IMG/VR virus record: IMGVR_UViG_3300036770_007034 | Location: 1-64,000 of that record | Reading direction: 5' to 3' (one strand) | DNA: 64,000 bases | Source of the DNA: a virus | Part shown: piece after piece, positions 1 through 64,000 of the stretch | Layout of the letters: each line of letters starts with the position of its first letter | Position numbering within the stretch: position 1 is the first letter of the stretch | The notes under the pieces: generated by a model | What the model saw: only the letters and a program-made list of their open reading frames with translations | What the model was told of the DNA's origin: nothing | The model's database searches: none | Translations under genes and position numbers: made by a program

Positions 1-239
1 ACACCAACGAGTTCGTTAGCAATAACAGTAGGCATGACTCGACGGATCACAGGCAGGATCACACGGTTCAGTGTTGCGATGTTACCTGAAACTGTAGAAC
101 CAGCACTTGCGTTCTCTTTCAGGTACTTGCGGGTGTTTTCGAGGATAACACCCATTGTTGAGCGGCGAGCACCATTCAAACCTTCCATGAGGGCTTCTTT
201 GGTCTCGTCCCAACGGCTTTCTAGTAGTTCTTGTGACAT
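1..239 (-). CDS. gp23: Major capsid protein, T4 gp23-like (5' part; runs off the window)
   Basis: Not in the ORF track. Read manually from ATG at 239: MSQELLESRWDETKEALMEGL...ILENTRKYLKE...VILPVIRRVMPTVIANELVG. The 'LP.IRRVMP..IANELVG' motif is typical of gp23. AGGAGA SD upstream; lies directly downstream of the scaffold gene. Confidence 0.93.
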   Translation of the reverse strand, partial: MSQELLESRWDETKEALMEGLNGARRSTMGVILENTRKYLKENASAGSTVSGNIATLNRVILPVIRRVMPTVIANELVG

Positions 240-264
240 AATGTCTCCTTCTTCTTCCTAAGAA

Positions 265-1365
265 TTAAAGCCCTGCCAGGCGTTTGAGGTCGATGACGTT
301 GCTCTTGTTAGAGGTGTCTTCTTCCGCTACAACCTTTGCAGATTTATCGCCGGTAACTTCGGTGACGCTCTCTGTGATCGCTTGACGGCTTTTCACAGGA
401 CGATTGTCAGCCAAAACTGCTGGCAGATATTTTTCGAAAGCGCCCTTGAGACGGGACGTTTGGACGTTTTCGAGCAGATTCTTCATGACTTCTCTCTTCT
501 CATCGTTGAGAGGAGCGAGCAATTCTTCCATAGCGTTTGCACGTTCATTGGATTCTTTGATCATTCGAATCTCGCGTTCCTTTGTTTCAACGAGGACTTT
601 CGCCTTCTCGCTGAGTTTGATGGCTTCGGCCAACTTCGCATTTTTATCTGCGATCACAGCACTGAGCTTACGGATTTCTGCGTTCTCATTGAGATGAGTT
701 GCACCAAATTCGGCAGCATATGCTTCGAAAATACGACGACCAAAATTGTTCTCGCGAGCAACTTGGATGTCTTCTTTGAGTTGACTTAGTTCAGCCTTGA
801 GATGCTTGGCAACACTTTCGCCCAACTTAGCGGCACTTTGTTTCACGAATCGTGATTTGAGTGCTTCAAGTTGGCCACGTGCTTCGCGGACTAGACGGAC
901 TTTGGTATCAACTGCATCCTGCTTGTCTTGTGCGAATTCACGGATCTCCTGTGCAAGAGCTTTCACAACAAACTTCTCGAGTTTATCGATTGATTCATTG
1001 TGTTGCTTGCGATCTTTGCGCAGTTCGCCAATTTCTTCAGCAAGTTTAGTAACCATAAAGTCGTTGAACTTTGTGGCTGATTCTTTCATCTTGCTTTGGA
1101 ACTTGACGCGGTCTTCGGCCAAGGCTTGCTTTTCAGCAGCCACAGCTTCTACTTCTGCGCGGAGACCTTCTGTAACCATGCGATCTAGGGCTTCCACCAT
1201 CACTTGCTTGTCATGCTCATAGCGTTGTGCAAACTCTTCTCTGAGTTCTGCACGCACCACCTCACGAGCTTCGTTCAGCTTGGCTTCCCATTGTTCCGAG
1301 ATTGCTGTACGAGTTTCCTCGTTGATTAGGTCGCTATCTAGTAACGGTTTGATGGCATCTAGCAT
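265..1365 (-). CDS. gp22: Prohead core scaffolding protein, gp22-like
   Basis: 366 aa, E/K/A-rich coiled coil, between protease and major capsid as in T4. GGAGA SD. Confidence 0.85.
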   Translation of the reverse strand: MLDAIKPLLDSDLINEETRTAISEQWEAKLNEAREVVRAELREEFAQRYEHDKQVMVEALDRMVTEGLRAEVEAVAAEKQALAEDRVKFQSKMKESATKFNDFMVTKLAEEIGELRKDRKQHNESIDKLEKFVVKALAQEIREFAQDKQDAVDTKVRLVREARGQLEALKSRFVKQSAAKLGESVAKHLKAELSQLKEDIQVARENNFGRRIFEAYAAEFGATHLNENAEIRKLSAVIADKNAKLAEAIKLSEKAKVLVETKEREIRMIKESNERANAMEELLAPLNDEKREVMKNLLENVQTSRLKGAFEKYLPAVLADNRPVKSRQAITESVTEVTGDKSAKVVAEEDTSNKSNVIDLKRLAGL

Positions 1366-1374
1366 GCGTTTCTC

Positions 1375-1998
1375 CTAAATCTTGAGATCTCTGATCAGAC
1401 GAGTCACCTCGTCCTTTAGATATCTCTGTACCTTGTTGTCCTGTCCAGCTTCTCTAGCCATTTCTAGAACTTGATGACCGTATTTCATGTTCATCAAACC
1501 TTCGTATATGGCTTTGGGATATGCGTTTGGCGCACTGGGTTGGGCAACAACATCGACAGTGACGATTTCAAAGTCACTGACATGTCCATTGGCCTCGTTC
1601 ACGTTTCCGGAACCGCGGCTTGAAACTCCTAATTTCACACCACTTTCAAGCATGGTGCGCACCAAATTACCCATTGGTGTTGGAAGTATCTTTAGTTTAC
1701 CAAAACCATTAGGGCCATCCATCCACATTTCTGTGATCATATGGCTTACACGGTCTAGGTTGATTTTTAGGTCATCGGGGTGATCTACTTCACCAAGAAC
1801 TGAATATCCACCGGTGATCTGTTCGTTCAGTGTTTTCACTGCACGCTCGATCTCATTCACAGGATACACACGCTCGTTGGCGTTCTTGACTCCACCCTGG
1901 ATGCAGATACCTTTCATATAAAGGTCCTTACCTTCGACGCCCTCAACAACAATGCGAGCAGCGTCGAAAGTAAGGTGTTCTTTTAGGTAAAGAGCCAT
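1375..1998 (-). CDS. gp21: Prohead protease, gp21-like
   Basis: Motifs 'KNANERVYP', 'GEVDHP', 'VSH', 'KLGVSSRGSG', 'DVVAQPSAPNA'. Confidence 0.95.
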   Translation of the reverse strand: MALYLKEHLTFDAARIVVEGVEGKDLYMKGICIQGGVKNANERVYPVNEIERAVKTLNEQITGGYSVLGEVDHPDDLKINLDRVSHMITEMWMDGPNGFGKLKILPTPMGNLVRTMLESGVKLGVSSRGSGNVNEANGHVSDFEIVTVDVVAQPSAPNAYPKAIYEGLMNMKYGHQVLEMAREAGQDNKVQRYLKDEVTRLIRDLKI

Positions 1999-2016
1999 AC
2001 CCGGAACTATAACCTA

Positions 2017-2862
2017 TTAATAAGGACTCTTGGTGTTGACACCAGAGGCCTGTGCGAGATGAGGCTTAGGAGCAGGTCCTTGTTTAGGACTTGTCGTGCC
2101 ACCCATGTCTTTAGCTGTAGGAGCAGGACGGCCTTTTTCTTCGCCACCAGCATCTACGTTTACGGGCTTACCATCCATGCCCTTAGCACCGGAGTTGGCA
2201 GCAACAGTAGACTTAGTGTTGATACCACCTTCTTCGCTAGTGACTGGCTTGGGAGCAGCCTTGAGGTCGACGTTTTCCATCATACCTTCTGTTTCAAACT
2301 CTGTGTCCATGGTTTCTTCTTCGGCTTCGCCTTCGTCGCCGGCTTCGCCGTCAACTTCGACATCCATGTCCATGTCCATCTCTTCTTCGCCGTCTTGTTC
2401 GCCGCTCATAAGAGCTTCAAATTCGGCCATGAGCTCGTCGAGCTTGTCTTCGAGATCGACAACGCGATCTTCCAGCTCTTCATTTCCGCCTACGTCGTCG
2501 TGATGATCGTCATCACCTTCGGCTTCCATGCTCATTCCTTGTTCTTCAGATTCGATGTCATCGATCAGATCGTCAGCTTGGTCTCCGCCCAGTTCTGTTT
2601 CTTCCAGGCTTTCGTCCATCTTCTTATCTTCTTTGTCATCGTATTCGATGTCTTTAGTGACTTTCTTGCCAGCTTTTTCAGCTTTCTCGTCTTCGTCGTG
2701 GGTTGACTCCTCTTCGATGACTTCTTCTGTCACTTCTTCTTCAGCCATGAGTTCTTCATAGATTCCACGGCTCTTTTCTACTACGATCTCATGGAAGAGA
2801 TCACGAGCTTTTTGCTCTTCATCGTTGATCACGTATTCGATCAGTTGTTCAAACTTGTTCAT
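2017..2862 (-). CDS. Highly acidic prohead core/internal head protein (gp67/gp68 position)
   Basis: Start moved to ATG 2862 (MNKFEQLIE), which has a GGAGG SD and a GTAAATA late-promoter motif upstream. Very D/E-rich with a low-complexity C-terminus; between portal and protease. Confidence 0.7.
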   Translation of the reverse strand: MNKFEQLIEYVINDEEQKARDLFHEIVVEKSRGIYEELMAEEEVTEEVIEEESTHDEDEKAEKAGKKVTKDIEYDDKEDKKMDESLEETELGGDQADDLIDDIESEEQGMSMEAEGDDDHHDDVGGNEELEDRVVDLEDKLDELMAEFEALMSGEQDGEEEMDMDMDVEVDGEAGDEGEAEEETMDTEFETEGMMENVDLKAAPKPVTSEEGGINTKSTVAANSGAKGMDGKPVNVDAGGEEKGRPAPTAKDMGGTTSPKQGPAPKPHLAQASGVNTKSPY

Positions 2863-2894
2863 TGAGGTTCCTCCAAAGTAGTGGCTCTGTTGAA

Positions 2895-2901
2895 TATTTA
2901 C
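2895..2901 (-). promoter_or_regulatory. T4-type late promoter variant GTAAATA
   Basis: TATTTAC on the + strand in the intergenic gap. The same TAAATA core recurs before most structural genes. Confidence 0.65.
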
Positions 2902-2956
2902 GATATGTGACAAAAACATATCGGTTTATGGGGTAAAAGTGGTAGAAAACGATGAA

Positions 2957-2979
2957 GAAACTGAGCTAAAGCCAGTTTC
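2957..2979 (-). terminator. Possible intrinsic terminator hairpin
   Basis: GAAACTG-A-GC-TAAA-GC-CAGTTTC inverted repeat just after the 72 aa gene; weak U-tract on the minus strand. Confidence 0.35.
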
Positions 2980-2981
2980 CG

Positions 2982-3200
2982 TCAGATAGCAGGTTGGGCG
3001 GGAGGGCTGTACTGTTTCTTTATCTGTTTGAGTTTTTCTTTGTACTCATAGGTACGTAGGTCGTTCATCCTGCGCAGTTTGTTGATCTGGCGCAGTGTGA
3101 GCTTGGTCTTGCGCAGTTCTCCCAAGCGAGGTTGGGTGTTATCATCCTCTAGATCTTGATAACCTGCAGGGTCTTTGTGGAAGAATTCAAAGAGCAACAT
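2982..3200 (-). CDS. Small basic head-module protein
   Basis: 72 aa, directly downstream of portal, preceded by an AATAAATA motif (3209-3216). Confidence 0.75.
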   Translation of the reverse strand: MLLFEFFHKDPAGYQDLEDDNTQPRLGELRKTKLTLRQINKLRRMNDLRTYEYKEKLKQIKKQYSPPAQPAI

Positions 3201-3214
3201 AGTGCTTTTATTTA

Positions 3215-4993
3215 TTAGATCGTGGGCGTTGGCAGAGGTGCTGCCGCTGCTTGTCCACCTATGGCAGGAGCGCCAGGTCCTGCTCCACCGGGTATACCGC
3301 CAGGAGCTTCTAATCCAGCACCGATCTCTTCTCCTGTGGTGATATCAGATTCAATATCAGCCGGACTCACGCCCACTGAACGTAGATCTTGTCCGGTAGT
3401 GGTAGTAAGTTCTGGCTCATCGCGCTCTTCATTCCAGAGATCGGAGTTTTCCTGGATCTCTTCTTCGCTGAGTCCTAGGTAGCGTTTCATCAGGAATCGC
3501 TTGCTCATGTAAGGCAGTTGCTCCAGTCCTTGGAATGCTGTCATGCGAGTGGTATCAAGCTCAGCCTGGCGATAAGAGGCAAAGTTCTGTGGTGGTGCAA
3601 ATTTGATATTGAACAGGCCGCTGTCAATGTTGAAACCGCGCCAGCGCAGGAACATCTTGAACTCATCATCGAGCTTCTGTACTATCTGCTTCTGCAGGCG
3701 CTCGCAGTACTGATTGAAACGATATTCTTGTATCAATGCTGTGCCTACCCGACCGTCGTTCATGGGCCGATCTGAGTCATCTGGGCCTGTGGGCAGGTAT
3801 GAACTGGGCACACGCAGACCACGGCACATCTTGTTGTTGAAGTACTTGAGGTCATCAATCTGACCTAGGTTCTCACCGCCCGGTAGTGTTTCTACTTTGG
3901 ATCCACGACCTTCTGCTGTCTGTGGAAAGAAGTAATCTTCGTTGATGCTCAGTGGATTGTATGTGGCGTCTAGCACATTTTCACGGCCGCCTGTGTTGCT
4001 GGGAATCCTGCGCTGATGTATCTCGTTTTTCACACGCTCTACGAACTGCATGGCTAGGTGCGATGGCATGTTGCCAACGTCAATATAGAACACTCTACGC
4101 TCTGGCGCACGTTGCACACGATAGATCAGGATAGCATCTTCTAACAGTTCTTTTTGTTTGAATACCTTGAAGATCATTTCCAGCACTGACTGTCCAAAGG
4201 GCCAGTAGTAGTCCAGTCCTTCGCTCAGGCTGAGGTGAACCACGTGCTTGGCATCGATACAGGTCTCGTTCACTGATTTCTGGAAACGGCTCTGACCCGA
4301 CGAGTTAGGTGCGTTGGGAGCAGTGTAATTGTAGGGCTGATTGTAGCCACCCGAAGGAGGCTGTGTGTTGTAATCGTTGGTGGTCTTGGCAGCTATGGAC
4401 AGATTCTGGAAGTTGGGATTGATGTCGCGGATCACATACTGCTCAGGACGCTTGCCCTGGCTCTCGTTCACGATCACACGAGCCACTTTGGTCATGTCCA
4501 CCCAGTACATCTCGAATGTCTCTGGATCGCGCACAAACACCTGATCACCGTATTTCAGCACGTTGCGGAACATCTTGAACATGCGCTGATCCAGCTTGTT
4601 GAGCTTGGTCCATTGTTGCAGTTGCTTGCGGATGATTTCTACTTCGTGATCAGTGGGCTTGTCTGAAAACTCGATCTCGAACGGTGTGTTGTTGGCTTCG
4701 CAGGTCTGTGTGCTAAACTCTGCCAGGATGTCCAAACAGGCATTGATCTCCGAATCGCCATCCATGTTTTCGTACTGATTGTAGCGTTCCAATCGGTTGG
4801 GATGGCCGGTGTAGACTTCGGGCAGTCGGCTGGCATAGTTGCGGAAAGCAAACTCTGTTTCGGCCTGACCAGCGGTGCCGTAGCCAGTGCCGTAGCTGGG
4901 CCCTCGTGGTATGTTGCCCGAGATTGGACTCATCTGGCCTGCTGTGTTGGCCACTTTGAAATACTTTTTCCAGCCTTTTTTGTCTTCTGCCAT
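3215..4993 (-). CDS. gp20: Portal vertex protein, gp20-like
   Basis: Motifs 'LEDAILIYRVQRAPERRVFYIDVGNMP', 'EDYFFP...GRGSKVETLPGGENLGQIDDLKYF'. Confidence 0.97.
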   Translation of the reverse strand: MAEDKKGWKKYFKVANTAGQMSPISGNIPRGPSYGTGYGTAGQAETEFAFRNYASRLPEVYTGHPNRLERYNQYENMDGDSEINACLDILAEFSTQTCEANNTPFEIEFSDKPTDHEVEIIRKQLQQWTKLNKLDQRMFKMFRNVLKYGDQVFVRDPETFEMYWVDMTKVARVIVNESQGKRPEQYVIRDINPNFQNLSIAAKTTNDYNTQPPSGGYNQPYNYTAPNAPNSSGQSRFQKSVNETCIDAKHVVHLSLSEGLDYYWPFGQSVLEMIFKVFKQKELLEDAILIYRVQRAPERRVFYIDVGNMPSHLAMQFVERVKNEIHQRRIPSNTGGRENVLDATYNPLSINEDYFFPQTAEGRGSKVETLPGGENLGQIDDLKYFNNKMCRGLRVPSSYLPTGPDDSDRPMNDGRVGTALIQEYRFNQYCERLQKQIVQKLDDEFKMFLRWRGFNIDSGLFNIKFAPPQNFASYRQAELDTTRMTAFQGLEQLPYMSKRFLMKRYLGLSEEEIQENSDLWNEERDEPELTTTTGQDLRSVGVSPADIESDITTGEEIGAGLEAPGGIPGGAGPGAPAIGGQAAAAPLPTPTI

Positions 4994-5000
4994 GGTTTGT

Positions 5001-5007
5001 TATTTAC
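5001..5007 (-). promoter_or_regulatory. Late promoter variant GTAAATA (portal)
   Basis: TATTTAC on the + strand, 7 nt before the portal ATG. Confidence 0.6.
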
Positions 5008-5009
5008 CG

Positions 5010-7382
5010 CTAGTTCATGCTGGTTCTCAGTATCTTGGTACTGATATCATTGTTGGTGCGCATGAGGCTTACCAATTCATTGAGGCTGGAGATCTGCTGA
5101 TTCATCACGTCCAGTTGCTGACCAATCTTGTCAGTCATTCCGGTCATTTCCACAGGAATGCTACGTCCATTGGGCAAGGGCACTATGGCCTCTGTGCCAT
5201 GCAACATGGCGGTATATCCTGAACGAGGACCCGATGAGATGCCACCGTATTGATATCCTCGGCCGCCTGTAATCTGATCAAAATGGCTGCGCAGTTGCGC
5301 GGCTGTGCTGTATCTTTCCAGCCCATTTTTGGCTAACCAATCTCTTGGTACCAATCTACTCAGCGGTGTGGATCCCGGAGCTTCCAGTATCTTGGCAGCG
5401 GTACCATAGCCCATCATGTGCGCCATGTACTTGGCGGCATCGGATGTGCTGAGTCCTCTGCGAGCCAGCAGTTGTTCGTTGCTGGATGTGAGCTGTTTCA
5501 TGGCCTCAGTCTGCAGATTGACATCAGCTTTCATGTCCTCAAAGGTTTTGCCTTTGAGAGGACTGCCTGGACCTGCGTTGGCTACCAGGCTTTCAAAAGT
5601 ACCTTTGGTAATCTGGTAAAGTCCAAAAGCCGAAGTAGCTTGTTGACCAGCACGAGCCTGATTACCTATATTCCTGCCACCGCTTTCTAATTGTGCTATA
5701 CGACTGAGATAATCTCCTGATGCGCCTGTACCGCCTTGACCAAATGGTCGACCGGTGGTGCCAAATGCTGGAGCTCCCGGGCTTTGGCCAGTACCACCAC
5801 CGCTGACAGCGATACCTTGATTTTTGAGTTCAACATTCAGTTTGTCATTGATATAATTGATACTCTTGCTAAGAGCCCTGGTAAACATCTCTACATGACC
5901 AGCGGCATTGGGCAATACCTTGCTGACTACTAATTTGTCTAGCTGTTGTGCAAAGTTCTGTAGATTCTTCTGTGCTTTTACTGTTTCTTCTGTGAGTTTG
6001 TCCTGCGCACCCTGGGCACCTTGTTGTTCTTTTTTAGCCGCTTCTAGACCTTCGGCGGTCTGTGCCACACCACTGCGGAAACGGAAGATATCATTGTACA
6101 TGCCATCATACACGGTACCTAGCTTACCAAGACGTGCTTGTATCTCTGGTCTCAGAGCTGCGTTCTGATCCAGCGCCATGCGCACTCGAGCTATAGCTTC
6201 TTCCTGGGTGATGCGATTGTTGTAAAGATCTCGGGCGATCTGCGGGCCAAGGCCTCCGGTGGCTATAGCAAACGCTTTTGATGCTTCGGTGGCCGTGTTG
6301 GTCATGGCATCCGCAAAGCCTTCGCTCAGCGTGCGTCCACCACGTTTCTCTAGATATCCAACTGTGCCTTCGATCTGCCTGACGAGATCTTCGCCACCTC
6401 GGGCCATGGCCACTTGTTTCTGCGCCTGCAGACGTATGTCGGCGTTCTGTCGTTCTATCTCGGCCTGTATTTCGGTTCTTTGAGCTCCTGTGAGTCTGGC
6501 CAGCTCGTCGATGTTTTCGATGTATCGTTTGGCAGATTCAGCCAGAGCGTTCTGATCCGTGAGTTGCATGCGCAGGATCAGTCGATTCTGATTCAGGAAC
6601 TTGGCATAGAACTCTCTTTGTTCTGAAAATCCAATGCCCATCTTGAGGAATTGGTCTTCAAATTTTACAGAAGCTTCGGAAAGTCCAGTCAAGGCTTTAG
6701 CACCTTGCAGGGTAGTACCACCCACAGCTGCCAAGGCTTCGCCGTTCCTGACCACTATAGCAGAAAACTGCTCCATGCTGAGGCCAGAACGGACGGCCAT
6801 GTTAGCAAAGCCCTGCATGCCCTCAGCACCAATGGCACCTGCGCTTGCTACTTGTTGGAAAGCAGTGACCGCACGTTGCAGTTCACCTGTGACAAACGTG
6901 CCGTATTCAGCAAGGAGCTTTCCGGATTCCTCGCCAAAGGCTTTTATCGCACCGCCTAAGCCTTTGACCAGGGTTCCTGTGACCAGTCCTATGACAGCAC
7001 CACCAGGGCCAAACATCAATCCTGCGCCAGAGATGGCTGTGCCAAGCATTTCTACTGCTGAACCTACTGTTTTGGCACCTTTGCCAAAGACCACACCAGT
7101 GGAACGTATGGCAGGATTTAGGCTAGTGAAATCTTCTCTGTTGGCACGAGCTTGCTGGGCGCTGTCAAGGAAACCGCCTATGACCTGCTTGGTAGTGTCA
7201 TAGAGCTTTTTGAAACCTTTTTCGGTGTCATCAATGGCTTTGGCCTGACCTTGCTGTGCGGCTGTGTTGGCCGCGGTGGCCTGATTGAGTTTGGCAAAAG
7301 TCTGAGCCGTGACTACACCCTGGCGGCGCAGTTCGTCCAGAGCCTCTCGCAATAGTTGTGCTGATCTTTCTAATTCGTCCAT
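5010..7382 (-). CDS. Tape-measure-like tail protein with C-terminal lytic transglycosylase (lysozyme-like) domain
   Basis: 790 aa, A/G/Q-rich helical with a hydrophobic Gly-rich segment. C-terminal 'IAQLESGG...AFGLYQIT...YMAHMMG' matches SLT-type motifs including the catalytic Glu. Confidence 0.75.
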   Translation of the reverse strand: MDELERSAQLLREALDELRRQGVVTAQTFAKLNQATAANTAAQQGQAKAIDDTEKGFKKLYDTTKQVIGGFLDSAQQARANREDFTSLNPAIRSTGVVFGKGAKTVGSAVEMLGTAISGAGLMFGPGGAVIGLVTGTLVKGLGGAIKAFGEESGKLLAEYGTFVTGELQRAVTAFQQVASAGAIGAEGMQGFANMAVRSGLSMEQFSAIVVRNGEALAAVGGTTLQGAKALTGLSEASVKFEDQFLKMGIGFSEQREFYAKFLNQNRLILRMQLTDQNALAESAKRYIENIDELARLTGAQRTEIQAEIERQNADIRLQAQKQVAMARGGEDLVRQIEGTVGYLEKRGGRTLSEGFADAMTNTATEASKAFAIATGGLGPQIARDLYNNRITQEEAIARVRMALDQNAALRPEIQARLGKLGTVYDGMYNDIFRFRSGVAQTAEGLEAAKKEQQGAQGAQDKLTEETVKAQKNLQNFAQQLDKLVVSKVLPNAAGHVEMFTRALSKSINYINDKLNVELKNQGIAVSGGGTGQSPGAPAFGTTGRPFGQGGTGASGDYLSRIAQLESGGRNIGNQARAGQQATSAFGLYQITKGTFESLVANAGPGSPLKGKTFEDMKADVNLQTEAMKQLTSSNEQLLARRGLSTSDAAKYMAHMMGYGTAAKILEAPGSTPLSRLVPRDWLAKNGLERYSTAAQLRSHFDQITGGRGYQYGGISSGPRSGYTAMLHGTEAIVPLPNGRSIPVEMTGMTDKIGQQLDVMNQQISSLNELVSLMRTNNDISTKILRTSMN

Positions 7383-7392
7383 AATCTACGCC

Positions 7393-7417
7393 GATAAGTA
7401 CTGCATCTATATTTATG
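7393..7417. promoter_or_regulatory. Interleaved divergent late promoters (GATAAGTA +, CATAAATA -)
   Basis: GATAAGTA at 7393-7400 on +, and TATTTATG at 7410-7417 (CATAAATA on -), in the 46 bp gap between divergent genes. Confidence 0.55.
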
Positions 7418-7428
7418 GTGACCAAAAC

Positions 7429-8277
7429 ATGCCAGAAAATGCCAATCCGCTGAAGCGATTCTTCCGCCAACCAGCGATCTATATCAAGCTGCCTTCGGGC
7501 GGCCAACACTGGGCCCCAGGTTCACTGGAGATGCCTCAGAACGGTGAACTTGCCGTTTATCCCATGACTGCCATGGACGAGATCACATATCGTACCGCAG
7601 ATGCTCTGTTCAATGGCCAGGCCGTGGTCAGTGTAGTGCAGAGTTGTGTGCCTGCTATCAAAAATGCCTGGCACATACCCAGCATGGACCTTGATACCAT
7701 CCTAGTCGGCATACGTATTGCCAGCTATGGACACGAGATGCAGTTTGATTCAGACTGCCCGCATTGCCAACAAGAAAACACCTTTGGTCTGGATCTGCGC
7801 ACCATCATGGATGGCATCCGGGCACCGGACTACACACAGACCATACGAGCCGGGGATCTTGAGCTGTATTTCAAACCTTTGGACTACGAACAGATCAATC
7901 GCAATGCCATGGTGCAGTTTGAAGATCAGAAGCTCCTGGAGATGTTGCCCAGAGCCGAGATGGCCGAAGAAGAAAAAGTGCAGAGACTCACGGCAGCATT
8001 CCTCAAACTCACGGACATGACTATGGGAGCACTAAGCCAGAGCATTGCCATGATCCGGGCAGACACCGAAGTGGTCACTGACGCTGATCACATCGAAGAA
8101 TTCGTAAAGAACTGCGATCGCGATGTGTTCGAACGCATACGCAATCATATAGTAGATATCCGAGAGCAGAGCGAACTCAAACCTTTGAAGATACGCTGTC
8201 AGAATCCCGAATGCCAGAAAGAATACGAAACACCGTTTACATTGGATGTCTCAAATTTTTTCGCATCCGCCTCCTGA
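7429..8277 (+). CDS. gp26: Baseplate hub assembly protein, gp26-like
   Basis: Start moved to ATG 7429 (MPENANPL). Motifs 'YIKLPSG', 'PMTAMDE', 'DLDTILVGIRIASYG', CPHC and C..PEC zinc pairs, C-terminal 'SNFF'. Confidence 0.8.
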   Translation: MPENANPLKRFFRQPAIYIKLPSGGQHWAPGSLEMPQNGELAVYPMTAMDEITYRTADALFNGQAVVSVVQSCVPAIKNAWHIPSMDLDTILVGIRIASYGHEMQFDSDCPHCQQENTFGLDLRTIMDGIRAPDYTQTIRAGDLELYFKPLDYEQINRNAMVQFEDQKLLEMLPRAEMAEEEKVQRLTAAFLKLTDMTMGALSQSIAMIRADTEVVTDADHIEEFVKNCDRDVFERIRNHIVDIREQSELKPLKIRCQNPECQKEYETPFTLDVSNFFASAS

Positions 8278-8492
8278 CCTCTGATTCTGAGCGTATCGTC
8301 CGGATAATCGAAGGTCAAGACAAAGAAATCAAAGCTATCCGAGAAGATCTGCTAAGACTATGCTGGTATATGCGAGGCGGCGTCACATACGAAGAAGCAT
8401 CCAATATGAGCTCTGCTGAACGTGAAATAATCAATGGTATTATCAAAGAAAATCTTGAAACCACTAAGAAAACCGGAATGCCGCATTTCTAA
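8262..8492 (+). CDS. gp51-like frame, probably reached by -1 frameshift from gp26
   Basis: 'LLRLCWYMRGGVTYEEASNMSSAEREII' resembles gp51/GT-type chaperone tails. No credible start of its own; it overlaps the gp26 end at a slippery site. Confidence 0.65.
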   Translation, partial: RIRLLTSDSERIVRIIEGQDKEIKAIREDLLRLCWYMRGGVTYEEASNMSSAEREIINGIIKENLETTKKTGMPHF

Positions 8493-8494
8493 CT

Positions 8495-8992
8495 ATGAAT
8501 TTTGAACAAGCACAACGAGACATCACAAACTGGATCACAGGGTTCGTCGAAAAGCCCAACGCCAAGCTCAATGGTTGGCCACCTTGTCCGCATGCCCGCA
8601 AAGCACGGCTAGACGGACAGTTTGAAATCCGACAGGGTCGGGTAGATCCTTACACCGATCTTAGGCACGTGGAGATGGGAGATAAGATGGTGTTTGCTTA
8701 TGTGTATGAACCCGACAAGTTTACTGCCAAAGAATTCAATGATCAGATACAGGCAGTAAATGCAGGATTCCTAGTGCCGCGAGACATCATAGCTTTGGCA
8801 GATCATCCCGACGACAAAGAAGAGATCATGGATGTGATCATGAATCAAGGCACTTGGACCATAGCATTCGTGCAACCTTTGAGCAAGCTCAATCATTTTG
8901 CCCAACTCATAGCAGGTCGAGGTTATTACAATGGCTGGCCCGAAGACTATCTCAAAGCATTGTTTGAATTCCGGAAGGATCCTAGACGATGA
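8495..8992 (+). CDS. Hypothetical protein, weak DUF1415-like ('PCPHARKA')
   Basis: 165 aa; coupled to the next gene by ATGA overlap. Confidence 0.6.
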   Translation: MNFEQAQRDITNWITGFVEKPNAKLNGWPPCPHARKARLDGQFEIRQGRVDPYTDLRHVEMGDKMVFAYVYEPDKFTAKEFNDQIQAVNAGFLVPRDIIALADHPDDKEEIMDVIMNQGTWTIAFVQPLSKLNHFAQLIAGRGYYNGWPEDYLKALFEFRKDPRR

Positions 8993-9429
8993 GTTATCAA
9001 TTTGCTCGCATCGATCTTGCCAAGACCACTTACACAGAATCCGTGAAGTGGACTTATCTCAGTAAAACCGATTGGCAAATCAACAAATGCCTGGACATCT
9101 ATCGCACCTACTGCATCTACAAACATTTCAGTTCAGTGATGCCTATATTCACTTCGAGATTCCGCGATCCCATGGCCGATGTGATAGGCTACTATGATGG
9201 TGGCAATATGGTAGCGTTCAGCCTCATACGCAGATATGATGACAAGAATGCCATCTGCGATCAGTTCGCATGGACATACCATGACCCTAAATTACGATTA
9301 GGAATCGAAACTATGAAAACAGAGTGTGCCATATACAAGGCTCGAGGTTTTGACTATCTCTATCTCGAACAAGCACATCTCTACAAACAAGAGATAGAGG
9401 GATTTGAAATACTAGGACCAATGACATGA
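8989..9429 (+). CDS. GNAT-fold protein resembling the C-terminal domain of arginyl/leucyl-tRNA-protein transferase (ATE1/Bpt)
   Basis: 'GYYDGGNMVAFS...YHDPKLRLGIETMKTECAIYKARGFDYLYL' parallels the ATE_C pattern 'Y..GKL.AV...YDPD....SLG...I...I......G..YLYLG'. Confidence 0.6.
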   Translation: MSYQFARIDLAKTTYTESVKWTYLSKTDWQINKCLDIYRTYCIYKHFSSVMPIFTSRFRDPMADVIGYYDGGNMVAFSLIRRYDDKNAICDQFAWTYHDPKLRLGIETMKTECAIYKARGFDYLYLEQAHLYKQEIEGFEILGPMT

Positions 9430-9761
9430 GCGACTTATACACTATCTGGGCAGACAAAGAAGGCGATATCTCTGATATTGATTGGGTAAATGGCATGAAG
9501 AGATTCTTTGATCATTTGATCTCAGAGGACAAGATGATTACCTACAGGATCACACGATGCAAGATGGGATTCCGGAGCATCGCCAACATGCCGGAATGGA
9601 TGATCATCATGGAGTTTGAAGATATGGCACAGATGGAGAGAGCGTTCCAGCGTGTGGCCAAGAAACAAGGAGAACTCGAAGAGAAACATCAGAGCTTCAA
9701 TCAGTTTGTTTCGGGCAACATCCAGCATGCACTATTTCGTGATTGGCCCGATCAGCTTTGA
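9426..9761 (+). CDS. Dimeric alpha-beta barrel-like protein (DUF6614-like)
   Basis: 111 aa, 'YRITRCKMGF...EWMIIMEFEDMAQMERAF' ferredoxin-like pattern; ATGA coupled. Confidence 0.55.
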   Translation: MSDLYTIWADKEGDISDIDWVNGMKRFFDHLISEDKMITYRITRCKMGFRSIANMPEWMIIMEFEDMAQMERAFQRVAKKQGELEEKHQSFNQFVSGNIQHALFRDWPDQL

Positions 9762-9769
9762 GTCTTAGG

Positions 9770-10198
9770 AGAACTTCTACGAAGTTCTATTCATTTCGCT
9801 TCGCTCATGAATGATTGTTTTTACTAAAACGAGCGAAGCGAGTATCCAGTATCATCCAGATGTAATGGTCACACTTAGCCCGTTTCCGGGCTAAGAAGCG
9901 TTTAGCATCATCCGAGTGCTAACAGTCACACAGCGTTATGGCATTACAGAGGCGGTCGTCCGGTACCTCGAGCCACGTCTTATTACGACGGCGGTTAGTA
10001 AATGTACGCTATCACACATACTAACGTGCAGGTTTTCCCTGCTCTTTTTTGCCTTTTGTTATCTGTTCAAACAACCAAACCGCGGCATTTTGCGATCTTC
10101 GTCCTGTAAAGGATAGTGGTTGAGTGCTCGCTGGCGCGGCGAGGCTTCCATCCCTGTGATCCGTGATCCAGGTCTAGGACACCCGATTTTGGCCGGTG
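9770..10198 (-). ncRNA. Candidate large structured non-coding RNA (~430 nt), no recognised family
   Basis: More than 10 helices found by eye, e.g. CTTAGCCCG-GAAA-CGGGCTAAG, GCAGG-GAAAA-CCTGC, GTTAGTA..TACTAAC, TTAGCA..TGCTAA, CAACCA..TGGTTG, TGTAATG..CATTACA, TCGCTTCGCTC/GAGCGAAGCGA, AGAACTTC/GAAGTTCT. It is the longest non-coding gap in the window. Confidence 0.7.
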
Positions 10199-10639
10199 TT
10201 AGCCGTTGCTGCCTAGTTTGCCTTTGATATGTGAGCCATGTACTCGAACCTGTATGTGACCATTGTAGTATTCGTCTGATTCCAGTACCCTGCGGGCGAA
10301 TTGTTCTCGAGCCTCTATGTAACTGCATTCAGCCTTGCTTCGGCAGTAATACAATATCTCGCGTGTGAAATTCTCTATGCCTAATGCTTCTACGTCTCGA
10401 GTGAGTTCCGGGCTTGATCCATAGTAGGTCTGCCAGTCACTTTCAATCTTGCCTCTGATCTTCTTGCGCTTCTTCTTGCCGTTCTTGAGTTTTACTGTCT
10501 TGTACGTGGTCTTGCTAAACTTTGATAATTTTTTGCCAATATATTTCCTGCCAGTTTGTTTATTGGTTATGAGATAAACAAATCCAGCATATTCTTCGGG
10601 TATTTCTGTGATTTCTTGAGATTCGTACAGCCATGTCAT
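10199..10639 (-). CDS. Small GIY-YIG endonuclease (Seg/EndoII-like)
   Basis: 'GFVYLITNKQTGRKYIGKK', 'YYGSS', catalytic E in 'YIEAREQF', 'YYN'. Lysine-rich insertion KTVKLKNGKKKRKKIR. Confidence 0.88.
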   Translation of the reverse strand: MTWLYESQEITEIPEEYAGFVYLITNKQTGRKYIGKKLSKFSKTTYKTVKLKNGKKKRKKIRGKIESDWQTYYGSSPELTRDVEALGIENFTREILYYCRSKAECSYIEAREQFARRVLESDEYYNGHIQVRVHGSHIKGKLGSNG

Positions 10640-10662
10640 TGATCATATAGTTACCTAAAATG

Positions 10663-11541
10663 TCATTTCAGTTCAATATTTCGTTGCCATTGATTGGTAA
10701 AACTAGTTCCTTCGTCCTTTGATGAGCAATTCCGTTGGCACACCGGCTCTGGATTAGACGTCGTCCAGGACTGTTGTATTTCAACAAAATCTACCGGAGC
10801 CTGATGCGCCAAACGATTTCCTAACCAACAACACGGATGCAGTCGGCCATAGGTATCAATATAAGCACTTTTTTCATTTAGAGCATAACAGTTTATCGTC
10901 GTCGATTCCACACGAGGTAGTTGCCAGCCGATAGGATAATCTAATCCTTTCACCGGAGTACGTTTGCTGACTTTGGCCCTGAACCAAGAAAAACCCATCT
11001 TTTGTGCCAATGCTTGGGCTTCGTCAACTTGATGCTGATTGTGTCGATAGATCAGCATGTCCCAATGTGCTTTGCCACCGGCTGCGATAAATGCTTCGGC
11101 ATTGGCCATGACTTTGTCCCAGTTTACATTTACTCGATAGATGGAGTTAGTGTCTTCCAGTCCATCAATGCTGAAAACCACATAATCTTGTTCGCGATTT
11201 ATTATACTACCTAATTCGTGCCACCAAAAAGTACTTTGTAATCCTCCATTGGAGTTCATGCCCAGTATGATATCAGGATTGATTTCACGGAATGCACGAT
11301 AGATATCCAAGGTATAATAACCTGCAGCCGGATCACCATAGTTGCCGCACATATACATCTTGTCAAGAGATCTGATTTGATCTTCATCGAACACATGCAG
11401 GATCTGATCCATAGTGAGATGATGGCGATACTTGGGATCAAATTCAGGATTGATCTCTCGGGGACACAACGGACAGGCAGCCTGGCACACATCGGTGCTC
11501 TCTAGATGCAGGACTTGGATTTCACGCGACATCGACATCAT
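10663..11541 (-). CDS. Radical SAM enzyme with C-terminal twitch/SPASM cysteines
   Basis: CQAACPLC (CxxxCxxC), 'GNYGDP', 'FSIDG', C-terminal 'CYAL..YIDTYGRLHPCCW...CQRNC'. Start probably 11541 or 11532. Confidence 0.88.
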   Translation of the reverse strand: MMSMSREIQVLHLESTDVCQAACPLCPREINPEFDPKYRHHLTMDQILHVFDEDQIRSLDKMYMCGNYGDPAAGYYTLDIYRAFREINPDIILGMNSNGGLQSTFWWHELGSIINREQDYVVFSIDGLEDTNSIYRVNVNWDKVMANAEAFIAAGGKAHWDMLIYRHNQHQVDEAQALAQKMGFSWFRAKVSKRTPVKGLDYPIGWQLPRVESTTINCYALNEKSAYIDTYGRLHPCCWLGNRLAHQAPVDFVEIQQSWTTSNPEPVCQRNCSSKDEGTSFTNQWQRNIELK

Positions 11542-13285
11542 TGTTGTATGAAGTGAATCCGCCTTCCTTGACCACACGCAAGATGTTTTCCACTCGCCCG
11601 GCCAGTTCATCTCTGTGGCTGACAAGCCAGATCGATTTGTTGCGTTCCCGGCTCATCTTCTTCAGTAGGGCCAGCGAGTTTTCGACACCTTGTGTGTCCA
11701 TGCCCGAGTCGACCAGTTCATCAATGAATAGCACATTGATAGGATGATACAGGCTTTCCCACACATCACGGAAGGCCCAACTCATGCTCAGGATCAATCT
11801 GTTGCGTTCACCGCGACTGAGATTATCAAAATCAAGATCTCTTCCTAGTTCGGTGATCTCTACCGTGAGATCATTCTGGAATATGACCTGATGTGGCAGG
11901 CCAATGCGATCCAGATAATGTGTGAGTCGGTTGTTGAGATAGGAAAGATTCTGCTCGATGATCTTTTTCCTGATGAACGAATCTTTGTTGGTTAGCAGTT
12001 TGAGCAGGAAGTCTTGATGCTCAAATACTCTGGTGAGTTCGTTTACAGTATCATACGTGACTTCCTGCAAGGCCTGTCCACGCATGTCATCGATCTGTTC
12101 GGTGTAGGGATCGGTCTCTGCGGATCTGTTGGCTAAGTCTTTCCTCAATCCATCCAAGCTGTTCTTGTGATTGAGTGCTTGTTCGAGATCATCATAGAAT
12201 ACTGTAGGGGCTGTGCCCAGTTCACCAAGATCGTCGATCTCATTGAGGTGTTCGTGCCGTTGTGTATCATTGCTCAACAGTTGCAAGGAGATCTCTTGCA
12301 GATTCTTTTGCTTCTCTGCTAGGATCTCGTCCTGCTTTGAGTCATGTAATTCTTGCCCGCAGGCATGACAACGATGCTCTTTCAGCGCATCGATATCCTT
12401 CTTGAGTTTGGCACTGTCTTTTTCTAGTTTCGAATTGTCTTGATCGATCTGTCGGATCCATTTCTGATGCTCGTCGATCTGTTTTTTCTTGAGATGATAG
12501 GCTTCGAGATCTCTGTGTGCTTGTACTTCGGCCTCGATGTCGATGTGTTCTAGGGCAGATATAGCAGTTTCAAAGCCTTTGACATCCTCGGCTTGTTTGT
12601 TGAGCCAGAGAGTGCGACGCTTTTCCAAGCTGGCGATCTGTTCTTCGATCCGCTTGTTAGCCTCCTGGACCGCTCGGATGCGCATTTCTTCTTGGCTGAT
12701 AGCATCCTTGGTAGCACGGTTTAGTTCTTTGATTTTCTCAGCACGTTCAGAAAGCAAGGTGATACCCAGCAGTTGCTCGATGATGGCACGCTGGTCGTTG
12801 GCCTTGAGACTCAGGAACGGTTCGGTGTAGGTGTTGAGCGCCAGGATGTGTTTGAACATATCGTGGGTCATGCCCAGGATCGACTCTATGGCTTCTTGTG
12901 TTTCTCGGCTGTCGCCTTGTGCATCATCTGTGGCTTGTTGTTCTTCATTATTGACATAAAACTTGAGAACATTGGGTTTGCGACCACGTTCCACGCGGTA
13001 GTCTTGCCCATTCACTGAAAAGTCAAGACTCACCAACATGGCTTTGCCATTGGTCTTGTTGATGAGATTATCTCTACGGATGTTAGTGAGTGCTTGACCG
13101 TACAGGGCATAACTGAGCGCATTGATGATGGTGGTCTTGCCTGTACCGTTCCTGCTACCATCTCCGCCAAGATCCAAGTTCTCACCCAGGACCAAGGTAA
13201 GATCTCGTCGATCAAAATTTACACCTTGCGTAGCATTGCCCACGCTCATGAAGTTTTTGACTGTGAGATCTTTTATTTGGATCAT
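11522..13285 (-). CDS. gp46: Recombination ATPase gp46 (SbcC/Rad50)
   Basis: Walker A 'NGTGKTT', zinc hook 'CHAC', signature 'LSRGE', Walker B 'LFIDE', H-loop 'VSH'. Confidence 0.96.
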   Translation of the reverse strand: MIQIKDLTVKNFMSVGNATQGVNFDRRDLTLVLGENLDLGGDGSRNGTGKTTIINALSYALYGQALTNIRRDNLINKTNGKAMLVSLDFSVNGQDYRVERGRKPNVLKFYVNNEEQQATDDAQGDSRETQEAIESILGMTHDMFKHILALNTYTEPFLSLKANDQRAIIEQLLGITLLSERAEKIKELNRATKDAISQEEMRIRAVQEANKRIEEQIASLEKRRTLWLNKQAEDVKGFETAISALEHIDIEAEVQAHRDLEAYHLKKKQIDEHQKWIRQIDQDNSKLEKDSAKLKKDIDALKEHRCHACGQELHDSKQDEILAEKQKNLQEISLQLLSNDTQRHEHLNEIDDLGELGTAPTVFYDDLEQALNHKNSLDGLRKDLANRSAETDPYTEQIDDMRGQALQEVTYDTVNELTRVFEHQDFLLKLLTNKDSFIRKKIIEQNLSYLNNRLTHYLDRIGLPHQVIFQNDLTVEITELGRDLDFDNLSRGERNRLILSMSWAFRDVWESLYHPINVLFIDELVDSGMDTQGVENSLALLKKMSRERNKSIWLVSHRDELAGRVENILRVVKEGGFTSYNNDVDVA

Positions 13286-13821
13286 GATAATTTTTCTTGA
13301 AGTTCGGCTACCTCTTTACTGCGGAGGACCATCAGATTTTGAAAGTTGTGTTCTAGCTTGTGCTCATTATCTTTTAAGTATTGCACGATTTCCTGTAATG
13401 GTCTATCGCAAAATTTTCTAATTTGGGCAGACACTGATAGAAATCTATCTCGCGCATTGGATATGTCGTCGTAGCTTTCATCGACAAAATCGTCAAAGGT
13501 CATAAACCCTTTTTCTTTGAGCAGTCTCAGAGTTCCTGCGGAACCTACGATGATAAACATTCGTTTACAAGCAATTGGGCGCAGAGTTTTTTCAGAAATA
13601 TAAGGATACGGATAATCAAACGTGGTTTCCACCACTATATCACATGCTATTTTTTGATAAACAGTGGATTGAAATCTATTCGTCAAATCATTAGGTGGTG
13701 TATCTACTAGATGATGCCTAACAGTACGACTCAATGGAGTGGCATCTATCATATCATCCGATATGAATCTATCATTGATTCGAGAAAATGGGTCAACCGT
13801 TAGACAATTAAAAATTGGCAT
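13282..13821 (-). CDS. C-terminal half of a 'TEK' glycosyltransferase-like family protein
   Basis: 'DIVVETTFDYPYPYISEKTLRPI...F.IVG...L..L...GF.TFDDFVDESYD' is shared with four paralogs in the right arm. AT-rich. Confidence 0.7.
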   Translation of the reverse strand: MPIFNCLTVDPFSRINDRFISDDMIDATPLSRTVRHHLVDTPPNDLTNRFQSTVYQKIACDIVVETTFDYPYPYISEKTLRPIACKRMFIIVGSAGTLRLLKEKGFMTFDDFVDESYDDISNARDRFLSVSAQIRKFCDRPLQEIVQYLKDNEHKLEHNFQNLMVLRSKEVAELQEKLS

Positions 13822-14368
13822 TATCAAATAAAGTAGCTGACAAAACTAATCTTGTAGGATCTATTGATTTTATAGCATTGAAGACAGCATGTCGATGTGT
13901 TCGTTTCATATGCATCATGCATAGTCCTTGAAATTGTATCTGTTCGAACTCTGTAGGTATGTTGATTATCAGTTCTGGGTCATGATGTAGAATGCTCAAA
14001 AATGATTCTATCACGATCGGTCGATCCTCAGGATGAAATCCTGCAGAACAGAGTAGATCAATTTCTTGAGAAATGCCAAAATGATTGGTATAGATGATAA
14101 AAGTACTAGGAGAGATTCCTAGTTCTTCTATCACGCCAAAAAAATTCCTAAGATTTATACCGACTTTGCACTCTCTGATATAATAATCGGTATCAAAATG
14201 TTCCACCAATATTTTTTCATCTGGAGAATAATATTCTCTGAAGCATGCCGATAACCTCGACCGTAGCACATCAAAATCATGATCAAACTCCAGAAAAGAT
14301 AAATGATCAAGTAGTTTGAATTTTTGATTCAATATTTTCATTGCCACGTCGGGGATTTCTTTTTTCAT
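13808..14368 (-). CDS. Hypothetical protein, probable N-terminal half of the same family
   Basis: 186 aa; ends in 'GLCMMHMKRTHRHAVF', similar to the mid-protein 'FL..N...R.HR' motif of full-length paralogs. ATGA coupled to gp47. Confidence 0.6.
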   Translation of the reverse strand: MKKEIPDVAMKILNQKFKLLDHLSFLEFDHDFDVLRSRLSACFREYYSPDEKILVEHFDTDYYIRECKVGINLRNFFGVIEELGISPSTFIIYTNHFGISQEIDLLCSAGFHPEDRPIVIESFLSILHHDPELIINIPTEFEQIQFQGLCMMHMKRTHRHAVFNAIKSIDPTRLVLSATLFDNANF

Positions 14369-15381
14369 AGCGTCCTGTAAATTTCCAACAACAATTTAGG
14401 ATCGTAGAATTCACTTTCGATCTTGGTGATCTGATCGATCACGATCTGATCCACTGATTCAAATTTCACATCTCCGGGTGCCATGTCTTCTTCTAATGCC
14501 GATCGCTTGTTGGGTATAAGAGCCATCTCACGTAATCCATGCTTCTGTATGAATGTCTCTTTGATATAGTTGGCTTCTTCATAGCTGATTTCGATGTCTA
14601 ATTGTACACGAACATGCATGTTGGGCCGGAGGATCTTATCGGCATTGTCTATGACATGGCTTAGATCCCAGACATTGTAGAGAGGCTGATCAGGCCAGGC
14701 ATGATATTCAGGTTCGGCCCCCCATTCCAGGATCATAGCACCACGATTGACATCCCCGGCGTCGGCGAAGTTGTGCGGGAAGGCATTGCCAATGTAGTTG
14801 ATATTGTTTTTGTGCTGGCGCAGATGGAAGTGTCCACTAAAGACCTTGTCATATCTACCAAAGTGTTCTACTTGTATCTCACCGTGGTCGGGCATCTCTA
14901 CCATGGCGTTCATCTTGAAGTGCGGTAGCTCAAAGTGTCCAAACATGTACTTACTGGACATCTTCTGTATGCGTTTGTGATCATCACCTACTAGCCACGG
15001 TGCTATGATCACATCACCTTCTTGGAACCAGTCATTACAGATATGGATGTTAGGTATATGCTTTGCCCAGGCAGCACCGTGGATATCACGCTTGTCTCTG
15101 TAGTAGAGATCGTGATTGCCGGGAATGAAGAAAAACTGCGAGAAGTTTGAACTCAGCTTTTCTAGAGCCTGCAAACTGAAGTTCAAGGTCTGTAGATTGA
15201 TCGATGCGCGATGATGGTGCCAATCGCCTAAGAACATGCCGGTCTCGCAACCGTGCTGTTTGCCGGTCTCAATGATCCAATCTACAAATTTCTCGCAGTC
15301 CTGATTGTGCAACAGGCTATTCGATTTCAGTCCAAAGTGGATATCAGTGAAAACGATAGCCTTCTTGAATAAGTTGGCCAT
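14365..15381 (-). CDS. gp47: Recombination nuclease gp47 (SbcD/Mre11)
   Basis: Metallophosphoesterase motifs DIHFG, GDWHH, GNHD, GHFH. Confidence 0.96.
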   Translation of the reverse strand: MANLFKKAIVFTDIHFGLKSNSLLHNQDCEKFVDWIIETGKQHGCETGMFLGDWHHHRASINLQTLNFSLQALEKLSSNFSQFFFIPGNHDLYYRDKRDIHGAAWAKHIPNIHICNDWFQEGDVIIAPWLVGDDHKRIQKMSSKYMFGHFELPHFKMNAMVEMPDHGEIQVEHFGRYDKVFSGHFHLRQHKNNINYIGNAFPHNFADAGDVNRGAMILEWGAEPEYHAWPDQPLYNVWDLSHVIDNADKILRPNMHVRVQLDIEISYEEANYIKETFIQKHGLREMALIPNKRSALEEDMAPGDVKFESVDQIVIDQITKIESEFYDPKLLLEIYRTL

Positions 15382-15393
15382 TGATTGATTGTA

Positions 15394-16275
15394 CTAGTCT
15401 TCAGGGGTAATGTCAACTGGTTTGGCTTTGTCCGAATTTGAGAACTGACGTGTCCAGCTAGGATTCAATCCGTTCATCTCTAAGATGTCATCTCGGATGT
15501 TCTGCATCTTTTTCTCGATGTTCAACACACGAGTGAAACTGTTAGTGATGGCTGCTGTATAATAAGCAAACGGGTTTTGACTCTTTGATTCGTCGAACTG
15601 CAAACCGATCTGGCTGAGCTGTAGCAAGGCTTGACCTCGCATTTCTTCGTTGTAAGTGTATCCACGCCAGTTTGACCTTGTGGCATATCTTTCGCACAGT
15701 TTGATGAACATGTGAGCCAATTTATTGGTCATTTTGCCATGATCTCTGTTGAACTCTCCTGTGTCTAGATCACCCTTCCAGTGGCTTTTACCCACCACAA
15801 AAGGCTTCTTTTCTTCGTCCAAACGATAATGCCAAAACGGAGGAAAGTTCAATCTCACATGGTTCATGTCTAGCACAGGCACATCTACTAGTTCTTCTAA
15901 ACCATCTGGTTCAGTGTCTTCGATGTCTAGCAGATCTTCTAATCGTTGCTTTTTGGCCTGTGCTTTGGTGGGTTTCTTGGGTGCTTTGGGTATGTGATCC
16001 CAGCAAGTGATCCGGAATACCAGATCGGTGTGCGGAATTTTCTTTTCGTTTACTTCTTCGCCGGTCTCGCGTTTCAAGCGATCTGCACGATTGCGTCGTG
16101 CTTCGGCGATGGTACGCTGATTGATCTTTTCCACTGACGGCAGGATGATGTCATATTGATGATCGATTTTGGGATCTCGATATGAGCAGTAGGTGTTCTT
16201 GCTTAGATGTATTTCTTTGAGGATATCTCTGTTGTTGAGATAGTTTACTTTCTTTGTTGGAGCGATTACGGACAC
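15394..16275 (-). CDS. gp55: Late-transcription sigma factor, gp55-like
   Basis: 'NYLNN..IL.EI', 'NWRGYTYNEEM', 'FDESKSQNPFAYYT'; upstream of gp47/gp46 as in T4. GTG start with AAGGAG SD. Confidence 0.9.
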   Translation of the reverse strand: MSVIAPTKKVNYLNNRDILKEIHLSKNTYCSYRDPKIDHQYDIILPSVEKINQRTIAEARRNRADRLKRETGEEVNEKKIPHTDLVFRITCWDHIPKAPKKPTKAQAKKQRLEDLLDIEDTEPDGLEELVDVPVLDMNHVRLNFPPFWHYRLDEEKKPFVVGKSHWKGDLDTGEFNRDHGKMTNKLAHMFIKLCERYATRSNWRGYTYNEEMRGQALLQLSQIGLQFDESKSQNPFAYYTAAITNSFTRVLNIEKKMQNIRDDILEMNGLNPSWTRQFSNSDKAKPVDITPED

Positions 16276-16300
16276 AGATGGTTCTCCTTATGTTGTAGTT

Positions 16301-16328
16301 ATTATACTACATTTGGTGCCTTTGTCAA
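16301..16328 (-). promoter_or_regulatory. Consensus sigma70-type promoter TTGACA-N16-TATAAT for the gp55 operon
   Basis: The minus strand reads TTGACA aaggcaccaaatgtag TATAAT. Confidence 0.8.
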
Positions 16329-16364
16329 ATCATTGACATCATTATGTTAGCCGTTTTAGTTGCC

Positions 16365-16372
16365 CATAAATA
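16365..16372 (+). promoter_or_regulatory. Late promoter CATAAATA heading the baseplate operon
   Basis: Followed by AAGGA SD and ATG 16389. Confidence 0.7.
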
Positions 16373-16388
16373 CCACAAGGAACACAAT

Positions 16389-18128
16389 ATGGCCAAAGTA
16401 ACCCCTGTAGCACCCGGTGGACAAGGACTGCCCGCTGGAGTCACGCAAGATCCTATCAGCGGAATACTGATCTATCGCGGTCAGCCCATTCCTGCAGGAT
16501 CCTATGAAGGTGTACAAAAGATAGTCGATGCCATCAACAATCGCCGTCCAGTCACGTTCCAAGACTATGATCGTAATGTGGGTGCAGTCACCCGTACTTA
16601 TGACCCTATAGCGCAGAGCCAGGCAGTAGGGCCTGCTAATCCAGATACCGTAGTGGTACCAGCCACTGAGCGCAACCCTGCTCGAGGCGTGAGAGACAAT
16701 CCCGCCAACCCGCCCAATACCGCGGCACCGGCACCCGCGGTAGATCCTACAGAGATTGTAGCCAGACCCAATCCACAAGGCAATCCGCCCGATCCCACCA
16801 TTACCGATCCTGCCGAAGGACAAGTCTCCGAAAGCGTCAATCCTGTGTCTACCGTGGTAGACACAGACGCACAACCAGTGGACGAAGTTCCGCTGGCTTC
16901 CTTGCGCCGAGCGCCTGAAAACAATTTCGTGTTTGATCCTGATACTGGTGAACTCCTGCCAGCAGATTCTGCACAGGCCGAGTTTATCGTAGAAGAGCAA
17001 GAACGCATACAAAATCGTGCTCCCTTGGCCGTGGGCGGAAACTTTACCGAAGTGTTTGATGTAGAAACCGGGCTTTACAACGTAGAGAATCTTGACACTG
17101 GTGAGATTATCGCCACAGGACTCACTGAACAAGAAGCTATCGTTCGTGCCCGAGAAGCAGCCACGGGCGGCACAGGATTCAGAGGCAGCGAAGGAGATTT
17201 TGGAGACACCGGTCTTACACCGCAACAGATCCGAGTACAAGAAGCACAGCAACGTGCTATCAACGCCCAGGCCGCTCTCACTAGAGCAAGAGATCAGGCC
17301 ACTTTATCCGAACAACGCAAAGCATCAGGTGCAGCCATTGGCGATGGTGACTGGCGTGTACGGTTGCGCCTGGCGCCTTATGCCACTTATCTCTACAAGA
17401 CTCCGGGCAACAACACTGCCGGCATCCTACAACCGCTCAAAGATACCGATGGTGTGATATTCCCTTACACACCCAGGATAGACATACAGTACTCGGCTGA
17501 TTATAGTGCCTACGATCTCACACACAACAACTATCGTGGATACTTTTACAAAGGCAGCAAGGTAGGCGAAGTGATATTGACCGCAGATTTTACTGCACAA
17601 GACACTTCTGAAGCCAACTACCTTTTGGCAGTGATACATTTCTTCAAGGCCTGTACCAAGATGTTCTATGGCAAAGACAACGAACGTGGAGCACCTCCAC
17701 CTTTGGTGTATCTTACAGGATTAGGCGAATATCAGTTCAATGAGCATGCCTGCGTGATATCTAATTTCAACTACAGCCTGCCACCAGATGTGGACTATAT
17801 CCGCGCACGTAGCACCATGGCATCATCGGCTGGAGTCACTCAAGGCGGCAACGGCTTGTTGTGGCAGCGCAGTCTCGCACCGTCGGCCACGGCCAGCTAC
17901 AATCTTGATTCGATCTGGGCTCGCCTCACAGGAGCCAACCTGCCCAAAGGTGCGGTAAACTATCCACCTGCACCGCCTAACCTTGGACAGAACTCACCTA
18001 CCTATGTGCCTACCAAGATACAGATGACCTTGACCCTGCTGCCAGTACAGAGCCGACAGCAGGTCAGCCAGCAGTTCAGTCTCAAAGAATATGCCAATGG
18101 CAACTTACTCAAGGGAGGATTCTGGTAA
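16389..18128 (+). CDS. Baseplate/tail-tube initiator-like protein with Pro-rich N-terminal extension
   Basis: Start moved to 16389. C-terminal beta domain 'GVIFPYTP.I...Y.A.Y...THNNY...ADFTAQ...GAPPPLVYL..LG.YQF' is tube-fold-like; precedes gp53. Confidence 0.6.
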   Translation: MAKVTPVAPGGQGLPAGVTQDPISGILIYRGQPIPAGSYEGVQKIVDAINNRRPVTFQDYDRNVGAVTRTYDPIAQSQAVGPANPDTVVVPATERNPARGVRDNPANPPNTAAPAPAVDPTEIVARPNPQGNPPDPTITDPAEGQVSESVNPVSTVVDTDAQPVDEVPLASLRRAPENNFVFDPDTGELLPADSAQAEFIVEEQERIQNRAPLAVGGNFTEVFDVETGLYNVENLDTGEIIATGLTEQEAIVRAREAATGGTGFRGSEGDFGDTGLTPQQIRVQEAQQRAINAQAALTRARDQATLSEQRKASGAAIGDGDWRVRLRLAPYATYLYKTPGNNTAGILQPLKDTDGVIFPYTPRIDIQYSADYSAYDLTHNNYRGYFYKGSKVGEVILTADFTAQDTSEANYLLAVIHFFKACTKMFYGKDNERGAPPPLVYLTGLGEYQFNEHACVISNFNYSLPPDVDYIRARSTMASSAGVTQGGNGLLWQRSLAPSATASYNLDSIWARLTGANLPKGAVNYPPAPPNLGQNSPTYVPTKIQMTLTLLPVQSRQQVSQQFSLKEYANGNLLKGGFW

Positions 18129-18427
18129 TGGCCATATATCAACCAACCTCTAGCTACTTTGACACACCGGTCACGGGGGTGTATCTCAATACCTGGGTCA
18201 ATCGACCTATTCCTCGCCAGGCCGATGATGTGCTGTTCCGTATCAACACTACCTACAATCTACGTCCAGATTTGTTGGCTTATGACCTCTATGGTGACCC
18301 CACACTGTGGTGGGTATTCGCACAGCGTAATCCCAACACCTTGACAGATCCACTGGGGGATTTTCGCGACGGGGTATCGATCTATCTGCCCAAGATCAAC
18401 ACGCTGAGAGAAGCACTGGGATTCTAA
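18128..18427 (+). CDS. gp53: Baseplate wedge protein, gp53-like (LysM-like)
   Basis: 'RPDLLAYDLYGDPTLWWVFAQRNP...IYLP'. Confidence 0.82.
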   Translation: MAIYQPTSSYFDTPVTGVYLNTWVNRPIPRQADDVLFRINTTYNLRPDLLAYDLYGDPTLWWVFAQRNPNTLTDPLGDFRDGVSIYLPKINTLREALGF

Positions 18428-18430
18428 CGG

Positions 18431-21301
18431 ATGTCAAGACTCACACCCGCTGAACAAGCACAGCTTGACGGGCTGATAGCACGCCGCCGTGCGCTGATCA
18501 GAGAGATCAACGAAGCCACTAGGAATCTCGAGCGCACCCAACGAGAGATTAGGACAGTAGAAGATCGCCTGCGTGTGGAAACCAATCCTGGCGCCAAGGA
18601 CATACTGGTTCAGAAACTTACACAGCTACAGCAACAAGAAAAACAGCAAGACGCACAGCTCAATGCTCTCAATCAAGAGCTCAACGAAGTAGAATCTCAG
18701 ATCGATGCTTTACAATCTCCTCGTACCAATGAGACAGCGCAGGAAAGCGCCAGCATCACTGTGCAAGATGATGCGACAGCCGCTGACGAAGGAGCTCGCA
18801 CGCAGAATCCTGTGCCTCCGGAACAGGTTCTAGATTCTAATGAACAGATAGTAGATATATCTGAAGTCAATCTGCCTCCCAGCAATGCCAGCCAGCCGCC
18901 GTTGGCCAACAACGAAGAACTTGGACTGGTAGATGGAGTCAGTACAGTGGGAGGATCGGCTCCTGTGCGCACTTCGGTGCAGACACAGCCCGGTGCAGCC
19001 ACTCCACCAGATGATGCCAGACAGCCTCCGGCCTCTACTGTGGGCGAATCTACCAGCGCATCCGTGCCTGGCCGGGCTGCCGTGGCCCGAGAGTTTATAG
19101 ATCCTATCAATTCCACTCCAAATCTCCTGGCCAAACTGGCGTCAATGACTTATACTGTGTCGATCTATCTGTTGAATCCCAATGAGTACAAACAATTATT
19201 AGTCAATCAACGCAAGTCTCTGCCGCCCAGCACTTCGCTGATCATACAGAGCGGCGGCATACCGCAGGGCAATGTCAGCGGCACCGGTACACGGAATCCT
19301 TATTTTGACGTGGACTTTTATGTGGATGATGTCAGGCTGGAGAGCCTGGTCACCGGCAAGGCCGGAGTGGGTGCGCATTCGGCCTTCAATCTTGAATTCA
19401 CTATCACTGAACCCTACGGTATCACTTTCTTGCCTCGGCTCAAAGCCGCCGTGATCAACCATCTAGGTGCCAGTGCAGATGTCAACGAGCTGAGCCAGAA
19501 TTTCCTCATGATCATAAGATTCTATGGGTACGATGATCAAGGTAATATGATCAATGGTGCCAATCTTGGAGCCACTCAGCAGGATCGCAGTGACTTCAAT
19601 GCCGTGGTAGAAAAATGGATACCATTCCAGCTGGCCAACGTCACGTACCGCATACAGAACAAGGTCACAGAATACAAGATCGAAGCCACCGTGGTTGACA
19701 GCAACGTGGCCTACAATACCATGTATGCTACCATTCCTTTCAACTTTGAGCTCACTGCCGATACCGTGCAAGCTCTCCTAAACGGCAAGGCCACATTGGT
19801 ATCTACCGGCGAGACCGGAGGTATAGAAGATTTTGTCCCTGGTGTGACTGATCGGCAGCCTGCTCCTCCCAAGGCCGCTGCTATACCTAGCAAGAGTACC
19901 TACATCGGTGGATTATGCGATGCCTTGAACCAACACGAAGAAAATATCCGCAGGAAAAATGGATATGAGATCGCCAATCGTTTCGTGATCGAATTAGAAG
20001 ATGTTCCGGGATTGAAAGATGCCAAAGTGGCCCGTCCAGGGCGCCAAGACAAATCCAGCAGTGCCATGAACAAGAATCAAGAAGCCGCTGCCAAGTATCT
20101 TGGTTCCAAGACCAGTTATCAAGCTGACATGAAAAATTTCAGCATCGTGGCTGGCACGCAGATCGTGCAACTGATCGATCTCGTGATGCGCACCAGCAGT
20201 TATATCACTGCTCAGCAGAATCTCATCTACGATCCCAAAACAGGAGTACCTATAAATCAATCTCCGGTGAGTACCGTACAATGGTATCGCATCAGGAGCG
20301 AATGTCGGCCCATTGACTATGATCGCAAACGCGAAGCCATAGCCTATGAGATCAAATACATCATTTCGAGATATCAGATCAATGATCCTCAGAGTGCATA
20401 TTTTCCTCGTGCCCGATATCGTGGCGCTCACAAAAAATATAATTACTGGTTCACCGGAGAAAATTCCGAAGTGCTCGATTTCCAGATTGACGTGAACACT
20501 AACTTTTTTGTGACCATTGGCAACGATGGCAAGACTCCGGAAAATCAAGCAGACGCACAGTTCAAGATCAAACGAACGTTCCAGGCACAGCCCGGGCAGT
20601 CACAGCAGCCGGGATCTGACCAGGCAGGTATACCAGCTGCCAATCTCGCTGACAGGCTTTATTCTCCCACAGACGTGGCCCAGACCAAGGTAGAAATAAT
20701 AGGAGACCCAGATTGGATACAGCAGAGTGAAGTATTCTATAAAGGCATAGATCTCAGTCCGTTCTTGGCTGACGGTTCGGTAAACTTTGATGCCAGCGAG
20801 GTGCTGTTTGAAATCAATTTCAATCCGGCTTCTGACTACGATCTTGGCATAGGTATCATGGACGTGAGAAATCATAATCAACGCAATCAGAGCCTGTTCC
20901 GTCCGGCACCACAGAAATCGGTTTTTTCAGCCTACAAAGTGGACAGTAGATTCAGCCAAGGACGATTCACACAACAATTACACGGCACCATAATTGAATT
21001 TGGTCTGACCGCTGGCAACACCACACCTACAGGTAGTGCCGTATCATCGGCTGGCACTGCCGCCGGTGTGCGTACCACTGGTGCTCCAGTTCCGGCATTT
21101 GAAGTACAACCAACTCCGGGACTCTCTAATTTAGAAATCAGCAACCCCAACGGAGCGATAAATTATAAGCCCAGCGGGTTATCACAGGTGTTGGATGCCA
21201 GGGCACGAGAGCGTGCAATCAGTGGCGATTCACCAAAACCTGGACAGACGGTAGTGTCAGACGATGCTATCTCTAACGCACCATTTGCTGGCGGAGCATA
21301 A
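18431..21301 (+). CDS. Baseplate hub protein (gp27/gpD-like) with N-terminal coiled coil
   Basis: 956 aa between gp53 and gp5; 'LEFTITEPYG', 'VEIIGDPDWI', 'YKVDSRFSQGRFTQQL' fit hub proteins. Confidence 0.6.
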   Translation: MSRLTPAEQAQLDGLIARRRALIREINEATRNLERTQREIRTVEDRLRVETNPGAKDILVQKLTQLQQQEKQQDAQLNALNQELNEVESQIDALQSPRTNETAQESASITVQDDATAADEGARTQNPVPPEQVLDSNEQIVDISEVNLPPSNASQPPLANNEELGLVDGVSTVGGSAPVRTSVQTQPGAATPPDDARQPPASTVGESTSASVPGRAAVAREFIDPINSTPNLLAKLASMTYTVSIYLLNPNEYKQLLVNQRKSLPPSTSLIIQSGGIPQGNVSGTGTRNPYFDVDFYVDDVRLESLVTGKAGVGAHSAFNLEFTITEPYGITFLPRLKAAVINHLGASADVNELSQNFLMIIRFYGYDDQGNMINGANLGATQQDRSDFNAVVEKWIPFQLANVTYRIQNKVTEYKIEATVVDSNVAYNTMYATIPFNFELTADTVQALLNGKATLVSTGETGGIEDFVPGVTDRQPAPPKAAAIPSKSTYIGGLCDALNQHEENIRRKNGYEIANRFVIELEDVPGLKDAKVARPGRQDKSSSAMNKNQEAAAKYLGSKTSYQADMKNFSIVAGTQIVQLIDLVMRTSSYITAQQNLIYDPKTGVPINQSPVSTVQWYRIRSECRPIDYDRKREAIAYEIKYIISRYQINDPQSAYFPRARYRGAHKKYNYWFTGENSEVLDFQIDVNTNFFVTIGNDGKTPENQADAQFKIKRTFQAQPGQSQQPGSDQAGIPAANLADRLYSPTDVAQTKVEIIGDPDWIQQSEVFYKGIDLSPFLADGSVNFDASEVLFEINFNPASDYDLGIGIMDVRNHNQRNQSLFRPAPQKSVFSAYKVDSRFSQGRFTQQLHGTIIEFGLTAGNTTPTGSAVSSAGTAAGVRTTGAPVPAFEVQPTPGLSNLEISNPNGAINYKPSGLSQVLDARARERAISGDSPKPGQTVVSDDAISNAPFAGGA

Positions 21302-21310
21302 GGAACAGAT

Positions 21311-23659
21311 ATGGGTTGGGCAGCGCAACGGACCACGGGTACACCCCGTGAATATCAGCTAGACAAAGGCGGCAGCCAGCCAGTGGCTGGCCTGCCCTAT
21401 GTAGGCATAGTGAAGAACACTAATGATCCCATCCGGGCAGGACGTATACAGGTATGGATCAAGGAATTTGGCAACGACAATCCTGCGGATGAAGATACCT
21501 GGAAGACCATGAGTCCGGTGCTGCCATTCTACGGTACTACCGAGCAGTTTGGCACTGATACCGGAGAAGGTAGTTTCATAGGTAATAAACAGAGCTATGG
21601 TATGTGGTGGACTGCTCCGGACATAGACACTCAAGTGGTCTGCATATTTGGTGCAGGCGATCCTAATCAAGGATACTATATTGGTAGCTTGGTCAAGCCT
21701 GGTATCAATCACATGTTGCCGGCCATAGGGTCATCTAGAAACTACAAACTAGATAACTCTCCCCAGAGCGAATACTTCCGTAATGCTGGTCGCTTGCCCG
21801 TCACGGAGATCAATGACGAAAACCCACAGATCGACGGCAACCCTAGATTTTTTACCCAGCCCAAACCAGTACACTCAGTAGTAGCGGCAGAGATGCTACA
21901 GCAGGGCTTGATCAACGATCCAGTGCGAGGCCCTATCGGATCCAACGCACAACGAGAAGCACCTAGCCAAGTGTTTGGCATGAGCACACCGGGACGTCCG
22001 ATTTACGCCGGTGGACTGTCCGAACAAGACATACGCCAGCGTTTAGAAGCCGGAGCGGTACTACCTCAGGATGCCATAATCATAGCCCGACGTGGTGGAC
22101 ACAGCATCGTGATGGACGACGGTGATCTCACCGGTCAGGATCAGCTGATACGCATCCGTACAGCCAAAGGCCATCAGATCACCATGAGCGACTCTGGCGA
22201 CAGTTTTTATATCATACATGCCAACGGCCAGACCTGGATGGAATTTGGTAGCCAAGGTACCGTGGATGTGTATGCCACTAACTCTATCAACTTCCGCAGT
22301 GCGGGCGACATCAACTTGCATGCCGATCGTAGCGTGAATATCAATGCCAGAGCATTGGTCAACATCAGGGGTGAACGATCCGTGGCGATCGAAGGCAACC
22401 TCATACAAGCCAATGCCAAGCAGGCCATGCTGTTGTACTCTGACAGTTTTGTTGGTATCAAGAGCGACGGTAGCCTCAGTCTCAAAGCCACCAAAGCCGG
22501 CACCTGGGATGGAGGATCCAACATGGTACTCAGCGCAGGCTGTATCGCTCTCAACAGCGGCGATGCGCCTGATGTTCCGGAACCGGCCAAGATCACTTTG
22601 CAGAATCTGCCAGACACTACTTTCGAACCCAACCGAGGGTGGGTAGTGCAACCGGGTAAAATACAGACAATCGCCACCAGAGTGCCCACTCATGAACCTT
22701 ATCCGTTCCATGGTCGAGGAGTCACTGCCACTGCAGATTTGCAGGACACCGGTGAGGGAATTCCTTTCCCAGCAGAAGTTGATGAGGTATTTGATTCTAT
22801 ACAAGATACAGAATTTGATGCCATCGCATTGGAACAATATGAAGATCAAGATCCGGCGGCATTTAGTATAGGCACGATCAGTCCTGAACAAGTCACAGGA
22901 ATGCTGGCACAAAGCAGTTTCAATGTGGATCAAGATGCGTTCGAAATCAGCGATGAACTCGGTGTGGGAAAATATGGATTCTCTCCAGAACAATTAGAAG
23001 CAGCCGGATATCTCAAGCCCGGAACAGTGGAATTCTATCTTACCGACGGTACAGCCACGACCACAGAGATCCTGCGCAGTCCCAATGTATGGTCGGGCCA
23101 AGCCGGAGTGACCAGCGTGGCAGCTTTGTTGAGCGATCCTCGATTGCAAGATGCTGTACAGACTGATCTTTATCAGCTATCTCTGCAAAATCTGCGTTCT
23201 CAAGGCATAGTCACAGGCGACGAAAACCCTGCCAAACTCGCTGGAATCATACAGGCCGGTAGCAAATATGGTGCAGAAACCGTGAGAGATTGGCTCAAGG
23301 GCACAGTACAGGACGAAACAATATTGACTGATCTCAACAAGCTAGGTCGCAGTGCTCAATATGCTGTGCAATTAGTAGACCAGAAAGTGAGTTCGGCTAT
23401 ACAAGGATTTAGCACAGTGCCCCTGACATCGACCAATGTCACTGCTCGCAATCTCATCGACGATGCGGTCAGCAACGTGATTGGAAATCCCAAAGTTCCT
23501 AGCCCTAATTATGTGGGCACTTTGGATTTTTACGCTAACACATCAGATGCTGATCTCACCTACACAGGTGATGATGAGATAGTGTTGGCTCGTATCAATG
23601 CTGAACGAGCACGCCGTGGGTTGCCGCCTTTAGGCCCAGGCGGCACCATCCTAACATAG
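21311..23659 (+). CDS. gp5: Baseplate central spike, gp5/VgrG-like
   Basis: OB-fold 'GIVKNTNDPIRAGRIQVWI...YGMW..APD....V...F..GDP..GY', beta-helix 'RIRTAKGHQITMSD...GDINLHA', and a C-terminal lysozyme-like segment. Confidence 0.8.
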   Translation: MGWAAQRTTGTPREYQLDKGGSQPVAGLPYVGIVKNTNDPIRAGRIQVWIKEFGNDNPADEDTWKTMSPVLPFYGTTEQFGTDTGEGSFIGNKQSYGMWWTAPDIDTQVVCIFGAGDPNQGYYIGSLVKPGINHMLPAIGSSRNYKLDNSPQSEYFRNAGRLPVTEINDENPQIDGNPRFFTQPKPVHSVVAAEMLQQGLINDPVRGPIGSNAQREAPSQVFGMSTPGRPIYAGGLSEQDIRQRLEAGAVLPQDAIIIARRGGHSIVMDDGDLTGQDQLIRIRTAKGHQITMSDSGDSFYIIHANGQTWMEFGSQGTVDVYATNSINFRSAGDINLHADRSVNINARALVNIRGERSVAIEGNLIQANAKQAMLLYSDSFVGIKSDGSLSLKATKAGTWDGGSNMVLSAGCIALNSGDAPDVPEPAKITLQNLPDTTFEPNRGWVVQPGKIQTIATRVPTHEPYPFHGRGVTATADLQDTGEGIPFPAEVDEVFDSIQDTEFDAIALEQYEDQDPAAFSIGTISPEQVTGMLAQSSFNVDQDAFEISDELGVGKYGFSPEQLEAAGYLKPGTVEFYLTDGTATTTEILRSPNVWSGQAGVTSVAALLSDPRLQDAVQTDLYQLSLQNLRSQGIVTGDENPAKLAGIIQAGSKYGAETVRDWLKGTVQDETILTDLNKLGRSAQYAVQLVDQKVSSAIQGFSTVPLTSTNVTARNLIDDAVSNVIGNPKVPSPNYVGTLDFYANTSDADLTYTGDDEIVLARINAERARRGLPPLGPGGTILT

Positions 23660-23669
23660 TAAATACAGT

Positions 23670-24044
23670 ATGGCTACTTTTATCGGATTCAATACTATCG
23701 ACCAATATAAGAAATTCGTGCTCACGGATTTTGCTCTGATCAAGCGCGATCTCTTGAACTACCTCAACATACGCCAGGGAGAAAAACCCGGCCGGCCAGA
23801 CGTAGGCACCACGATGTGGAATCTCATATTTGAACCACAGACCGAAAAAACAGCAGATCTGATCATACAAGAGATACAGCGTATCGTTGGACAAGATCCT
23901 CGTATCTTCCTTTCTGATGCTGTGGCCTATCCTCAAGACAACGGTATCTTGGTAGAAGTGGAGATCCAGACAGTGCAAGGTCAAGATGCACAGCGCCTGG
24001 CCGTGTTCTTCGATCAAGAATCACGCAGAGCTTCCTACGTATAA
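23670..24044 (+). CDS. gp25: Baseplate wedge gp25-like
   Basis: 'LIKRDLLNYLNIRQGEKPGRPDVGT.MWNLIFEP...DPRI'. GTAAATA motif 4 nt upstream. Confidence 0.9.
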   Translation: MATFIGFNTIDQYKKFVLTDFALIKRDLLNYLNIRQGEKPGRPDVGTTMWNLIFEPQTEKTADLIIQEIQRIVGQDPRIFLSDAVAYPQDNGILVEVEIQTVQGQDAQRLAVFFDQESRRASYV

Positions 24045-24064
24045 ACTGCCCAGTTTATCTGGCA

Positions 24065-24072
24065 CATAAATA
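24065..24072 (+). promoter_or_regulatory. Late promoter CATAAATA (gp6)
   Basis: Intergenic, preceded by the inverted repeat ATAAACTG-CC-CAGTTTAT (24041-24058). Confidence 0.65.
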
Positions 24073-24089
24073 CTCGAACGGAAAGTATT

Positions 24090-27000
24090 ATGGCCAAGAC
24101 CACGAGACAAACTGCTATTTTTGGCGTAGAAGACTGGAAAAGGATCTACCAGACCTATCGCGAAGCTGACTTCCAAAGCTACGATTTTGAGACTCTGCGC
24201 AAGAGTTTCATCGACTACATACGCCTGTACTATCCCGAAAGTTTCAATGACTACATCGAGTCTAGTGAATTCGTGGCCTTGCTGGATGTCATGGCTTTTA
24301 TGGGTCAGGCCTTGGCCTTCCGCAATGACCTAAACATCCGCGAAAACTTCCTGGATACCGCCGAACGACGCGATTCTGTGATACGTCTGGCTGATCTAGT
24401 ATCGTATACTCCCAAACGCAACCAAGCCGCCCAGGGATTCCTCAAAGTGTTCAACGTGAGCACCACAGAAAATGTGATCGATTACAATGGTGTAAATCTA
24501 TCTGGAGTCACAGTGAACTGGAACGATGCTACCAATGCCAGCTGGCAAGAGCAGTTCACTGTTATTATCAATGCCGCTTTGGTAGACAGCCAGCGATTTG
24601 GTCGTCCTGGTGCGACTAAAAATATCTTGGGCATACAGACCGATGAATATACCGTGAACTTGGTCCCGGGTTATCTACCGGTAATCCCTTACAATGCCAC
24701 TGTGGATGGAACAGCCATGGCTTTTGAAGCAGTGAGCTCTACATTCCAGGACCGAGATTATGTGTATGAACCCAGTCCAAGACCTGGCGGCGAGTTCAAT
24801 GTGATGTTCCGCAATGACCGGTTGGGTTTTGCCAGTCCTAACACAGGATTCTTTTTCCTGTTCAAACAGGGCAACCTACAAGATCAAGACTACAATCTCG
24901 GCGAGCGTATCTCTAACCGAGTGATCAATGTCAATATTGAAGGCATCAACAATGACGACGTATGGCTTTATCAACTCGACGAAGTAGGGCAAATCGCGCA
25001 AGAATGGACCAAGGTTGACAACATCTATGCCGCAGCCGTGGAGCAATTATCTCCAGACGCACGTAAATTTTTCTCAGTGACCAGTCGTACCAATGATCAG
25101 ATCAATCTCAACTTTGGCGACGGTGTGTTTACAGAGATTCCTGTGGGTATCTTCCGCTCATATGTTCGTGCATCCAACGGATTGCAATACATTATCAATC
25201 CTGAAGAGATGCAGGCCATACAGATCTCCATCGGCTATGTGAGTCGCACAGGTCGATTTGAAACTATTACTTTCACCTGCGGATTGAGCCAGCCAGTGAG
25301 CAACGCTGCCAGCCGCGAGAATATCGCCGATATCAAACAGCGTGCTCCTGCTCGTTATTACACACAGAACCGCATGGTCAACGGTGAAGATTACAACAAT
25401 CTTCCTTACACCTTGTTTGGTACTATCATCAAGAGCAAGGCAGTAAACCGTTCATCTATCGGTACCAGTCGCTATCTTGACCTTGTTGACATCACGGGCA
25501 AGTACAGTTCTACCAACATCTTTGCCAGCGATGGCCTGATCTACGAGAATACCGAAGTTCCTACATTTACTTTCACCTTCGTGGATCAGAACGATATTGC
25601 CAATGTAATCATCAACGAGCTAGAACCCGTGCTGGCCAGTCGTGGAATGTTGGAATTTTACTACAACAATTTTCCTCGTCCTAATCTTGTGCCTATCGGC
25701 ATCGAGTGGAATCAGAGCACCACATTGGCCAACGAGACCACAGGATATTTCCAGTTTATCGCCAGCGGTGCTCCAGCTCCTATCGGTTCTAATACCAGCG
25801 ATAACAAAAAATACATCACACAAGGTGCCCTGGTCAAATTTGAACCTCCTGCAGGATATTGCTTTGATGCTAACAATAGACTAAAACTAGGTCTGCCCAC
25901 ACAGCCCAATGACAAGATCATACTATGGGCCACTGTTTCTGCGTTGATATTAGATGGTACCAACTTTGGCAATGGTAATCTGCCCGACGGTACCGGTCCA
26001 GTGACACTGAACAATTTTATACCATCAGAAGCTATCGCCACGCAAGTAATCGCCAAATTCATCACAGATCTTCCCACAGACGTAGAACAGCAGATCAAAG
26101 ATCAGATTGAGCTCTACAGAGATTTTGGTCTAGGATATGATTATCTCGACGGTGAGTGGTATGTGATCACATCTACTAATCTCAATCCTGCCACTACATT
26201 CAGTCTGGCCAATGCACAGAATCAATCCGGTCAAGGTCTGGATAACTCCTGGCTAGTGGCATTTGAGACCGATGGTGTCACGTATACAGTGACTTATCGT
26301 TCATTGGAAAGATTCTTTGCCAGCATCTTGCAGACACGCTTCTTCTATGATGGGTCGCAGGCCGTGTATGATCCTCGCACAGGTACCGTGATCAATGATT
26401 TCATCAATGTGCTCAAGATAAACACACAACCTGATACTTCGATAGCGTTGAATAATGATGTGATAATGGACATCGTGGGTCAGCCTATCCAGAGCGACGG
26501 ATTTGTTGATGACTTCCGTGTGCGGGTAAGTTTCAAAGACTTTGACAATGACGGTGTGCCAGACAATCCTGACTACTTCCAAGAGTTAGTAGCTCCTGAC
26601 GTGAATCCCAATCAAAAACTGGTGTTCCTGCAACAGACTGTAGACTTTGACAATCTCGAGCGTTATGTACCATTGGCCGAAGGAGTAGTACTAAGCGAAT
26701 TTGCTACAGAAGATGCTATCGAGCTAGTCAAAGATGAATATGCCAACGGGCAGATTTTTTATGCTTATGAAGAAGAGTTATTTTACGAACTTGAGATAGC
26801 TTATACCGGAGTCCGTACACTCAAAGAGATTACTGGACTGCTGGCATATACCGGCCGCCAAGATCTCAGTTTCCAGTACAGACACAATGCCCCACTGAGT
26901 CGTAGGATCGATCCTGGTACTACTAACATCATCGATATCTATCTGGTCACTCAAGCCTACTACACTGCCTATCAGAATTACATCAAAGATAGCACAGGTA

Positions 27001-27497
27001 CGATCCCCGAACCCGAACCTCCCACTATCGATGAGCTTACAGCTTCTTATTCCAGCCTGAATCAGTACAAGATGATTTCAGACAACGTGATCTTGAACTC
27101 AGTGAAATTCAAACCTCTGTTTGGTATCAAGTCTTCTCCAGAACTGCGTGCCACTCTCAAAGTCGTGCGCAATGGCGGCAGCACAGTGAGCGTGAGTGAG
27201 ATCAAGAGTCGCATGGTCGCAGCCATCAATGAATACTTTACCATCGACAAATGGGATTTTGGTCTTACATTCTACTTCTCGGAATTGGCAGCATATCTGC
27301 ATAGAGAACTAGGCGATATCATTTCTACCGTGGTGTTGGTACCCGAAGATCCTCTCAAGAGCTTTGGAGACCTGTACGAAATACGTTGTGCCGCTGACGA
27401 AATATTCGTGAATGCTGCCACAGTAAATAACATTGAAGTGATTGATGCGCTCACTGCCAGTGAGCTCCGTACAGCACCTAACAGCGGCGTAATCTGA
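24090..27497 (+). CDS. gp6: Baseplate wedge gp6-like
   Basis: 'DFETLRKS...FNDYIESSE...ENFLDTAERRDSV.RLA..VSY.PKR', 'FGDG', 'E.I..IK.RAP..YYTQNRMVNGEDY'. Confidence 0.9.
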   Translation: MAKTTRQTAIFGVEDWKRIYQTYREADFQSYDFETLRKSFIDYIRLYYPESFNDYIESSEFVALLDVMAFMGQALAFRNDLNIRENFLDTAERRDSVIRLADLVSYTPKRNQAAQGFLKVFNVSTTENVIDYNGVNLSGVTVNWNDATNASWQEQFTVIINAALVDSQRFGRPGATKNILGIQTDEYTVNLVPGYLPVIPYNATVDGTAMAFEAVSSTFQDRDYVYEPSPRPGGEFNVMFRNDRLGFASPNTGFFFLFKQGNLQDQDYNLGERISNRVINVNIEGINNDDVWLYQLDEVGQIAQEWTKVDNIYAAAVEQLSPDARKFFSVTSRTNDQINLNFGDGVFTEIPVGIFRSYVRASNGLQYIINPEEMQAIQISIGYVSRTGRFETITFTCGLSQPVSNAASRENIADIKQRAPARYYTQNRMVNGEDYNNLPYTLFGTIIKSKAVNRSSIGTSRYLDLVDITGKYSSTNIFASDGLIYENTEVPTFTFTFVDQNDIANVIINELEPVLASRGMLEFYYNNFPRPNLVPIGIEWNQSTTLANETTGYFQFIASGAPAPIGSNTSDNKKYITQGALVKFEPPAGYCFDANNRLKLGLPTQPNDKIILWATVSALILDGTNFGNGNLPDGTGPVTLNNFIPSEAIATQVIAKFITDLPTDVEQQIKDQIELYRDFGLGYDYLDGEWYVITSTNLNPATTFSLANAQNQSGQGLDNSWLVAFETDGVTYTVTYRSLERFFASILQTRFFYDGSQAVYDPRTGTVINDFINVLKINTQPDTSIALNNDVIMDIVGQPIQSDGFVDDFRVRVSFKDFDNDGVPDNPDYFQELVAPDVNPNQKLVFLQQTVDFDNLERYVPLAEGVVLSEFATEDAIELVKDEYANGQIFYAYEEELFYELEIAYTGVRTLKEITGLLAYTGRQDLSFQYRHNAPLSRRIDPGTTNIIDIYLVTQAYYTAYQNYIKDSTGTIPEPEPPTIDELTASYSSLNQYKMISDNVILNSVKFKPLFGIKSSPELRATLKVVRNGGSTVSVSEIKSRMVAAINEYFTIDKWDFGLTFYFSELAAYLHRELGDIISTVVLVPEDPLKSFGDLYEIRCAADEIFVNAATVNNIEVIDALTASELRTAPNSGVI

Positions 27498-27498
27498 T

Positions 27499-30400
27499 AT
27501 GGCCAACCAAAGAATAAGAACCGTAGACTTCCTGCCTGAGATATTCCAAACGCCGACCAATCGGCAGTTTCTCAGTGCCACTCTTGACCAGTTAGTCCAG
27601 AATCCCAAGCTCAAGCAAACACAAGGTTATATCGGACGCCGTGTGGGACCTGGCGTGAATCCCAATGACAATTATGTACTTGAGCCCACACGTACTCGTA
27701 CAGATTATCAGCTAGAACCTGGTGTGGTATTCCTGGCGCCCAACACTAACAATGTGGTCGATGCTATGACCTACCCCGGTCTTATCGATTCGATCGCGGT
27801 AAAGGGTGGTAATGTACAGCGCCAGGATCGATTGTTTTCTAGCCAATATTACAGCTGGGATCCGTTTATCGATCTTGATAAGTTTGTAAACTTCAGCCAA
27901 TATTATTGGTTGCCCGAAGGCCCTGATTCAGTAGATGTGTTTTCTGCCGCTGTACCACTTCGCGATGACTTTGTGGTCAGTCGTACCAGCACCGGATATA
28001 CATTCAGCGGAGTCACAGGGACCAATCCTACTCTTACCTTGGTCAGAGAAGGCAACTATACATTTGATGTCAGACAGACCGGCTTCCGGTTCTGGATACA
28101 ATCTGTTCCTGGTGTATCAGGTGTGCTACCCCAGACTCCTAATCAAAGCAGCCGTGAAGTGCTTGGTGTTACCAACAACGGCGATGACAATGGCGTGATT
28201 ACGTTTGACGTGCCTGCCAAGTCTGCACAAAATTTCTATTATCAGTTGGCAGATGCTGGTCAAGTTGACTTTGCTACAGATATACAGTTTGATGATATCA
28301 ACAATCGTTATCTCAGCGAATTCATAGAAGAATATGGTGGCATAGATGGTGTCTCAGACATCAATGGTCGCACAGTAATATTCCTCAATGATGCCGGTTG
28401 GTTCTTTACTGGACTGTATGATGCCAATGGACAACCGTTTGATTCTGTGCCCTATGATGAAACAGTTGAGATCACCCTTGAAAGTCAGAAGTACAGTGTG
28501 TGGCGAATCAATCTAGTATATGATGATCCGTTGAACCCTTATATCAAGCTCACTGTAGATCGTCCAGTTGATAATCTCAGTCGCTTGTTGGTACTATACG
28601 GAAATCAATACTCTAATATCAGTTTCTACAAAGATGCCAGCGGCACCTTTGAACGAATTCCTTTGATTACCGCCAACCTTGATGTACTATATTATCAAGA
28701 TGCCACGAATCCTGATTTCTTCGGTGTGATTCGATTGGTAGATCAAGCCGGGGATCAAACACTGGACATCGACGAGATCATCGGCAAGAAAACATATACC
28801 AGTCCTAATGGTGTGACATTTACCAACGGACTCAAAGTACAATTCCAAGGACTGACCAACCCAGCTAGTTACGAAGGCAAAGAATATTATGTGGAAGGTG
28901 TGGGCACCGCGATACAGCTAATACCTGTCAGCAAGATGATCACCCCTGAAACCTACACACGCTCGGCTACTATTCCCTATGATTCTCTGCCCTATGACGA
29001 AGGTGGGTTTGATGACACTCTGAATGCACCTCTAGATCAAGATTACATGACTATCAATCGTGCTAGTTTTGGTTACAACGCCTGGAGCAGATCAAATCGT
29101 TGGTTCCATGCGCAGGTCATAGCAGACACCGCCCGATACAACGGTATAGATCCTTTCTTAGACAATGATCAAAGAGCCAAACGTCCTATCATTGAGTTCC
29201 GCCCTGACCTCAAACTGTTCAATTCAGGAACCTTAGGGATTGATCCTGTAAACATCATAGATTTCCGAGCCACAGACGCCCTAAGCGATATCAATGGTAC
29301 CATTGGATATTCTGTGGACGGCTATTCGTTCATTGACGGGAGCCGAGTGATATTTGCGGCAGACCGAGATCCAGAAGTCAGAAACAAAATCTACCAGGTC
29401 AACTTTATAACCCCGACAGGATCCGGCACGCCTATAATCGATCTACAACCAGCCAATCTCGAGACTCCGGACCAGTTGATCAATGAAATGGTAGTGGTCT
29501 TGAGTGGCATCACACAGCAGGGCAAGAGCTACTGGTTTGATGGTGCGACCTGGATTGAAGCACAACGCAAGACCGATGTGAATCAACCTCCATTGTTTGA
29601 TGTGTTTGATGAAAACGGAGTGAGTTATAGCAACTCTACGGTATATCCAGCAACCAGTTTCCGTGGCAGCAAACTTTTCAGCTATGCCATTGGCGATGGA
29701 GTGACTGATCCTATAGTAGAACAACCACTGAAATATCTCACCATCAACAACGTGGGAGATATCATATTTGACAACAATCTCAACATAGATACTTTTACCT
29801 ATGTTGAAGATACAGTAAGCGTGACACTGGATATCAATGATGGTGTGGTCCGTCAATATATTGATCGAGTGAATTTCCGCAAACTGTTGGGTTGGCAAAC
29901 AGCCAATACCACTGTGACATCTCGACAGAGTTTCTCTTTTGATTATCAAGGATCTGAACAATTGATACTGGATATTCCTGTAGACACTACATCTACAGAT
30001 ATTCCAGTGAAAGTATTTGTAAATGCGATCTTTGTTGATCCTACGAACTATACCTATGTCGTCAACAGCAATGGATCTACCACTATCACATTTGTGTCGC
30101 CTCCAGCGGCTGGCTCCAAAATTGAAGTCAGTGTGGTCAGTGAAGTGGCCAGTAGCACAGGCTTCTACAGCGTTCCTCTCAATCTTGAAAACAATGCTGT
30201 CAATGAAGATATCATACAGCTCACTCTGGGTACCATCCGCAATCACTACGGATCGATCTGTCAGAATCTGCAGACATTCCAAGGACAGATCAATGGCCAG
30301 AACAATAGCAGAGATCTAGGCAATCTCATACCCTACGGTTCGATCATACTGCAACAGAGCTCACCGCTCACGATGACTGCTTCGTTTATCAACAGCCAGA

Positions 30401-33400
30401 GATTTGATTTTTTCCATGCTATCGAATTTGCGGCCAAAGAATACACCAAGTACAAAAATCTCATAGTCGATGCAGTGATCAAGAATGATTTCCAGAACAT
30501 GACCGCGGCTGAGATACTGGATGAGTGTATAGACACGATCAACCTCGGTAAGACCGAGCTGATGCCATTCTATTGGACAGATACCTTGCCTACTGGTGGT
30601 GCGTTTGATGTGACCACGTACACAGTGACTCCAATCACTACCAATGTGTTTGATACGCTTTACACTTATGATTTCACTTCAGCTAACTACCGTGCGATAC
30701 TAGTTTATCTCAATGATGTGCAGTTGATTGGCAACGGATACGAGTACACCGTGGCCACAGATGGCCCACGTATCACTATCAATGTACCATTGTCAATCGG
30801 CGATGTGATCACCCTACGTGAATATACCAGCACTTTTGGTAACTTCGTACCTTCTACTCCCACTGTGTTGGGATTGTATCCTTCCTATGTACCTGCGATA
30901 TTTCTTGATGATACTTATGTCACTGACAAATTAGTGATACGTGGGCATGATGGATCGATCACTGTGGCCTATGAAGACATCCGAGATGAAGTGCTGTTGG
31001 AATTTGAAAAACGCATATTCAACAATCTCAAGACCCAAAGTAATCCTGTCCCTCTGCAATACTCTGATGTTGCACCAGGACAGTTCCGTACCACAGAATA
31101 CACACAATCCGAAGTAACCAGCATCATGGGTGTGAGCTTCTTGGCCTGGGTCGGTGCAAATAAACTGGCCTATAGAGAGCAAGACTACATTCCAGACAAT
31201 CAGTTTACCTGGAACTATACTGCCAGCGAGAACAAACTCACAGGAACCACTCTGCTAGGCGCCTGGAGAGGTATCTACAATTACTTCTATGACACTGATG
31301 CTCCTAACACCCGCCCATGGGAGATGCTGGGTTTCAGCCAGAAGCCCACATGGTGGGAAGATCAATACGGCCCAGCTCCATACACTTCTGGTAACTTGGT
31401 GCTGTGGGACGATTTAGAAGCAGGCCGTGTGATGGATCCCGCGGGATCTTATGTCATAGAAAAATACAAACGTCCTGGGCTTACCTCAGTGATACCTTCA
31501 GATTCAGAAGGCAATCTCCTGCCACCATTCGATGTGATGGTCGGAGAATATGACACGGGAAGTTTCCGCAAGAGCTGGACAGTGGGCGATGGCGGTCCAG
31601 TGGAAGCATCTTTCTGGAAATCCAGTTACTGGCCGTTTGCTGTGCAGAGACTGCTGGCCCTGACCAAGCCCGCACAGTATTTTTCTCTGTTCGCAGATAG
31701 AGATCTCTATAGATTCAACGATGAATTTGGTCAGTATCTCTATGAAAATCGTTTCCGCTTACGCCCGGAGAATATCCAAATCTACGGCAACGGCACGATC
31801 AAGAACAGCTATATCAACTGGATAGTGGACTACAATCGCCAGACTGGATTGGATTCCACGGTAGATCTCAAGCGCGAGTTGGAAAATCTCGATGTGCGCC
31901 TGTGCTATCGTATGGCATCATTCTCGGATAAACAATATCTCAAGCTCTACACAGAGAAGTCAAGTCCTAACAGTCTCAACACCAGCCTGCTGTTGCCTGA
32001 CGAAAGCTATCAGCTGTTGCTGTATAAAAATCCCACACAGTCTGCCCTGACCTGGAGTTCTATAATAATCCAGCGCAGTGATAGAGGATGGGTGGTCTAT
32101 GGATACAGCACGGTGAGACCTTATTTTGAGATACTCACTAGCATACCCAATGGTAATTTCCGCACCTTCACAGTGAACGAGACTACTATACGTGTGGCCA
32201 ATGATTACAGCAATCAAGTCACTCGTGTACCTTATGGCTATGAATTCTCCACCGTGAGTGGTGTGGTGGATTTCTTGTTGAGCTACGGAAAGCTCATGGA
32301 GTCTCAAGGCATCACTTTCCAGGACATAGAGCGTAATCGTGTGTTGAACTGGGATCAGATGGCCTACGAGTTCATGTACTGGAGCCAGCAAGGATGGGCA
32401 CCTGGCAGCTTGATCAATATCAACCCAGTGGCCAATACTTTGCGTATTGAGCGACCAGGATTCGTAGCTGAGCCGTTGAGCACTACAGCGCCCGAAGACA
32501 TCTTGCTGAATCAGAATAAGAATTCACTGCAAAGCCAGGATTATGTGGTTGAGCGTTTTGAAAATGAATTGGTATTGAGAGCCGTAAACAATAACACTTT
32601 CAGCTATCTTGGTGCCAAGTTCACACAGTTTGAACACATGATCGTGTTGGATAACACCAGTGTGTTCAATGACCTCATTTATAATCCCGCCACTGGCGCC
32701 CGCCAGAGTCGACTACTGTTTGTAGGCTACACCACTTATGAGTGGAACGGTACGCTGGATGCCCAGGGCTTCATACTCAATCAAGACAATATCGTACAAT
32801 GGGTTCCCAACAAAGCCTACAGCAAAGGTCAGATCGTTCTTTACAAAGATTCATATTGGTCTGCGGCCAAGATCATACCTCCGTCAGAGACCTTTGACTT
32901 CAATGTGTGGATCAAGAGCGATTACGATCAGATCCAGAAAGGCCTGTTGCCCAACGCTGCCACTAATGCTGAGAACATCCGTAACTTCTATGATGTGCAT
33001 ACTGCCAATCTTGAGAGAGATGCAGATCTGTTTGCATTTGGTCTTATCGGATTCCGTCCACGTCGCTACATGCAGAATCTCAACTTGGATGATATCAGCC
33101 AAGTCAATCTCTACAGCCAGTTCCTGGGTATCAAAGGTACCACTCAGGCCGCGGAAATATTCACACGTGCCAACCTTGGCAAAGAAGTAGCTGAATACGA
33201 AATATTTGAGAACTGGGCCATCCAGCGTGCCATCTACGGTGCTAATGCCAACCGCAGTTATTTTGAACTGAGGCTGAATGAAGCTCTGATGCTAGCCAAC
33301 CCTAGCACTATCCAAGTGATCGAACCTGGTGAATTTAGTGATGCAGATCAGACCGTGCAGGTAAACCAGATCTGGAAAGAAAGCTATCCGATCACTTCTT

Positions 33401-36400
33401 CCGACATCCTGCCTACCAACTTTCTCAATGCCACCGACGTACTGCTGCCCAGTGCAGGATATGTAAACTGGGACGATGCTGACATCAAGGTGTTCAGTTT
33501 TGCAGACCTCACTCCTATCATCAATGACATCGAAAATATCGCAGTAGGTACCAGCGTCTGGGTAGCCAAAGATAACAGTTATGATTGGAATATCTATCGT
33601 AACAATCTAGTGATATACACCATAGATTCCGTGAGAGACAATCTCAATGGAACCTGTACCTTGACTTTCGCAGGACAACACGGTCTCACTGTGAATCAGA
33701 AGATCGTGATCAAGTACTTTGGTCTTGGTGTGGATGGTGCCTATGATGTATTGAGTGTACCAAGTCTAAAAACAGTGACTATAGCATTGTCATTGGGAGG
33801 TGCAGCCACTACAATCACTGGTACAGGTGTCTGCTTTGTGCTGGAAAGCATGCGTGTGCGCCAGGCCAGTGATGTGTCATTGTTAGAATACAGCAATAGT
33901 CTCTTACCGGGTAATCGCGCCTGGGTCGATGACGATGGCACTGGCCACTGGGTGGTGTACGAAAAAATCAATCCCTTCTCTACACCAGCAGAACTTATCC
34001 CAGAACAACCCGAAGCAAACAGCCGATTTGGTTCTGCTATCACACAGGGATTTGGAAATCTTGGCGCCCTGATCGGTGCGCCCGGATTTGACAATGATGT
34101 GGGAGCCGTTTATGCTTTTACCAAGGGTGGCACTAGCACCTATGTAGAAACTGTGTTGTTGACCATGGGAGCAAATAATTTTGTGAACTACGGTAGCGCA
34201 GTGGCTTCTGGTGGGTCTCAATGGGGCATCGCAGGCGCGGCCAACTCATGGGCCAAACAAGGCTATGCAGTCACTATCAATCGGAATCCTGACAGCGGTA
34301 ACTACGTGCAGGCGCAACTGCTCACAGAAGTTCCTTATAGATTGTATACCGCCAACGGGGACGGATCCACAGTCGCATTTGATCCCACAGGCACACTAGG
34401 CGCTATTTCAGATCCTGAACTACTGGGAGTGGTAGTAGGCGATACTCCTCAGGTTTATGGAACTAACTGGACTTACTCGGCACCTAATGTAATATTCTCT
34501 TCGGTGGCCACACCTTCTGGTACCGAAGCCGCACCACCAGCCGGCACAGATAACGTCAAGATATTCTATTATGATGAATATGGCCATGGATTAGCAGTAA
34601 GCCAAGATGAACGTTGGATATATGTAGGTGCTCCTGCGGGTAATCGTGTGTATGCCTACAACAAAGTGGATGTCCAGACCCAAGTAAAGAACTTTGTAGG
34701 TGACGGTGCTACTGATGAATTTTACATCGCTGATGTGATCATTGTGGATGATGATTCGGCAGATGGCGGTATTGGTGCTCAACAGATTGGTGTCACGGTA
34801 AACAATCTTCCCAAACAAGCCGGTGTTGATTACGAATACAGTAACGGTTCTGTGATATTTACAGCACCTCCAAACACTGATGATACCATACGTATCATCC
34901 GTCTGCAGAGCAAAACATTCTTCCCTACCACGGCAGAAACGGTATTTGCGATCGAAGATCTCTACACTGCGACCAATATCTATAGCTTCAGCGTGTATGT
35001 GAATGATGTGTTACAGCGTCCTAACATGGACTACACTTTCAATTCCGGTAATAAGACTATCACTTTCGTTTCTGGCGGTGTCATAGGCACCGTATTGGTG
35101 GTATCACGCACTTATTTCCAGTATGTTGATTATTTTGACATGCCTAGCCCTGCGCTGTCAACTGCCAGATTTGGACATGCACTATCATCAACCACAGATG
35201 GTCGTCAGGCCTTGATTGGCGCACCAGATGCCACAGCAGATTCCAAACTGTTGGCCGGTCAGATTTACGTGATAGATCGTAGTGTAGAACGTTTCACAGT
35301 GACTGATACTTCAGTGACATCTTATACTACTCTGCGTAATTTCAACGGCCCAGCCACAGTCAAGATCAATGCTACATTCTTGATACCAGACAACGGCTTC
35401 AATAACAATGGTCAGTTTACCGACGATGGAGTAAACACTGTGACCATTGATGTACCATTGAACATTGGCGATTTTATCGAGATCGAAACCAACACATTCA
35501 AACTAGTCCAGGCCGTGGCATCTAATGCTCCTCAGGCCGCTGCTAATTTTGGTCGTGCGCTGGATCAGTGCCCAACAAACTGTAGCCTTTACATAGGTCA
35601 GCCCAATGATTCCTCTATCGTGCCACAGGGCGGTAGTGCAGAGAGATGGATCAATCAAAACAGACTATATGGCATTATCTCAGGAGTAAATCAGAATCCC
35701 ACACTCACTCCAGGAGAAAGCATCCGTATCAATGACGTGGATGTGCTAGTATCTACACCCACTGCTTGGACATCAGCCATTGGCTGGTCGGCCAATGTGT
35801 TCGTGATAGATGGCACTGCGATCTATCGTAGTATCCGGGCAGTTCCTGTGTCAACTAGCATCGATGACACTTCTTATTGGCAGCCATCTAGTTGGGTAGA
35901 ACTCTATGTCGGAGATATCACTACAGCCAACATACCCAATGTCTCGGCCACGACCAGCAATGGATACATCACACTGAGTATCGCCAATGCAGATGCGGCC
36001 ATACCTTTCACACAGTTAGTAGTACTACCTGGTTTAGGTGATACTTTCTATGAACTGGGTCTGGAGCCGATGTATTATACCCAAACTATCACGGCGCCGA
36101 ATCCTGTGGCCTATGCGCATTTTGGTGCCTCAGTTGACATCAGCGATGATTCACGCACGCTAGTGGTCGGATCGCCACAGGGTACAGCGTTCAAACCCAC
36201 TACCTTTGACAACGGCATCACTTACTTTGACAGCAAAGCCACAGAATTCTTTGATCCTCTCAGCGAAAGCGGAGTGGTGTTTACATATGATCTGCTGAGC
36301 TCGGCCAATGGTAGCATACGAAATCCCAGCAAGTTTGTGTTCGGACAACAAATATACGATGAGGATCTCAGATCTCTGGATGAATTTGGCACGGCGGTGA

Positions 36401-39400
36401 GTTATAACAATGGCATCCTACTGATAGGATCTCCACAGGATGATCTCGGCGACAGTGTTGGAGATTTTGGTCGCGTGGCACAGCTCAATAATCCTGACAA
36501 ACTAGCCGCATGGGATATCGTGTATCGCCAGACTCCTATAGTAGACGTGAATCTTATCAATTCAGTGTTCATGTACGATAGGTTAGAAAGCAAGGTCACA
36601 CAATATCTCGACTTCATTGATCCATTGGCTGGTAAGATACTAGGTGCCGCCCGTCAGAATATAGATTATCTAGGAGCCATAGACCCTGCTGCCTATAACA
36701 CAGGTCCTGTAAACAATTATGGCGATCAATGGGTAGAAACACATCTGGGAGAAATCTGGTGGGATCTGTCGACCTGCAGATTTATCGATTATCACCAGGA
36801 TACTATCGCTTATCGCAGTCGTCGTTGGGGACAACTGTTCCCAGGATCTACTGCCGATGTGTATCAGTGGATAGAAAGTCCGGTGCCGCCAGCTCAGTAT
36901 TCTGGCCCAGGCACACCATACAGCACGACCAGTTATTCAGTGTCTAGCAAACTCAACAACGATGGTTTGTTCGCCACACGTTATTTCTTCTGGGTGAGAG
37001 GATTGAGAGATGTGGCCACACGTGCCAAAAAGACCCTGAGTGTGCAGGCTATTTCTCAATACATTGAAAATCCTCGCAGCTCGGGTATACCTTACATGGC
37101 AGCTATAGCATCGGGCACTTTGGCTCTATATAACTCTCGTAATAACATCAGTGCTCAAGACACTATCTTGCATGTGGAGTTTGATAAGATAGCCAACAGT
37201 GACAATGTACACATTGAGTACGATCTCATAGCTGCTGGTGAACCGAGCAGTTTCTTGAGTGGTGGGTTATATCGCAAGATGCTGGACAGTTTCTGCGGTG
37301 AAGACACCCTGGGCAACAAAGTACCAGATCCTAATCTTTCACCTGCGGATCTTTATGGCGTATATTTCCGTCCACGCCAGAGCTTCTTTGTAGATAGATT
37401 CCTGGCCCTCCAGAATTATCTCGAGCGTGCTAATGCTATCTTCGCTGCATTCCCGATCAGTGACAGCAGACCATTCAACCTGCTCAACAGTTCAGAACCC
37501 GAACCCACATCTGCATCTGGCGAATGGAACAAACGGGTGTTGACTTATACTGAACTGACTTATCAGGATCTTGGTCAAGTTCCAGTGGGCTACCGATATC
37601 TAGTGGCATCAGATTCAACCAATGATGGTCTATGGACGATCTATACCGTGGTGCTAGGTAATGCTCTGTTAGGGTCGCCTAAAGAACTTTTATTGACCCG
37701 TGTTCAAAATTACGACACCCGCTTATACTGGGAGTATATCAATTGGGTACAGCCTGGTTATAATGTAGGAACTAAGCCGGTAGCAGAAGTTTCTACTTTC
37801 AACGATTTACAGAGACTCACAGTGCCCGAAGGCGCCAGTGCCAAGGTCACACGCAATAGTTTTGGTAAGTTCGAGATCTATCAGTATCTCGGAGGCGAAT
37901 GGCTTCGTGTAGTGCTCGAAGATGGCACGATCGCCATCAAAGAAGAGATATGGAATTATGTTGTAGGAAGATTTGGTTTCGACATCGAGACCTTTGATAG
38001 CCAGAGATTTGACCAGTTTCCTGCTATAGAAACACGCCAAATCTTGCGTGCTATCAACGAAGAATTACTCACTGGAGAGTTAGAGATCTTCCGTAATGAA
38101 CTCCTGATGCTGGTGTTTGAGTTTATATTGACCGAACAGCAAGCACCAGATTGGTTGTTCAAGACCAGCTTGATTGACGTAAATCACAAGATCCGAGATC
38201 TCTTGCCATATCAGATCTTCCGTCAAGACAATCAAGATTTTGTGTTAGACTATATCAAGGAAGTCAAACCTTATCACGTCAAGATCAAAGAATTCAATCT
38301 CAAGTACGAAGGTATCGACACCTATGACGGCAACGTCACAGACTTTGACTGCCCGGCATATTATGACACTGCACTACAGGCATTCGAGGCTCCTGCCCTT
38401 GATGATAGCGATCCACCAAAATATAGCAACAGCGAACCCAGCACAGATCCTATATGGTATGAATTGCCTTGGAGTCAGTGGTTCCAGAATTACACCTTGC
38501 AGATCCAAGGAGCCGATGTATTAGAAGGTGGTGTGGGTTATACAGTAGCACCCGAAGTGTTGATTGGTGAGGCCTGGGCCGCCAACACAGCATTTACAGC
38601 AGGACAACAGATATATTTTGCCCGTAATCTTTACACAGTGACACAATCAGGTGTGAGTGGAGTCACTGGTCCTGTGTTTACCAGTGGCAGTGATGTCAAT
38701 GGTACCATGACTATAGCCTATGCTGGTACTCGTGCGCTGGCCGTGAGCCGCGTAAACACTGCTGGACAAGTGGTAGAAATCATCGTAATTGATTCAGGAT
38801 CAGGATACATTACAACTCCATCACTTACCATCGTCGGCGGTAATGGCACTGGTGCTCGAGGCGTACCGGTACTTGGAAATGAGTTAGTAAGAAACATATT
38901 GACCACGATCAAATATGACCGTTACGAGTATGTGAGCCAGGTTGTTGATTGGCAACCTAACACCAAATATCTCGAAGGACAGTTGGTTCGTTTCCGCGAT
39001 CAAGTATATTCTGTCGACGAAGTGGATGACAGCACAGAGCTAGACAGTGGTCCTCAATTCAATCCTGCTGATTATACCTTGGTAGATGAGTCCACGCTGT
39101 CGGCAGCCGATCGTGTGATCGGACTTTACACTCCTGATCCCAACGAACCAGGGCGTGAGCTTGCTCTAGTAATCAACGGTATAGACTATCCTGGCGTGCA
39201 GGTGCAAGGTCCAGGATTCGATCAGAATACCGGATTTGACGTGGGCAACTACGATATCAATCCGTTTGACAACATCGACTTTGGCCCAGAAGGCCTGCCT
39301 ACATATGATGAAGGTATCCTGGATGCGATCTATCAGAGTTCATTTGATGACATCTATCTAGGCACACGCACCACAGATATCAATGTAGATGGTGGTGCTT

Positions 39401-42006
39401 TTGTGGATACCTATGAAAGCCACGCACCGGAAGAATTAGTGCCTGGTATAACCTACGACACATTGGATTTCCGTGTGTACACTCGTCCAGGATCTGATTG
39501 GTCAGGCGACGGGCATGGGTTCAACATCAAGCAAGTGAATCTGCTCTATACTACTGCGTCCAACTCTGTTTATTTTGGTGATTTGATGGCCCATGCAGTG
39601 GCCGTGAGATTGATAAATGTCACTAACTTGGTATCTCTGAATCCTGGGCAGTACGTGATAGATTGGCCACGCCAACGTGCCACAGTGCTATCTGGTGCAG
39701 CCGACAATGATATCGTCGGGGTGATAGTGTATGGAGTAGGTGGCGGTAGCCAGCTGTTCAAGGAGAGCTATCCTGGCCAAACCGTGGGAGACGAGCTGGT
39801 CATACCTGTAGGTACCGCAGTAGATTGGGCCACTAACACCATATACTCACAAGGAACCTTGGTGCGATTCAATGGAAACGTATATCGTGCCAATATCACG
39901 GCTAACAGCGGATCTTCGTTCAATATTCTGCTATACACTATTGTAGACAGTGATAGTATCATACAATCACTGCTGGTGTTGGTCAACGGCGAAATCATTA
40001 CCAACTACACTTATCAGAGTTATAACGGCTGGCAAACCAAGATATTATTCGATGACACCTATGGACAGGATGACTGGGTAGTGGTCACAGCACTCGGAGC
40101 AACCACTCCGCAGAAGAGCTGGAGCTTCCCATTGACTCAGTACTTTACATTTGCCAATGATAGCACGGATGTTTTCTTGCTAGATAACAGTCTCCAAGGT
40201 ACCAACAACATAAATCTCATAGTAGAGAGAGATGGCCAGAGACTGCGGCCTCCTGAAAGCGTGGAATATTTTGGTGATGGTTCCAGCGCAGGCCCTTATT
40301 ATCTGCCCACTCGCGGCGAGATCAATCAAGGTCTGATTTCAGACAATGATGTGATAGTGTTTGTGGATCAACAGCCGAAGATACTCAGTGTTGATTTCAC
40401 TGTAAGTCCTTGGGATGGTAGCTCGGACCGCTATGTAGAATTCCAGACCGCTCCAGCGGCCGGTGCTCAGATCATCATAGCAGTGACCACTTCCGCGGAC
40501 TACGCACTGAATGGTAATCAACTCACTCTGAGAGTAGGTGCAGCAGTGGGCGCCACAATCGCTGTCACCACATGGAATGACACACAAGAACAAGGTCTTC
40601 TTACACAAGTATTTGTTGGACCAACACAGACTGGTGTAACTACCGGCCAACCCTATGATACTACAGATTTTGATGTGGGCGATATTACTGGCGATCCTGG
40701 TAGCTTTGACTATACTTCAGGAACAGTGATTTCTACCAACGACTTTGATACAGGCAGGATCATACTAGACAGCGAAAGATTGTGGGTCACCTTGAACGGA
40801 TGGAGATTGATTGCCGGTGAAGATTATACGGTAGAAGGATCAGTGGTGACTATCGGTGGCAGTATCATCGGTCCGGCCGATCGAGTGACTATAACATCTT
40901 TCACACAGACCGTGGTACCCGAAGCCATTGCTTTCCGTATATTCCAAGACATGCTAGGTATACAGCGTATCTATCGTATCACTCCAGAAAACACCACCGT
41001 GCTCACACAGCCCTTGGAGCCCGGAGATGACATCATCTATGTCGAAGATTCGCGTATGCTGTCAGAACCAAATCCCGAAGGCAATATTTTCGGAGTGCTG
41101 ACGATCAACGGCGAACGTATAACCTATCGCGAAAGAGATGACTGGAACAATACCGTATCTGGTCTGCGTCGTGGAGTAGCAGGCACAGCCATAGCATCAC
41201 ATGCTGTGGGTAGTGCTGTATATGATATCGGTCGTGGCGAAGCTTTGCCACAGAGATATCAGCAGAACATTATCGCAGATGATTTTATTGGTGATGGCGC
41301 TACCAAAACTTTCAACGCAGAAATTGGATTCGTGAACGACATCACGGTATTCCTGGGTGGATCTATCCGTTGCTATCTTGGATTATCGCTGGGAACGCTA
41401 GAGGAAATTCCCCAAGAAGATTTCACGATCATCAGCGTGGATCCTATCACTGTACAGCTAAACTTTGTTCCGCCAGCCGGACGAGTTTTCCAGATCGTCT
41501 ACACACCCACAGTGGGATCACCATCAGTACTCACAGTTCCGACCACAGGTGCTACAAGCCGTTGGACCGCTGCCTTCTCAGCCACAGATTTGGTGTTGCA
41601 ATCAACTGATGTGTATGACGTGACAGATTTCAATCCTGTGACTGTGCAGTTTGATGATCTTATACCTCCCAAGCGTGTGGTAGTGATCAATGACTTGAAC
41701 AGCGACACTTTCTTTATCACACAGGCTGACGTGGCCACTGATACCTTTGTGACGGACATATCTGTGACCAAACCTGTAAGAGTGAAAGTGGGTGGAACTT
41801 TATTGGCCGAAACCGCATATACAGTATCTTCGGTAAATCCGATTTCAGTGACCTTGGTAGATGCACCTCCTCTGGGAGTAGAAATACAGATATCTATCAT
41901 ACAGGCCCGGGTGTTTTATGCCCAGGGCATAGATACAGCCAGCGATGGACAGCCTTTGCAAGAGCAACAAACGCTGGCAGCATGGTTTATAGAAGGTAGG
42001 GTATGA
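27499..42006 (+). CDS. Giant (4835 aa) baseplate/adsorption structural protein at the gp7 position
   Basis: Uninterrupted 14.5 kb ORF after gp6. Contains FG-GAP-like propeller repeats, CBM5/12-like 'W.PN..Y..G..V...G..Y' repeats, 'GDG.T..F' small beta modules and (F/Y)D repeats. Confidence 0.8.
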   Translation: MANQRIRTVDFLPEIFQTPTNRQFLSATLDQLVQNPKLKQTQGYIGRRVGPGVNPNDNYVLEPTRTRTDYQLEPGVVFLAPNTNNVVDAMTYPGLIDSIAVKGGNVQRQDRLFSSQYYSWDPFIDLDKFVNFSQYYWLPEGPDSVDVFSAAVPLRDDFVVSRTSTGYTFSGVTGTNPTLTLVREGNYTFDVRQTGFRFWIQSVPGVSGVLPQTPNQSSREVLGVTNNGDDNGVITFDVPAKSAQNFYYQLADAGQVDFATDIQFDDINNRYLSEFIEEYGGIDGVSDINGRTVIFLNDAGWFFTGLYDANGQPFDSVPYDETVEITLESQKYSVWRINLVYDDPLNPYIKLTVDRPVDNLSRLLVLYGNQYSNISFYKDASGTFERIPLITANLDVLYYQDATNPDFFGVIRLVDQAGDQTLDIDEIIGKKTYTSPNGVTFTNGLKVQFQGLTNPASYEGKEYYVEGVGTAIQLIPVSKMITPETYTRSATIPYDSLPYDEGGFDDTLNAPLDQDYMTINRASFGYNAWSRSNRWFHAQVIADTARYNGIDPFLDNDQRAKRPIIEFRPDLKLFNSGTLGIDPVNIIDFRATDALSDINGTIGYSVDGYSFIDGSRVIFAADRDPEVRNKIYQVNFITPTGSGTPIIDLQPANLETPDQLINEMVVVLSGITQQGKSYWFDGATWIEAQRKTDVNQPPLFDVFDENGVSYSNSTVYPATSFRGSKLFSYAIGDGVTDPIVEQPLKYLTINNVGDIIFDNNLNIDTFTYVEDTVSVTLDINDGVVRQYIDRVNFRKLLGWQTANTTVTSRQSFSFDYQGSEQLILDIPVDTTSTDIPVKVFVNAIFVDPTNYTYVVNSNGSTTITFVSPPAAGSKIEVSVVSEVASSTGFYSVPLNLENNAVNEDIIQLTLGTIRNHYGSICQNLQTFQGQINGQNNSRDLGNLIPYGSIILQQSSPLTMTASFINSQRFDFFHAIEFAAKEYTKYKNLIVDAVIKNDFQNMTAAEILDECIDTINLGKTELMPFYWTDTLPTGGAFDVTTYTVTPITTNVFDTLYTYDFTSANYRAILVYLNDVQLIGNGYEYTVATDGPRITINVPLSIGDVITLREYTSTFGNFVPSTPTVLGLYPSYVPAIFLDDTYVTDKLVIRGHDGSITVAYEDIRDEVLLEFEKRIFNNLKTQSNPVPLQYSDVAPGQFRTTEYTQSEVTSIMGVSFLAWVGANKLAYREQDYIPDNQFTWNYTASENKLTGTTLLGAWRGIYNYFYDTDAPNTRPWEMLGFSQKPTWWEDQYGPAPYTSGNLVLWDDLEAGRVMDPAGSYVIEKYKRPGLTSVIPSDSEGNLLPPFDVMVGEYDTGSFRKSWTVGDGGPVEASFWKSSYWPFAVQRLLALTKPAQYFSLFADRDLYRFNDEFGQYLYENRFRLRPENIQIYGNGTIKNSYINWIVDYNRQTGLDSTVDLKRELENLDVRLCYRMASFSDKQYLKLYTEKSSPNSLNTSLLLPDESYQLLLYKNPTQSALTWSSIIIQRSDRGWVVYGYSTVRPYFEILTSIPNGNFRTFTVNETTIRVANDYSNQVTRVPYGYEFSTVSGVVDFLLSYGKLMESQGITFQDIERNRVLNWDQMAYEFMYWSQQGWAPGSLININPVANTLRIERPGFVAEPLSTTAPEDILLNQNKNSLQSQDYVVERFENELVLRAVNNNTFSYLGAKFTQFEHMIVLDNTSVFNDLIYNPATGARQSRLLFVGYTTYEWNGTLDAQGFILNQDNIVQWVPNKAYSKGQIVLYKDSYWSAAKIIPPSETFDFNVWIKSDYDQIQKGLLPNAATNAENIRNFYDVHTANLERDADLFAFGLIGFRPRRYMQNLNLDDISQVNLYSQFLGIKGTTQAAEIFTRANLGKEVAEYEIFENWAIQRAIYGANANRSYFELRLNEALMLANPSTIQVIEPGEFSDADQTVQVNQIWKESYPITSSDILPTNFLNATDVLLPSAGYVNWDDADIKVFSFADLTPIINDIENIAVGTSVWVAKDNSYDWNIYRNNLVIYTIDSVRDNLNGTCTLTFAGQHGLTVNQKIVIKYFGLGVDGAYDVLSVPSLKTVTIALSLGGAATTITGTGVCFVLESMRVRQASDVSLLEYSNSLLPGNRAWVDDDGTGHWVVYEKINPFSTPAELIPEQPEANSRFGSAITQGFGNLGALIGAPGFDNDVGAVYAFTKGGTSTYVETVLLTMGANNFVNYGSAVASGGSQWGIAGAANSWAKQGYAVTINRNPDSGNYVQAQLLTEVPYRLYTANGDGSTVAFDPTGTLGAISDPELLGVVVGDTPQVYGTNWTYSAPNVIFSSVATPSGTEAAPPAGTDNVKIFYYDEYGHGLAVSQDERWIYVGAPAGNRVYAYNKVDVQTQVKNFVGDGATDEFYIADVIIVDDDSADGGIGAQQIGVTVNNLPKQAGVDYEYSNGSVIFTAPPNTDDTIRIIRLQSKTFFPTTAETVFAIEDLYTATNIYSFSVYVNDVLQRPNMDYTFNSGNKTITFVSGGVIGTVLVVSRTYFQYVDYFDMPSPALSTARFGHALSSTTDGRQALIGAPDATADSKLLAGQIYVIDRSVERFTVTDTSVTSYTTLRNFNGPATVKINATFLIPDNGFNNNGQFTDDGVNTVTIDVPLNIGDFIEIETNTFKLVQAVASNAPQAAANFGRALDQCPTNCSLYIGQPNDSSIVPQGGSAERWINQNRLYGIISGVNQNPTLTPGESIRINDVDVLVSTPTAWTSAIGWSANVFVIDGTAIYRSIRAVPVSTSIDDTSYWQPSSWVELYVGDITTANIPNVSATTSNGYITLSIANADAAIPFTQLVVLPGLGDTFYELGLEPMYYTQTITAPNPVAYAHFGASVDISDDSRTLVVGSPQGTAFKPTTFDNGITYFDSKATEFFDPLSESGVVFTYDLLSSANGSIRNPSKFVFGQQIYDEDLRSLDEFGTAVSYNNGILLIGSPQDDLGDSVGDFGRVAQLNNPDKLAAWDIVYRQTPIVDVNLINSVFMYDRLESKVTQYLDFIDPLAGKILGAARQNIDYLGAIDPAAYNTGPVNNYGDQWVETHLGEIWWDLSTCRFIDYHQDTIAYRSRRWGQLFPGSTADVYQWIESPVPPAQYSGPGTPYSTTSYSVSSKLNNDGLFATRYFFWVRGLRDVATRAKKTLSVQAISQYIENPRSSGIPYMAAIASGTLALYNSRNNISAQDTILHVEFDKIANSDNVHIEYDLIAAGEPSSFLSGGLYRKMLDSFCGEDTLGNKVPDPNLSPADLYGVYFRPRQSFFVDRFLALQNYLERANAIFAAFPISDSRPFNLLNSSEPEPTSASGEWNKRVLTYTELTYQDLGQVPVGYRYLVASDSTNDGLWTIYTVVLGNALLGSPKELLLTRVQNYDTRLYWEYINWVQPGYNVGTKPVAEVSTFNDLQRLTVPEGASAKVTRNSFGKFEIYQYLGGEWLRVVLEDGTIAIKEEIWNYVVGRFGFDIETFDSQRFDQFPAIETRQILRAINEELLTGELEIFRNELLMLVFEFILTEQQAPDWLFKTSLIDVNHKIRDLLPYQIFRQDNQDFVLDYIKEVKPYHVKIKEFNLKYEGIDTYDGNVTDFDCPAYYDTALQAFEAPALDDSDPPKYSNSEPSTDPIWYELPWSQWFQNYTLQIQGADVLEGGVGYTVAPEVLIGEAWAANTAFTAGQQIYFARNLYTVTQSGVSGVTGPVFTSGSDVNGTMTIAYAGTRALAVSRVNTAGQVVEIIVIDSGSGYITTPSLTIVGGNGTGARGVPVLGNELVRNILTTIKYDRYEYVSQVVDWQPNTKYLEGQLVRFRDQVYSVDEVDDSTELDSGPQFNPADYTLVDESTLSAADRVIGLYTPDPNEPGRELALVINGIDYPGVQVQGPGFDQNTGFDVGNYDINPFDNIDFGPEGLPTYDEGILDAIYQSSFDDIYLGTRTTDINVDGGAFVDTYESHAPEELVPGITYDTLDFRVYTRPGSDWSGDGHGFNIKQVNLLYTTASNSVYFGDLMAHAVAVRLINVTNLVSLNPGQYVIDWPRQRATVLSGAADNDIVGVIVYGVGGGSQLFKESYPGQTVGDELVIPVGTAVDWATNTIYSQGTLVRFNGNVYRANITANSGSSFNILLYTIVDSDSIIQSLLVLVNGEIITNYTYQSYNGWQTKILFDDTYGQDDWVVVTALGATTPQKSWSFPLTQYFTFANDSTDVFLLDNSLQGTNNINLIVERDGQRLRPPESVEYFGDGSSAGPYYLPTRGEINQGLISDNDVIVFVDQQPKILSVDFTVSPWDGSSDRYVEFQTAPAAGAQIIIAVTTSADYALNGNQLTLRVGAAVGATIAVTTWNDTQEQGLLTQVFVGPTQTGVTTGQPYDTTDFDVGDITGDPGSFDYTSGTVISTNDFDTGRIILDSERLWVTLNGWRLIAGEDYTVEGSVVTIGGSIIGPADRVTITSFTQTVVPEAIAFRIFQDMLGIQRIYRITPENTTVLTQPLEPGDDIIYVEDSRMLSEPNPEGNIFGVLTINGERITYRERDDWNNTVSGLRRGVAGTAIASHAVGSAVYDIGRGEALPQRYQQNIIADDFIGDGATKTFNAEIGFVNDITVFLGGSIRCYLGLSLGTLEEIPQEDFTIISVDPITVQLNFVPPAGRVFQIVYTPTVGSPSVLTVPTTGATSRWTAAFSATDLVLQSTDVYDVTDFNPVTVQFDDLIPPKRVVVINDLNSDTFFITQADVATDTFVTDISVTKPVRVKVGGTLLAETAYTVSSVNPISVTLVDAPPLGVEIQISIIQARVFYAQGIDTASDGQPLQEQQTLAAWFIEGRV

Positions 42007-42026
42007 AAGACAACATAAATATATCC

Positions 42027-42176
42027 ATGGACCAAAACATGGAAGAAAACAAGCAATCTCAACCTGCTGTGAGCCCGGAATCACGTCCCAACGAGCGAGG
42101 TAGTTTTGCTGTGATGGGCCATGTAAAGATATTTGACCCTAACACCAAAGAAACTATCGTGGAGACCCGAGCATGA
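42027..42176 (+). CDS. Unannotated 49 aa protein sharing a motif with the next gene
   Basis: MDQNMEENKQSQPAVSPESRPNERGSFAVMGHVKIFDPNTKETIVETRA. CATAAATA 5 nt upstream (42014-42021); ATGA overlap with the next gene. Confidence 0.75.
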   Translation: MDQNMEENKQSQPAVSPESRPNERGSFAVMGHVKIFDPNTKETIVETRA

Positions 42177-42775
42177 TGCAGGTACCAGTAAAGATCGAAG
42201 GATTTGTAAAAATTTTCGATCCCAACACTCAAGAGATTTTTGTGGATAAAAAGAATGCTATCCACTATGAAAATATCTCGGTAAGCATGGCCAACACCCT
42301 GGCCAACAAGACCATTGGACAGATCTATGTCATGGCATTTGGCAACGGTGGTAGCTCTGTGGATCCCACTGGCGTGATCACTTATCTTCCGCCCAACACC
42401 ACTGGACAGAATGCGGATCTTTACAATCCTACTTACGCCAAGGTGGTAGATAATAATTCAGCAGCCAACACAGATCCCAGCAGAAACAACATGACCATCC
42501 TGCACACTACCGGTCGTGTTTATACAGATATCCTAGTGAGCTGTTTGCTAGACTACGGTGAACCTGCCGGACAACAGGCCTTTGACAACAGCACCAATTT
42601 CAATGGTGAATACGTTTTTGATGAGCTGGGCTTGAAAACTTGGAACGGTAGCCCTACAGATCTACGGTTGATCACACATGTGATTTTCCACCCGGTACAG
42701 AAGAGTTTGAACCGACAGATCCAAATAGACTACACAATTCGCATACAGACCCTAACAAATCTGAGTGCTACATAA
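42173..42775 (+). CDS. Baseplate/tail-fibre attachment protein
   Basis: 'GFVKIFD...KKNAIH', 'MAFGNGG', 'FDELGL', 'HPVQKSLNRQIQIDYTIRI' resemble tail-collar/fibre N-terminal domains. Confidence 0.65.
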   Translation: MMQVPVKIEGFVKIFDPNTQEIFVDKKNAIHYENISVSMANTLANKTIGQIYVMAFGNGGSSVDPTGVITYLPPNTTGQNADLYNPTYAKVVDNNSAANTDPSRNNMTILHTTGRVYTDILVSCLLDYGEPAGQQAFDNSTNFNGEYVFDELGLKTWNGSPTDLRLITHVIFHPVQKSLNRQIQIDYTIRIQTLTNLSAT

Positions 42776-42827
42776 ATATGAGTATATAAAGATATGGTAA
42801 ATATCTCTAAAGCGGAGTGAGAACACA

Positions 42828-44261
42828 ATGGCATATACGATCAATCTAACTGACGGTACGATTTTCGCGGTAATCGCGGATGGTACTATCAACACCGATT
42901 CCAGCATGACCCTGGTGGGTAAAAACTATGCGGGCTACGGTGAATTCCTTGATGAGAACTTCATCAAACTGTTAGAAAACAGTTCCAATACCACAGCACC
43001 AGGTGCACCGTTAGTGGGCCAGCTCTGGTGGGACAAGACCAATAATCTAATGAAGGTGTATACAGGTACAGCCTTCAAGGTAATATCAGCTGCCACAGCC
43101 AGCGCTTCTGCTCCTACCAATAATGTCACTGGCGATCTATGGTATGATACAACAAATGCTCAGCTCAAAGTTTGGAGCGGATCGGCATTCATCCTAGTAG
43201 GACCTGCGTTTACCGCTGGCACAGGTACTTCGGGCGCGATTGTTGATACTATCACGGATAGCTCTCCTGGAGCAGACCATGTGGTAGTAAAGATCTTTGT
43301 AAACAATACCATCGTATCCATATTCTCCAAAGACGCTACATTCACTCCTGCCGCGGCCCTTTCAGGCTTTGCTACCATAGGACCTGGTCTCAACATGAGT
43401 ACCACGGTTTCGGGCGCTGTGTTCAAAGGTACAGCCACAGATGCTGAACAACTTGATGGACTTGATTCCACAGCATTTATGCGTACCAACACTAATACCT
43501 CAACCACCGGTACTATCAGTATCCTCAATGACACTGGTTTGTATGTGGGTGGTGATAGTGATGCTCGACTTTTTGTGACTGGCACAGATGTATATCTGCG
43601 CAATCAGACACAAGACGGCGACATCTATATCCAAGTAAACGATGGTGGTTCAACTACCAATGCTATCACTATCGATGGCGCCACAACAAATGTCACACTG
43701 AATGCAGGATTGACAGTGGGAGGAAATATTTCTTCCACTGGTGGATCAGTAAACTTTGGTACCGCTGCAATCAGTCTTGGCAGCATTATCAACAACAATG
43801 CCAATGGTGTTGGTAATATCGGTAGTTCAACCACTTATTTCAACACTATATTTGCTAAAGCAACGTCGGCTGAATATGCTGACTTGGCAGAAAGATTTGA
43901 AGCAGATGCTGCATATCCTGCAGGCACTGTAGTGATCCTGGGCGGTGAGAAAGAAATCACCGCCGCTATGGAAGATGCCACAGATGAAGTATTTGGTGTG
44001 ATTTCTACTCGCGCAGCCTTTACTATGAATGGTGCTGCCGGTAGCGATGAAACCCATCCACCAATCGCGATGACAGGCCGAGTTCCTGTGCGTGTGGTTG
44101 GTAAGGTACGCAAAGGTGAACGCCTGGTGTCAGCCGGCAACGGCCTGGCCCGTGCCGCTGCTCGCAATGAATGGACTGCTTATAATGTGATTGGTCGTGC
44201 ATTGAAAGATAAAACGACCGAAGACGAAGGCACAGTAGAAGCCATCGTCACGATAAACTAA
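42828..44261 (+). CDS. Tail fibre with C-terminal intramolecular-chaperone-like domain
   Basis: T/G/S-rich; 'GQLWWD', 'GDLWYDT' repeats; C-terminal 'YADLAERFEAD..Y.AGTVV...GRVPVRVVG.V.KG..LV...IGRAL'. Late motifs at 42771-42778 and 42797-42803. Confidence 0.8.
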   Translation: MAYTINLTDGTIFAVIADGTINTDSSMTLVGKNYAGYGEFLDENFIKLLENSSNTTAPGAPLVGQLWWDKTNNLMKVYTGTAFKVISAATASASAPTNNVTGDLWYDTTNAQLKVWSGSAFILVGPAFTAGTGTSGAIVDTITDSSPGADHVVVKIFVNNTIVSIFSKDATFTPAAALSGFATIGPGLNMSTTVSGAVFKGTATDAEQLDGLDSTAFMRTNTNTSTTGTISILNDTGLYVGGDSDARLFVTGTDVYLRNQTQDGDIYIQVNDGGSTTNAITIDGATTNVTLNAGLTVGGNISSTGGSVNFGTAAISLGSIINNNANGVGNIGSSTTYFNTIFAKATSAEYADLAERFEADAAYPAGTVVILGGEKEITAAMEDATDEVFGVISTRAAFTMNGAAGSDETHPPIAMTGRVPVRVVGKVRKGERLVSAGNGLARAAARNEWTAYNVIGRALKDKTTEDEGTVEAIVTIN

Positions 44262-44264
44262 AAG

Positions 44265-44379
44265 GAATAATTGATACCCAGCTATAAAATCAGTAAATGA
44301 CGCCTGCGGTAATCCGCTTTACTAACATAAGTAAATGTTAGAACGCCGTTTTTTATAGCGTTGATGAATCAACTAATTC
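44265..44379 (+). promoter_or_regulatory. Structured intergenic element containing late-promoter variant CATAAGTA
   Basis: Nested inverted repeats GCTATAAAA/TTTTATAGC, AGTAAA/TTTACT, GCGG-TAAT-CCGC, CTAACAT/ATGTTAG. Confidence 0.5.
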
Positions 44380-44394
44380 AAAGGGATAGATGGA

Positions 44395-45372
44395 ATGACA
44401 TATTCAACCGGATCAGTAATACTAGATGACGACTATAATATTTTTGCCACAGGTAATGCTGCCGGTACTGGCGATAACAATGTCGCAAACGTAAACACCG
44501 TATGGGGAGTTGGAAATGGCGATAAAGGATATGGTCAGACTACTCTTCCGGTTCTCAGCGCAGTATCCGCAGGACAGACAGTGACAGCTACACAATGGGC
44601 TACCATGCTGAATCGTATCTCTTCAGCCGCCAGCCAGCAAGGATCTTCGATTACCGGCATCACTAACCCTGTAGCAGGCGACACAATTAGTGCTTATGCC
44701 GCTCTTTCAACTAACATCACGACAATCTACAACAACCGCTTGAACTGTGCCGCTGTAGGATCATCGATCACTTCGGGCGGTAGTACAGATCGTACTACAT
44801 CTTGGGCTACATCGGTGACATTTACACAGACGGTGACATTCGCAAGTGGCGATGCCGCTCGCTACTTTTTCAACGCAGGTGGACGTATCACACAGACGTG
44901 GAGTCGCTCAGGCGGTTCTGTGAACGACCAAAATACAGCTATCACTAACCTATGTACAGCTTGTGGTACGCTGAACTACACAGCAGGTACTGGCACACAG
45001 ACCATCGCCGGCAGTAGCTACACAGGTACTACCAAGACCGGTGGTTCTGGTTCGCCCACAGTGGCAACGACCACAGGTTACTACGATTACACCACTGCCA
45101 ACGTGCAGGTATTCACGCAATCGGCCAGTTCTTACTACGGTTATGAAGGCAACTCAATCACTGTCAACATCCTGACCAACGGTACCCAGGGTTCCAATGC
45201 TGACACAGGATCGGTGATCACTATCTACTCTACTGTAGCAAAAGGTGGTGGGTTGACCACAGTTGACGGTACTCTAAACTCTACTATCACACTGATCCCC
45301 AGCTCGACGACATATCTTACCACGACCAGTTGGGGTACACCTACATTGGCTGGATCACAATCCGGATCGTAA
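44395..45372 (+). CDS. Ser/Thr/Gly-rich virion fibre-like protein
   Basis: 325 aa, very T/S/G-rich, 'TVTFASGDAARYFFNAGG'; last gene of the tail operon. Confidence 0.7.
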   Translation: MTYSTGSVILDDDYNIFATGNAAGTGDNNVANVNTVWGVGNGDKGYGQTTLPVLSAVSAGQTVTATQWATMLNRISSAASQQGSSITGITNPVAGDTISAYAALSTNITTIYNNRLNCAAVGSSITSGGSTDRTTSWATSVTFTQTVTFASGDAARYFFNAGGRITQTWSRSGGSVNDQNTAITNLCTACGTLNYTAGTGTQTIAGSSYTGTTKTGGSGSPTVATTTGYYDYTTANVQVFTQSASSYYGYEGNSITVNILTNGTQGSNADTGSVITIYSTVAKGGGLTTVDGTLNSTITLIPSSTTYLTTTSWGTPTLAGSQSGS

Positions 45373-45387
45373 TCGAAGATTTTGGAG

Positions 45388-45416
45388 AACAAAAAGGGCC
45401 TCAGGGCCCTTTTGTT
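45388..45416. terminator. Bidirectional intrinsic terminator
   Basis: AAAAGGGCC-TCAG-GGCCCTTTT followed by GTTTT. Confidence 0.85.
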
Positions 45417-45429
45417 TTGCTACATACTC

Positions 45430-45438
45430 TGTTATAAT
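45430..45438 (+). promoter_or_regulatory. Extended -10 promoter TGnTATAAT at the start of the enzyme island
   Basis: TGTTATAAT ends 5 nt before ATG 45444. Confidence 0.55.
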
Positions 45439-45443
45439 GGAGT

Positions 45444-45758
45444 ATGAACTTGGATCCAGAACAAATAGTCAAAGAGATCAAAAGCCGTTTTGATCATGCC
45501 ACGCAGAAGAAACTGCTCCGCGAAAAATATCACTCTAAGATGACCTTCGCCCATGCTGGCGGTATGTGGAAAGCCGGTCCGGAGTTGCTGACATTACTGC
45601 ATGCTTGCCCAGTAGAGGATTCTGTAGTGATCGAAGACCTCTATGGCAATCCTGTAAAGATCAACCCATTGGAGCTACAGCATCTTGCACATGGTCGCTG
45701 GCAAGAGCAGATGACTGCCTGGTTGTGCGAACTTGAAGAGTTGAGCCGTAATCGATGA
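45444..45758 (+). CDS. Hypothetical protein
   Basis: 104 aa; first gene after the terminator; ATGA coupled. Confidence 0.7.
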   Translation: MNLDPEQIVKEIKSRFDHATQKKLLREKYHSKMTFAHAGGMWKAGPELLTLLHACPVEDSVVIEDLYGNPVKINPLELQHLAHGRWQEQMTAWLCELEELSRNR

Positions 45759-46576
45759 CCCGAGGCGCAGTACTGTTTGCTTTCAACAATGATCGCGTGG
45801 ACTACGTGAGCCAAGCGCAATGGTCTGCACCTCGCATCAATCGTCATCTAGGATTGCCTGTGACCTTGGTAACAGATGTCATGCCTGATGATGTTAGTAT
45901 GTTTGATCAAGTGATTATCCGTGAAAGTCGCAGTGGCGGTACTAGGAAATATGATCACATGAATGCTGACTCATCCGCTAACTGGTATAACCGCGGTCGA
46001 TGTTCGGCCTATGATGTTACTCCGTATGACGAGACGTTGTTGCTAGACACAGATTACATAGTAAGTTCCAGTCAGCTGTTGGCGTTGTTCAATGCTGACA
46101 AAGATATCCTATGCCATCGATACGTACTAGATGTCACTGACCGAAGAAACTTTGCCAGTGATACTAGATTCGGTGATGTAGAATTTCCCATGTGGTGGGC
46201 CACAGTCGTGTACTTCCGCAAGAGCAAGGCGGCCCAATCTGTGTTTGATATGATGCGCATGATCGAAACTAATTGGTATCATTACAGTCGTATCTATAAA
46301 TTCAATCAAGATCTCTATCGCAACGACTATGCTATCAGCATCGCACTGAACACTGTGTACGGACATTTGCCTGACGCTGTGCCCAGCATACCCTGGCCTT
46401 TGTTCACAGCGTTTTATGATGTATATCTCAATCAATTAGATGATGATCGATTCCAACTCAATTACGTTCGCATGGCCGATCATCAAGAACGCCATCAGCG
46501 CATGATATTGGCAGACTGCGACCTTCATGTAATGAACAAACCCGACCTAGGAAAGATCTGTGGCAGTAGAATTTGA
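45755..46576 (+). CDS. GT-A fold glycosyltransferase
   Basis: 'VTPYDETLLLDTDY' DxD motif; 'RNDYAISIA'. Confidence 0.75.
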   Translation: MTRGAVLFAFNNDRVDYVSQAQWSAPRINRHLGLPVTLVTDVMPDDVSMFDQVIIRESRSGGTRKYDHMNADSSANWYNRGRCSAYDVTPYDETLLLDTDYIVSSSQLLALFNADKDILCHRYVLDVTDRRNFASDTRFGDVEFPMWWATVVYFRKSKAAQSVFDMMRMIETNWYHYSRIYKFNQDLYRNDYAISIALNTVYGHLPDAVPSIPWPLFTAFYDVYLNQLDDDRFQLNYVRMADHQERHQRMILADCDLHVMNKPDLGKICGSRI

Positions 46577-47378
46577 ACGCGGCTATCTCATCATAGCACA
46601 GAATACTGATGCCACTGACTACATGGCCTGTGCTCGCGCATTGGCACGCAGTTTGCGTTGGCACATGCCCGACTGCAAGATATGTTTGGTCACTGATACT
46701 CCAGAGAGTGATCCGGTATTTGACATAGTCCGCCCGTTGCCGTTTGGAGATCAAAAAGGATGGGCCAATGACTGGCAAGTGTTCGCAGCCACACCATTCC
46801 GAGAAACCATCAAGCTAGAAGCAGACATGATAGTGACCAATGATATTAGCCACTGGTGGGCATGGTTTGAACATCGAGACGTAGTGATCAGTCATGGCAT
46901 GAGGAACTATCTCAATGAGTCCAGCGAGTGTCGTGCTTATCGGCGCATGTTTGATGACAACGATCTACCAGATGTCTACAATGCCATCACGTATTGGAGG
47001 CTCAGCCGCACTGCCGCTGAGTTCTGGCAGCTGGTGCGCACATTCTTTGAGCAGTGGTCCACAGTAAGGCAGACACTCAAATACTGCGACAATGTACCGG
47101 CTAATACAGACATGATCTATGCCATGGTGGCCAAGTACATGGGCACAGAACTAGTGACTCTGCCCGCGGCCTGGCCCACGATCACGCACATGAAACCTGC
47201 TGTGAATTACCTAAAGACAGATGCACGTCCATGGAACGATGAATTCGTCTGGGAATTAGTGTCCGGAGATTTCCGTATCAACACAGTATCGCAACAAGAC
47301 ATCGTGCATTATCAAGAAAAAGCATTTGCTAAACCATTAGAGGAACATTATGGACGCCTTCTGGCAAGCCGTCGCTGA
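46560..47378 (+). CDS. GT-A fold glycosyltransferase paralog (ExD variant)
   Basis: 'ATPFRETIKLEADM', 'HMKP'; aligns by eye with the preceding gene. Confidence 0.7.
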   Translation: MAVEFERGYLIIAQNTDATDYMACARALARSLRWHMPDCKICLVTDTPESDPVFDIVRPLPFGDQKGWANDWQVFAATPFRETIKLEADMIVTNDISHWWAWFEHRDVVISHGMRNYLNESSECRAYRRMFDDNDLPDVYNAITYWRLSRTAAEFWQLVRTFFEQWSTVRQTLKYCDNVPANTDMIYAMVAKYMGTELVTLPAAWPTITHMKPAVNYLKTDARPWNDEFVWELVSGDFRINTVSQQDIVHYQEKAFAKPLEEHYGRLLASRR

Positions 47379-47700
47379 ACACGATTGGGTTCAACCCGAG
47401 ATACGTCAGGAATTTCGATTGTACTATGATACCCAAGACGGTCGTGTGCTGTTTTACAGCATGGAAGATGTTCCTGGGGATTATCTAGTGATTGACCGAC
47501 ACACGTTCGAACTGCATCGATTTGATATCAAAGTCAAGGATGGTAAAATCATCCGAGTGAAACACCCTGCTAGTTGGAAATTGGTGCCAGCAGACTCTGG
47601 TGAATATGCTTGTCATCCTCAAGACATTACCCTAATAGTACCACCAGCATCGGCACAGAAACAATACTGGAAAGTGGAGACCACACATGAAGAAGATTGA
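47350..47700 (+). CDS. Hypothetical protein
   Basis: 116 aa, overlaps both neighbours, GAGGA SD. Confidence 0.7.
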   Translation: MDAFWQAVAEHDWVQPEIRQEFRLYYDTQDGRVLFYSMEDVPGDYLVIDRHTFELHRFDIKVKDGKIIRVKHPASWKLVPADSGEYACHPQDITLIVPPASAQKQYWKVETTHEED

Positions 47701-48616
47701 TGTAGCAGATCTAGACTGCATCTACTTGAGCTATGACGAACCTCAGAAAGAAGAGTTCTGGGTCAAGATACGAAACATGGTACCTTGGGCCAAACGAGTA
47801 GATGGCGTCAAAGGGTCAGATGCCGCACACAAGGCCGCTGCTGAGGCCAGCGAAACAGATCGCTTCGTCCTTATTGACGGAGACAATATTCCGCAAGAAA
47901 AGTTCTTCAATCTCACATTAGAGTTTCCAGATGAGAGCTGGGAGCAGGCTACGTTCCGTTGGCGAGCCCGCAATCACATCAATGGATTGATGTACGGCAA
48001 TGGTGGATTGAGTTCATGGACGCGAGACTTTGTGCTCAACATGAAAACACACGAAAACACTGACGGTAAAGATGAGACCGTGGTTGAGTTTTGTTTCGAT
48101 CCACTATACTGGCCCATGCACGATTGTTATAGCACTACCTACCCTAACGGATCACCTTTCCATGCCTGGCGTGCCGGCTTCCGAGAAGGCGTGAAGATGT
48201 GTTTAGATCGTGGCCGCAAACCTTCGGTATCGGAGTTCAAAGACAGTGTACACAAACGCAACTTTGATCATCTCACTATCTGGCATAATGTAGGATCTGA
48301 TGTAGAGAATGGGTTCTGGGCCATAGCTGGCGCCCGCCAAGGCACATATATGACCATGTTGAGCGATTGGGATTACAGAGAAGTACAGTGGTTTGATACC
48401 TTAGAGAAGATCTGGGAGTCCACAGTGGCCAATCAAGATCCAGCCGGGGTGATTGACTTCTACCACGAACCCTTGAGTACACGACTTGATTTACCCATGG
48501 CATTCATGCCTCCGTTCCAGAGCGCATTTTTCAAAGATCATTATCGTAGCAACTGGCACAACCGCGGAGTGATGACTCGAGAAATAGATGTGATAAGGCA
48601 GCAAGAAGGATGGTAA
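47687..48616 (+). CDS. GT-A-like protein
   Basis: 'YLSYDEP', 'AAHKAAA..S.TDRFVLIDGDN' (DxD), 'YGNGG', 'AWRAGFREGVK'. Confidence 0.6.
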   Translation: MKKIDVADLDCIYLSYDEPQKEEFWVKIRNMVPWAKRVDGVKGSDAAHKAAAEASETDRFVLIDGDNIPQEKFFNLTLEFPDESWEQATFRWRARNHINGLMYGNGGLSSWTRDFVLNMKTHENTDGKDETVVEFCFDPLYWPMHDCYSTTYPNGSPFHAWRAGFREGVKMCLDRGRKPSVSEFKDSVHKRNFDHLTIWHNVGSDVENGFWAIAGARQGTYMTMLSDWDYREVQWFDTLEKIWESTVANQDPAGVIDFYHEPLSTRLDLPMAFMPPFQSAFFKDHYRSNWHNRGVMTREIDVIRQQEGW

Positions 48617-49596
48617 ATGTCAGAGTGATATCCAGTGATTGCAAAGTTTGGAATCGAGATCAAGTCATCGTAGAAATCGGCCATGCTATGTCTATCAATG
48701 AAGATATTACTATAGATCTCATAAGCGAGGGTCCGTGTTTTACTTCGTTGGAACTGAGCGAGTCGATCTCTCTGATGAGATCGTTGTATGACTATCAAAA
48801 AGATATATCAGTAAAGACCTGTAATCTGTCTCAACAAAGATGCGACGGATTCCAATTTGATGTCCAACCTCCCACACATTTTATAAAGAATACCAAAGAT
48901 AAGTTATCTAAAAATACCCAGACAAAACATCTTACTAAAAAGTTTGGATTGTTTATTGGCAGATCTAATGCACCTCGACTTGATCTGGCCAGTTATATTT
49001 GGAAAAATCACAAAGAAGACACCGTGATGACCTATCATTTTGATACAGAGATAGACTATCACAGAAACAATATTGGATTAGATGACTTAGTCAGATGGCA
49101 AAACACCAAAGATTTGCTTGACGCAGTTGATTTGATAAAGTCATCGCCACTGAAGTTTGAGGAAGTGAGATATCCTATACTCATGGACCAGCATTGTGAT
49201 ATCAGTCGGTTGTCAAAAGATTTTTTGATAGAGGTAGTGTGCGAAACATATTATACCGGAACAACTTTTTTCCCTACAGAAAAAATATGGAGGCCGATCA
49301 TGTCCGGATCTCCGTTTATTGTGCAAGGACCGAGATATTTTTTGCACAAACTAAGAGATCTTGGATTCAAGACATTCGATAAATGGTGGGACGAAGGATA
49401 TGGCGAAGATCCAGCCGCCTGGCAAATAACAGAAATAAAAAAAGTGATAAGTCATATCGCTTCTTTTGATTACGACACTATACAAAAATGGTATCAGGAG
49501 ATGATTCCATTGTTGGATCATAATCGCAAAAGATTTTTAGAACTGAACAAAAAAGATTTATCTTCTATCTACAAGGATTTATCAAAGTATGATTGA
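48610..49596 (+). CDS. 'TEK' family glycosyltransferase-like protein
   Basis: 'EVVCETYYTGTTFFPTEKIWRPI...PFIVQG...L..LRDLGFKTFD.WWDEGY'; AT-rich. Confidence 0.65.
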   Translation: MVNVRVISSDCKVWNRDQVIVEIGHAMSINEDITIDLISEGPCFTSLELSESISLMRSLYDYQKDISVKTCNLSQQRCDGFQFDVQPPTHFIKNTKDKLSKNTQTKHLTKKFGLFIGRSNAPRLDLASYIWKNHKEDTVMTYHFDTEIDYHRNNIGLDDLVRWQNTKDLLDAVDLIKSSPLKFEEVRYPILMDQHCDISRLSKDFLIEVVCETYYTGTTFFPTEKIWRPIMSGSPFIVQGPRYFLHKLRDLGFKTFDKWWDEGYGEDPAAWQITEIKKVISHIASFDYDTIQKWYQEMIPLLDHNRKRFLELNKKDLSSIYKDLSKYD

Positions 49597-51019
49597 TCAG
49601 AACAAAGGCGACGAAGTCGCGGCTGATTTCAAGTCTAAATTTCTCAGTGATGCTGAGATAATGAAACAACGTCTGGACTCGGTAAGTCCCAGTATGTGTC
49701 TAGCCAAATGGAAACAGGTCAGCCTTCATCTTACTACAGGACATACCAACTCCTGCTATCATCCCCCGTTGCATCGTATACGCATTGAGGATATACAGCG
49801 CGGTGGTATCGGACTTCACAATACTGAGCACAAGAAACAGCAACGGAAACTCATGATGGAAGGTACCAGGCCCTCTGAGTGCCAGTATTGCTGGAACATG
49901 GAAGACAACGGCAAGCTCAGTGATCGCCATTACCGGTCGGGCGAACCCTGGGCCGCGAAAGATTTTGAACGGATAGTCAGCGCAGATTGGAGCCAAGATG
50001 TTTTACCAAGTTATGTTGAAGTCAATTTTAGTCATGCTTGTAATCTCGCCTGTAGTTATTGCAGTCCTCAGTTTAGTAGCACGTGGCAACAGGAAGTTGA
50101 ACGGCATGGCAGCTACCCCACTTCGACGCCTCATAATGATCCCGATTATTTTCGCGGCGAGCGTCGCCCTATTCCTAGTCGTGAAGCAAATCCTTACCTA
50201 GAAGCTTTCTGGGAATGGTGGCCCACGCTGTATCCAGAACTTGAGCACTTCCGCATGACCGGTGGTGAGCCTATGATGGACAAGAACACCTTCCGGGTGT
50301 TTGATTATGTGCTGATGAACCCTAGTCCTAAACTGCATCTCAATGTCACGAGCAATTTCTCTGCAGATGAGAAACTGTGGCAACGCTACAAAGGCTATGT
50401 AAAGATGCTGTGCGACGGAGAAAAGATCGAACACTTCATGCAGTACGTGAGCCTTGACGGTTGGCTTGACAAAGCCGAATACATGCGCCACGGCCTGGAC
50501 TTTGGGTTGCTATGGAATCGAGTGAATGAGTTCTTGAGCGAGATACCCGGGCGTAGCAGTCTGACATTCATCATCACTATGAACAATCTGTCGGTGACAA
50601 GTTTTGAACAGCTCATGGTCGCTGTGCTGGGATTGAGACAGATCTATTCAAACACATATCAGCGGGTGTGGTTTGATACTCCTGTGCTCCGTACTCCCAG
50701 TTGGCAGAGCATGCAACTGTTGCCGGAGAGCTATGTAGAGAAACTGGAAGCTGTGTGGGTCTGGATGATGAAGAACATGGAGACCGAAGAAAAGCGTTTC
50801 AAAGGTTTCAAAGACTATGAACTACAACGTCTGGATAGAGATATCGCCTGGATGCGAGACGGACAGAAATTAGAGCCCGACTATATCAAACGGCAAAAAG
50901 CCGACTTCTATAGATTCTTTGCAGAGCATGACCGTCGTCGTGGTACTGATTTCCTAAAGACATTTCCTGAAATGAGTGCTTGGTGGGCAGAGTGTCAATA
51001 TCATGCCAACAACGATTGA
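49589..51019 (+). CDS. N-terminal twitch-domain radical SAM enzyme 1
   Basis: N-terminal CLAKW..SCYH..CQYCW, then CNLACSYC and GGEP. Confidence 0.9.
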   Translation: MIDQNKGDEVAADFKSKFLSDAEIMKQRLDSVSPSMCLAKWKQVSLHLTTGHTNSCYHPPLHRIRIEDIQRGGIGLHNTEHKKQQRKLMMEGTRPSECQYCWNMEDNGKLSDRHYRSGEPWAAKDFERIVSADWSQDVLPSYVEVNFSHACNLACSYCSPQFSSTWQQEVERHGSYPTSTPHNDPDYFRGERRPIPSREANPYLEAFWEWWPTLYPELEHFRMTGGEPMMDKNTFRVFDYVLMNPSPKLHLNVTSNFSADEKLWQRYKGYVKMLCDGEKIEHFMQYVSLDGWLDKAEYMRHGLDFGLLWNRVNEFLSEIPGRSSLTFIITMNNLSVTSFEQLMVAVLGLRQIYSNTYQRVWFDTPVLRTPSWQSMQLLPESYVEKLEAVWVWMMKNMETEEKRFKGFKDYELQRLDRDIAWMRDGQKLEPDYIKRQKADFYRFFAEHDRRRGTDFLKTFPEMSAWWAECQYHANND

Positions 51020-51992
51020 TCCAGATGTAGTACTGAGCTACCTAAGTTCAAACATCACTGATGCAGACTGGCGTATAATCTCAGTGAGAACTTTGCTAGA
51101 GCAGTGGCCAGAGATAGAAAAACAATTATCTCAAGGTCAGATTACAGCGGTGGAGAAAACCGACGAAGGAGTGACTACACTTTGGCATATAGTGACCAAT
51201 GTCCAGTATGCTCCTTGGATCCGTTCCGGGCAACTACGACTAATAACTAGCAGTGATGCTGATTCCAGCATTTCAAATTTCAATGCCGAACATTTCCTAG
51301 CAGCCACGATCGGTAGCCAAGAAGTTCGTTTGCCGCTGACATATACCGATCAAGCAAGGCCTTATACTTTTCTTTTCCCTAACAGAAAGATAAGACCACA
51401 TCGTAGATATCTCATATTGGAATTACAAAAAAGAATGTTGCTGGATCGCGCTCTCTGGAGCTGCCTCAAAGGGCATAACACACAAGGACATCCAGAACAT
51501 ACTCGTGTTTATGCAGATGGAATCAGTATGCCAGTAAAGAAGCTGGATGAAGGATATGATCCAGCGATCGCACCGGACTGGATAGATGGTGTGATATATC
51601 CCCAACAGTATCAACACACTTGGTTTACATTGGTATCAGAAACTGCGTTCGAATATCCTTACAGTTTCCGTACTGAAAAAATCTGGAAACCCATACTAGC
51701 AGGACATCCATTCTTGGTTTGTGCCAACACAGGATTCTATAAAGATCTGCGAAACCTGGGATTCAGGACATTTGATCGGTTGATTGATGAGTCATTTGAT
51801 AGTATAATAGATGGTAAGGATCGTCTAGATCGCTTGATTGATACTGTGGCCTGGTTATGCCAACAAGATCTTGCCGAATTCTGGCGAGCCTCGCGAGAAG
51901 TGTGTTTATATAATCACCAACGTGCTTTGGAACTACATAATAGTCTTGCTCAAAATTTTACTTCCCGACTACTGGAATTCATGAATGCCTAG
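51003..51992 (+). CDS. 'TEK' family glycosyltransferase-like protein
   Basis: Start moved to ATG 51003; 'FLFPNRKIRPHR', 'LVSETAFEYPYSFRTEKIWKPI...GFRTFD..IDESFD'. Confidence 0.65.
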   Translation: MPTTIDPDVVLSYLSSNITDADWRIISVRTLLEQWPEIEKQLSQGQITAVEKTDEGVTTLWHIVTNVQYAPWIRSGQLRLITSSDADSSISNFNAEHFLAATIGSQEVRLPLTYTDQARPYTFLFPNRKIRPHRRYLILELQKRMLLDRALWSCLKGHNTQGHPEHTRVYADGISMPVKKLDEGYDPAIAPDWIDGVIYPQQYQHTWFTLVSETAFEYPYSFRTEKIWKPILAGHPFLVCANTGFYKDLRNLGFRTFDRLIDESFDSIIDGKDRLDRLIDTVAWLCQQDLAEFWRASREVCLYNHQRALELHNSLAQNFTSRLLEFMNA

Positions 51993-53337
51993 ATTACACA
52001 ACGAAACAGACTTGGAATACAAGCGCCGAGTGATTGATATCAAATCGGAAAGTTTCTGCGGAGCCAAATGGTACAATGCCACGATCTGGCTAGGATCAGG
52101 TATGACTACCAGTTGCCATCACCCGCTGCCACACAAAGTAGAGATCTCTGAAGTTGAAACCAACCCCAAAGCATTACACAACACAGCTCGTAAAAAAGAA
52201 GAGCGCAGACAGATGCAGGCAGGGGAACGTCCCGCAGGATGCGAATATTGTTGGAAGATCGAAGACATAGGTCGAGATAACATATCAGATCGTGTATACA
52301 AGACTGTAATCTACTCAGACGAGGAACTCAATGAAGCTTATCTATTACCCCCCTCTGCGGACACAGATCTACGCACTCTTGAGATCAGTTTCGACCGTAC
52401 TTGTCAATTGGCTTGTAGCTACTGCAATCCTGCTTTCTCTAGCACTTGGGTCAAAGACATTAGAAACAATGGACCATATACCCAGTTGGTCAGCGACGGT
52501 CGTAATCACTTCACTCATGATCATGACAGTGCTCAACTTTATCGATACGGTGAAGTCAATCCGTATGTTGAGGCATTTTTCCGCTGGTGGGAAACCGACC
52601 TACATAAGACGCTTAGAGAGCTACGGATCACCGGAGGAGAACCACTCATGTCCGGATACACATGGAAACTCCTAGACTGGTTCAAGGCTAATCAAGGTCG
52701 CAGCCAAACACGTCTAGCCATCAACTCAAATCTGGCCATGCCCACAGAAGATGTGCTACGATTGCTAGACCGCGCCGAAGGTATCACTCTAGACATCTAC
52801 ACTTCTAATGAAAGCATGCCCAACCATGCTGAATATATCCGTGATGGATTGAGTTGGGGCAATTGGATGAAGAACATGCACATGCTGGCCGGTAGCCGTA
52901 GATTGCGTGGACTACATGTGATGTGTACTATCAACGCATTGTGCTTGGAATCACTTACAGAATTTTTAGATGTGATGATCAAGTTCAAAGAACAGTATGG
53001 AAGAGACTTTCCTACTTTTACTTTGAACATCCTACGTTTTCCCAGCTTCCAATCACCATTGGTATTGCCGGACAATATACGTCAGCGTCGGTGCGAAAAA
53101 TTACAAAAATGGTTCGATGATAACAAACACAATGAACTATTGCATCAGATGGAACTGAATCAAGTGCAGAGATTGATCGACTATCTCGATGTAGTCAAGA
53201 CTCCGCATAGCGATACCTTTGATCGTGCGAGCCTGCACAATGATTTCAAACGATTCTACGAACAGTATGACCAGCGTCGAGACAAATCTTTCCGAGATAC
53301 GTTTCCAGGTCTATCAGGATGGTACGACAGCCTATGA
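51985..53337 (+). CDS. N-terminal twitch-domain radical SAM enzyme 2
   Basis: CGAKW..SCHH..CEYCW; CQLACSYC; GGEP. Closest paralog of enzyme 1. Confidence 0.9.
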   Translation: MPRLHNETDLEYKRRVIDIKSESFCGAKWYNATIWLGSGMTTSCHHPLPHKVEISEVETNPKALHNTARKKEERRQMQAGERPAGCEYCWKIEDIGRDNISDRVYKTVIYSDEELNEAYLLPPSADTDLRTLEISFDRTCQLACSYCNPAFSSTWVKDIRNNGPYTQLVSDGRNHFTHDHDSAQLYRYGEVNPYVEAFFRWWETDLHKTLRELRITGGEPLMSGYTWKLLDWFKANQGRSQTRLAINSNLAMPTEDVLRLLDRAEGITLDIYTSNESMPNHAEYIRDGLSWGNWMKNMHMLAGSRRLRGLHVMCTINALCLESLTEFLDVMIKFKEQYGRDFPTFTLNILRFPSFQSPLVLPDNIRQRRCEKLQKWFDDNKHNELLHQMELNQVQRLIDYLDVVKTPHSDTFDRASLHNDFKRFYEQYDQRRDKSFRDTFPGLSGWYDSL

Positions 53338-54671
53338 ACAAAGACAATAATCTCAGTAATTACAACTGGAAAGATCGTGTGCCCACTTATATCGGCCTCG
53401 ATCAGCTCTCTGAGCAACAACAACACAGGTTGATGCACAGCGACAGCTTCTGCATGTTGCCGTGGATCCACTTACACGCATGGCCCGACGGCAGAGCTTA
53501 TCCGTGCTGTTTAGGTAATGCTTCATTTCCTGTAGGCGACTTCAAACAAAAGTCCATGCGCGAGATCTGGAACGACACAGACATGCGAGAGATGCGTCTG
53601 AACATGTTGAACGATCGTCCGTGCCGCCAATGTAGTGATTGCTATGAGCAAGAGTCTGCTGGATTCGCCAGCATGCGCAACAACTCCAACAAGAACTTTG
53701 GCCAGCACATTGAATTGATTGACGAAACTCTGCCGGATGGATCTTTGCCAGACATGCGCCTGCATTACTGGGACGTGAGATTCTCCAACATCTGCAATCT
53801 CAAATGCCGTAGCTGTGGGTCGATCTTTTCTAGCCGTTGGTATGACGATGATGTCAAGCTCTGGGGCAAAGCTCTGCGGCCTCGTGTACAGTTCGCTGGA
53901 CGTCATGAAGAAGACGTGTGGGAGCAGATGCAAGAACACATTCCACATCTGGACCAGATCTACTTTGCTGGTGGCGAACCTCTGATCATGGAAGAGCATA
54001 ATCGTATCCTCAAGCTGTTGATTGAAAAAGGCAACACCAAAGTCAGATTGATCTATAATACCAATCTCACTGAATTGAAATACAAACGTGAAAGCGTGCT
54101 AGAGCTTTGGAAACATTTTCCACATGTATGCGTAGCTGCCAGCCTTGATGACATGGGTCCGCGAGCCGAAGTCATACGGTCGGGCACTGACTGGGCACAA
54201 GTAGAACAAAACATCCGCGATCTCAAACGCGAGTGCCCACATATAGATTTCATGATCTCTCCTACTTTGAGCATGATGAACATCTGGCACTTCGTTGATT
54301 TTCACAAGTACATGATCGAGCAAGGATTCATCGAACCCAAGGATCTCAATGTGAACATCCTTCAAGGACCACGTGGCTATCGCATAGACATGTTGCCAGC
54401 AGACATAAAGCAACGATTCCGCGCCCAGTTCGAAGAACACATTGAATGGCTGCAGGACAAGGATCCTATCCATCGAGCCATCGGCGGGTTTGAAGCTGCC
54501 ATAAACTTCATGATGGCGCAGGACAACAGCGAATTGCTACCGGAGTTCTGGGAAACAGTGAATGAACTGGACTGGGCCCGCAGTGAATCATTGCTAGAAG
54601 TGGTGCCAGAACTTGAAGAGATTGTGCAATATCGTCCAGCATCCACTAGGATACCTCTCAAGAAAAAATGA
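53334..54671 (+). CDS. N-terminal twitch-domain radical SAM enzyme 3
   Basis: CMLPW..PCC..CSDC; CNLKCRSC; GGEP. Start at ATGA overlap 53334. Confidence 0.9.
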   Translation: MNKDNNLSNYNWKDRVPTYIGLDQLSEQQQHRLMHSDSFCMLPWIHLHAWPDGRAYPCCLGNASFPVGDFKQKSMREIWNDTDMREMRLNMLNDRPCRQCSDCYEQESAGFASMRNNSNKNFGQHIELIDETLPDGSLPDMRLHYWDVRFSNICNLKCRSCGSIFSSRWYDDDVKLWGKALRPRVQFAGRHEEDVWEQMQEHIPHLDQIYFAGGEPLIMEEHNRILKLLIEKGNTKVRLIYNTNLTELKYKRESVLELWKHFPHVCVAASLDDMGPRAEVIRSGTDWAQVEQNIRDLKRECPHIDFMISPTLSMMNIWHFVDFHKYMIEQGFIEPKDLNVNILQGPRGYRIDMLPADIKQRFRAQFEEHIEWLQDKDPIHRAIGGFEAAINFMMAQDNSELLPEFWETVNELDWARSESLLEVVPELEEIVQYRPASTRIPLKKK

Positions 54672-55879
54672 AAATACCCCACGATAAATTCTGTGTGTTG
54701 CCTTGGGTCAGCTTAGAGGCCAGTCCCATTGGTACAGTGAGACCTTGCTGTCTGGCCATAGACGAGATAGTGGACGATCAAGGAGAAAAATTCCGCCTGG
54801 CAGGATCTTCGTTTGATGCCATACAGAACAGTCAGCACATGACTACCCTTCGGCAGGAGTTCCTTGATGGTAAACAGCCGCAGACTTGTCGCAGATGCTG
54901 GCAAGAAGAACGAGCTGGTCGCACATCAAAGCGTATGCATACATTAGATCGTCTCAAGCATATGATAGATGATCGTCCATGGACCCAGGATGCCAAACCC
55001 TTGATGTTCTTAGATCTCAAGCTAGGCAACATCTGCAATCTCAAGTGCCGTATTTGCGGGTCGTGGTCTAGTTCTACATTCGCTACAGAAGAACTGAATT
55101 TTATCATCGATCGCGAAGAAAAGAAAACGAGTTTTCATTATCAGATGTTGCGTGATGGTGCTTGGCCCCGCAACAGCGATAACTTCTGGCATCAGCTAGA
55201 TTCTGCCATGAGCGAAGTGCGCTACATTGAGTTCACTGGCGGCGAACCTTTTATGATCCGTGAGCACTTTGATCTTCTGCGCAGACTAGTGGATCGAGGA
55301 TATGCGCATCAGATAGAAATACACTACAATACCAACGGCACACAGTACCCTGCTGAAGCCGAAGATATCTGGCGCCATTTCCGGCACGTGGAGATAGCAT
55401 TCTCTATTGACGATGTGGGAGAGAGGTTTGAATACCAGCGTACCAATGCCGGCTGGGCGGAAGTGAATGAAAACATAGAACTCTTCCGTCGCATGAGATC
55501 ACGCAATCGCAATATCACTCTGCAGGTGTGCTGTACAATCAACGTGTTCAATGTGATGTATCTCGAAGATGTGGCTAACTGGATAGTCGAACAAGACTTT
55601 GATTTCATCTACTGGAACATGCTACATGATGCCTATTACTTCAGCATCGGAACTCTGCCAGAAAAGGCCAAACGTCTGGCCCAGCAGAGATTAGAACAAG
55701 CTCGCATACCAGAACAGTTCCGCGACGAATTTGCCAGGATCATTGACTTTATGAACAACGGTGTGAGTCTAGATGGCAAGCTGTTGCGCATCAAAGCCCA
55801 AGACCTTGATTTCAAAAGGAAAGAGAGTCTGTCTACCGTGATGCCTGAACTGGCATCTTCCATAGACTATGAAGCCTGA
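54668..55879 (+). CDS. N-terminal twitch-domain radical SAM enzyme 4
   Basis: CVLPW..PCC..CRRC; CNLKCRIC; GGEP. Confidence 0.9.
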   Translation: MKIPHDKFCVLPWVSLEASPIGTVRPCCLAIDEIVDDQGEKFRLAGSSFDAIQNSQHMTTLRQEFLDGKQPQTCRRCWQEERAGRTSKRMHTLDRLKHMIDDRPWTQDAKPLMFLDLKLGNICNLKCRICGSWSSSTFATEELNFIIDREEKKTSFHYQMLRDGAWPRNSDNFWHQLDSAMSEVRYIEFTGGEPFMIREHFDLLRRLVDRGYAHQIEIHYNTNGTQYPAEAEDIWRHFRHVEIAFSIDDVGERFEYQRTNAGWAEVNENIELFRRMRSRNRNITLQVCCTINVFNVMYLEDVANWIVEQDFDFIYWNMLHDAYYFSIGTLPEKAKRLAQQRLEQARIPEQFRDEFARIIDFMNNGVSLDGKLLRIKAQDLDFKRKESLSTVMPELASSIDYEA

Positions 55880-57164
55880 CACACTATGTATGGCTCCCTG
55901 GACTCACACTTATCTGAGTCCTCAGACCGAGCGCCGTATGTGCTGTGCCAGCCGCGAGCCTGCGCAGAACTTCCAGCAGTACATTGATACCAAGGCCGGC
56001 ACGGGTCAATATATCCCCATCACCTTAGAAGAACATTGGAACGGCGATCACATGCGATCGGTGCGCAGGCGTATGATGGCAGGAGAGACTTTACCAGAGT
56101 GCGATGTGTGCAATAGTAAATTATTGAACACCGATGTGTACCGCAGTTATTTCAATGGGTTGTTTGGACACAAGTATGAAGAAGCCATGCGCCAGACCGA
56201 TCTAGATGGGCGCACTGACATGAAGCCGGTGAGCTGGGACTATCGCTTCTCGAATCTCTGCAATTTCAAATGTCGTATGTGCGGCGATATGTTGAGCAGT
56301 AGTTGGGAAAGCGAACAGCGCCAACACAACATGATCAACTGGGCGGATCCCAAAAACAATTGGATGATTCCGTCAGTGCGTCGTGAAATAAGTAAGTTCC
56401 AAGACACCCAGATCGAAGCTGAGTTTGCAGAAGCAGTGGAAGAACACCGTGTGGAAGAGATCTACTGGGTAGGCGGAGAACCGCTAATGTATGAGCAACA
56501 CTGGCGATACATGCGACGTATCGTCGAGCTGGGCGATGGACCAAGACTATATGCTAGATATAATACTAATCTCAGTCGCGTGGATTATCGTGGCGTCAAT
56601 CTTTATAGTGATATCCTTCGACATGTTAGGGACTGGCAGATCTGCGCCAGTCTCGACGGCACAGGAGCCACAGGAGAATACATCCGTACTGGACTTGACT
56701 ATGATCAATGGCGAGAAAACTTTGCCCGAGGACTGGACATATCCCGCCATCGTAGGCAGATGCGCATCGACTTCACACTCACTCTACCTGGACTATTTGA
56801 AGTGGGAAGAATACAAGAACTCGCCGACGAATTCCAAGTCGACATCCTAGCCAAGGTGATCTTTGCTTTCAGTCCAGATATCGTCATGAGTCCTTTGGCC
56901 TTGCCTAGGTCAGTGCTAGATCGCAAGATCGACGAAGTACTCCGATCAGTATCTAGTCCGGCACTGCGAGATGTATTGGTGCAACTGAAGAATCGTCCCA
57001 CGTTTGAGGAACAATGGCCGGATCAATGGAAAGCAGGCTTGATCAAAGGAAAGCAACGCATAAAAACTCTCGAAAGCATACGTTCAGATACATACACATT
57101 CGAAGATATAATAAAGGAAGATACAGACATCTATGAGTGGTGGCAAAATATTAGATCAGATTGA
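55869..57164 (+). CDS. N-terminal twitch-domain radical SAM enzyme 5
   Basis: CMAPW..MCC..CDVC; CNFKCRMC; GGEP. Confidence 0.9.
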   Translation: MKPDTLCMAPWTHTYLSPQTERRMCCASREPAQNFQQYIDTKAGTGQYIPITLEEHWNGDHMRSVRRRMMAGETLPECDVCNSKLLNTDVYRSYFNGLFGHKYEEAMRQTDLDGRTDMKPVSWDYRFSNLCNFKCRMCGDMLSSSWESEQRQHNMINWADPKNNWMIPSVRREISKFQDTQIEAEFAEAVEEHRVEEIYWVGGEPLMYEQHWRYMRRIVELGDGPRLYARYNTNLSRVDYRGVNLYSDILRHVRDWQICASLDGTGATGEYIRTGLDYDQWRENFARGLDISRHRRQMRIDFTLTLPGLFEVGRIQELADEFQVDILAKVIFAFSPDIVMSPLALPRSVLDRKIDEVLRSVSSPALRDVLVQLKNRPTFEEQWPDQWKAGLIKGKQRIKTLESIRSDTYTFEDIIKEDTDIYEWWQNIRSD

Positions 57165-58227
57165 GATCGAACTCAGGGATTTTGATACCAAATCAAAATC
57201 CAAGATCTATATCAATGTTTATGAAAACACTTTGTCAGAAAAGTGGCTGTCTTCTCTTGATGTACTGCTGAAAAATCAGTACCATCTGGAAAAAAATTAT
57301 TGTTTTTTTGGCTTCGCCGACAACAAAAGAGATGGCGAATATATCTTGGATGCTGTAAATTCCAGCATCGACGCTATCAATCGGGCCGACATTGGCTACC
57401 ACATCGACGATCATTTTGACTTGTCTACCACGCTGTATGATGGGCCCGTGGGGGAAGGTCTTCCTGGACTGAAACTCATCCATGATCGTATGAATTGGCT
57501 GCATAGGTATTTCGAAGATCTACAAGGAGTGAGCGGCCAGATATCTCAGTTCGCAAAAAAAGCTGATCCAGCAACACAATGGCACATCCGTCAACTCAAT
57601 TTGTTGTGCCATGAGTTTGAATCCTGGGCACTGAGTTATAGGAACAAGATAGTGGCTCCGCAATGGCAACGACCCAGCCAACTGATGTGTTGGCTGAACG
57701 CCCCGAGATTTGTGTTAGAACAAGACGACTATGAATTATTTGGCATTGACACTATAAACAGGCCGCTGGGCGGAGTATTTGTCGGCGTCAACAAAGCCAT
57801 CGGTAAACACCACTGGGAAGTGTTCAATGACGAAGGACGCGACAGCAGGATAGATGAATTGGTATCTACTACGCTGAGGAGCCAGACCGAAGCTGCCGGA
57901 GATTTTGACATCGAATGGGCAAACAATCCCGGCGAATTCAAATGGCAGAAAATCAAGATCGCAGAATTCCGTCAGTGGCTGATAGACAACGGCTTCGACC
58001 CCGAAGACAAGAGCCTCACGATAGGTCATCCGCAAGTGGGGCAAGTCAACTTAGAGCGCAGTTTCAAAACCACAGATTACACGACCATATGGAACACGCT
58101 CAATCAACAGTTGGACGTATGGTCGATCAAGACCAGCAATAATTATGCGGTCTATGATTATCATTGGAGCGACCCTGATTTTCAACAACGACAGATCGAT
58201 ATATTATCAAAAGGAAGACAATCATGA
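57133..58227 (+). CDS. Hypothetical protein
   Basis: 364 aa, overlapping both neighbours; no family recognised. Confidence 0.75.
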   Translation: MSGGKILDQIEIELRDFDTKSKSKIYINVYENTLSEKWLSSLDVLLKNQYHLEKNYCFFGFADNKRDGEYILDAVNSSIDAINRADIGYHIDDHFDLSTTLYDGPVGEGLPGLKLIHDRMNWLHRYFEDLQGVSGQISQFAKKADPATQWHIRQLNLLCHEFESWALSYRNKIVAPQWQRPSQLMCWLNAPRFVLEQDDYELFGIDTINRPLGGVFVGVNKAIGKHHWEVFNDEGRDSRIDELVSTTLRSQTEAAGDFDIEWANNPGEFKWQKIKIAEFRQWLIDNGFDPEDKSLTIGHPQVGQVNLERSFKTTDYTTIWNTLNQQLDVWSIKTSNNYAVYDYHWSDPDFQQRQIDILSKGRQS

Positions 58228-58325
58228 AATGGATACGCAATCTTATAAACAAAATCAAGTTAGAAATACGCTATCGCAAGAAGCTAAAAGAACTGCGCAA
58301 ACGAGATCCTTTTATCTATAAATGA
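58224..58325 (+). CDS. Unannotated 33 aa basic peptide ending DPFIYK
   Basis: MKWIRNLINKIKLEIRYRKKLKELRKRDPFIYK fills the gap exactly, with ATGA overlaps at both ends and an AAGGA SD. Confidence 0.75.
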   Translation: MKWIRNLINKIKLEIRYRKKLKELRKRDPFIYK

Positions 58326-59806
58326 AACACATACTAGGTATCAGTGCTGGGTTCCATGACGCGGCTGTGAGTGTGGTACGCGAAGATGGAGAGATCGTTT
58401 TCGCTGGGCATTCTGAACGCTACAGCAAGATCAAGAATGATCCCACGATACATCCTGATCTCTTGAAGGAATGTTGCGATTATGAGTTTGACACCGTGGC
58501 GTTCTACGAGCGTCCGTGGATGCACAACTATCAGCAATGGCGTAGTGGACAAAAGGCCTATGGTTCCTGGACTACCCGCCAAGCTATCCGTCAGCATCTA
58601 GGCGAGTGGTATCAACATCCTGCACGCCGAGAAGTCAGCTTCCGGCATCATCTCAGCCATGCTGCCGCAGGATTCCAGACGAGTACATTTGACAATGCCG
58701 CTGTTGTAGTGATCGATGCCATTGGAGAGATGGATACTATCTCCATCTATTCTGCCGGATACTCACACGACGGCAACGCTCAATATAATCTCGTATGGCG
58801 TCAAGGATACCCACACAGCATTGGGTTGTTTTACTCAGCGATAACAAAAGCCGTGGGACTCAAACCCATGGAGGAAGAATACATCACCATGGGCATGGCT
58901 GCTTATGGTACCGACCTTGGCACTGCCTGGATGCGAGATCAGTTTGTCGAGGATGTTGAAACAGCCCGGTTCAAACAAAACTTGCACATCGGATTTGACG
59001 AATACGATCTGAGTTTCACCCATGCCGAAGACATTGCCGCGTCTGCACAAAGACTCACAGAAGAGCTGATCATGAACATCATACGTCGAGCCAGGCAAAT
59101 GATCAACAGCGACAATCTCGTCTACATGGGAGGTGTAGCACTCAACTGTGTAGCGAACACTAGACTAGGACAGATATATGACAAAATATGGATCATGCCG
59201 AACCCGGGCGATGCGGGTTCCAGCCTTGGCGCAGCCGCGCTGGCTTACAGGAAACGGCTTTGCTGGCGCGATGCTTTTCTTGGCCACGATATTGCTGGCC
59301 CTTACCCTGTTCGCGACATTCTTGATCGTCTTATTACCCATCGCATTGTTGGTGTGGCTAGTGGGCGTAGTGAATTCGGTCCACGAGCACTTGGAAACCG
59401 AAGTTTATTGGCCGATCCCCGAGGACCAGACATCAAAGATCGAGTCAACGAAATCAAAAGACGACAAAAATTCCGTCCCTTCGCACCCGTCATACTAGAA
59501 GAAGTGGCTGATGATTATTTTGAAATGCCCCAAGGTTGGGCACGTAGTGATTACATGCAGATGGTAGCCAGAGTACGCAGACCGGATCTTTATCCTGCTA
59601 TCACACATGCAGATGGTACAGCCCGAGTACAGACCGTCCCTCCAGGAGATAGTGGTATCCGTAGATTACTCGAAGAGTGGTATGTACTGACAGGATGTCC
59701 AATGTTGCTCAATACTTCGTTGAACATTCGAGGCGAACCCATGGTCGATGATCGTGCTGATGCTGATCGATTTGAAAAACTATATGGCGTGGCCGTCTGT
59801 AGCTAA
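58322..59806 (+). CDS. O-carbamoyltransferase (CmcH/NodU/TobZ family)
   Basis: 'GFHDAA', 'ERYSKIKND', 'HHLSHAA', 'DAIGE', 'GGVALNCVAN', 'GDAGSSLGAA', 'EFGPRALGNRS', 'RPFAP', 'LLNTSLN'. Confidence 0.95.
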   Translation: MKHILGISAGFHDAAVSVVREDGEIVFAGHSERYSKIKNDPTIHPDLLKECCDYEFDTVAFYERPWMHNYQQWRSGQKAYGSWTTRQAIRQHLGEWYQHPARREVSFRHHLSHAAAGFQTSTFDNAAVVVIDAIGEMDTISIYSAGYSHDGNAQYNLVWRQGYPHSIGLFYSAITKAVGLKPMEEEYITMGMAAYGTDLGTAWMRDQFVEDVETARFKQNLHIGFDEYDLSFTHAEDIAASAQRLTEELIMNIIRRARQMINSDNLVYMGGVALNCVANTRLGQIYDKIWIMPNPGDAGSSLGAAALAYRKRLCWRDAFLGHDIAGPYPVRDILDRLITHRIVGVASGRSEFGPRALGNRSLLADPRGPDIKDRVNEIKRRQKFRPFAPVILEEVADDYFEMPQGWARSDYMQMVARVRRPDLYPAITHADGTARVQTVPPGDSGIRRLLEEWYVLTGCPMLLNTSLNIRGEPMVDDRADADRFEKLYGVAVCS

Positions 59807-60535
59807 TTGTTTTTCTGTCAGATACGGAATAAGATAATCCCGAGTCCAATGCAAGTATCCTGCAGGATTAGGATGACCATCGATTTCTTGCATGTTTGAT
59901 GCCCTAGCAACATCGCCTAAATAATCAATTTTGTCGATCATGGATTTTATGTTGGCACCGATAGAAACTTGACATAGATCTGGTGTAGGATCCATCCAGC
60001 TAGTAAAAATAAATTGGAATTTTTTCTGCTTCAAGTAAGATTCTAGTGCGATAATTTTCAAACAACTTTCATATATCTGAGCTGTTGGGGAAATAATTTT
60101 TTTGTACTGACGACAAAGTTTATCTATTTCCGAATTACCGTCGACTTGATTGAAGATAGACATAGTCGACCATACATCGTCGAACCTATAAGCTCCCATA
60201 TGATGCCAATCATGTACTATTTCTTTTTCAGTGATCACATCTGTTCTTGTAAGGCCAGACCACATCACGATTACTAGAGTATCATCGGGGTTGATTTCAC
60301 GATTAGTTTCAATTTCATTGATTACGCTATTGAAGATGTGATTGCTTCCGGCTCCGCTTTGGCTGCAATCATATACTTCGTCAAAGTTTGCTAAGTCTCT
60401 AAGATAGTAGGGCCAACTGCAAGCCACTGAATCATGATTATTGAAAGTAAAACTACATCCACTGACCAAAAGTTTTCTATACTTTGATTGATGGGTCGGT
60501 GCGAAGTCTCTCTGAATAATTCTTTTTTTCGCCAT
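59780..60535 (-). CDS. SGNH/GDSL-like hydrolase or acyltransferase
   Basis: Start moved to ATG 60535 (MAKKRII). Block I 'VSGCSFT', 'SGAGSN', C-terminal 'DGHPN..G' (D-x-H). Confidence 0.7.
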   Translation of the reverse strand: MAKKRIIQRDFAPTHQSKYRKLLVSGCSFTFNNHDSVACSWPYYLRDLANFDEVYDCSQSGAGSNHIFNSVINEIETNREINPDDTLVIVMWSGLTRTDVITEKEIVHDWHHMGAYRFDDVWSTMSIFNQVDGNSEIDKLCRQYKKIISPTAQIYESCLKIIALESYLKQKKFQFIFTSWMDPTPDLCQVSIGANIKSMIDKIDYLGDVARASNMQEIDGHPNPAGYLHWTRDYLIPYLTEKQLATDGHAI

Positions 60536-61563
60536 TATAGATAAGACTCTAAACCACCGCGTCGTCTGACGTCTTGGGTGCAACAACTGATACCGCCGTC
60601 CCAGAAATAACTGTGCCGCAGTTCGCAGATGATGGGCTCTATCTTGTGCTTTTTACAGAATTCAAAAACATCTCGATTATAAGCACTGAAAATCACATTC
60701 TGCTCATCTAGCACTAGGCAGTTGACATCAAACACTGTTTCAGAAACAAAACCTGTCCATTTATTGAGATAGGTATCAACAAACTCGGCGAATTGTGGAG
60801 TAGGTGTCTGTCCTTGTACATACCATCGACCGTTGAAGTTTTCTTCTTTGAACTTACCTACTTCCATGGCTGCCCATATACTCGAATCCCAAATCTTCAA
60901 TACTTCCCATCCGGGAAAGTCTGCGGCAAGATCTAGATTCACATCGTGTTTGCTGGACAGGATTACACCGGGTTTGAGGATGGCAAACACCGCATCTCCA
61001 TGTCCATCTGTGACTGCTTCATGTATGCGATACTCGGGTCCGAGCACATTGTCTACTATCCAGCGACTCTGATCCGGGCGCAAAAATTCACTGTTGTCAA
61101 AAAATACATCTCTGCCAACTCTGACTATGCAACTGGCACTGGCCCCATTTAGAATACAATCAGCATCGTAGTCATCTCCATGCGGACTGATCACTGAATC
61201 GCCGTAGGATGAGCAGATGTCATTGAGTTCTGACACTGGCAAGACTCTTAGGAGTTTTTGTCCCAGTGTTATCTGCCAATCTCTCGGAGTCAACGGAGGC
61301 AGAGGTGCCTCATGTCCTTGGGTCTGCCATTCTTGGAATTGATGGATATCCGGCAAAAAAGGTCTACGCACCACAGATCCGTATGACTCTATGGTCTTTT
61401 GTAAGTTATCGAGATCTTCGGCGGTCTCGGATAGTATCTGCTGTAGCTGATTCTTGACCTGTGCATCATTGATGAAATCAAAATACTCGGGCTCGTAAGC
61501 ACGTCCTACGATAACTTCTTCCAATGGTTGCCAGCTGGTATAACTGTTTACGATATTTTGCAT
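60535..61563 (-). CDS. Amidinotransferase (AGAT/StrB1-like, pentein fold)
   Basis: 'VNSYTSWQPLEEVIVG', 'PRD', 'GHGD', C-terminal 'GGISCCT.DVRR' with the catalytic Cys. Confidence 0.88.
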   Translation of the reverse strand: MQNIVNSYTSWQPLEEVIVGRAYEPEYFDFINDAQVKNQLQQILSETAEDLDNLQKTIESYGSVVRRPFLPDIHQFQEWQTQGHEAPLPPLTPRDWQITLGQKLLRVLPVSELNDICSSYGDSVISPHGDDYDADCILNGASASCIVRVGRDVFFDNSEFLRPDQSRWIVDNVLGPEYRIHEAVTDGHGDAVFAILKPGVILSSKHDVNLDLAADFPGWEVLKIWDSSIWAAMEVGKFKEENFNGRWYVQGQTPTPQFAEFVDTYLNKWTGFVSETVFDVNCLVLDEQNVIFSAYNRDVFEFCKKHKIEPIICELRHSYFWDGGISCCTQDVRRRGGLESYL

Positions 61564-62738
61564 GATTGTTGTATTCTGTTGAGCAAGGTACTTAACCTAT
61601 CTATCTTGGATGCCATGAATAATTCTTGATTCCATATGAGATCACTTCGGCAGCTGAGATACATCTGGTGGAGATTAGTCGCGCATAATCTTTCTACTTC
61701 TAAACAAGCTCGATTCCAGCGCTCTGTGGTATTTTCTATCTGATCATAACTGTGATCAATCACATGATCGAATGTTCTGTATCCCATGTTTCGTAATTGT
61801 TGTATACTACCTGCAGCTCCGACAAGAACGAAAGGCTGACAATGCTTGATAGGTTTGAATGTCTTTTCTGTGAGGAACACTCCGCCACTTTGATCTACAT
61901 CCATATGAGTTTCTATTACTACATTGAGATAACTGTCCGAGAAATGTTTGTCTACAGTACTGGCATAAAGGTTATGCGTAGTACTATCTAGATCATCAGC
62001 ATGGAATGGACAACTCTTCAAAAACTCTTTGGTAATGGATCGTAAATCTCCGAAGCTATCGACTTCTATAGGATTGTCATCTTCGGGTTCTCCCACAGCG
62101 ATATTGGGATTATAAGAGAAATAACTGTGTTGATGTAATCCAAGATACCAGAATCTCGCCATGGTTGTGGCTCTCCACCATTTGTGTGTTCTTACTAACG
62201 CAGTGAAATGGCGACTCCGAAGATTTTCGTGATAGTCCAATGCTGGACTTTTATTGCGTAGTTGATATAGGAATTCGTCATCAACAAAATGTGTGAACCC
62301 AGTGATAGATGAAGCCGCGCTGTTGGCGCTGGTAAATTGTATCATCTTAGGATCTATTTCGTGTTGCTGACATAATTGATCGAGATGCTCTCGTATGCGT
62401 TGAGGATTATCACCTTCGCTGTAAAAAAACCAAACAGTAAGACTCTTCGACCTAAGTTTTTCTTTGATCATAGTAGGCATGATAGAAAACCAATCAACCT
62501 CAAAATCAAAGTAACTGATGCTGATAGGATATAAAGTATGTCGGTCGGCCTGTGTCCAATCAACAAACTGATATTCTATTCCGCACCGATCAAGATATTC
62601 AAAAAAATGCACAGGTTCGCTGAATGGCCAGTTGACGCTGAACTGTCTCCACTCGGGGGTGTAAGGTCTAGCCTCCCATCGAGCGAGGTTGGGGTAAGGA
62701 CGTCCGTCTACAAATCGATCTATACAAAACTTTACCAC
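61548..62738 (-). CDS. 'TEK' family glycosyltransferase-like protein
   Basis: 'NVVIETH...FLTEKTFKPI...QPFVLVG...LRNMGYRTFDHVIDHSYD'. Confidence 0.65.
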   Translation of the reverse strand: MVKFCIDRFVDGRPYPNLARWEARPYTPEWRQFSVNWPFSEPVHFFEYLDRCGIEYQFVDWTQADRHTLYPISISYFDFEVDWFSIMPTMIKEKLRSKSLTVWFFYSEGDNPQRIREHLDQLCQQHEIDPKMIQFTSANSAASSITGFTHFVDDEFLYQLRNKSPALDYHENLRSRHFTALVRTHKWWRATTMARFWYLGLHQHSYFSYNPNIAVGEPEDDNPIEVDSFGDLRSITKEFLKSCPFHADDLDSTTHNLYASTVDKHFSDSYLNVVIETHMDVDQSGGVFLTEKTFKPIKHCQPFVLVGAAGSIQQLRNMGYRTFDHVIDHSYDQIENTTERWNRACLEVERLCATNLHQMYLSCRSDLIWNQELFMASKIDRLSTLLNRIQQSCKIS

Positions 62739-63781
62739 GACATTGCCATAGTTGATAATTCATTCCACAAGAGATCTTCAAATCCTTGTCCGTAAAACCA
62801 TTGGAAATTATGTTCGACTATAGGGACAAGATGTCTATGTAATTGTTGTTTTTCTTTTTGGGTCATATTGTGTAAATCACTCAACAATTTTCCTATACGC
62901 ATAATCCTAGCATCGTCGTTGTATTCGTCGTAGTCTTCGTTCCAAAATTCTCCAAATGTACGAAATCCGTAGCTTCTAAGATACTCCAGGCTTCCTTGAC
63001 ATGACACCAACACAAAAGGTTGTTGCATCACGATCGGCTTGAACGTTTTTTCTGTGAGGTGATGACGCCGACCTTGATACACAGTTTCTGTTACTACATG
63101 TAGCAGACTTTGATTGGCCAAAGACCACATGTCAACTTGGTGACTGTTTCCAGCATGATGCGCTCCATGATCAATCACTAATGGCAATTCTACATGTCCT
63201 AGTGGAATATCGTACTCTACACAGAGATCTCTCACATCGCGATTCTCATAAGGGCACACCGAAGGAAAACTAATCAAGTTATCTTCAACGAGTTCTCGAT
63301 CTACTAACTCGTTTAGTAGTTCTAATCTATGCCGTCTTTTTCCTCCGATGATGTTGTTGGGACAAAGGAATGTGTATTCTGGTATTCGATCTCGGAACTG
63401 AGTATAAGTCAAGATACGATTATATCCTCGATACCAGTCTAGACAAGCCCATCCGTGGAAAAAATAATATTCACTATCCCATCCGTATCTTTCACACACT
63501 GCATCAACAAATTCACTGTTTTTTTCGCTTGTGACCAATGTAGTACGACGACTACGGAATGTGTCAGCAAAACGATCTAGCGTATCGCGATGCACATCGA
63601 GATGTATGGGTTCTTGATCCCAGAACAAAAAGTTCCGCGACATCTCTTCAATATAGGGCAGTTGGCACAGCGATTCAAAGTCAGTACGACCAAAAGGATC
63701 AAAAAAATGGCTGCATTGGCCAGGTCGAGATTGTATTAGTGGAACAAAAATGTTACTATATATTTCATCGATACGAATCAT
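62732..63781 (-). CDS. 'TEK' family glycosyltransferase-like protein
   Basis: 'DQEP', 'FLCPN...KRRHR', 'HVVTETVY...LTEKTFKPI..QQPF...LRSYGFRTF..FWNEDYD'. Confidence 0.65.
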   Translation of the reverse strand: MIRIDEIYSNIFVPLIQSRPGQCSHFFDPFGRTDFESLCQLPYIEEMSRNFLFWDQEPIHLDVHRDTLDRFADTFRSRRTTLVTSEKNSEFVDAVCERYGWDSEYYFFHGWACLDWYRGYNRILTYTQFRDRIPEYTFLCPNNIIGGKRRHRLELLNELVDRELVEDNLISFPSVCPYENRDVRDLCVEYDIPLGHVELPLVIDHGAHHAGNSHQVDMWSLANQSLLHVVTETVYQGRRHHLTEKTFKPIVMQQPFVLVSCQGSLEYLRSYGFRTFGEFWNEDYDEYNDDARIMRIGKLLSDLHNMTQKEKQQLHRHLVPIVEHNFQWFYGQGFEDLLWNELSTMAMSW

Positions 63782-64000
63782 GTTTGACGTTTTTTACCTA
63801 AACAAACCCACTGGATTATTTCCACATGAGCGATCTGCTGACAGCATCGAGCATGCCTGTGAAATGTCGCGCACGAGATACTTATGGGTAGTAGACGGTC
63901 ATAATGACTATTCTCGGCACGACTGGTTGTGGGAACCTGTGCCATGGGAAGGTGAGCAGACACACGTATGGCCCAGCCAGCATCAAGAGAATGGCGGCAC
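63780..64000 (+). CDS. Partial ORF, GT-A-like repeat protein related to 47687-48616
   Basis: Not in the ORF track. MFDVFYLNKPTGLFPHERSADSIEHACEMSRTRYLWVVDGHNDY... is open to the window end; 'A...SRTRYLWVVDG' matches 'AAEASETDRFVLIDG'. Confidence 0.65.
   Translation, partial: MFDVFYLNKPTGLFPHERSADSIEHACEMSRTRYLWVVDGHNDYSRHDWLWEPVPWEGEQTHVWPSQHQENGG

Follow-up and report, generated by a model that had tools for sequence, protein, structure and literature searches.

A large pseudoknotted phage RNA that extends the Rfam motif Polynucleobacter-1 and carries two identical 7-nt words

The genome of an uncultured, T4-like phage contains a long stretch without genes that begins at the stop codon of a small GIY-YIG nuclease gene. 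What does this stretch encode, and does its product belong to the nuclease? A preliminary description, made from the letters of the DNA, had offered three options: an undescribed RNA working with the nuclease, a stand-alone large phage non-coding RNA (ncRNA), or a structured replication origin. We find that the gap encodes a large, knotted ncRNA of ~360-435 bases on the minus strand. The second of the three options fits it best.

The locus and its RNA

The window, that is, the whole 64-kb stretch of phage DNA analysed here, was tiled crudely and greedily with ORFs of at least 70 aa. The largest ORF-free gap is 9762-10198 (437 nt), as the preliminary description had noticed, and it sits at a convergent operon junction. 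The leftward operon runs gp46-(radical SAM)-GIY-YIG, and the RNA begins at the stop codon of its last gene, which overlaps RNA positions 4-6. No minus-strand ORF in the ORF list of the window continues past the RNA. The features are listed below in the direction of the RNA, where RNA position n is window position 10205 minus n.

10199-10639, minus: GIY-YIG ORF, 146 aa, SegE-type domain alone; final gene of the leftward gp46-containing operon in the window
9770-10204, minus: whole RNA element; nhmmer conservation over nearly the full length in 76/93 unique sequences from downstream of the gene, alignment and covariation
10204-9850, minus: conserved core (RNA ~1-355), with two variable terminal hairpins beyond it
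10069-10204, minus: 5' domain (RNA 1-136), full-model match to Rfam RF01718 Polynucleobacter-1; helices, in RNA numbering, P1 6-10/22-26, P2 34-40/44-51, P3 60-66/74-79, P4 83-88/128-133 and P4b 108-113/122-127
RNA 1-3/12-14, minus: extra 5' pseudoknot, absent from the Rfam model
10028-10071, minus: A-rich linker (RNA 134-162), then the short hairpin P5 (RNA 163-167/173-177) with 3 covarying pairs
9996-10023, minus: hairpin P6 (RNA 182-192/199-209), both-side change in 10/10 pairs
RNA 193-199 with RNA 269-275 (window 9930-9936), minus: pseudoknot PK1 of the P6 loop (AUAGCGU), 7/7 pairs changed on both sides, 98.6% of cells paired
9938-9989, minus: invariant core with PK2 216-220 (GUCGU)/246-250 (ACGAC), P9 229-233/263-267 and P8 236-240/252-256
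9925-9931, minus: GUGUGAC copy 1 (RNA 274-280), preceding twin box 1
9907-9913, minus: twin box 1 (RNA 292-298), GGAUGAU, in the loop of the variable hairpin P10
9874-9895, minus: P11 (RNA 310-318/323-331), 9-bp hairpin with a GAAA loop between the boxes, 95.6% paired, 3 pairs changed on both sides
9868-9874, minus: GUGUGAC copy 2 (RNA 331-337), preceding twin box 2
9851-9857, minus: twin box 2 (RNA 348-354), GGAUGAU, 56 nt after box 1
9771-9841: variable terminal hairpins T1 (RNA 364-374/399-409) and T2 (RNA 418-424/428-434), between the convergent operons
9426-9761, plus: convergent gene, which ends beyond the 3' end of the RNA element

The minus strand of the gap folds to -151.8 kcal/mol (z -5.36), a value that none of 100 shuffles equalled; the plus strand gave z -3.02. 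Relatives of the element were aligned, and a curated fold of 95 pairs and three pseudoknots was evaluated over 61 sequences. In this fold 88.1% of the cells are paired, compared with 73.3% for shuffles (0/500 reached the real value) and 34.6-39.5% for slid partners. Both-side change occurs in 69 pairs and 860 cells, and the covariation score is 0.441 versus at most 0.102 for slid partners. An independent all-against-all scan of the columns recovered the helices and the three pseudoknots, and nearly all column pairs of high mutual information (MI) were canonical base pairs. Many conserved G-U pairs make sense on one strand, for instance the U-G found in 61/61 sequences at alignment columns 302/314, and for this reason the RNA was assigned to the minus strand. 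The preliminary description's densely folded RNA, its preference for the minus strand and the covariation that it asked of relatives are thus all borne out.

Most of the individual helices that it had read from the letters were also found in the relatives. ACACC/GGTGT, CCTGGATC/GATC-CAGG, CTCGC/GCGAG, CAACCA/TGGTTG with TCC/GGA inside, GTTAGTA/TACTAAC, GAGG/CCTC and the 9-bp GAAA hairpin all occur here and recur among relatives, most of them with compensatory changes. For GCAGG/CCTGC the support lies in a register one column away. The window does contain TTAGCA/TGCTAA, as a hairpin that is too variable among relatives to align. The long-range TGTAATG/CATTACA is not conserved, its interior pairs being canonical in 15-31 of the 61 sequences. 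CGG-ACGA-CCG had been drawn as a stem and loop; the sequence is nearly invariant, and the ACGA loop instead covaries with the upstream GUCGU as a pseudoknot.

Two long-range pseudoknots hold together the conserved 3' domain. P8 encloses the near-invariant GGUACCGGACRACCGCC, and the helices of the invariant core (12-14 of the fold) are 95-97% paired, with both-side change in 3, 4 and 2 pairs. At the far end, T2 covaries at 6/7 pairs. Neither T1 nor T2 is followed by a U-run on the minus strand of the window.

Relation to Polynucleobacter-1 and other large RNAs

The first 136 nt match RF01718 with 121.1 bits (gathering score 37, E 8.9e-26) over model positions 1-141 of 141, not truncated. Both-side change was seen in 5/5 pairs of P1, 5/7 of P2, 5/6 of P3, 4/6 of P4 and 2/5 of P4b, with 85-100% of the cells paired. 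The ~300 nt that follow position 136 have no Rfam match and are nevertheless conserved and covarying. The claim that the RNA is undescribed therefore holds for the uncatalogued remainder and fails for the 5' third, where Rfam names a known class.

In Weinberg et al. (2010, Genome Biol 11:R31, PMC2864571), Polynucleobacter-1 is rated a possible cis-regulatory 5' element ('y' for cis-regulation, '?' for switch), and the table of that paper gives its taxa as 'Burkholderiales, fresh water/estuary'. Like the catalogued motif, RNA 1-136 has the four-helix layout, and the habitat fits. Unlike it, the RNA is followed by no gene on the minus strand, and the motif is just the 5' third of a 360-435-nt RNA with an extra 5' pseudoknot. 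Downstream of the motif come another ~300 nt of conserved RNA and, past these, the tail of a convergent gene, which is not the placement of a 5' UTR; this bears on the role proposed for RF01718 and not on membership of the model.

In 20/75 loci the 3' domain is kept behind another 5' domain, itself covarying, to which Rfam has no match. Because of this exchange, the domain that carries the twin boxes is taken to be the shared core. The RNA is the full-length form of the Polynucleobacter-1 motif and a member of a two-domain family. A search of the literature found no description of the full-length RNA or of the twin words, and among the papers covered PMC2864571 is the one in which Polynucleobacter-1 occurs. 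PMC10690425 predicted short phage RNAs (29-151 nt) from IMG/VR and dropped those overlapping Rfam, and parts of the 3' domain may figure in its supplementary tables. An exact search with the 17-mer from the core gave 71 matches in a 596-billion-base genome collection, about the number expected by chance according to our own estimate; only two of these are real elements (L254 and L212), and L254 has the phage synteny.

GOLLD, ROOL, HEARO, OLE and raiA belong to the large, ornate ncRNAs of bacteria and phages that have no assigned function. Like these, the present RNA combines this size class and a complex pseudoknotted fold with an origin in phages or metagenomes. Unlike them, it lies in a region (9600-10800) without an Rfam match to any of the five at E <=1; RF01718 and a chance miRNA match were the only matches there. 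To our knowledge, none of the five has two co-evolving identical words.

Two identical words that change together

The two boxes GGAUGAU are identical to each other in 107/110 elements, which use 11 distinct words spaced 51-58 nt apart among relatives. On a tree of the RNA built without the box columns, the two words switched jointly at least 27 times; the five listed of 200 label shuffles gave 62-68 changes. Each variable box column shares an MI of 0.77-1.07 with its twin, and 0.39-0.40 is the most that it reaches with any other. The coupling is one of identity, not complementarity, a kind for which ordinary RNA folding gives no explanation.

A partner of the boxes was sought at three levels. 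Inside the RNA there was none: each variable box column covaries strongly with its twin alone, and none of 89 unique elements contains the reverse complement of its own word. In the 3-kb flanks there were 55 reverse-complement matches in 89 loci, versus 0.41 per locus for other words. Two clusters among them were conserved coding motifs that occur with GGATGAT only and do not track the word changes, and the flanks were rejected as well. In whole phage records, a 99%-complete record of 343,632 nt had no second twin site besides the RNA itself, and a search of five records for twin or inverted sites gave two other matches, neither conserved, with 1 in the backwards-read control. Because a partner turned up neither in the RNA, nor in the 3-kb flanks, nor in the phage records, we infer one that acts in trans.

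Several possible uses of the words were weighed as well. The word centre is UGA or UAA in 9/11 words. Translational bypass, codon/anticodon mimicry, CsrA sites, k-turn or C/D boxes and T-box pairing were compared by their consensus sequences, and none fits all 11 words. An endless ORF over a tandem 56-nt unit is blocked in this window by stop codons on both strands and by a length that is not a multiple of 3.

The GIY-YIG neighbour and possible roles of the RNA

The 146-aa protein matches Pfam PF19835 SegE_GIY-YIG over residues 3-129 with 116.5 bits (cut-off 25, E 1.1e-33), covering profile positions 1-123 of 123, and matches phrog_447 at E 1e-37. No second domain was found by the Pfam profile search, in agreement with the preliminary description, which had seen no C-terminal DNA-recognition domain. 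Sequence and profile searches of the PDB gave nothing significant (0 matches and a best E of 0.018, respectively). Across 32 homologues the mean column identity is 81%, and the GIY/YIG motifs, Y22, Y33-I34-G35, R93, E104/E109/E112 and N126 are invariant; the catalytic residues among them can be predicted by analogy with I-TevI. Homologues occur in 447 GenBank phage records, which often label this neighbour of the RNA 'NAD synthetase'; the annotation is corrected here to a GIY-YIG-only protein. Wherever the gene occurs (120 loci) it occupies one and the same place, with gp46 adjoining in 96/120.

Like GIY-YIG-bearing group I introns and the seg genes of T4, this locus places a SegE-type GIY-YIG near a structured RNA in a T4-like phage. 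Unlike the introns, it has no flanking exons and is followed by a convergent gene, and Intron_gpI had no match in the window at the gathering score nor in 9600-10800 at E <=1. The protein does not have the properties of a free-standing seg-type homing endonuclease either: it has no C-terminal DNA-binding domain, and its presence is not patchy but vertically conserved.

Our preferred reading, which we hold with a little better than even confidence, is that the full-length Polynucleobacter-1 RNA works independently of the nuclease and offers twin read-out sites to a partner in trans. The RNA would be made by read-through of the operon and perhaps then processed, and would act in its own right, not as an obligatory cofactor of the nuclease. 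The 22 sequencing runs listed for the stretch include no RNA run. Its scaffold would show the two words to a partner encoded elsewhere, present as two copies or bearing two identical sites. Such a partner would most likely be a base-pairing nucleic acid or a symmetric protein, which the RNA would sequester or bridge. Counted against this reading is that every instance of the RNA was found in one syntenic place (gp46 ... GIY-YIG ... RNA ... baseplate hub); the independence from the nuclease rests on insertions and distant homologues, described below, and not on an RNA in another context.

A role in cis, at the 3' end of the operon, is the least improbable of the alternatives, though we consider it unlikely. 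The RNA might block exonucleases, terminate transcription at the convergent junction, or serve as an antisense target of plus-strand late-gene read-through. Whatever gene ends the leftward operon, the RNA always adjoins that gene's stop codon; in 15 inspected loci its start coincides with the stop of the final ORF or lies a few bases beyond, and the upstream sequences are very different. The location at a convergent junction also suits this role, as do two plus-strand hairpins that resemble terminators, one at 9770-9788 and one within the RNA gene at 10028-10042. Read on that strand, T2 has a terminator-like score for the DUF6614 gene, and P5, with a T-run, has one as well. On the minus strand, however, the terminal hairpins have no U-run, and a stabiliser or terminator would need far less than ~95 conserved pairs, three pseudoknots, a 17-nt core that hardly varies and two words that co-evolve.

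The preliminary description's leading idea was a system in which the RNA serves the minimal GIY-YIG nuclease beside it as guide, scaffold or inhibitor. The boxes would then be the address or the regulator of the enzyme. We judge such a system quite unlikely. In one variant the boxes would pair with both strands of a palindromic DNA site. The RNA lies downstream on the same strand in 75/80 loci with a close homologue of the nuclease (2 of the 5 misses are contig ends), and among 41 loci found by the RNA pattern alone the gene is directly upstream in 39, one being a contig end and one having it 1.8 kb upstream. The protein is a catalytic domain alone, without a DNA-recognition domain, and the RNA-adjacent subfamily is better conserved than gp46 (69-94% identity where gp46 shows 55-92%). 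This linkage, however, equals synteny within a single phage clade, from which a functional link appears inseparable. Unrelated ORFs are inserted in at least 8 loci; the eight examined have ORFs of 82-356 aa between gene and RNA, and in locus L162 the two are 1.8 kb apart. What the RNA tracks is the end of the operon and not the nuclease gene. Three of three cultured phages checked, Melnitz, P-HM2 and S-SRM01, have a nuclease homologue without the motif: no ~400-nt gap follows the gene, and the RF01718 model, which covers the 5' domain, found nothing anywhere in them (0/3; positive controls 2/2), although these homologues are distant (<60% identity). The conserved subfamily could have acquired an RNA partner that its distant homologues lack. 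An address of 7 nt would be very short for a guide, the five phage records hold no conserved second site, and the word is not avoided in its own genome (25 copies vs 11-18 expected). Between nucleases that go with different words, identity reaches at most 95.8%, and the nuclease is therefore kept as a candidate reader of the words.

In HEARO/IscB omega-RNA, TnpB guides and the IS110 bridge RNA, a structured RNA lies beside a small DNA-acting enzyme, and two loops of the bridge RNA specify DNA sites. These systems differ from the present locus in having a RuvC/HNH or DEDD enzyme and not a GIY-YIG domain; the Pfam search found no RuvC/HNH-type domain in the neighbouring genes. Here the RNA is 3' of the gene and separable from it by other genes, and the locus is syntenic, without transposon context. 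Unlike in those systems, what varies is a stretch of 7 nt that both sites share. Type III toxin-antitoxin systems of the ToxIN kind differ as well, with a tandem RNA array preceding an endoribonuclease toxin, whereas here two 7-nt words stand in a non-repetitive scaffold downstream of a DNA-nuclease-type domain.

The boxes might also be two equivalent reaction sites. Two cuts there could free the 56-nt hairpin between them, perhaps in circular form, or the boxes could be the matching ends of a unit which a polymerase copies over and over by template jumping, as known from the DRT2 ncRNA and the telomerase template. Template jumping, like paired cut-and-join sites, would require selection to keep two direct words on either side of a unit identical, and a second duplicated word, GUGUGAC, stands before each box. 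We nevertheless find this very unlikely: no reverse transcriptase or ligase gene adjoins the RNA, the spacing varies over 51-58 nt, and the unit in this window is a covarying hairpin with stop codons on both strands.

More speculatively, and in our opinion highly improbable, the twin boxes would be a programmable 7-nt address, by which the knotted scaffold base-pairs with two identical nucleic-acid sites and bridges, sequesters or marks its target. Such sites could be the two strands of a DNA palindrome, for instance, or two molecules of one host RNA, and the scaffold might act on its target for the neighbouring GIY-YIG nuclease. If true, lytic phages would have an RNA-addressed activity of a new kind, and the switches of the words would record retargeting under changes of host or defence.

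Hardly credible is an element acting as DNA, such as an iteron replication origin or a homing or recognition site of the endonuclease: direct repeats do lie in an intergenic region beside an endonuclease gene, but there are just two of 7 nt, gene and RNA keep their order by vertical descent, without a patchy distribution, and the conserved signal is compensatory change of pairs with G-U pairs sensible on one strand only, which leaves the structured origin of the preliminary description without support.

Polynucleobacter-1, since 2010 a short orphan motif of Rfam guessed to be a 5' UTR element, becomes, here and in relatives, the first third of a triply pseudoknotted phage RNA, and what is retained throughout is the 3' domain, which Rfam does not list. 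The evolutionary signal of this domain is unusual, two direct 7-nt words being identical within an RNA and switching often between RNAs. It points to specific read-out by a partner in large freshwater T4-like phages, and the twin boxes give a concrete experimental handle on it.

A Polynucleobacter-1 RNA with a longer 3' part

The source IMG/VR virus record of the window has 87,059 bases and is 23% complete (CheckV). The genes of the window are T4-like. The RNA element occupies window 9770-10204 on the minus strand (RNA position n is window 10205-n), among the following genes:

7309-8277, plus: baseplate hub
9426-9761, plus: DUF6614 gene, convergent with the GIY-YIG gene
10199-10639, minus: GIY-YIG protein of SegE type, 146 aa (Pfam PF19835)
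10663-11625, minus: radical-SAM protein
11522-13285, minus: gp46/Rad50-like SMC protein

The GIY-YIG ORF matched the entire PF19835 profile (E 1.1e-33) and Pfam found no further domain in it, which agrees with the preliminary description of a nuclease without an additional DNA-recognition domain. The largest gap had been placed at the stop codon of this gene, and 9762-10198, from that codon to the end of the DUF6614 gene, is the largest ORF-free stretch of the window. The dense fold and the preference for the minus strand were also confirmed, with z -5.36 for the minus and -3.02 for the plus strand against dinucleotide shuffles; the conserved G-U pairs assign the RNA to the minus strand. No tRNA was found.

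RF01718 (Polynucleobacter-1) was the sole Rfam family to reach its gathering score across the whole window. With 121.1 bits (cut-off 37), its full model aligned to minus-strand 10204-10069, where it overlaps the nuclease stop codon, and by score the RNA is a member of this family. For the other ~300 nt, a chance miRNA match was all that Rfam gave at E ≤ 1. The RNA is thus not fully undescribed, 10204-10069 belonging to a catalogued motif. Weinberg et al. (2010, PMC2864571) list Polynucleobacter-1 as a probable RNA and possible cis-regulator, with no function given, from Burkholderiales and from fresh water or estuary. The RNA described here differs from that description in length, position and architecture. 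It fits none of group I intron, omega-RNA and ToxI-like array, and the literature searched yielded no account of its full-length form or its twin words (see below).

Scanning IMG/VR with the nuclease gave 599 matched stretches, 596 of them confirmed relatives, of which the best 80 were kept; a scan for a 14-nt motif word returned 119 stretches. Of 93 unique sequences lying downstream of the gene, 76 had the element over nearly its full length when the window RNA served as single nhmmer query. A profile search found it in 119 of 271 sequences, among them 75 of the best 80 nuclease loci; of the five loci lacking a match, two stop no more than 166 nt from the gene and three (L040, L062 and L074) have room. 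Among 41 motif-bearing loci found by pattern, the nuclease gene came right before the RNA in the same orientation in 39, one met a contig end and one had the gene 1.8 kb upstream. The remaining ~300 nt are therefore real and part of the same RNA as the Polynucleobacter-1 motif. All RNA instances found come from one syntenic clade. Two lie in bacterial MAGs: L212 (Flavobacteriales, 1,746 nt) and L254, a 56,750-nt contig of a GTDB MAG labelled Bifidobacterium, which carries the element with the phage neighbours gp46, GIY-YIG and hub genes and is apparently T4-like phage DNA that was binned with a bacterial genome.

Just ahead of RNA position 1, CAGUAA or a near variant was seen in most of 15 loci inspected over the 60-80 nt before the RNA start (L014, L016, L022, L076 and L162 included), and it persists with different upstream genes. 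The 5' end may really lie ~8 nt upstream of where the Rfam model starts.

Covarying structure and an exchangeable 5' domain

An all-against-all column scan of alignment A1 (the window and 60 loci) recovered the Rfam helices of the 5' domain, together with the following:

P6: 11-bp hairpin in the new part of the RNA
Pseudoknot of the P6 loop with RNA 269-275: 7 bp, 7 of 7 pairs compensatory
Second pseudoknot: RNA 216-220 with 246-250
Two nested helices enclosing the near-invariant GGUACCGGACRACCGCC
P11: 9-bp hairpin with a GAAA loop
Small 5' pseudoknot: RNA 1-3 with 12-14

The folded RNA of the preliminary description was borne out by covariation among relatives. Standard pairs filled 88.1% of the cells of a curated structure of 95 pairs, compared with 73.3% in column shuffles (0 of 500 matched the observed value), and 69 of the 95 pairs had changes on both sides. 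When partners were slid by 1-3 columns, pairing fell to 34.6-39.5% and the covariation score from 0.441 to at most 0.102, a comparison in which the unslid register is favoured since the fold of the window went in part into the curated structure. The independent column scan and the mutual-information list, whose top column pairs are nearly all canonical, argue against this bias as the cause of the signal. Hairpins P5 (45% paired in A1) and P10 (41%) scored poorly, and both vary in length; P5 was supported when shifted by one column, and support for P10 was confined to the window itself. The RNA is a genuine large ncRNA of a phage, with pseudoknots, and a third of it is catalogued.

UAAG at RNA 223-226 (window 9979-9982) can pair with the 5' strand of P11 (CUUA, RNA 310-313), covaries with it at 2 pairs and mimics P11's own 3' strand (P11 is window 9874-9895). 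Column 213 (window 9992) behaves like UAAG toward P11. Base triples or alternative pairing may account for this.

Of the 75 loci, 20 had an nhmmer match that began only at about RNA 170-280. Rfam returned nothing at gathering score in 20 loci tested, namely 17 of these 3'-only loci and the three without any match. Thirteen of the 3'-only loci were aligned, leaving out three duplicates, two cut by contig ends, and L035 and L036, which start later still. All 13 share a conserved 5' domain of another kind, which shows compensatory changes of its own. Therefore the Polynucleobacter-1 domain is exchangeable, and the domain at about RNA 211-355, which holds the twin boxes, is the constant core.

Twin boxes of the 3' domain

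Two copies of the 7-nt word GGAUGAU lie 56 nt apart at RNA 292-298 and 348-354. Their settings, ACUC-GGAUGAU-G (RNA 288-299) and AUCU-GGAUGAU-A (RNA 344-355), vary in step among relatives. In the profile alignment the boxes were identical in 107 of 110 elements where both were readable, and the other three had a one-letter difference each. There were 11 distinct words, of the form [GA][GC]A[UC][GAC]A[UAG]. For every variable box column, mutual information was 0.77-1.07 with the twin column and no higher than 0.39-0.40 with the rest, and no intramolecular complement of the boxes was found over the alignment. Box columns were left out to build an RNA tree, on which the words require 27 or more changes, compared with 62-68 in the five listed of 200 label shuffles. 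A second duplicated word, GUGUGAC, precedes each box at a similar distance.

A search for a reader of the boxes was negative: the 3-kb flanks held no covarying complement, and five phage records, one of them a 343-kb genome that is 99% complete, held no second twin site that is conserved. The box word is not avoided in the phage's own genome. Possible mechanistic analogies are T4 gene 60 bypass, DRT2 and telomerase templates, bridge RNA, CsrA and k-turns. The twin words are a pair coupled by identity.

The nuclease gene, the operon end and convergent transcription

The preliminary description raised the possibility that the adjacent GIY-YIG protein and RNA form a nuclease-RNA system. Linkage of the two across genomes is strong (75 of the 80 loci). 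However, it is confounded with synteny: of 120 loci having the nuclease gene, 96 have gp46 upstream in the same orientation and 66-74 have hub genes downstream in the opposite one, and phage gene order is retained in L254, the sole bacterial-MAG instance with enough context. An unrelated ORF of 82-356 aa separates the nuclease gene from the RNA in 8 loci examined, and the distance reaches 1.8 kb in L162. In the 15 loci inspected, whichever ORF came last, the RNA started on its stop codon or a few bases behind it, with otherwise unrelated sequence upstream; the RNA marks the operon end rather than the nuclease gene. No own promoter was evident, the sole promoter-like site being weak and upstream of the nuclease gene.

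Nuclease homologues (< 60% identity) occurred in 447 GenBank phage records, mostly cyanophages. Neither a ~400-nt gap after the homologue nor RF01718 was found in Melnitz, P-HM2 and S-SRM01 (0 of 3 genomes, with the Rfam model as the only query; positive controls 2 of 2). The inserted ORFs, the position at the operon end and these homologues without the motif weaken a functional tie. On the other side, the nuclease subfamily adjoining the RNA is unusually conserved, and the nuclease as reader of the boxes is compatible with the data; a nuclease-RNA system is a possibility that the results do not support.

GIY-YIG-only homologues go under the name 'NAD synthetase' in phrog_447 and in many records of cyanophages and rhizobiophages (e.g. 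NC_015287.1, NC_041929.1), which looks like a propagated error because their Pfam match is the GIY-YIG nuclease domain. Among loci L002-L081, the interval between gp46 and the GIY-YIG gene (window 10663-11625, minus) is a hot spot for accessory genes, as is, in some loci, the interval between the GIY-YIG gene and the RNA. They include the radical-SAM protein (25% to 63% identity across loci) and, in L022, an ORF that reads as methyltransferase-like; the others have no assigned function.

Within the RNA gene, window 10028-10042 of the plus strand, made up of the P5 complement and then TCTTTTTTGC, has the score of an intrinsic terminator. If this terminator works, transcripts running on from the convergent late operon would cover the entire twin-box domain in antisense before ending here.

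Follow-up and report, generated by a model that had tools for sequence, protein, structure and literature searches.

The window analysed here is a 64,000-nt stretch of IMG/VR record IMGVR_UViG_3300036770_007034. Between position 45444 and its end, the ORF listing and a reading of the sequence give 20 genes, situated behind genes for fibre-like proteins. The features of this island and its borders are the following (window positions unless the record is named):

44395..45372, plus strand: f3, Ser/Thr-rich (32%) fibre-like protein directly 5' of the island, candidate acceptor
45392..45413, plus: predicted intrinsic-terminator hairpin and T-run in the f3-island spacer, from sequence reading
45430..45438, plus: extended -10 element TGnTATAAT, ending 5 nt 5' of the s104 ATG
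45444..45758, plus: s104, small conserved protein, first island gene; 48 of 55 loci by tblastn
45755..46576, plus: A1, GT8/glycogenin-like candidate with a DTD motif, paralog of A2
46560..47378, plus: A2, A1 paralog with an EAD motif; matches phrog_1903 (function unknown)
47350..47700, plus: s116, small protein; 18 of 55 loci by tblastn
47687..48616, plus: B1, GT-A-like candidate with an invariant DGD, most conserved island protein
48610..49596, plus: C1, TEK-motif family, GT10-like candidate
49589..51019, plus: R1, N-terminal-twitch radical SAM, NF033640 at 302.5 bits, subtype CxAKW...SC[HY]H
50976..51992, plus: C2, TEK-motif family
51985..53337, plus: R2, N-terminal-twitch radical SAM, NF033640 at 294.8 bits
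53319..54671, plus: R3, N-terminal-twitch radical SAM, NF033640 at 418.9 bits
54668..55879, plus: R4, N-terminal-twitch radical SAM, NF033640 at 340.2 bits
55869..57164, plus: R5, N-terminal-twitch radical SAM, NF033640 at 291.8 bits
57133..58227, plus: U364, conserved core protein; 50 of 55 loci, 54 invariant columns
58224..58325, plus: basic micro-protein of 33 residues ending in DPFIYK, from sequence reading
58322..59806, plus: CT, NodU/TobZ-type carbamoyltransferase
59780..60586, minus: SGNH-like protein (DUF6071), Pfam 32.3 bits, cut-off 27
60535..61563, minus: AMT, amidinotransferase by PDB profile matches
61548..62738, minus: C3, TEK-motif family
62732..63781, minus: C4, TEK-motif family
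63750..64000, continuing to 65387 of the record, plus: B2, C-terminal domain paralogous to B1
65384-66064 of the record, minus: GT25, 4.8e-19
66021-67142 of the record, minus: DegT aminotransferase, 3.6e-59
67072-68058 of the record, minus: SDR epimerase/dehydratase, 2e-46

From 45444 to 59806, 15 plus-strand genes follow each other without gaps, neighbours overlapping by 4-44 nt (ORF listing and reading of 58215-58330), in the order s104, A1, A2, s116, B1, C1, R1, C2, R2, R3, R4, R5, U364, the 33-codon ORF and CT. After CT come four minus-strand genes (SGNH-like, AMT, C3 and C4) and, at 63750, the start of B2. The dense tailoring block of about 19 genes that an earlier note had described behind the fibre genes is therefore real, with 20 genes counted and 15 of them overlapping on the plus strand. 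Past the window end, the island runs on to about 68058 with B2, GT25, the DegT aminotransferase and the sugar SDR. A ThyX gene adjoins it, and a second operon of the same record encodes a sixth N_Twi_rSAM protein, a Na+/solute symporter and a class III aminotransferase. The island enzymes are soluble: not one TM-like segment was detected in any island protein, while a symporter used as control gave 11.

The hairpin at 45392..45413 is the top-ranked and sole intergenic terminator-like site in 44001-64000, and a hairpin with a T-run appears in 23 of 31 distinct f3-s104 spacers of relatives. The TGnTATAAT element is a candidate island promoter, which would yield a near-leaderless mRNA; the spacers of relatives hold either this element again or TTGACA-N17-TATAAT/TATACT. 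Late-like ATAAATA motifs precede structural genes and none lies inside the island. Because a terminator and a sigma70-type promoter separate the two, and the ATAAATA motif has no island copy, adjacency to the fibre genes does not amount to co-expression. Plain co-transcription of the island with the fibre genes is not what these signals indicate.

The radical SAM proteins, CT, AMT, the DegT protein, the SDR and GT25 belong to the families under which they are listed, and the searches recovered the four enzyme classes named in the earlier note (five twitch radical SAMs, an O-carbamoyltransferase, an amidinotransferase and an SGNH-like protein). R1-R5 all pass NF033640 (N_Twi_rSAM) with 292-419 bits against a cut-off of 170, and with R6, encoded at 78635-80002 of the record, the six score 273-419 bits. 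Four N-terminal cysteines and the CxxxCxxC motif are invariant in the alignment of R1-R5. In three of these proteins a SPASM/twitch Pfam match comes before the radical SAM domain, above the cut-off in R3 (match at residues 45-108, domain at 154-313) and R4 and just below it in R5, whose median identity over 55 loci is 73%. C1-R1 and C2-R2 form overlapping adjacent pairs. One 342-kb relative has up to 18 NF033640 matches, and none of 14 model genomes has a protein over the cut-off. For this family a name but no published reaction was found in the literature.

CT carries both Carbam_trans_N (1.4e-36) and Carbam_trans_C (6.8e-49) and matches phrog_1601 (2e-96). The SGNH-like protein exceeds the DUF6071 cut-off, keeps G43, S45 and H238 invariant in the alignment, and matches GDSL proteins in the PDB weakly. 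AMT, found in 13 of 55 loci, has no match in Pfam, and its PDB profile matches are AGAT (7.8e-18), HsvA (6.8e-14), StrB1 (2.9e-13) and SxtG (1.6e-12), with the catalytic Cys and His aligned. It is true, as had been stated, that no nucleotide-sugar synthesis genes lie in the window; the DegT and SDR genes are located 2-4 kb beyond its end. The former most resembles C4 sugar transaminases, for instance PseC and WecE (DesI match, 95 bits), and the nearest structures to the latter are dTDP-glucose 4,6-dehydratase and UDP-sugar epimerase/decarboxylase. All five near-complete relatives contain the B2-DegT-SDR trio and three to four Epimerase-type SDRs per genome, and none of the five matches the NTP_transferase or Bac_transf models.

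Faint similarities suggest that A1, A2, B1 and the TEK proteins may be glycosyltransferase-like. A1 meets glycogenin among PDB profiles at E 0.38-1.8, from the N-terminus through the DxD, and in hhalign against four GT8 sequences it gives P 0.0048 and a probability of 7%. B1 (mean column identity 71%) has at least 8000 metagenomic relatives, none of them named, and no Pfam or PDB match; its Atlas leads are viral GT2 (13% of members) and GT92 clusters, at 0.85-0.87. B2 shows FAKL where B1 has DGD, and its GT2 match is weak (17.4 bits, cut-off 23.3). C1-C4 are paralogs with invariant R123, E224 and K225-like columns, for which an Atlas search with C4 points to GT10 at 0.80, while Pfam GT10 (PF00852) matches nothing across the record. 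No Pfam or NCBIfam glycosyltransferase model was reached by A1, A2, B1 or the TEK family, and in hhalign against E. coli GT2, GT4, GT8 and GT9 sequences the glycosyltransferase-like proteins stayed below 1% probability. Consequently, of the three to four GT-A and four TEK proteins proposed earlier as transferases, the paralogy is confirmed and the glycosyltransferase identity is not. Among the remaining genes, s104 has no family match in profile searches, s116 has a similar-sized ORF at the same place in other loci, and U364 has zero matches in Pfam, PHROGs, NCBIfam and the PDB; a search for U364 fused to a longer protein found none.

The core order s104-A1-A2-(s116)-B1-...-R1-R2-R3-(R4)-R5-U364-...-CT is found again in 55 IMG/VR contigs, to the extent that each covers it, some of them 317-354 kb phages; the proteins are about 35-75% identical and the block keeps its position behind fibre genes. 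The block is thus a conserved viral gene set and not a chance assortment. In the cultured 343.8-kb Ralstonia myovirus RsoM2USA (MG752970), s104-A1-A2-x-B1-R1-B' also lies behind fibre-like genes (its s104 homologue is ORF354, E 1e-8), and a second part, about 95 kb away, has the order SGNH-R2-SGNH-peptide-SGNH-CT, in which the DPFIYK peptide and an R2 orthologue (ORF202, 50% identity, E 5e-168) accompany three SGNH-like genes. This phage has two radical SAMs against the five or six of the phage studied here. Its island ORFs are annotated as hypothetical and the micro-protein is unannotated, and the available part of PMC8504454 does not discuss them. Because the two parts are about 95 kb apart there, the island is composite and not one indivisible pathway, contrary to the single viral pathway first supposed; this composite make-up is new here, and no published description of the module was found in the literature. 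In the unrelated cultured Vibrio phage K566, NF033640 radical SAMs are interleaved with two proteins that exceed the Pfam GT8 cut-off.

Through ATGA overlaps, the micro-protein ORF begins at the stop of U364 and ends at the start of CT. Its last 21 residues are near-invariant across 39 distinct DNA versions, among which synonymous codons abound (up to six per site), L13, Y17, R18, L21, L24, D28, P29, F30, Y32 and K33 being invariant, which points to strong selection at the amino-acid level. Besides RsoM2USA, 46 of 55 loci have it, and viral stretches that carry it number at least 120. CT starts at most 40 nt away in 38 of 80 loci and at most 3 kb away in 24 more, in three gene contexts, and L057, the only complete locus to lack CT, has no micro-protein either. 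This association, which is new here, together with the selection on the sequence, would suit a substrate or carrier whose invariant C-terminus (Tyr32 or Lys33) is carbamoylated by CT and processed further by R2 and the SGNH-like proteins, to give either a modified peptide or a small molecule derived from it. PQQ and mycofactocin are such peptide-derived products, and mycofactocin is also glycosylated. The variable N-terminal helix and invariant C-terminal hexapeptide resemble a leader plus core, tandem double micro-proteins occur (P0242), and the SGNH-R2-SGNH-peptide-SGNH-CT part of RsoM2USA sits away from the glycosyltransferase-like genes. However, none of 90 cluster representatives (all 32-156 aa) is fused to CT or any enzyme, the conserved part lacks Cys, Ser and Thr, and 9 of 80 loci have the micro-protein without CT despite at least 1.5 kb of downstream sequence. 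Moreover, the radical SAMs fall outside the RRE-bearing peptide-maturase families (their best matches, at E 1e-5 to 1e-7, stay well under the cut-offs), the net charge of about +10 (13 K/R, 3 D/E) would equally fit a helix docking to nucleic acid or protein, and DegT, SDR, GT25 and AMT are left unexplained. We consider such peptide-centred chemistry, which would concern part of the island, unlikely.

CT and the micro-protein also travel as a two-gene cassette between primase and helicase genes. By tblastn, this context was found in 33 of 80 micro-protein loci, 30 of the 33 with CT downstream, and in a tested contig the pair is flanked on one side by a gene resembling primases (E 3.6e-4) and on the other by one for a DnaB/gp41-like helicase (7.6e-29). 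Such a context fits a nucleic-acid or peptide substrate of CT as well as a sugar. Phages are able to decorate their bases, as T4 does by glucosylating hmC, and the glycosyltransferase-like enzymes and CT might do so to evade restriction, with the strongly basic micro-protein tethering CT to nucleic acid or the replisome. A metagenomic phage carbamoyltransferase of matching Pfam architecture converts 5hmC, in DNA as well as RNA, to 5-carbamoyloxymethylcytosine, according to the part of PMC8670742 considered; the sigma70-type promoter, possibly early, and the neighbouring ThyX also agree with this option. Nevertheless, four of five near-complete relatives lack a ThyA-like hydroxymethylase, and the sole PF00303 gene (G005) occupies the place of ThyX in the others and reads as an ordinary thymidylate synthase swap. 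PF00303 occurs in 4 of 44 other peptide-bearing records, mostly fragments; the Tet_JBP model matched none of the five relatives, a result of little weight because its control matched nowhere either. Neither a sugar aminotransferase nor an amidinotransferase nor a set of five radical SAMs is known to us from a DNA base modification pathway of this kind. In addition, the same part of PMC8670742 describes carbamoyltransferases of unmodified contigs as flanked by glycosyltransferases. DNA or RNA hypermodification is disfavoured, with a slim chance of being correct.

The presence of twitch radical SAM, DegT, amidinotransferase and carbamoyltransferase families typical of aminoglycoside pathways raises a further option, namely a free aminoglycoside- or cyclitol-like glycoside, or a modified cytoplasmic or envelope precursor of the host, serving host takeover, superinfection exclusion or competition instead of virion decoration. 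The parallels drawn earlier with aminoglycosides and saxitoxin hold as family-level resemblance (StrB1 and NodU in the former case) and not beyond it. A host-type promoter and the second operon, with its sixth N_Twi_rSAM, symporter and class III aminotransferase, would suit such a product; against it, the island has no exporter, resistance gene or cyclitol synthase, membrane enzymes are absent from it, Bac_transf has no match in the five relatives, and the block is fixed behind fibre genes in 55 contigs. A diffusible product thus appears quite improbable.

The reading we favour, tentatively and at somewhat less than even odds, is that a separately transcribed composite set of soluble enzymes builds and radical-edits an unusual glycan in the host cytoplasm, probably on f3. 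The sugar chemistry already suspected in the earlier note, a heavily modified glycan, draws support from the neighbouring DegT and SDR genes and from the interleaving of GT8 and radical SAM genes in K566. Virion decoration is the leading candidate for its target because the directly upstream gene is consistently Ser/Thr-rich: f3 homologues have a median S+T content of 0.28 (n=40) versus 0.12 in other ORFs (n=787), just four of which reach 0.25 or more. RsoM2USA ORF355, which precedes its module, has 20% only. The description of the fibre proteins as Ser/Thr-rich applies to f3 and to f2 (21%), and not to the 4835-aa protein (15%).

In the scheme that we propose for the reactions, transferase folds, step order and acceptor, host nucleotide sugars would be the starting material, an assumption made because the phages have no sugar-1-phosphate nucleotidyltransferase gene, and the SDR and DegT aminotransferase would convert them to a nucleotide-linked amino sugar. 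A1/A2 (glycogenin-like), B1/B2 (GT-A-like), the four TEK proteins (GT10-like) and GT25 would then place sugars onto the acceptor, most likely the phage's own f3 (and f2). Each of the five radical SAMs may act on one unactivated sugar C-H position (epimerisation, oxidation, deoxygenation or similar), and C1-R1 and C2-R2, with the radical SAM directly behind the TEK gene, could be transferase-editor pairs. AMT would turn a sugar amine into a guanidino group, and CT with its 33-residue partner, plus the SGNH-like protein, might attach carbamoyl or acyl groups or take them off; the place of CT in this pathway is assumed, given that its cassette also sits between primase and helicase genes.

Several known systems share parts of this design. 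BtrN, NeoN, HygY and BlsE, and DesII with DesI, tailor sugars in aminoglycoside and nucleoside pathways as twitch radical SAM enzymes with one auxiliary cluster and DegT-type aminotransferase partners. The twitch domain is C-terminal in these enzymes and N-terminal here, and there is no orthology, all matches being far below cut-offs (for BlsE, R4 at E 2e-5 and R6 at E 6e-3). HypF, in which YrdC-like and Kae1-like parts are joined in one carbamoyltransferase, modifies the last residue, an invariant Cys, of the 330-residue enzyme HypE, whereas CT is coupled to a 33-residue partner with an invariant Tyr-Lys end, to which transfer is proposed. Mycobacteriophage capsid and tail proteins are glycosylated by phage glycosyltransferases (Freeman et al. 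2023, Cell Host Microbe 31:1216, as cited in the part of PMC12619734 considered). Transferase genes beside structural genes and Ser/Thr-rich virion proteins as likely acceptors are common to both systems. To our knowledge, the mycobacteriophage systems have a few glycosyltransferases and lack radical SAM, carbamoyl-, amidino- and amino-sugar enzymes, and in the present phage glycosylation is deduced from its genes. The 5hmC carbamoyltransferase shares with CT its two Pfam domains and its origin in phage contigs; in the part of PMC8670742 considered, it co-occurs with a ThyA-like dCMP hydroxymethylase, missing from four of five near-complete relatives here, and no upstream micro-protein is mentioned. 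Finally, R1-R6 share with NF033640 proteins the 4-Cys auxiliary module ahead of a CxxxCxxC core, and differ from the plain family entry in forming an array of five to six diverged paralogs of two subtypes.

The tailoring gene block that starts at 45444, referred to here as the island, is a real, conserved and previously uncharacterised jumbo-phage module. Its genes and the signals ahead of them are arranged as follows:

45392-45413, terminator-like hairpin between the fibre-like gene f3 and s104, the first gene of the island
45430-45438, TGnTATAAT, after the hairpin and ending 5 nt before the s104 ATG
45444-59806, plus strand, 15 genes: s104, A1, A2, s116, B1, C1, R1, C2, R2, R3, R4, R5, U364, a micro-protein of 33 residues ending in DPFIYK, and CT
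58224-58325, plus strand, ORF of the micro-protein, sharing an ATGA overlap with the stop of U364 and another with the start of CT
next, minus strand, four genes: an SGNH-like protein, the amidinotransferase AMT, C3 and C4
63750-65387, plus strand, B2, crossing the end of the window

R1-R5 are radical SAMs, CT is a carbamoyltransferase, C1-C4 share a TEK motif, and the A and B proteins are glycosyltransferase-like candidates. Both the ORF listing and the sequence itself bear out the tight coupling described in the earlier note, as neighbours in the plus-strand run overlap by 4-44 nt. Upstream of the island lie genes for a baseplate hub and wedge, for a virion structural protein of 4835 residues and for the fibre-like proteins f1-f3. 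The record (87,059 bases, the window being its first 64 kb) is 23% complete according to CheckV, and the nearest full-length relatives, of which two have terminal repeats, measure 317-354 kb.

A scan with R3 gathered 55 viral loci, across which the order f2-f3-s104-A1-A2-(small)-B1-...-R1-R2-R3-(R4)-R5-U364-...-CT is kept within the reach of each contig. The variable elements are the TEK genes, the SGNH-like genes, additional radical SAMs and uncharacterised ORFs of 180-290 residues, and AMT-C3-C4 is confined to the nearer clade (AMT occurs in 13 of the 55 loci). In an all-against-all BLAST the paralogs fall into four sets: A1 and A2, B1 and the C-terminal portion of B2, the four TEK-motif proteins, and R1-R5 with a sixth radical SAM. 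The most conserved protein of the island is B1. Public metagenomes contain at least 8000 close relatives of it, none of them named, which places the module in jumbo phages that are abundant in the environment. Among GenBank phages, megablast with the island and tblastn with C4 found no match, and tblastn with R3 matched 4 records. For U364, a homologue search restricted to longer proteins found none, and its profile gave only chance-level rows against PDB sequences. A literature search of main texts found no description of the module, nor of its occurrence in the cultured Ralstonia phage RsoM2USA. The moraphages belong to a different lineage (PMC12619734).

RsoM2USA, a 343.8-kb myovirus, is the closest cultured phage sharing parts of the island. 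At 217-222 kb it carries s104 (ORF354)-A1-A2-ORF351-B1-R1-like-B', and at 123-129 kb ORF203, ORF202, ORF201, an unannotated DPFIYK peptide, ORF200 and ORF199. Within this second region, ORF202 is the R2 orthologue (50% identity), ORF199 is CT (43% identity), and ORF203, ORF201 and ORF200 are SGNH-like. With these two parts lying apart in RsoM2USA, the island is a composite. As a cultured carrier of both sub-modules, this phage makes the questions on the product, the fibre, the radical SAMs and the peptide testable at the bench.

The radical SAMs are the most firmly assigned family. The model NF033640 (N_Twi_rSAM), whose curated cut-off is a whole-protein score of 170 bits, is exceeded at six places in the record: R1 (302.5 bits), R2 (294.8), R3 (418.9), R4 (340.2), R5 (291.8) and R6 (273.4). 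Seven cysteines are invariant among 10 radical SAM sequences (C45, C64, C105 and C108, followed by C159, C163 and C166), and the first four lie N-terminal of the CxxxCxxC motif, which is the N-terminal auxiliary cluster arrangement of NF033640. In R3, R4 and R5, Pfam places a SPASM match ahead of the Radical_SAM one, the SPASM match of R5 (20.1 bits) lying just below the 21.5-bit cut-off. C1-R1 and C2-R2 are overlapping gene pairs and, in a separate lineage represented by Vibrio phage K566, two proteins above the Pfam GT8 cut-off are encoded in between N_Twi_rSAM genes.

The family can reach a very large expansion for one phage. The relative G009 (the record of locus L072; 342,181 bases, 92% complete) holds 18 NF033640 matches at E ≤1e-10, mostly over the cut-off, clustered near 20-30 kb and 319-341 kb. 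In the record under study, R6 (78635-80002) belongs to a second operon located beyond the window on the minus strand (73841-80002; L002:10841-17002). Also encoded there are an uncharacterised protein of 396 residues, a Na+/solute symporter for which 11 TM-like segments were counted, a class III aminotransferase resembling ArgD and a protein of 309 residues. Membrane transporters are uncommon phage genes. This operon may feed the island.

The identification of the families named at first reading was thus upheld by model or profile matches for the five radical SAMs and, as described below, for CT, AMT and the SGNH-like protein, but neither Pfam nor NCBIfam nor PHROG assigns a function to A1, A2, B1 or the TEK proteins. 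None of 20 A-family members matched PF01501 (GT8), and no consensus Pfam glycosyltransferase was obtained. Against PDB, the A-family profile gave weak glycogenin matches (E 0.38-1.8), co-linear through the DxD, and hhalign against four GT8 sequences gave a P of 0.0048 with a probability of 7% (0.8% against WaaJ/WaaO alone). For B1, no match was found in Pfam or PDB, and the wider B family gave chance-level rows against PDB. B2 reaches a Pfam GT2-type score of 17.4 bits, below the cut-off of 23.3, and the DGD that is invariant in B1 is replaced in B2; protein-atlas leads from B1 (0.85-0.87) go to viral GT2 and GT92 clusters. The TEK family has an atlas lead to GT10 at 0.80, and its TEK motif with an invariant Arg is reminiscent of that family. 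PF00852 (GT10), however, had no match anywhere in the record up to an E of 10 and matched none of 23 TEK members, which gave no Pfam glycosyltransferase consensus and only chance-level rows against PDB sequences. The TEK family has 576 relatives; among the 120 matches listed, not one carries a Pfam domain. A comparison by hhalign with GT2, GT4, GT8 and GT9 proteins, kinases and SDRs from E. coli K-12 kept every probability below 1%, a result that is uninformative rather than negative because the templates were too thin. Taken together, the DxD-type motifs, the glycogenin co-linearity, the hhalign P, the sub-threshold GT2 score of B2 and the atlas leads (0.80-0.87) weakly suggest that A1, A2, B1 and the TEK proteins are candidate glycosyltransferases.

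In the case of CT, PF02543 and PF16861 are both over their cut-offs (127.1 and 166.1 bits versus 24 and 27), and phrog_1601 is matched at 2e-96. CT is not NodU itself, since the NodU equivalog scores 138.8 bits, far under its cut-off of 1000. The AMT profile matches AGAT in PDB at 7.8e-18, as well as HsvA, StrB1 and SxtG, down to 1.6e-12. Its catalytic residues are in place, with GGISCCT aligned to GGFHCWT (Cys) and GHGDAVF to PHIDATF (His), and no Pfam match appeared at E 0.01. The SGNH-like protein is matched by DUF6071 (32.3 bits, cut-off 27), exhibits invariant G43, S45 and H238 in 14 sequences, and relates weakly to GDSL entries in PDB (E 0.0044-0.43); DUF6071 would belong to the SGNH fold. 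The listed start of its ORF (59780-60586, minus strand) is a TTG, with an ATG (MAKKR...) following 17 codons later, and a start at this ATG would abut the AMT stop rather than overlap it by 52 nt.

Beyond position 64000, B2 is followed by genes for a GT25 (4.8e-19), a sugar aminotransferase of the DegT/PseC type (3.6e-59) and an epimerase/dehydratase of the SDR family (2e-46), and then by ThyX. The nearest structures to the SDR are dTDP-glucose 4,6-dehydratase and UDP-sugar epimerase/decarboxylase, and the set B2-DegT-SDR-s83-thymidylate synthase is retained in all five near-complete relatives. Epimerase-type SDRs number 3-4 in each of these five, in which NTP_transferase was not found and GMD had no match over its cut-off. 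Of the membrane features of a lipid-carrier surface polysaccharide pathway (priming transferase, flippase, polymerase), those looked for gave no match: Bac_transf was found in none of the five relatives (its control responded in 10 of 14), and no island protein has TM-like segments, which numbered 11 in the symporter of the same record used as control. The lack of membrane segments, the SDR counts, the GT8 interleaving in K566, the C-R gene pairs, DegT, SDR, GT25 and AMT point to soluble enzymes that assemble a glycan from nucleotide sugars and edit it by radical chemistry, in reactions that we infer.

A different proposal, that the island hypermodifies DNA, takes its appeal from a carbamoyltransferase acting on 5hmC, which is defined by pairing with a ThyA-like dCMP hydroxymethylase (PMC8670742). 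Against this proposal, PF00303 (ThyA-like) was found in only one of the five near-complete relatives, where it lies at the position that ThyX occupies in the others, and in 4 of the 44 further records that carry the peptide, so that CT and a ThyA-like hydroxymethylase do not co-occur as in that system. That source also gives glycosyltransferase neighbours for the carbamoyltransferases on unmodified contigs (PMC8670742). In most relatives ThyX (68304-68978 in the record) comes after SDR-s83; the gene at this position in relative G005 (65617-66519) is of ThyA type, so that a non-orthologous gene has replaced ThyX while the locus stayed fixed. It was for this reason rejected as a marker of hydroxymethylation.

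Regarding expression, the hairpin ahead of s104 is the best of the region. Among 31 distinct f3-s104 spacers from relatives, 23 show a hairpin with a T-run, 16 a TAnAAT hexamer and, in our own reading of the printed sequences, 13 a TTGACA at promoter distance. The island is thus predicted to be a transcription unit of its own. TATAAATA is absent from the window. The heptamer ATAAATA occurs eight times in the 87-kb record; several copies directly precede structural genes and the island is free of it, a pattern that is a hint only because eight occurrences are no more than chance. Copies at 24066, 42015 and 42772 (plus strand) and 7416 (minus strand) lie 24-56 nt ahead of the baseplate wedge gene, f2 and a 790-residue minus-strand gene, and ATAAATA may be the late-promoter core of this phage.

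As for the acceptor, f3 homologues have a median Ser plus Thr content of 0.28 (n=40) versus 0.12 in other ORFs (n=787), and the A1-A2-B1-R1 part of RsoM2USA is likewise located behind fibre-like genes. The whole case for virion decoration consists of these two observations and is positional. A short frame immediately ahead of f1, at 42100-42175 of the window, reads MGHVKIFDPNTKETIVE and resembles f1 residues 11-24 (FVKIFDPNTQEIFV), perhaps as a duplicate or an alternative of the f1 N-terminus.

The micro-protein (13 K/R, 3 D/E) has its last 21 residues almost invariant over 39 distinct DNA versions, in which codons are free to vary. It is present in 46 of the 55 loci; the remaining ones end too early, save L057, where peptide and CT are both missing. 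With a pattern scan, the peptide turned up in at least 120 viral stretches, and 80 loci were retrieved for context. CT starts within 40 nt of the peptide in 38 of them, within 3 kb in 24 more and elsewhere in the locus in 3; in 6 the downstream sequence is shorter than 1.5 kb, and 9 have room but no CT. The contexts are island-type (19), between primase-like and gp41-like helicase genes (33) and other (28). Most peptide-bearing contigs are fragments that CheckV scales to ~350 kb, and they probably represent sister lineages rather than unrelated phages. In the 33 primase/helicase loci the peptide-CT pair is far from any radical SAM within the locus; an example is L108:6214-10199, with a gp41/DnaB-like helicase gene.

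Among 1.84 billion representatives searched, 90 clusters carry the peptide, all of 32-156 residues and with the match C-terminal in nearly all, which rules out a CT-peptide fusion, or any other enzyme fusion, among these 90. Tandem double DPFIYK units occur within a single short ORF in certain predicted proteins of public databases (P0242, P0241), and in a few others (P0289, P0302) the frame runs on past DPFIYK. At L073, L084 and L135, DPFIYK ends a protein of ~70-95 residues with a Cys/His-rich stretch (CSCGH..HC..C.DCRCEHCNCP), and no CT is present in 2.8-6 kb downstream. Compared with RiPP and peptide-cofactor systems (PqqA/E, MftA/C), the conserved peptide is present, and the maturase models do no better than E 4e-7, far under their cut-offs. 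Candidate roles for the micro-protein are CT subunit, acceptor or carrier, and nucleic-acid or replisome tether. Phage carbamoyltransferases are commonly classed as 'auxiliary metabolic genes' (PMC3037559); the micro-protein gene of the peptide-CT cassette, unannotated and skipped by standard pipelines, bears on how these enzymes work.

According to these data, the module quite likely tailors a glycan. The virion fibre is the best target, as a candidate only, and we lean somewhat against it; glycan tailoring and a fibre target, taken as one reading, come just short of an even chance. We consider it unlikely that the N-terminal-twitch radical SAMs are post-glycosylation sugar editors and, at the same time, DPFIYK and CT a peptide-dependent carbamoyl-transfer cassette. 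Under such a mechanism, each radical SAM paralog, paired with a transferase, would convert common sugars of the host into rare ones directly on the fibre glycoprotein, and peptide and CT would form a self-contained mobile jumbo-phage cassette with HypF/HypE-like logic, in which the invariant C-terminal Tyr-Lys would serve as acceptor or carrier. If true, the phage glycan would be one never before met by host enzyme or antibody. NF033640 is a large family to which no reaction has been assigned. Virus-encoded glycan machineries are known in giant viruses, and we know of none that employs radical SAM arrays. Glycan machineries are also known for mycobacteriophages, as cited in PMC12619734. Among such machineries, the module is set apart by its radical SAM array and its peptide-CT cassette.
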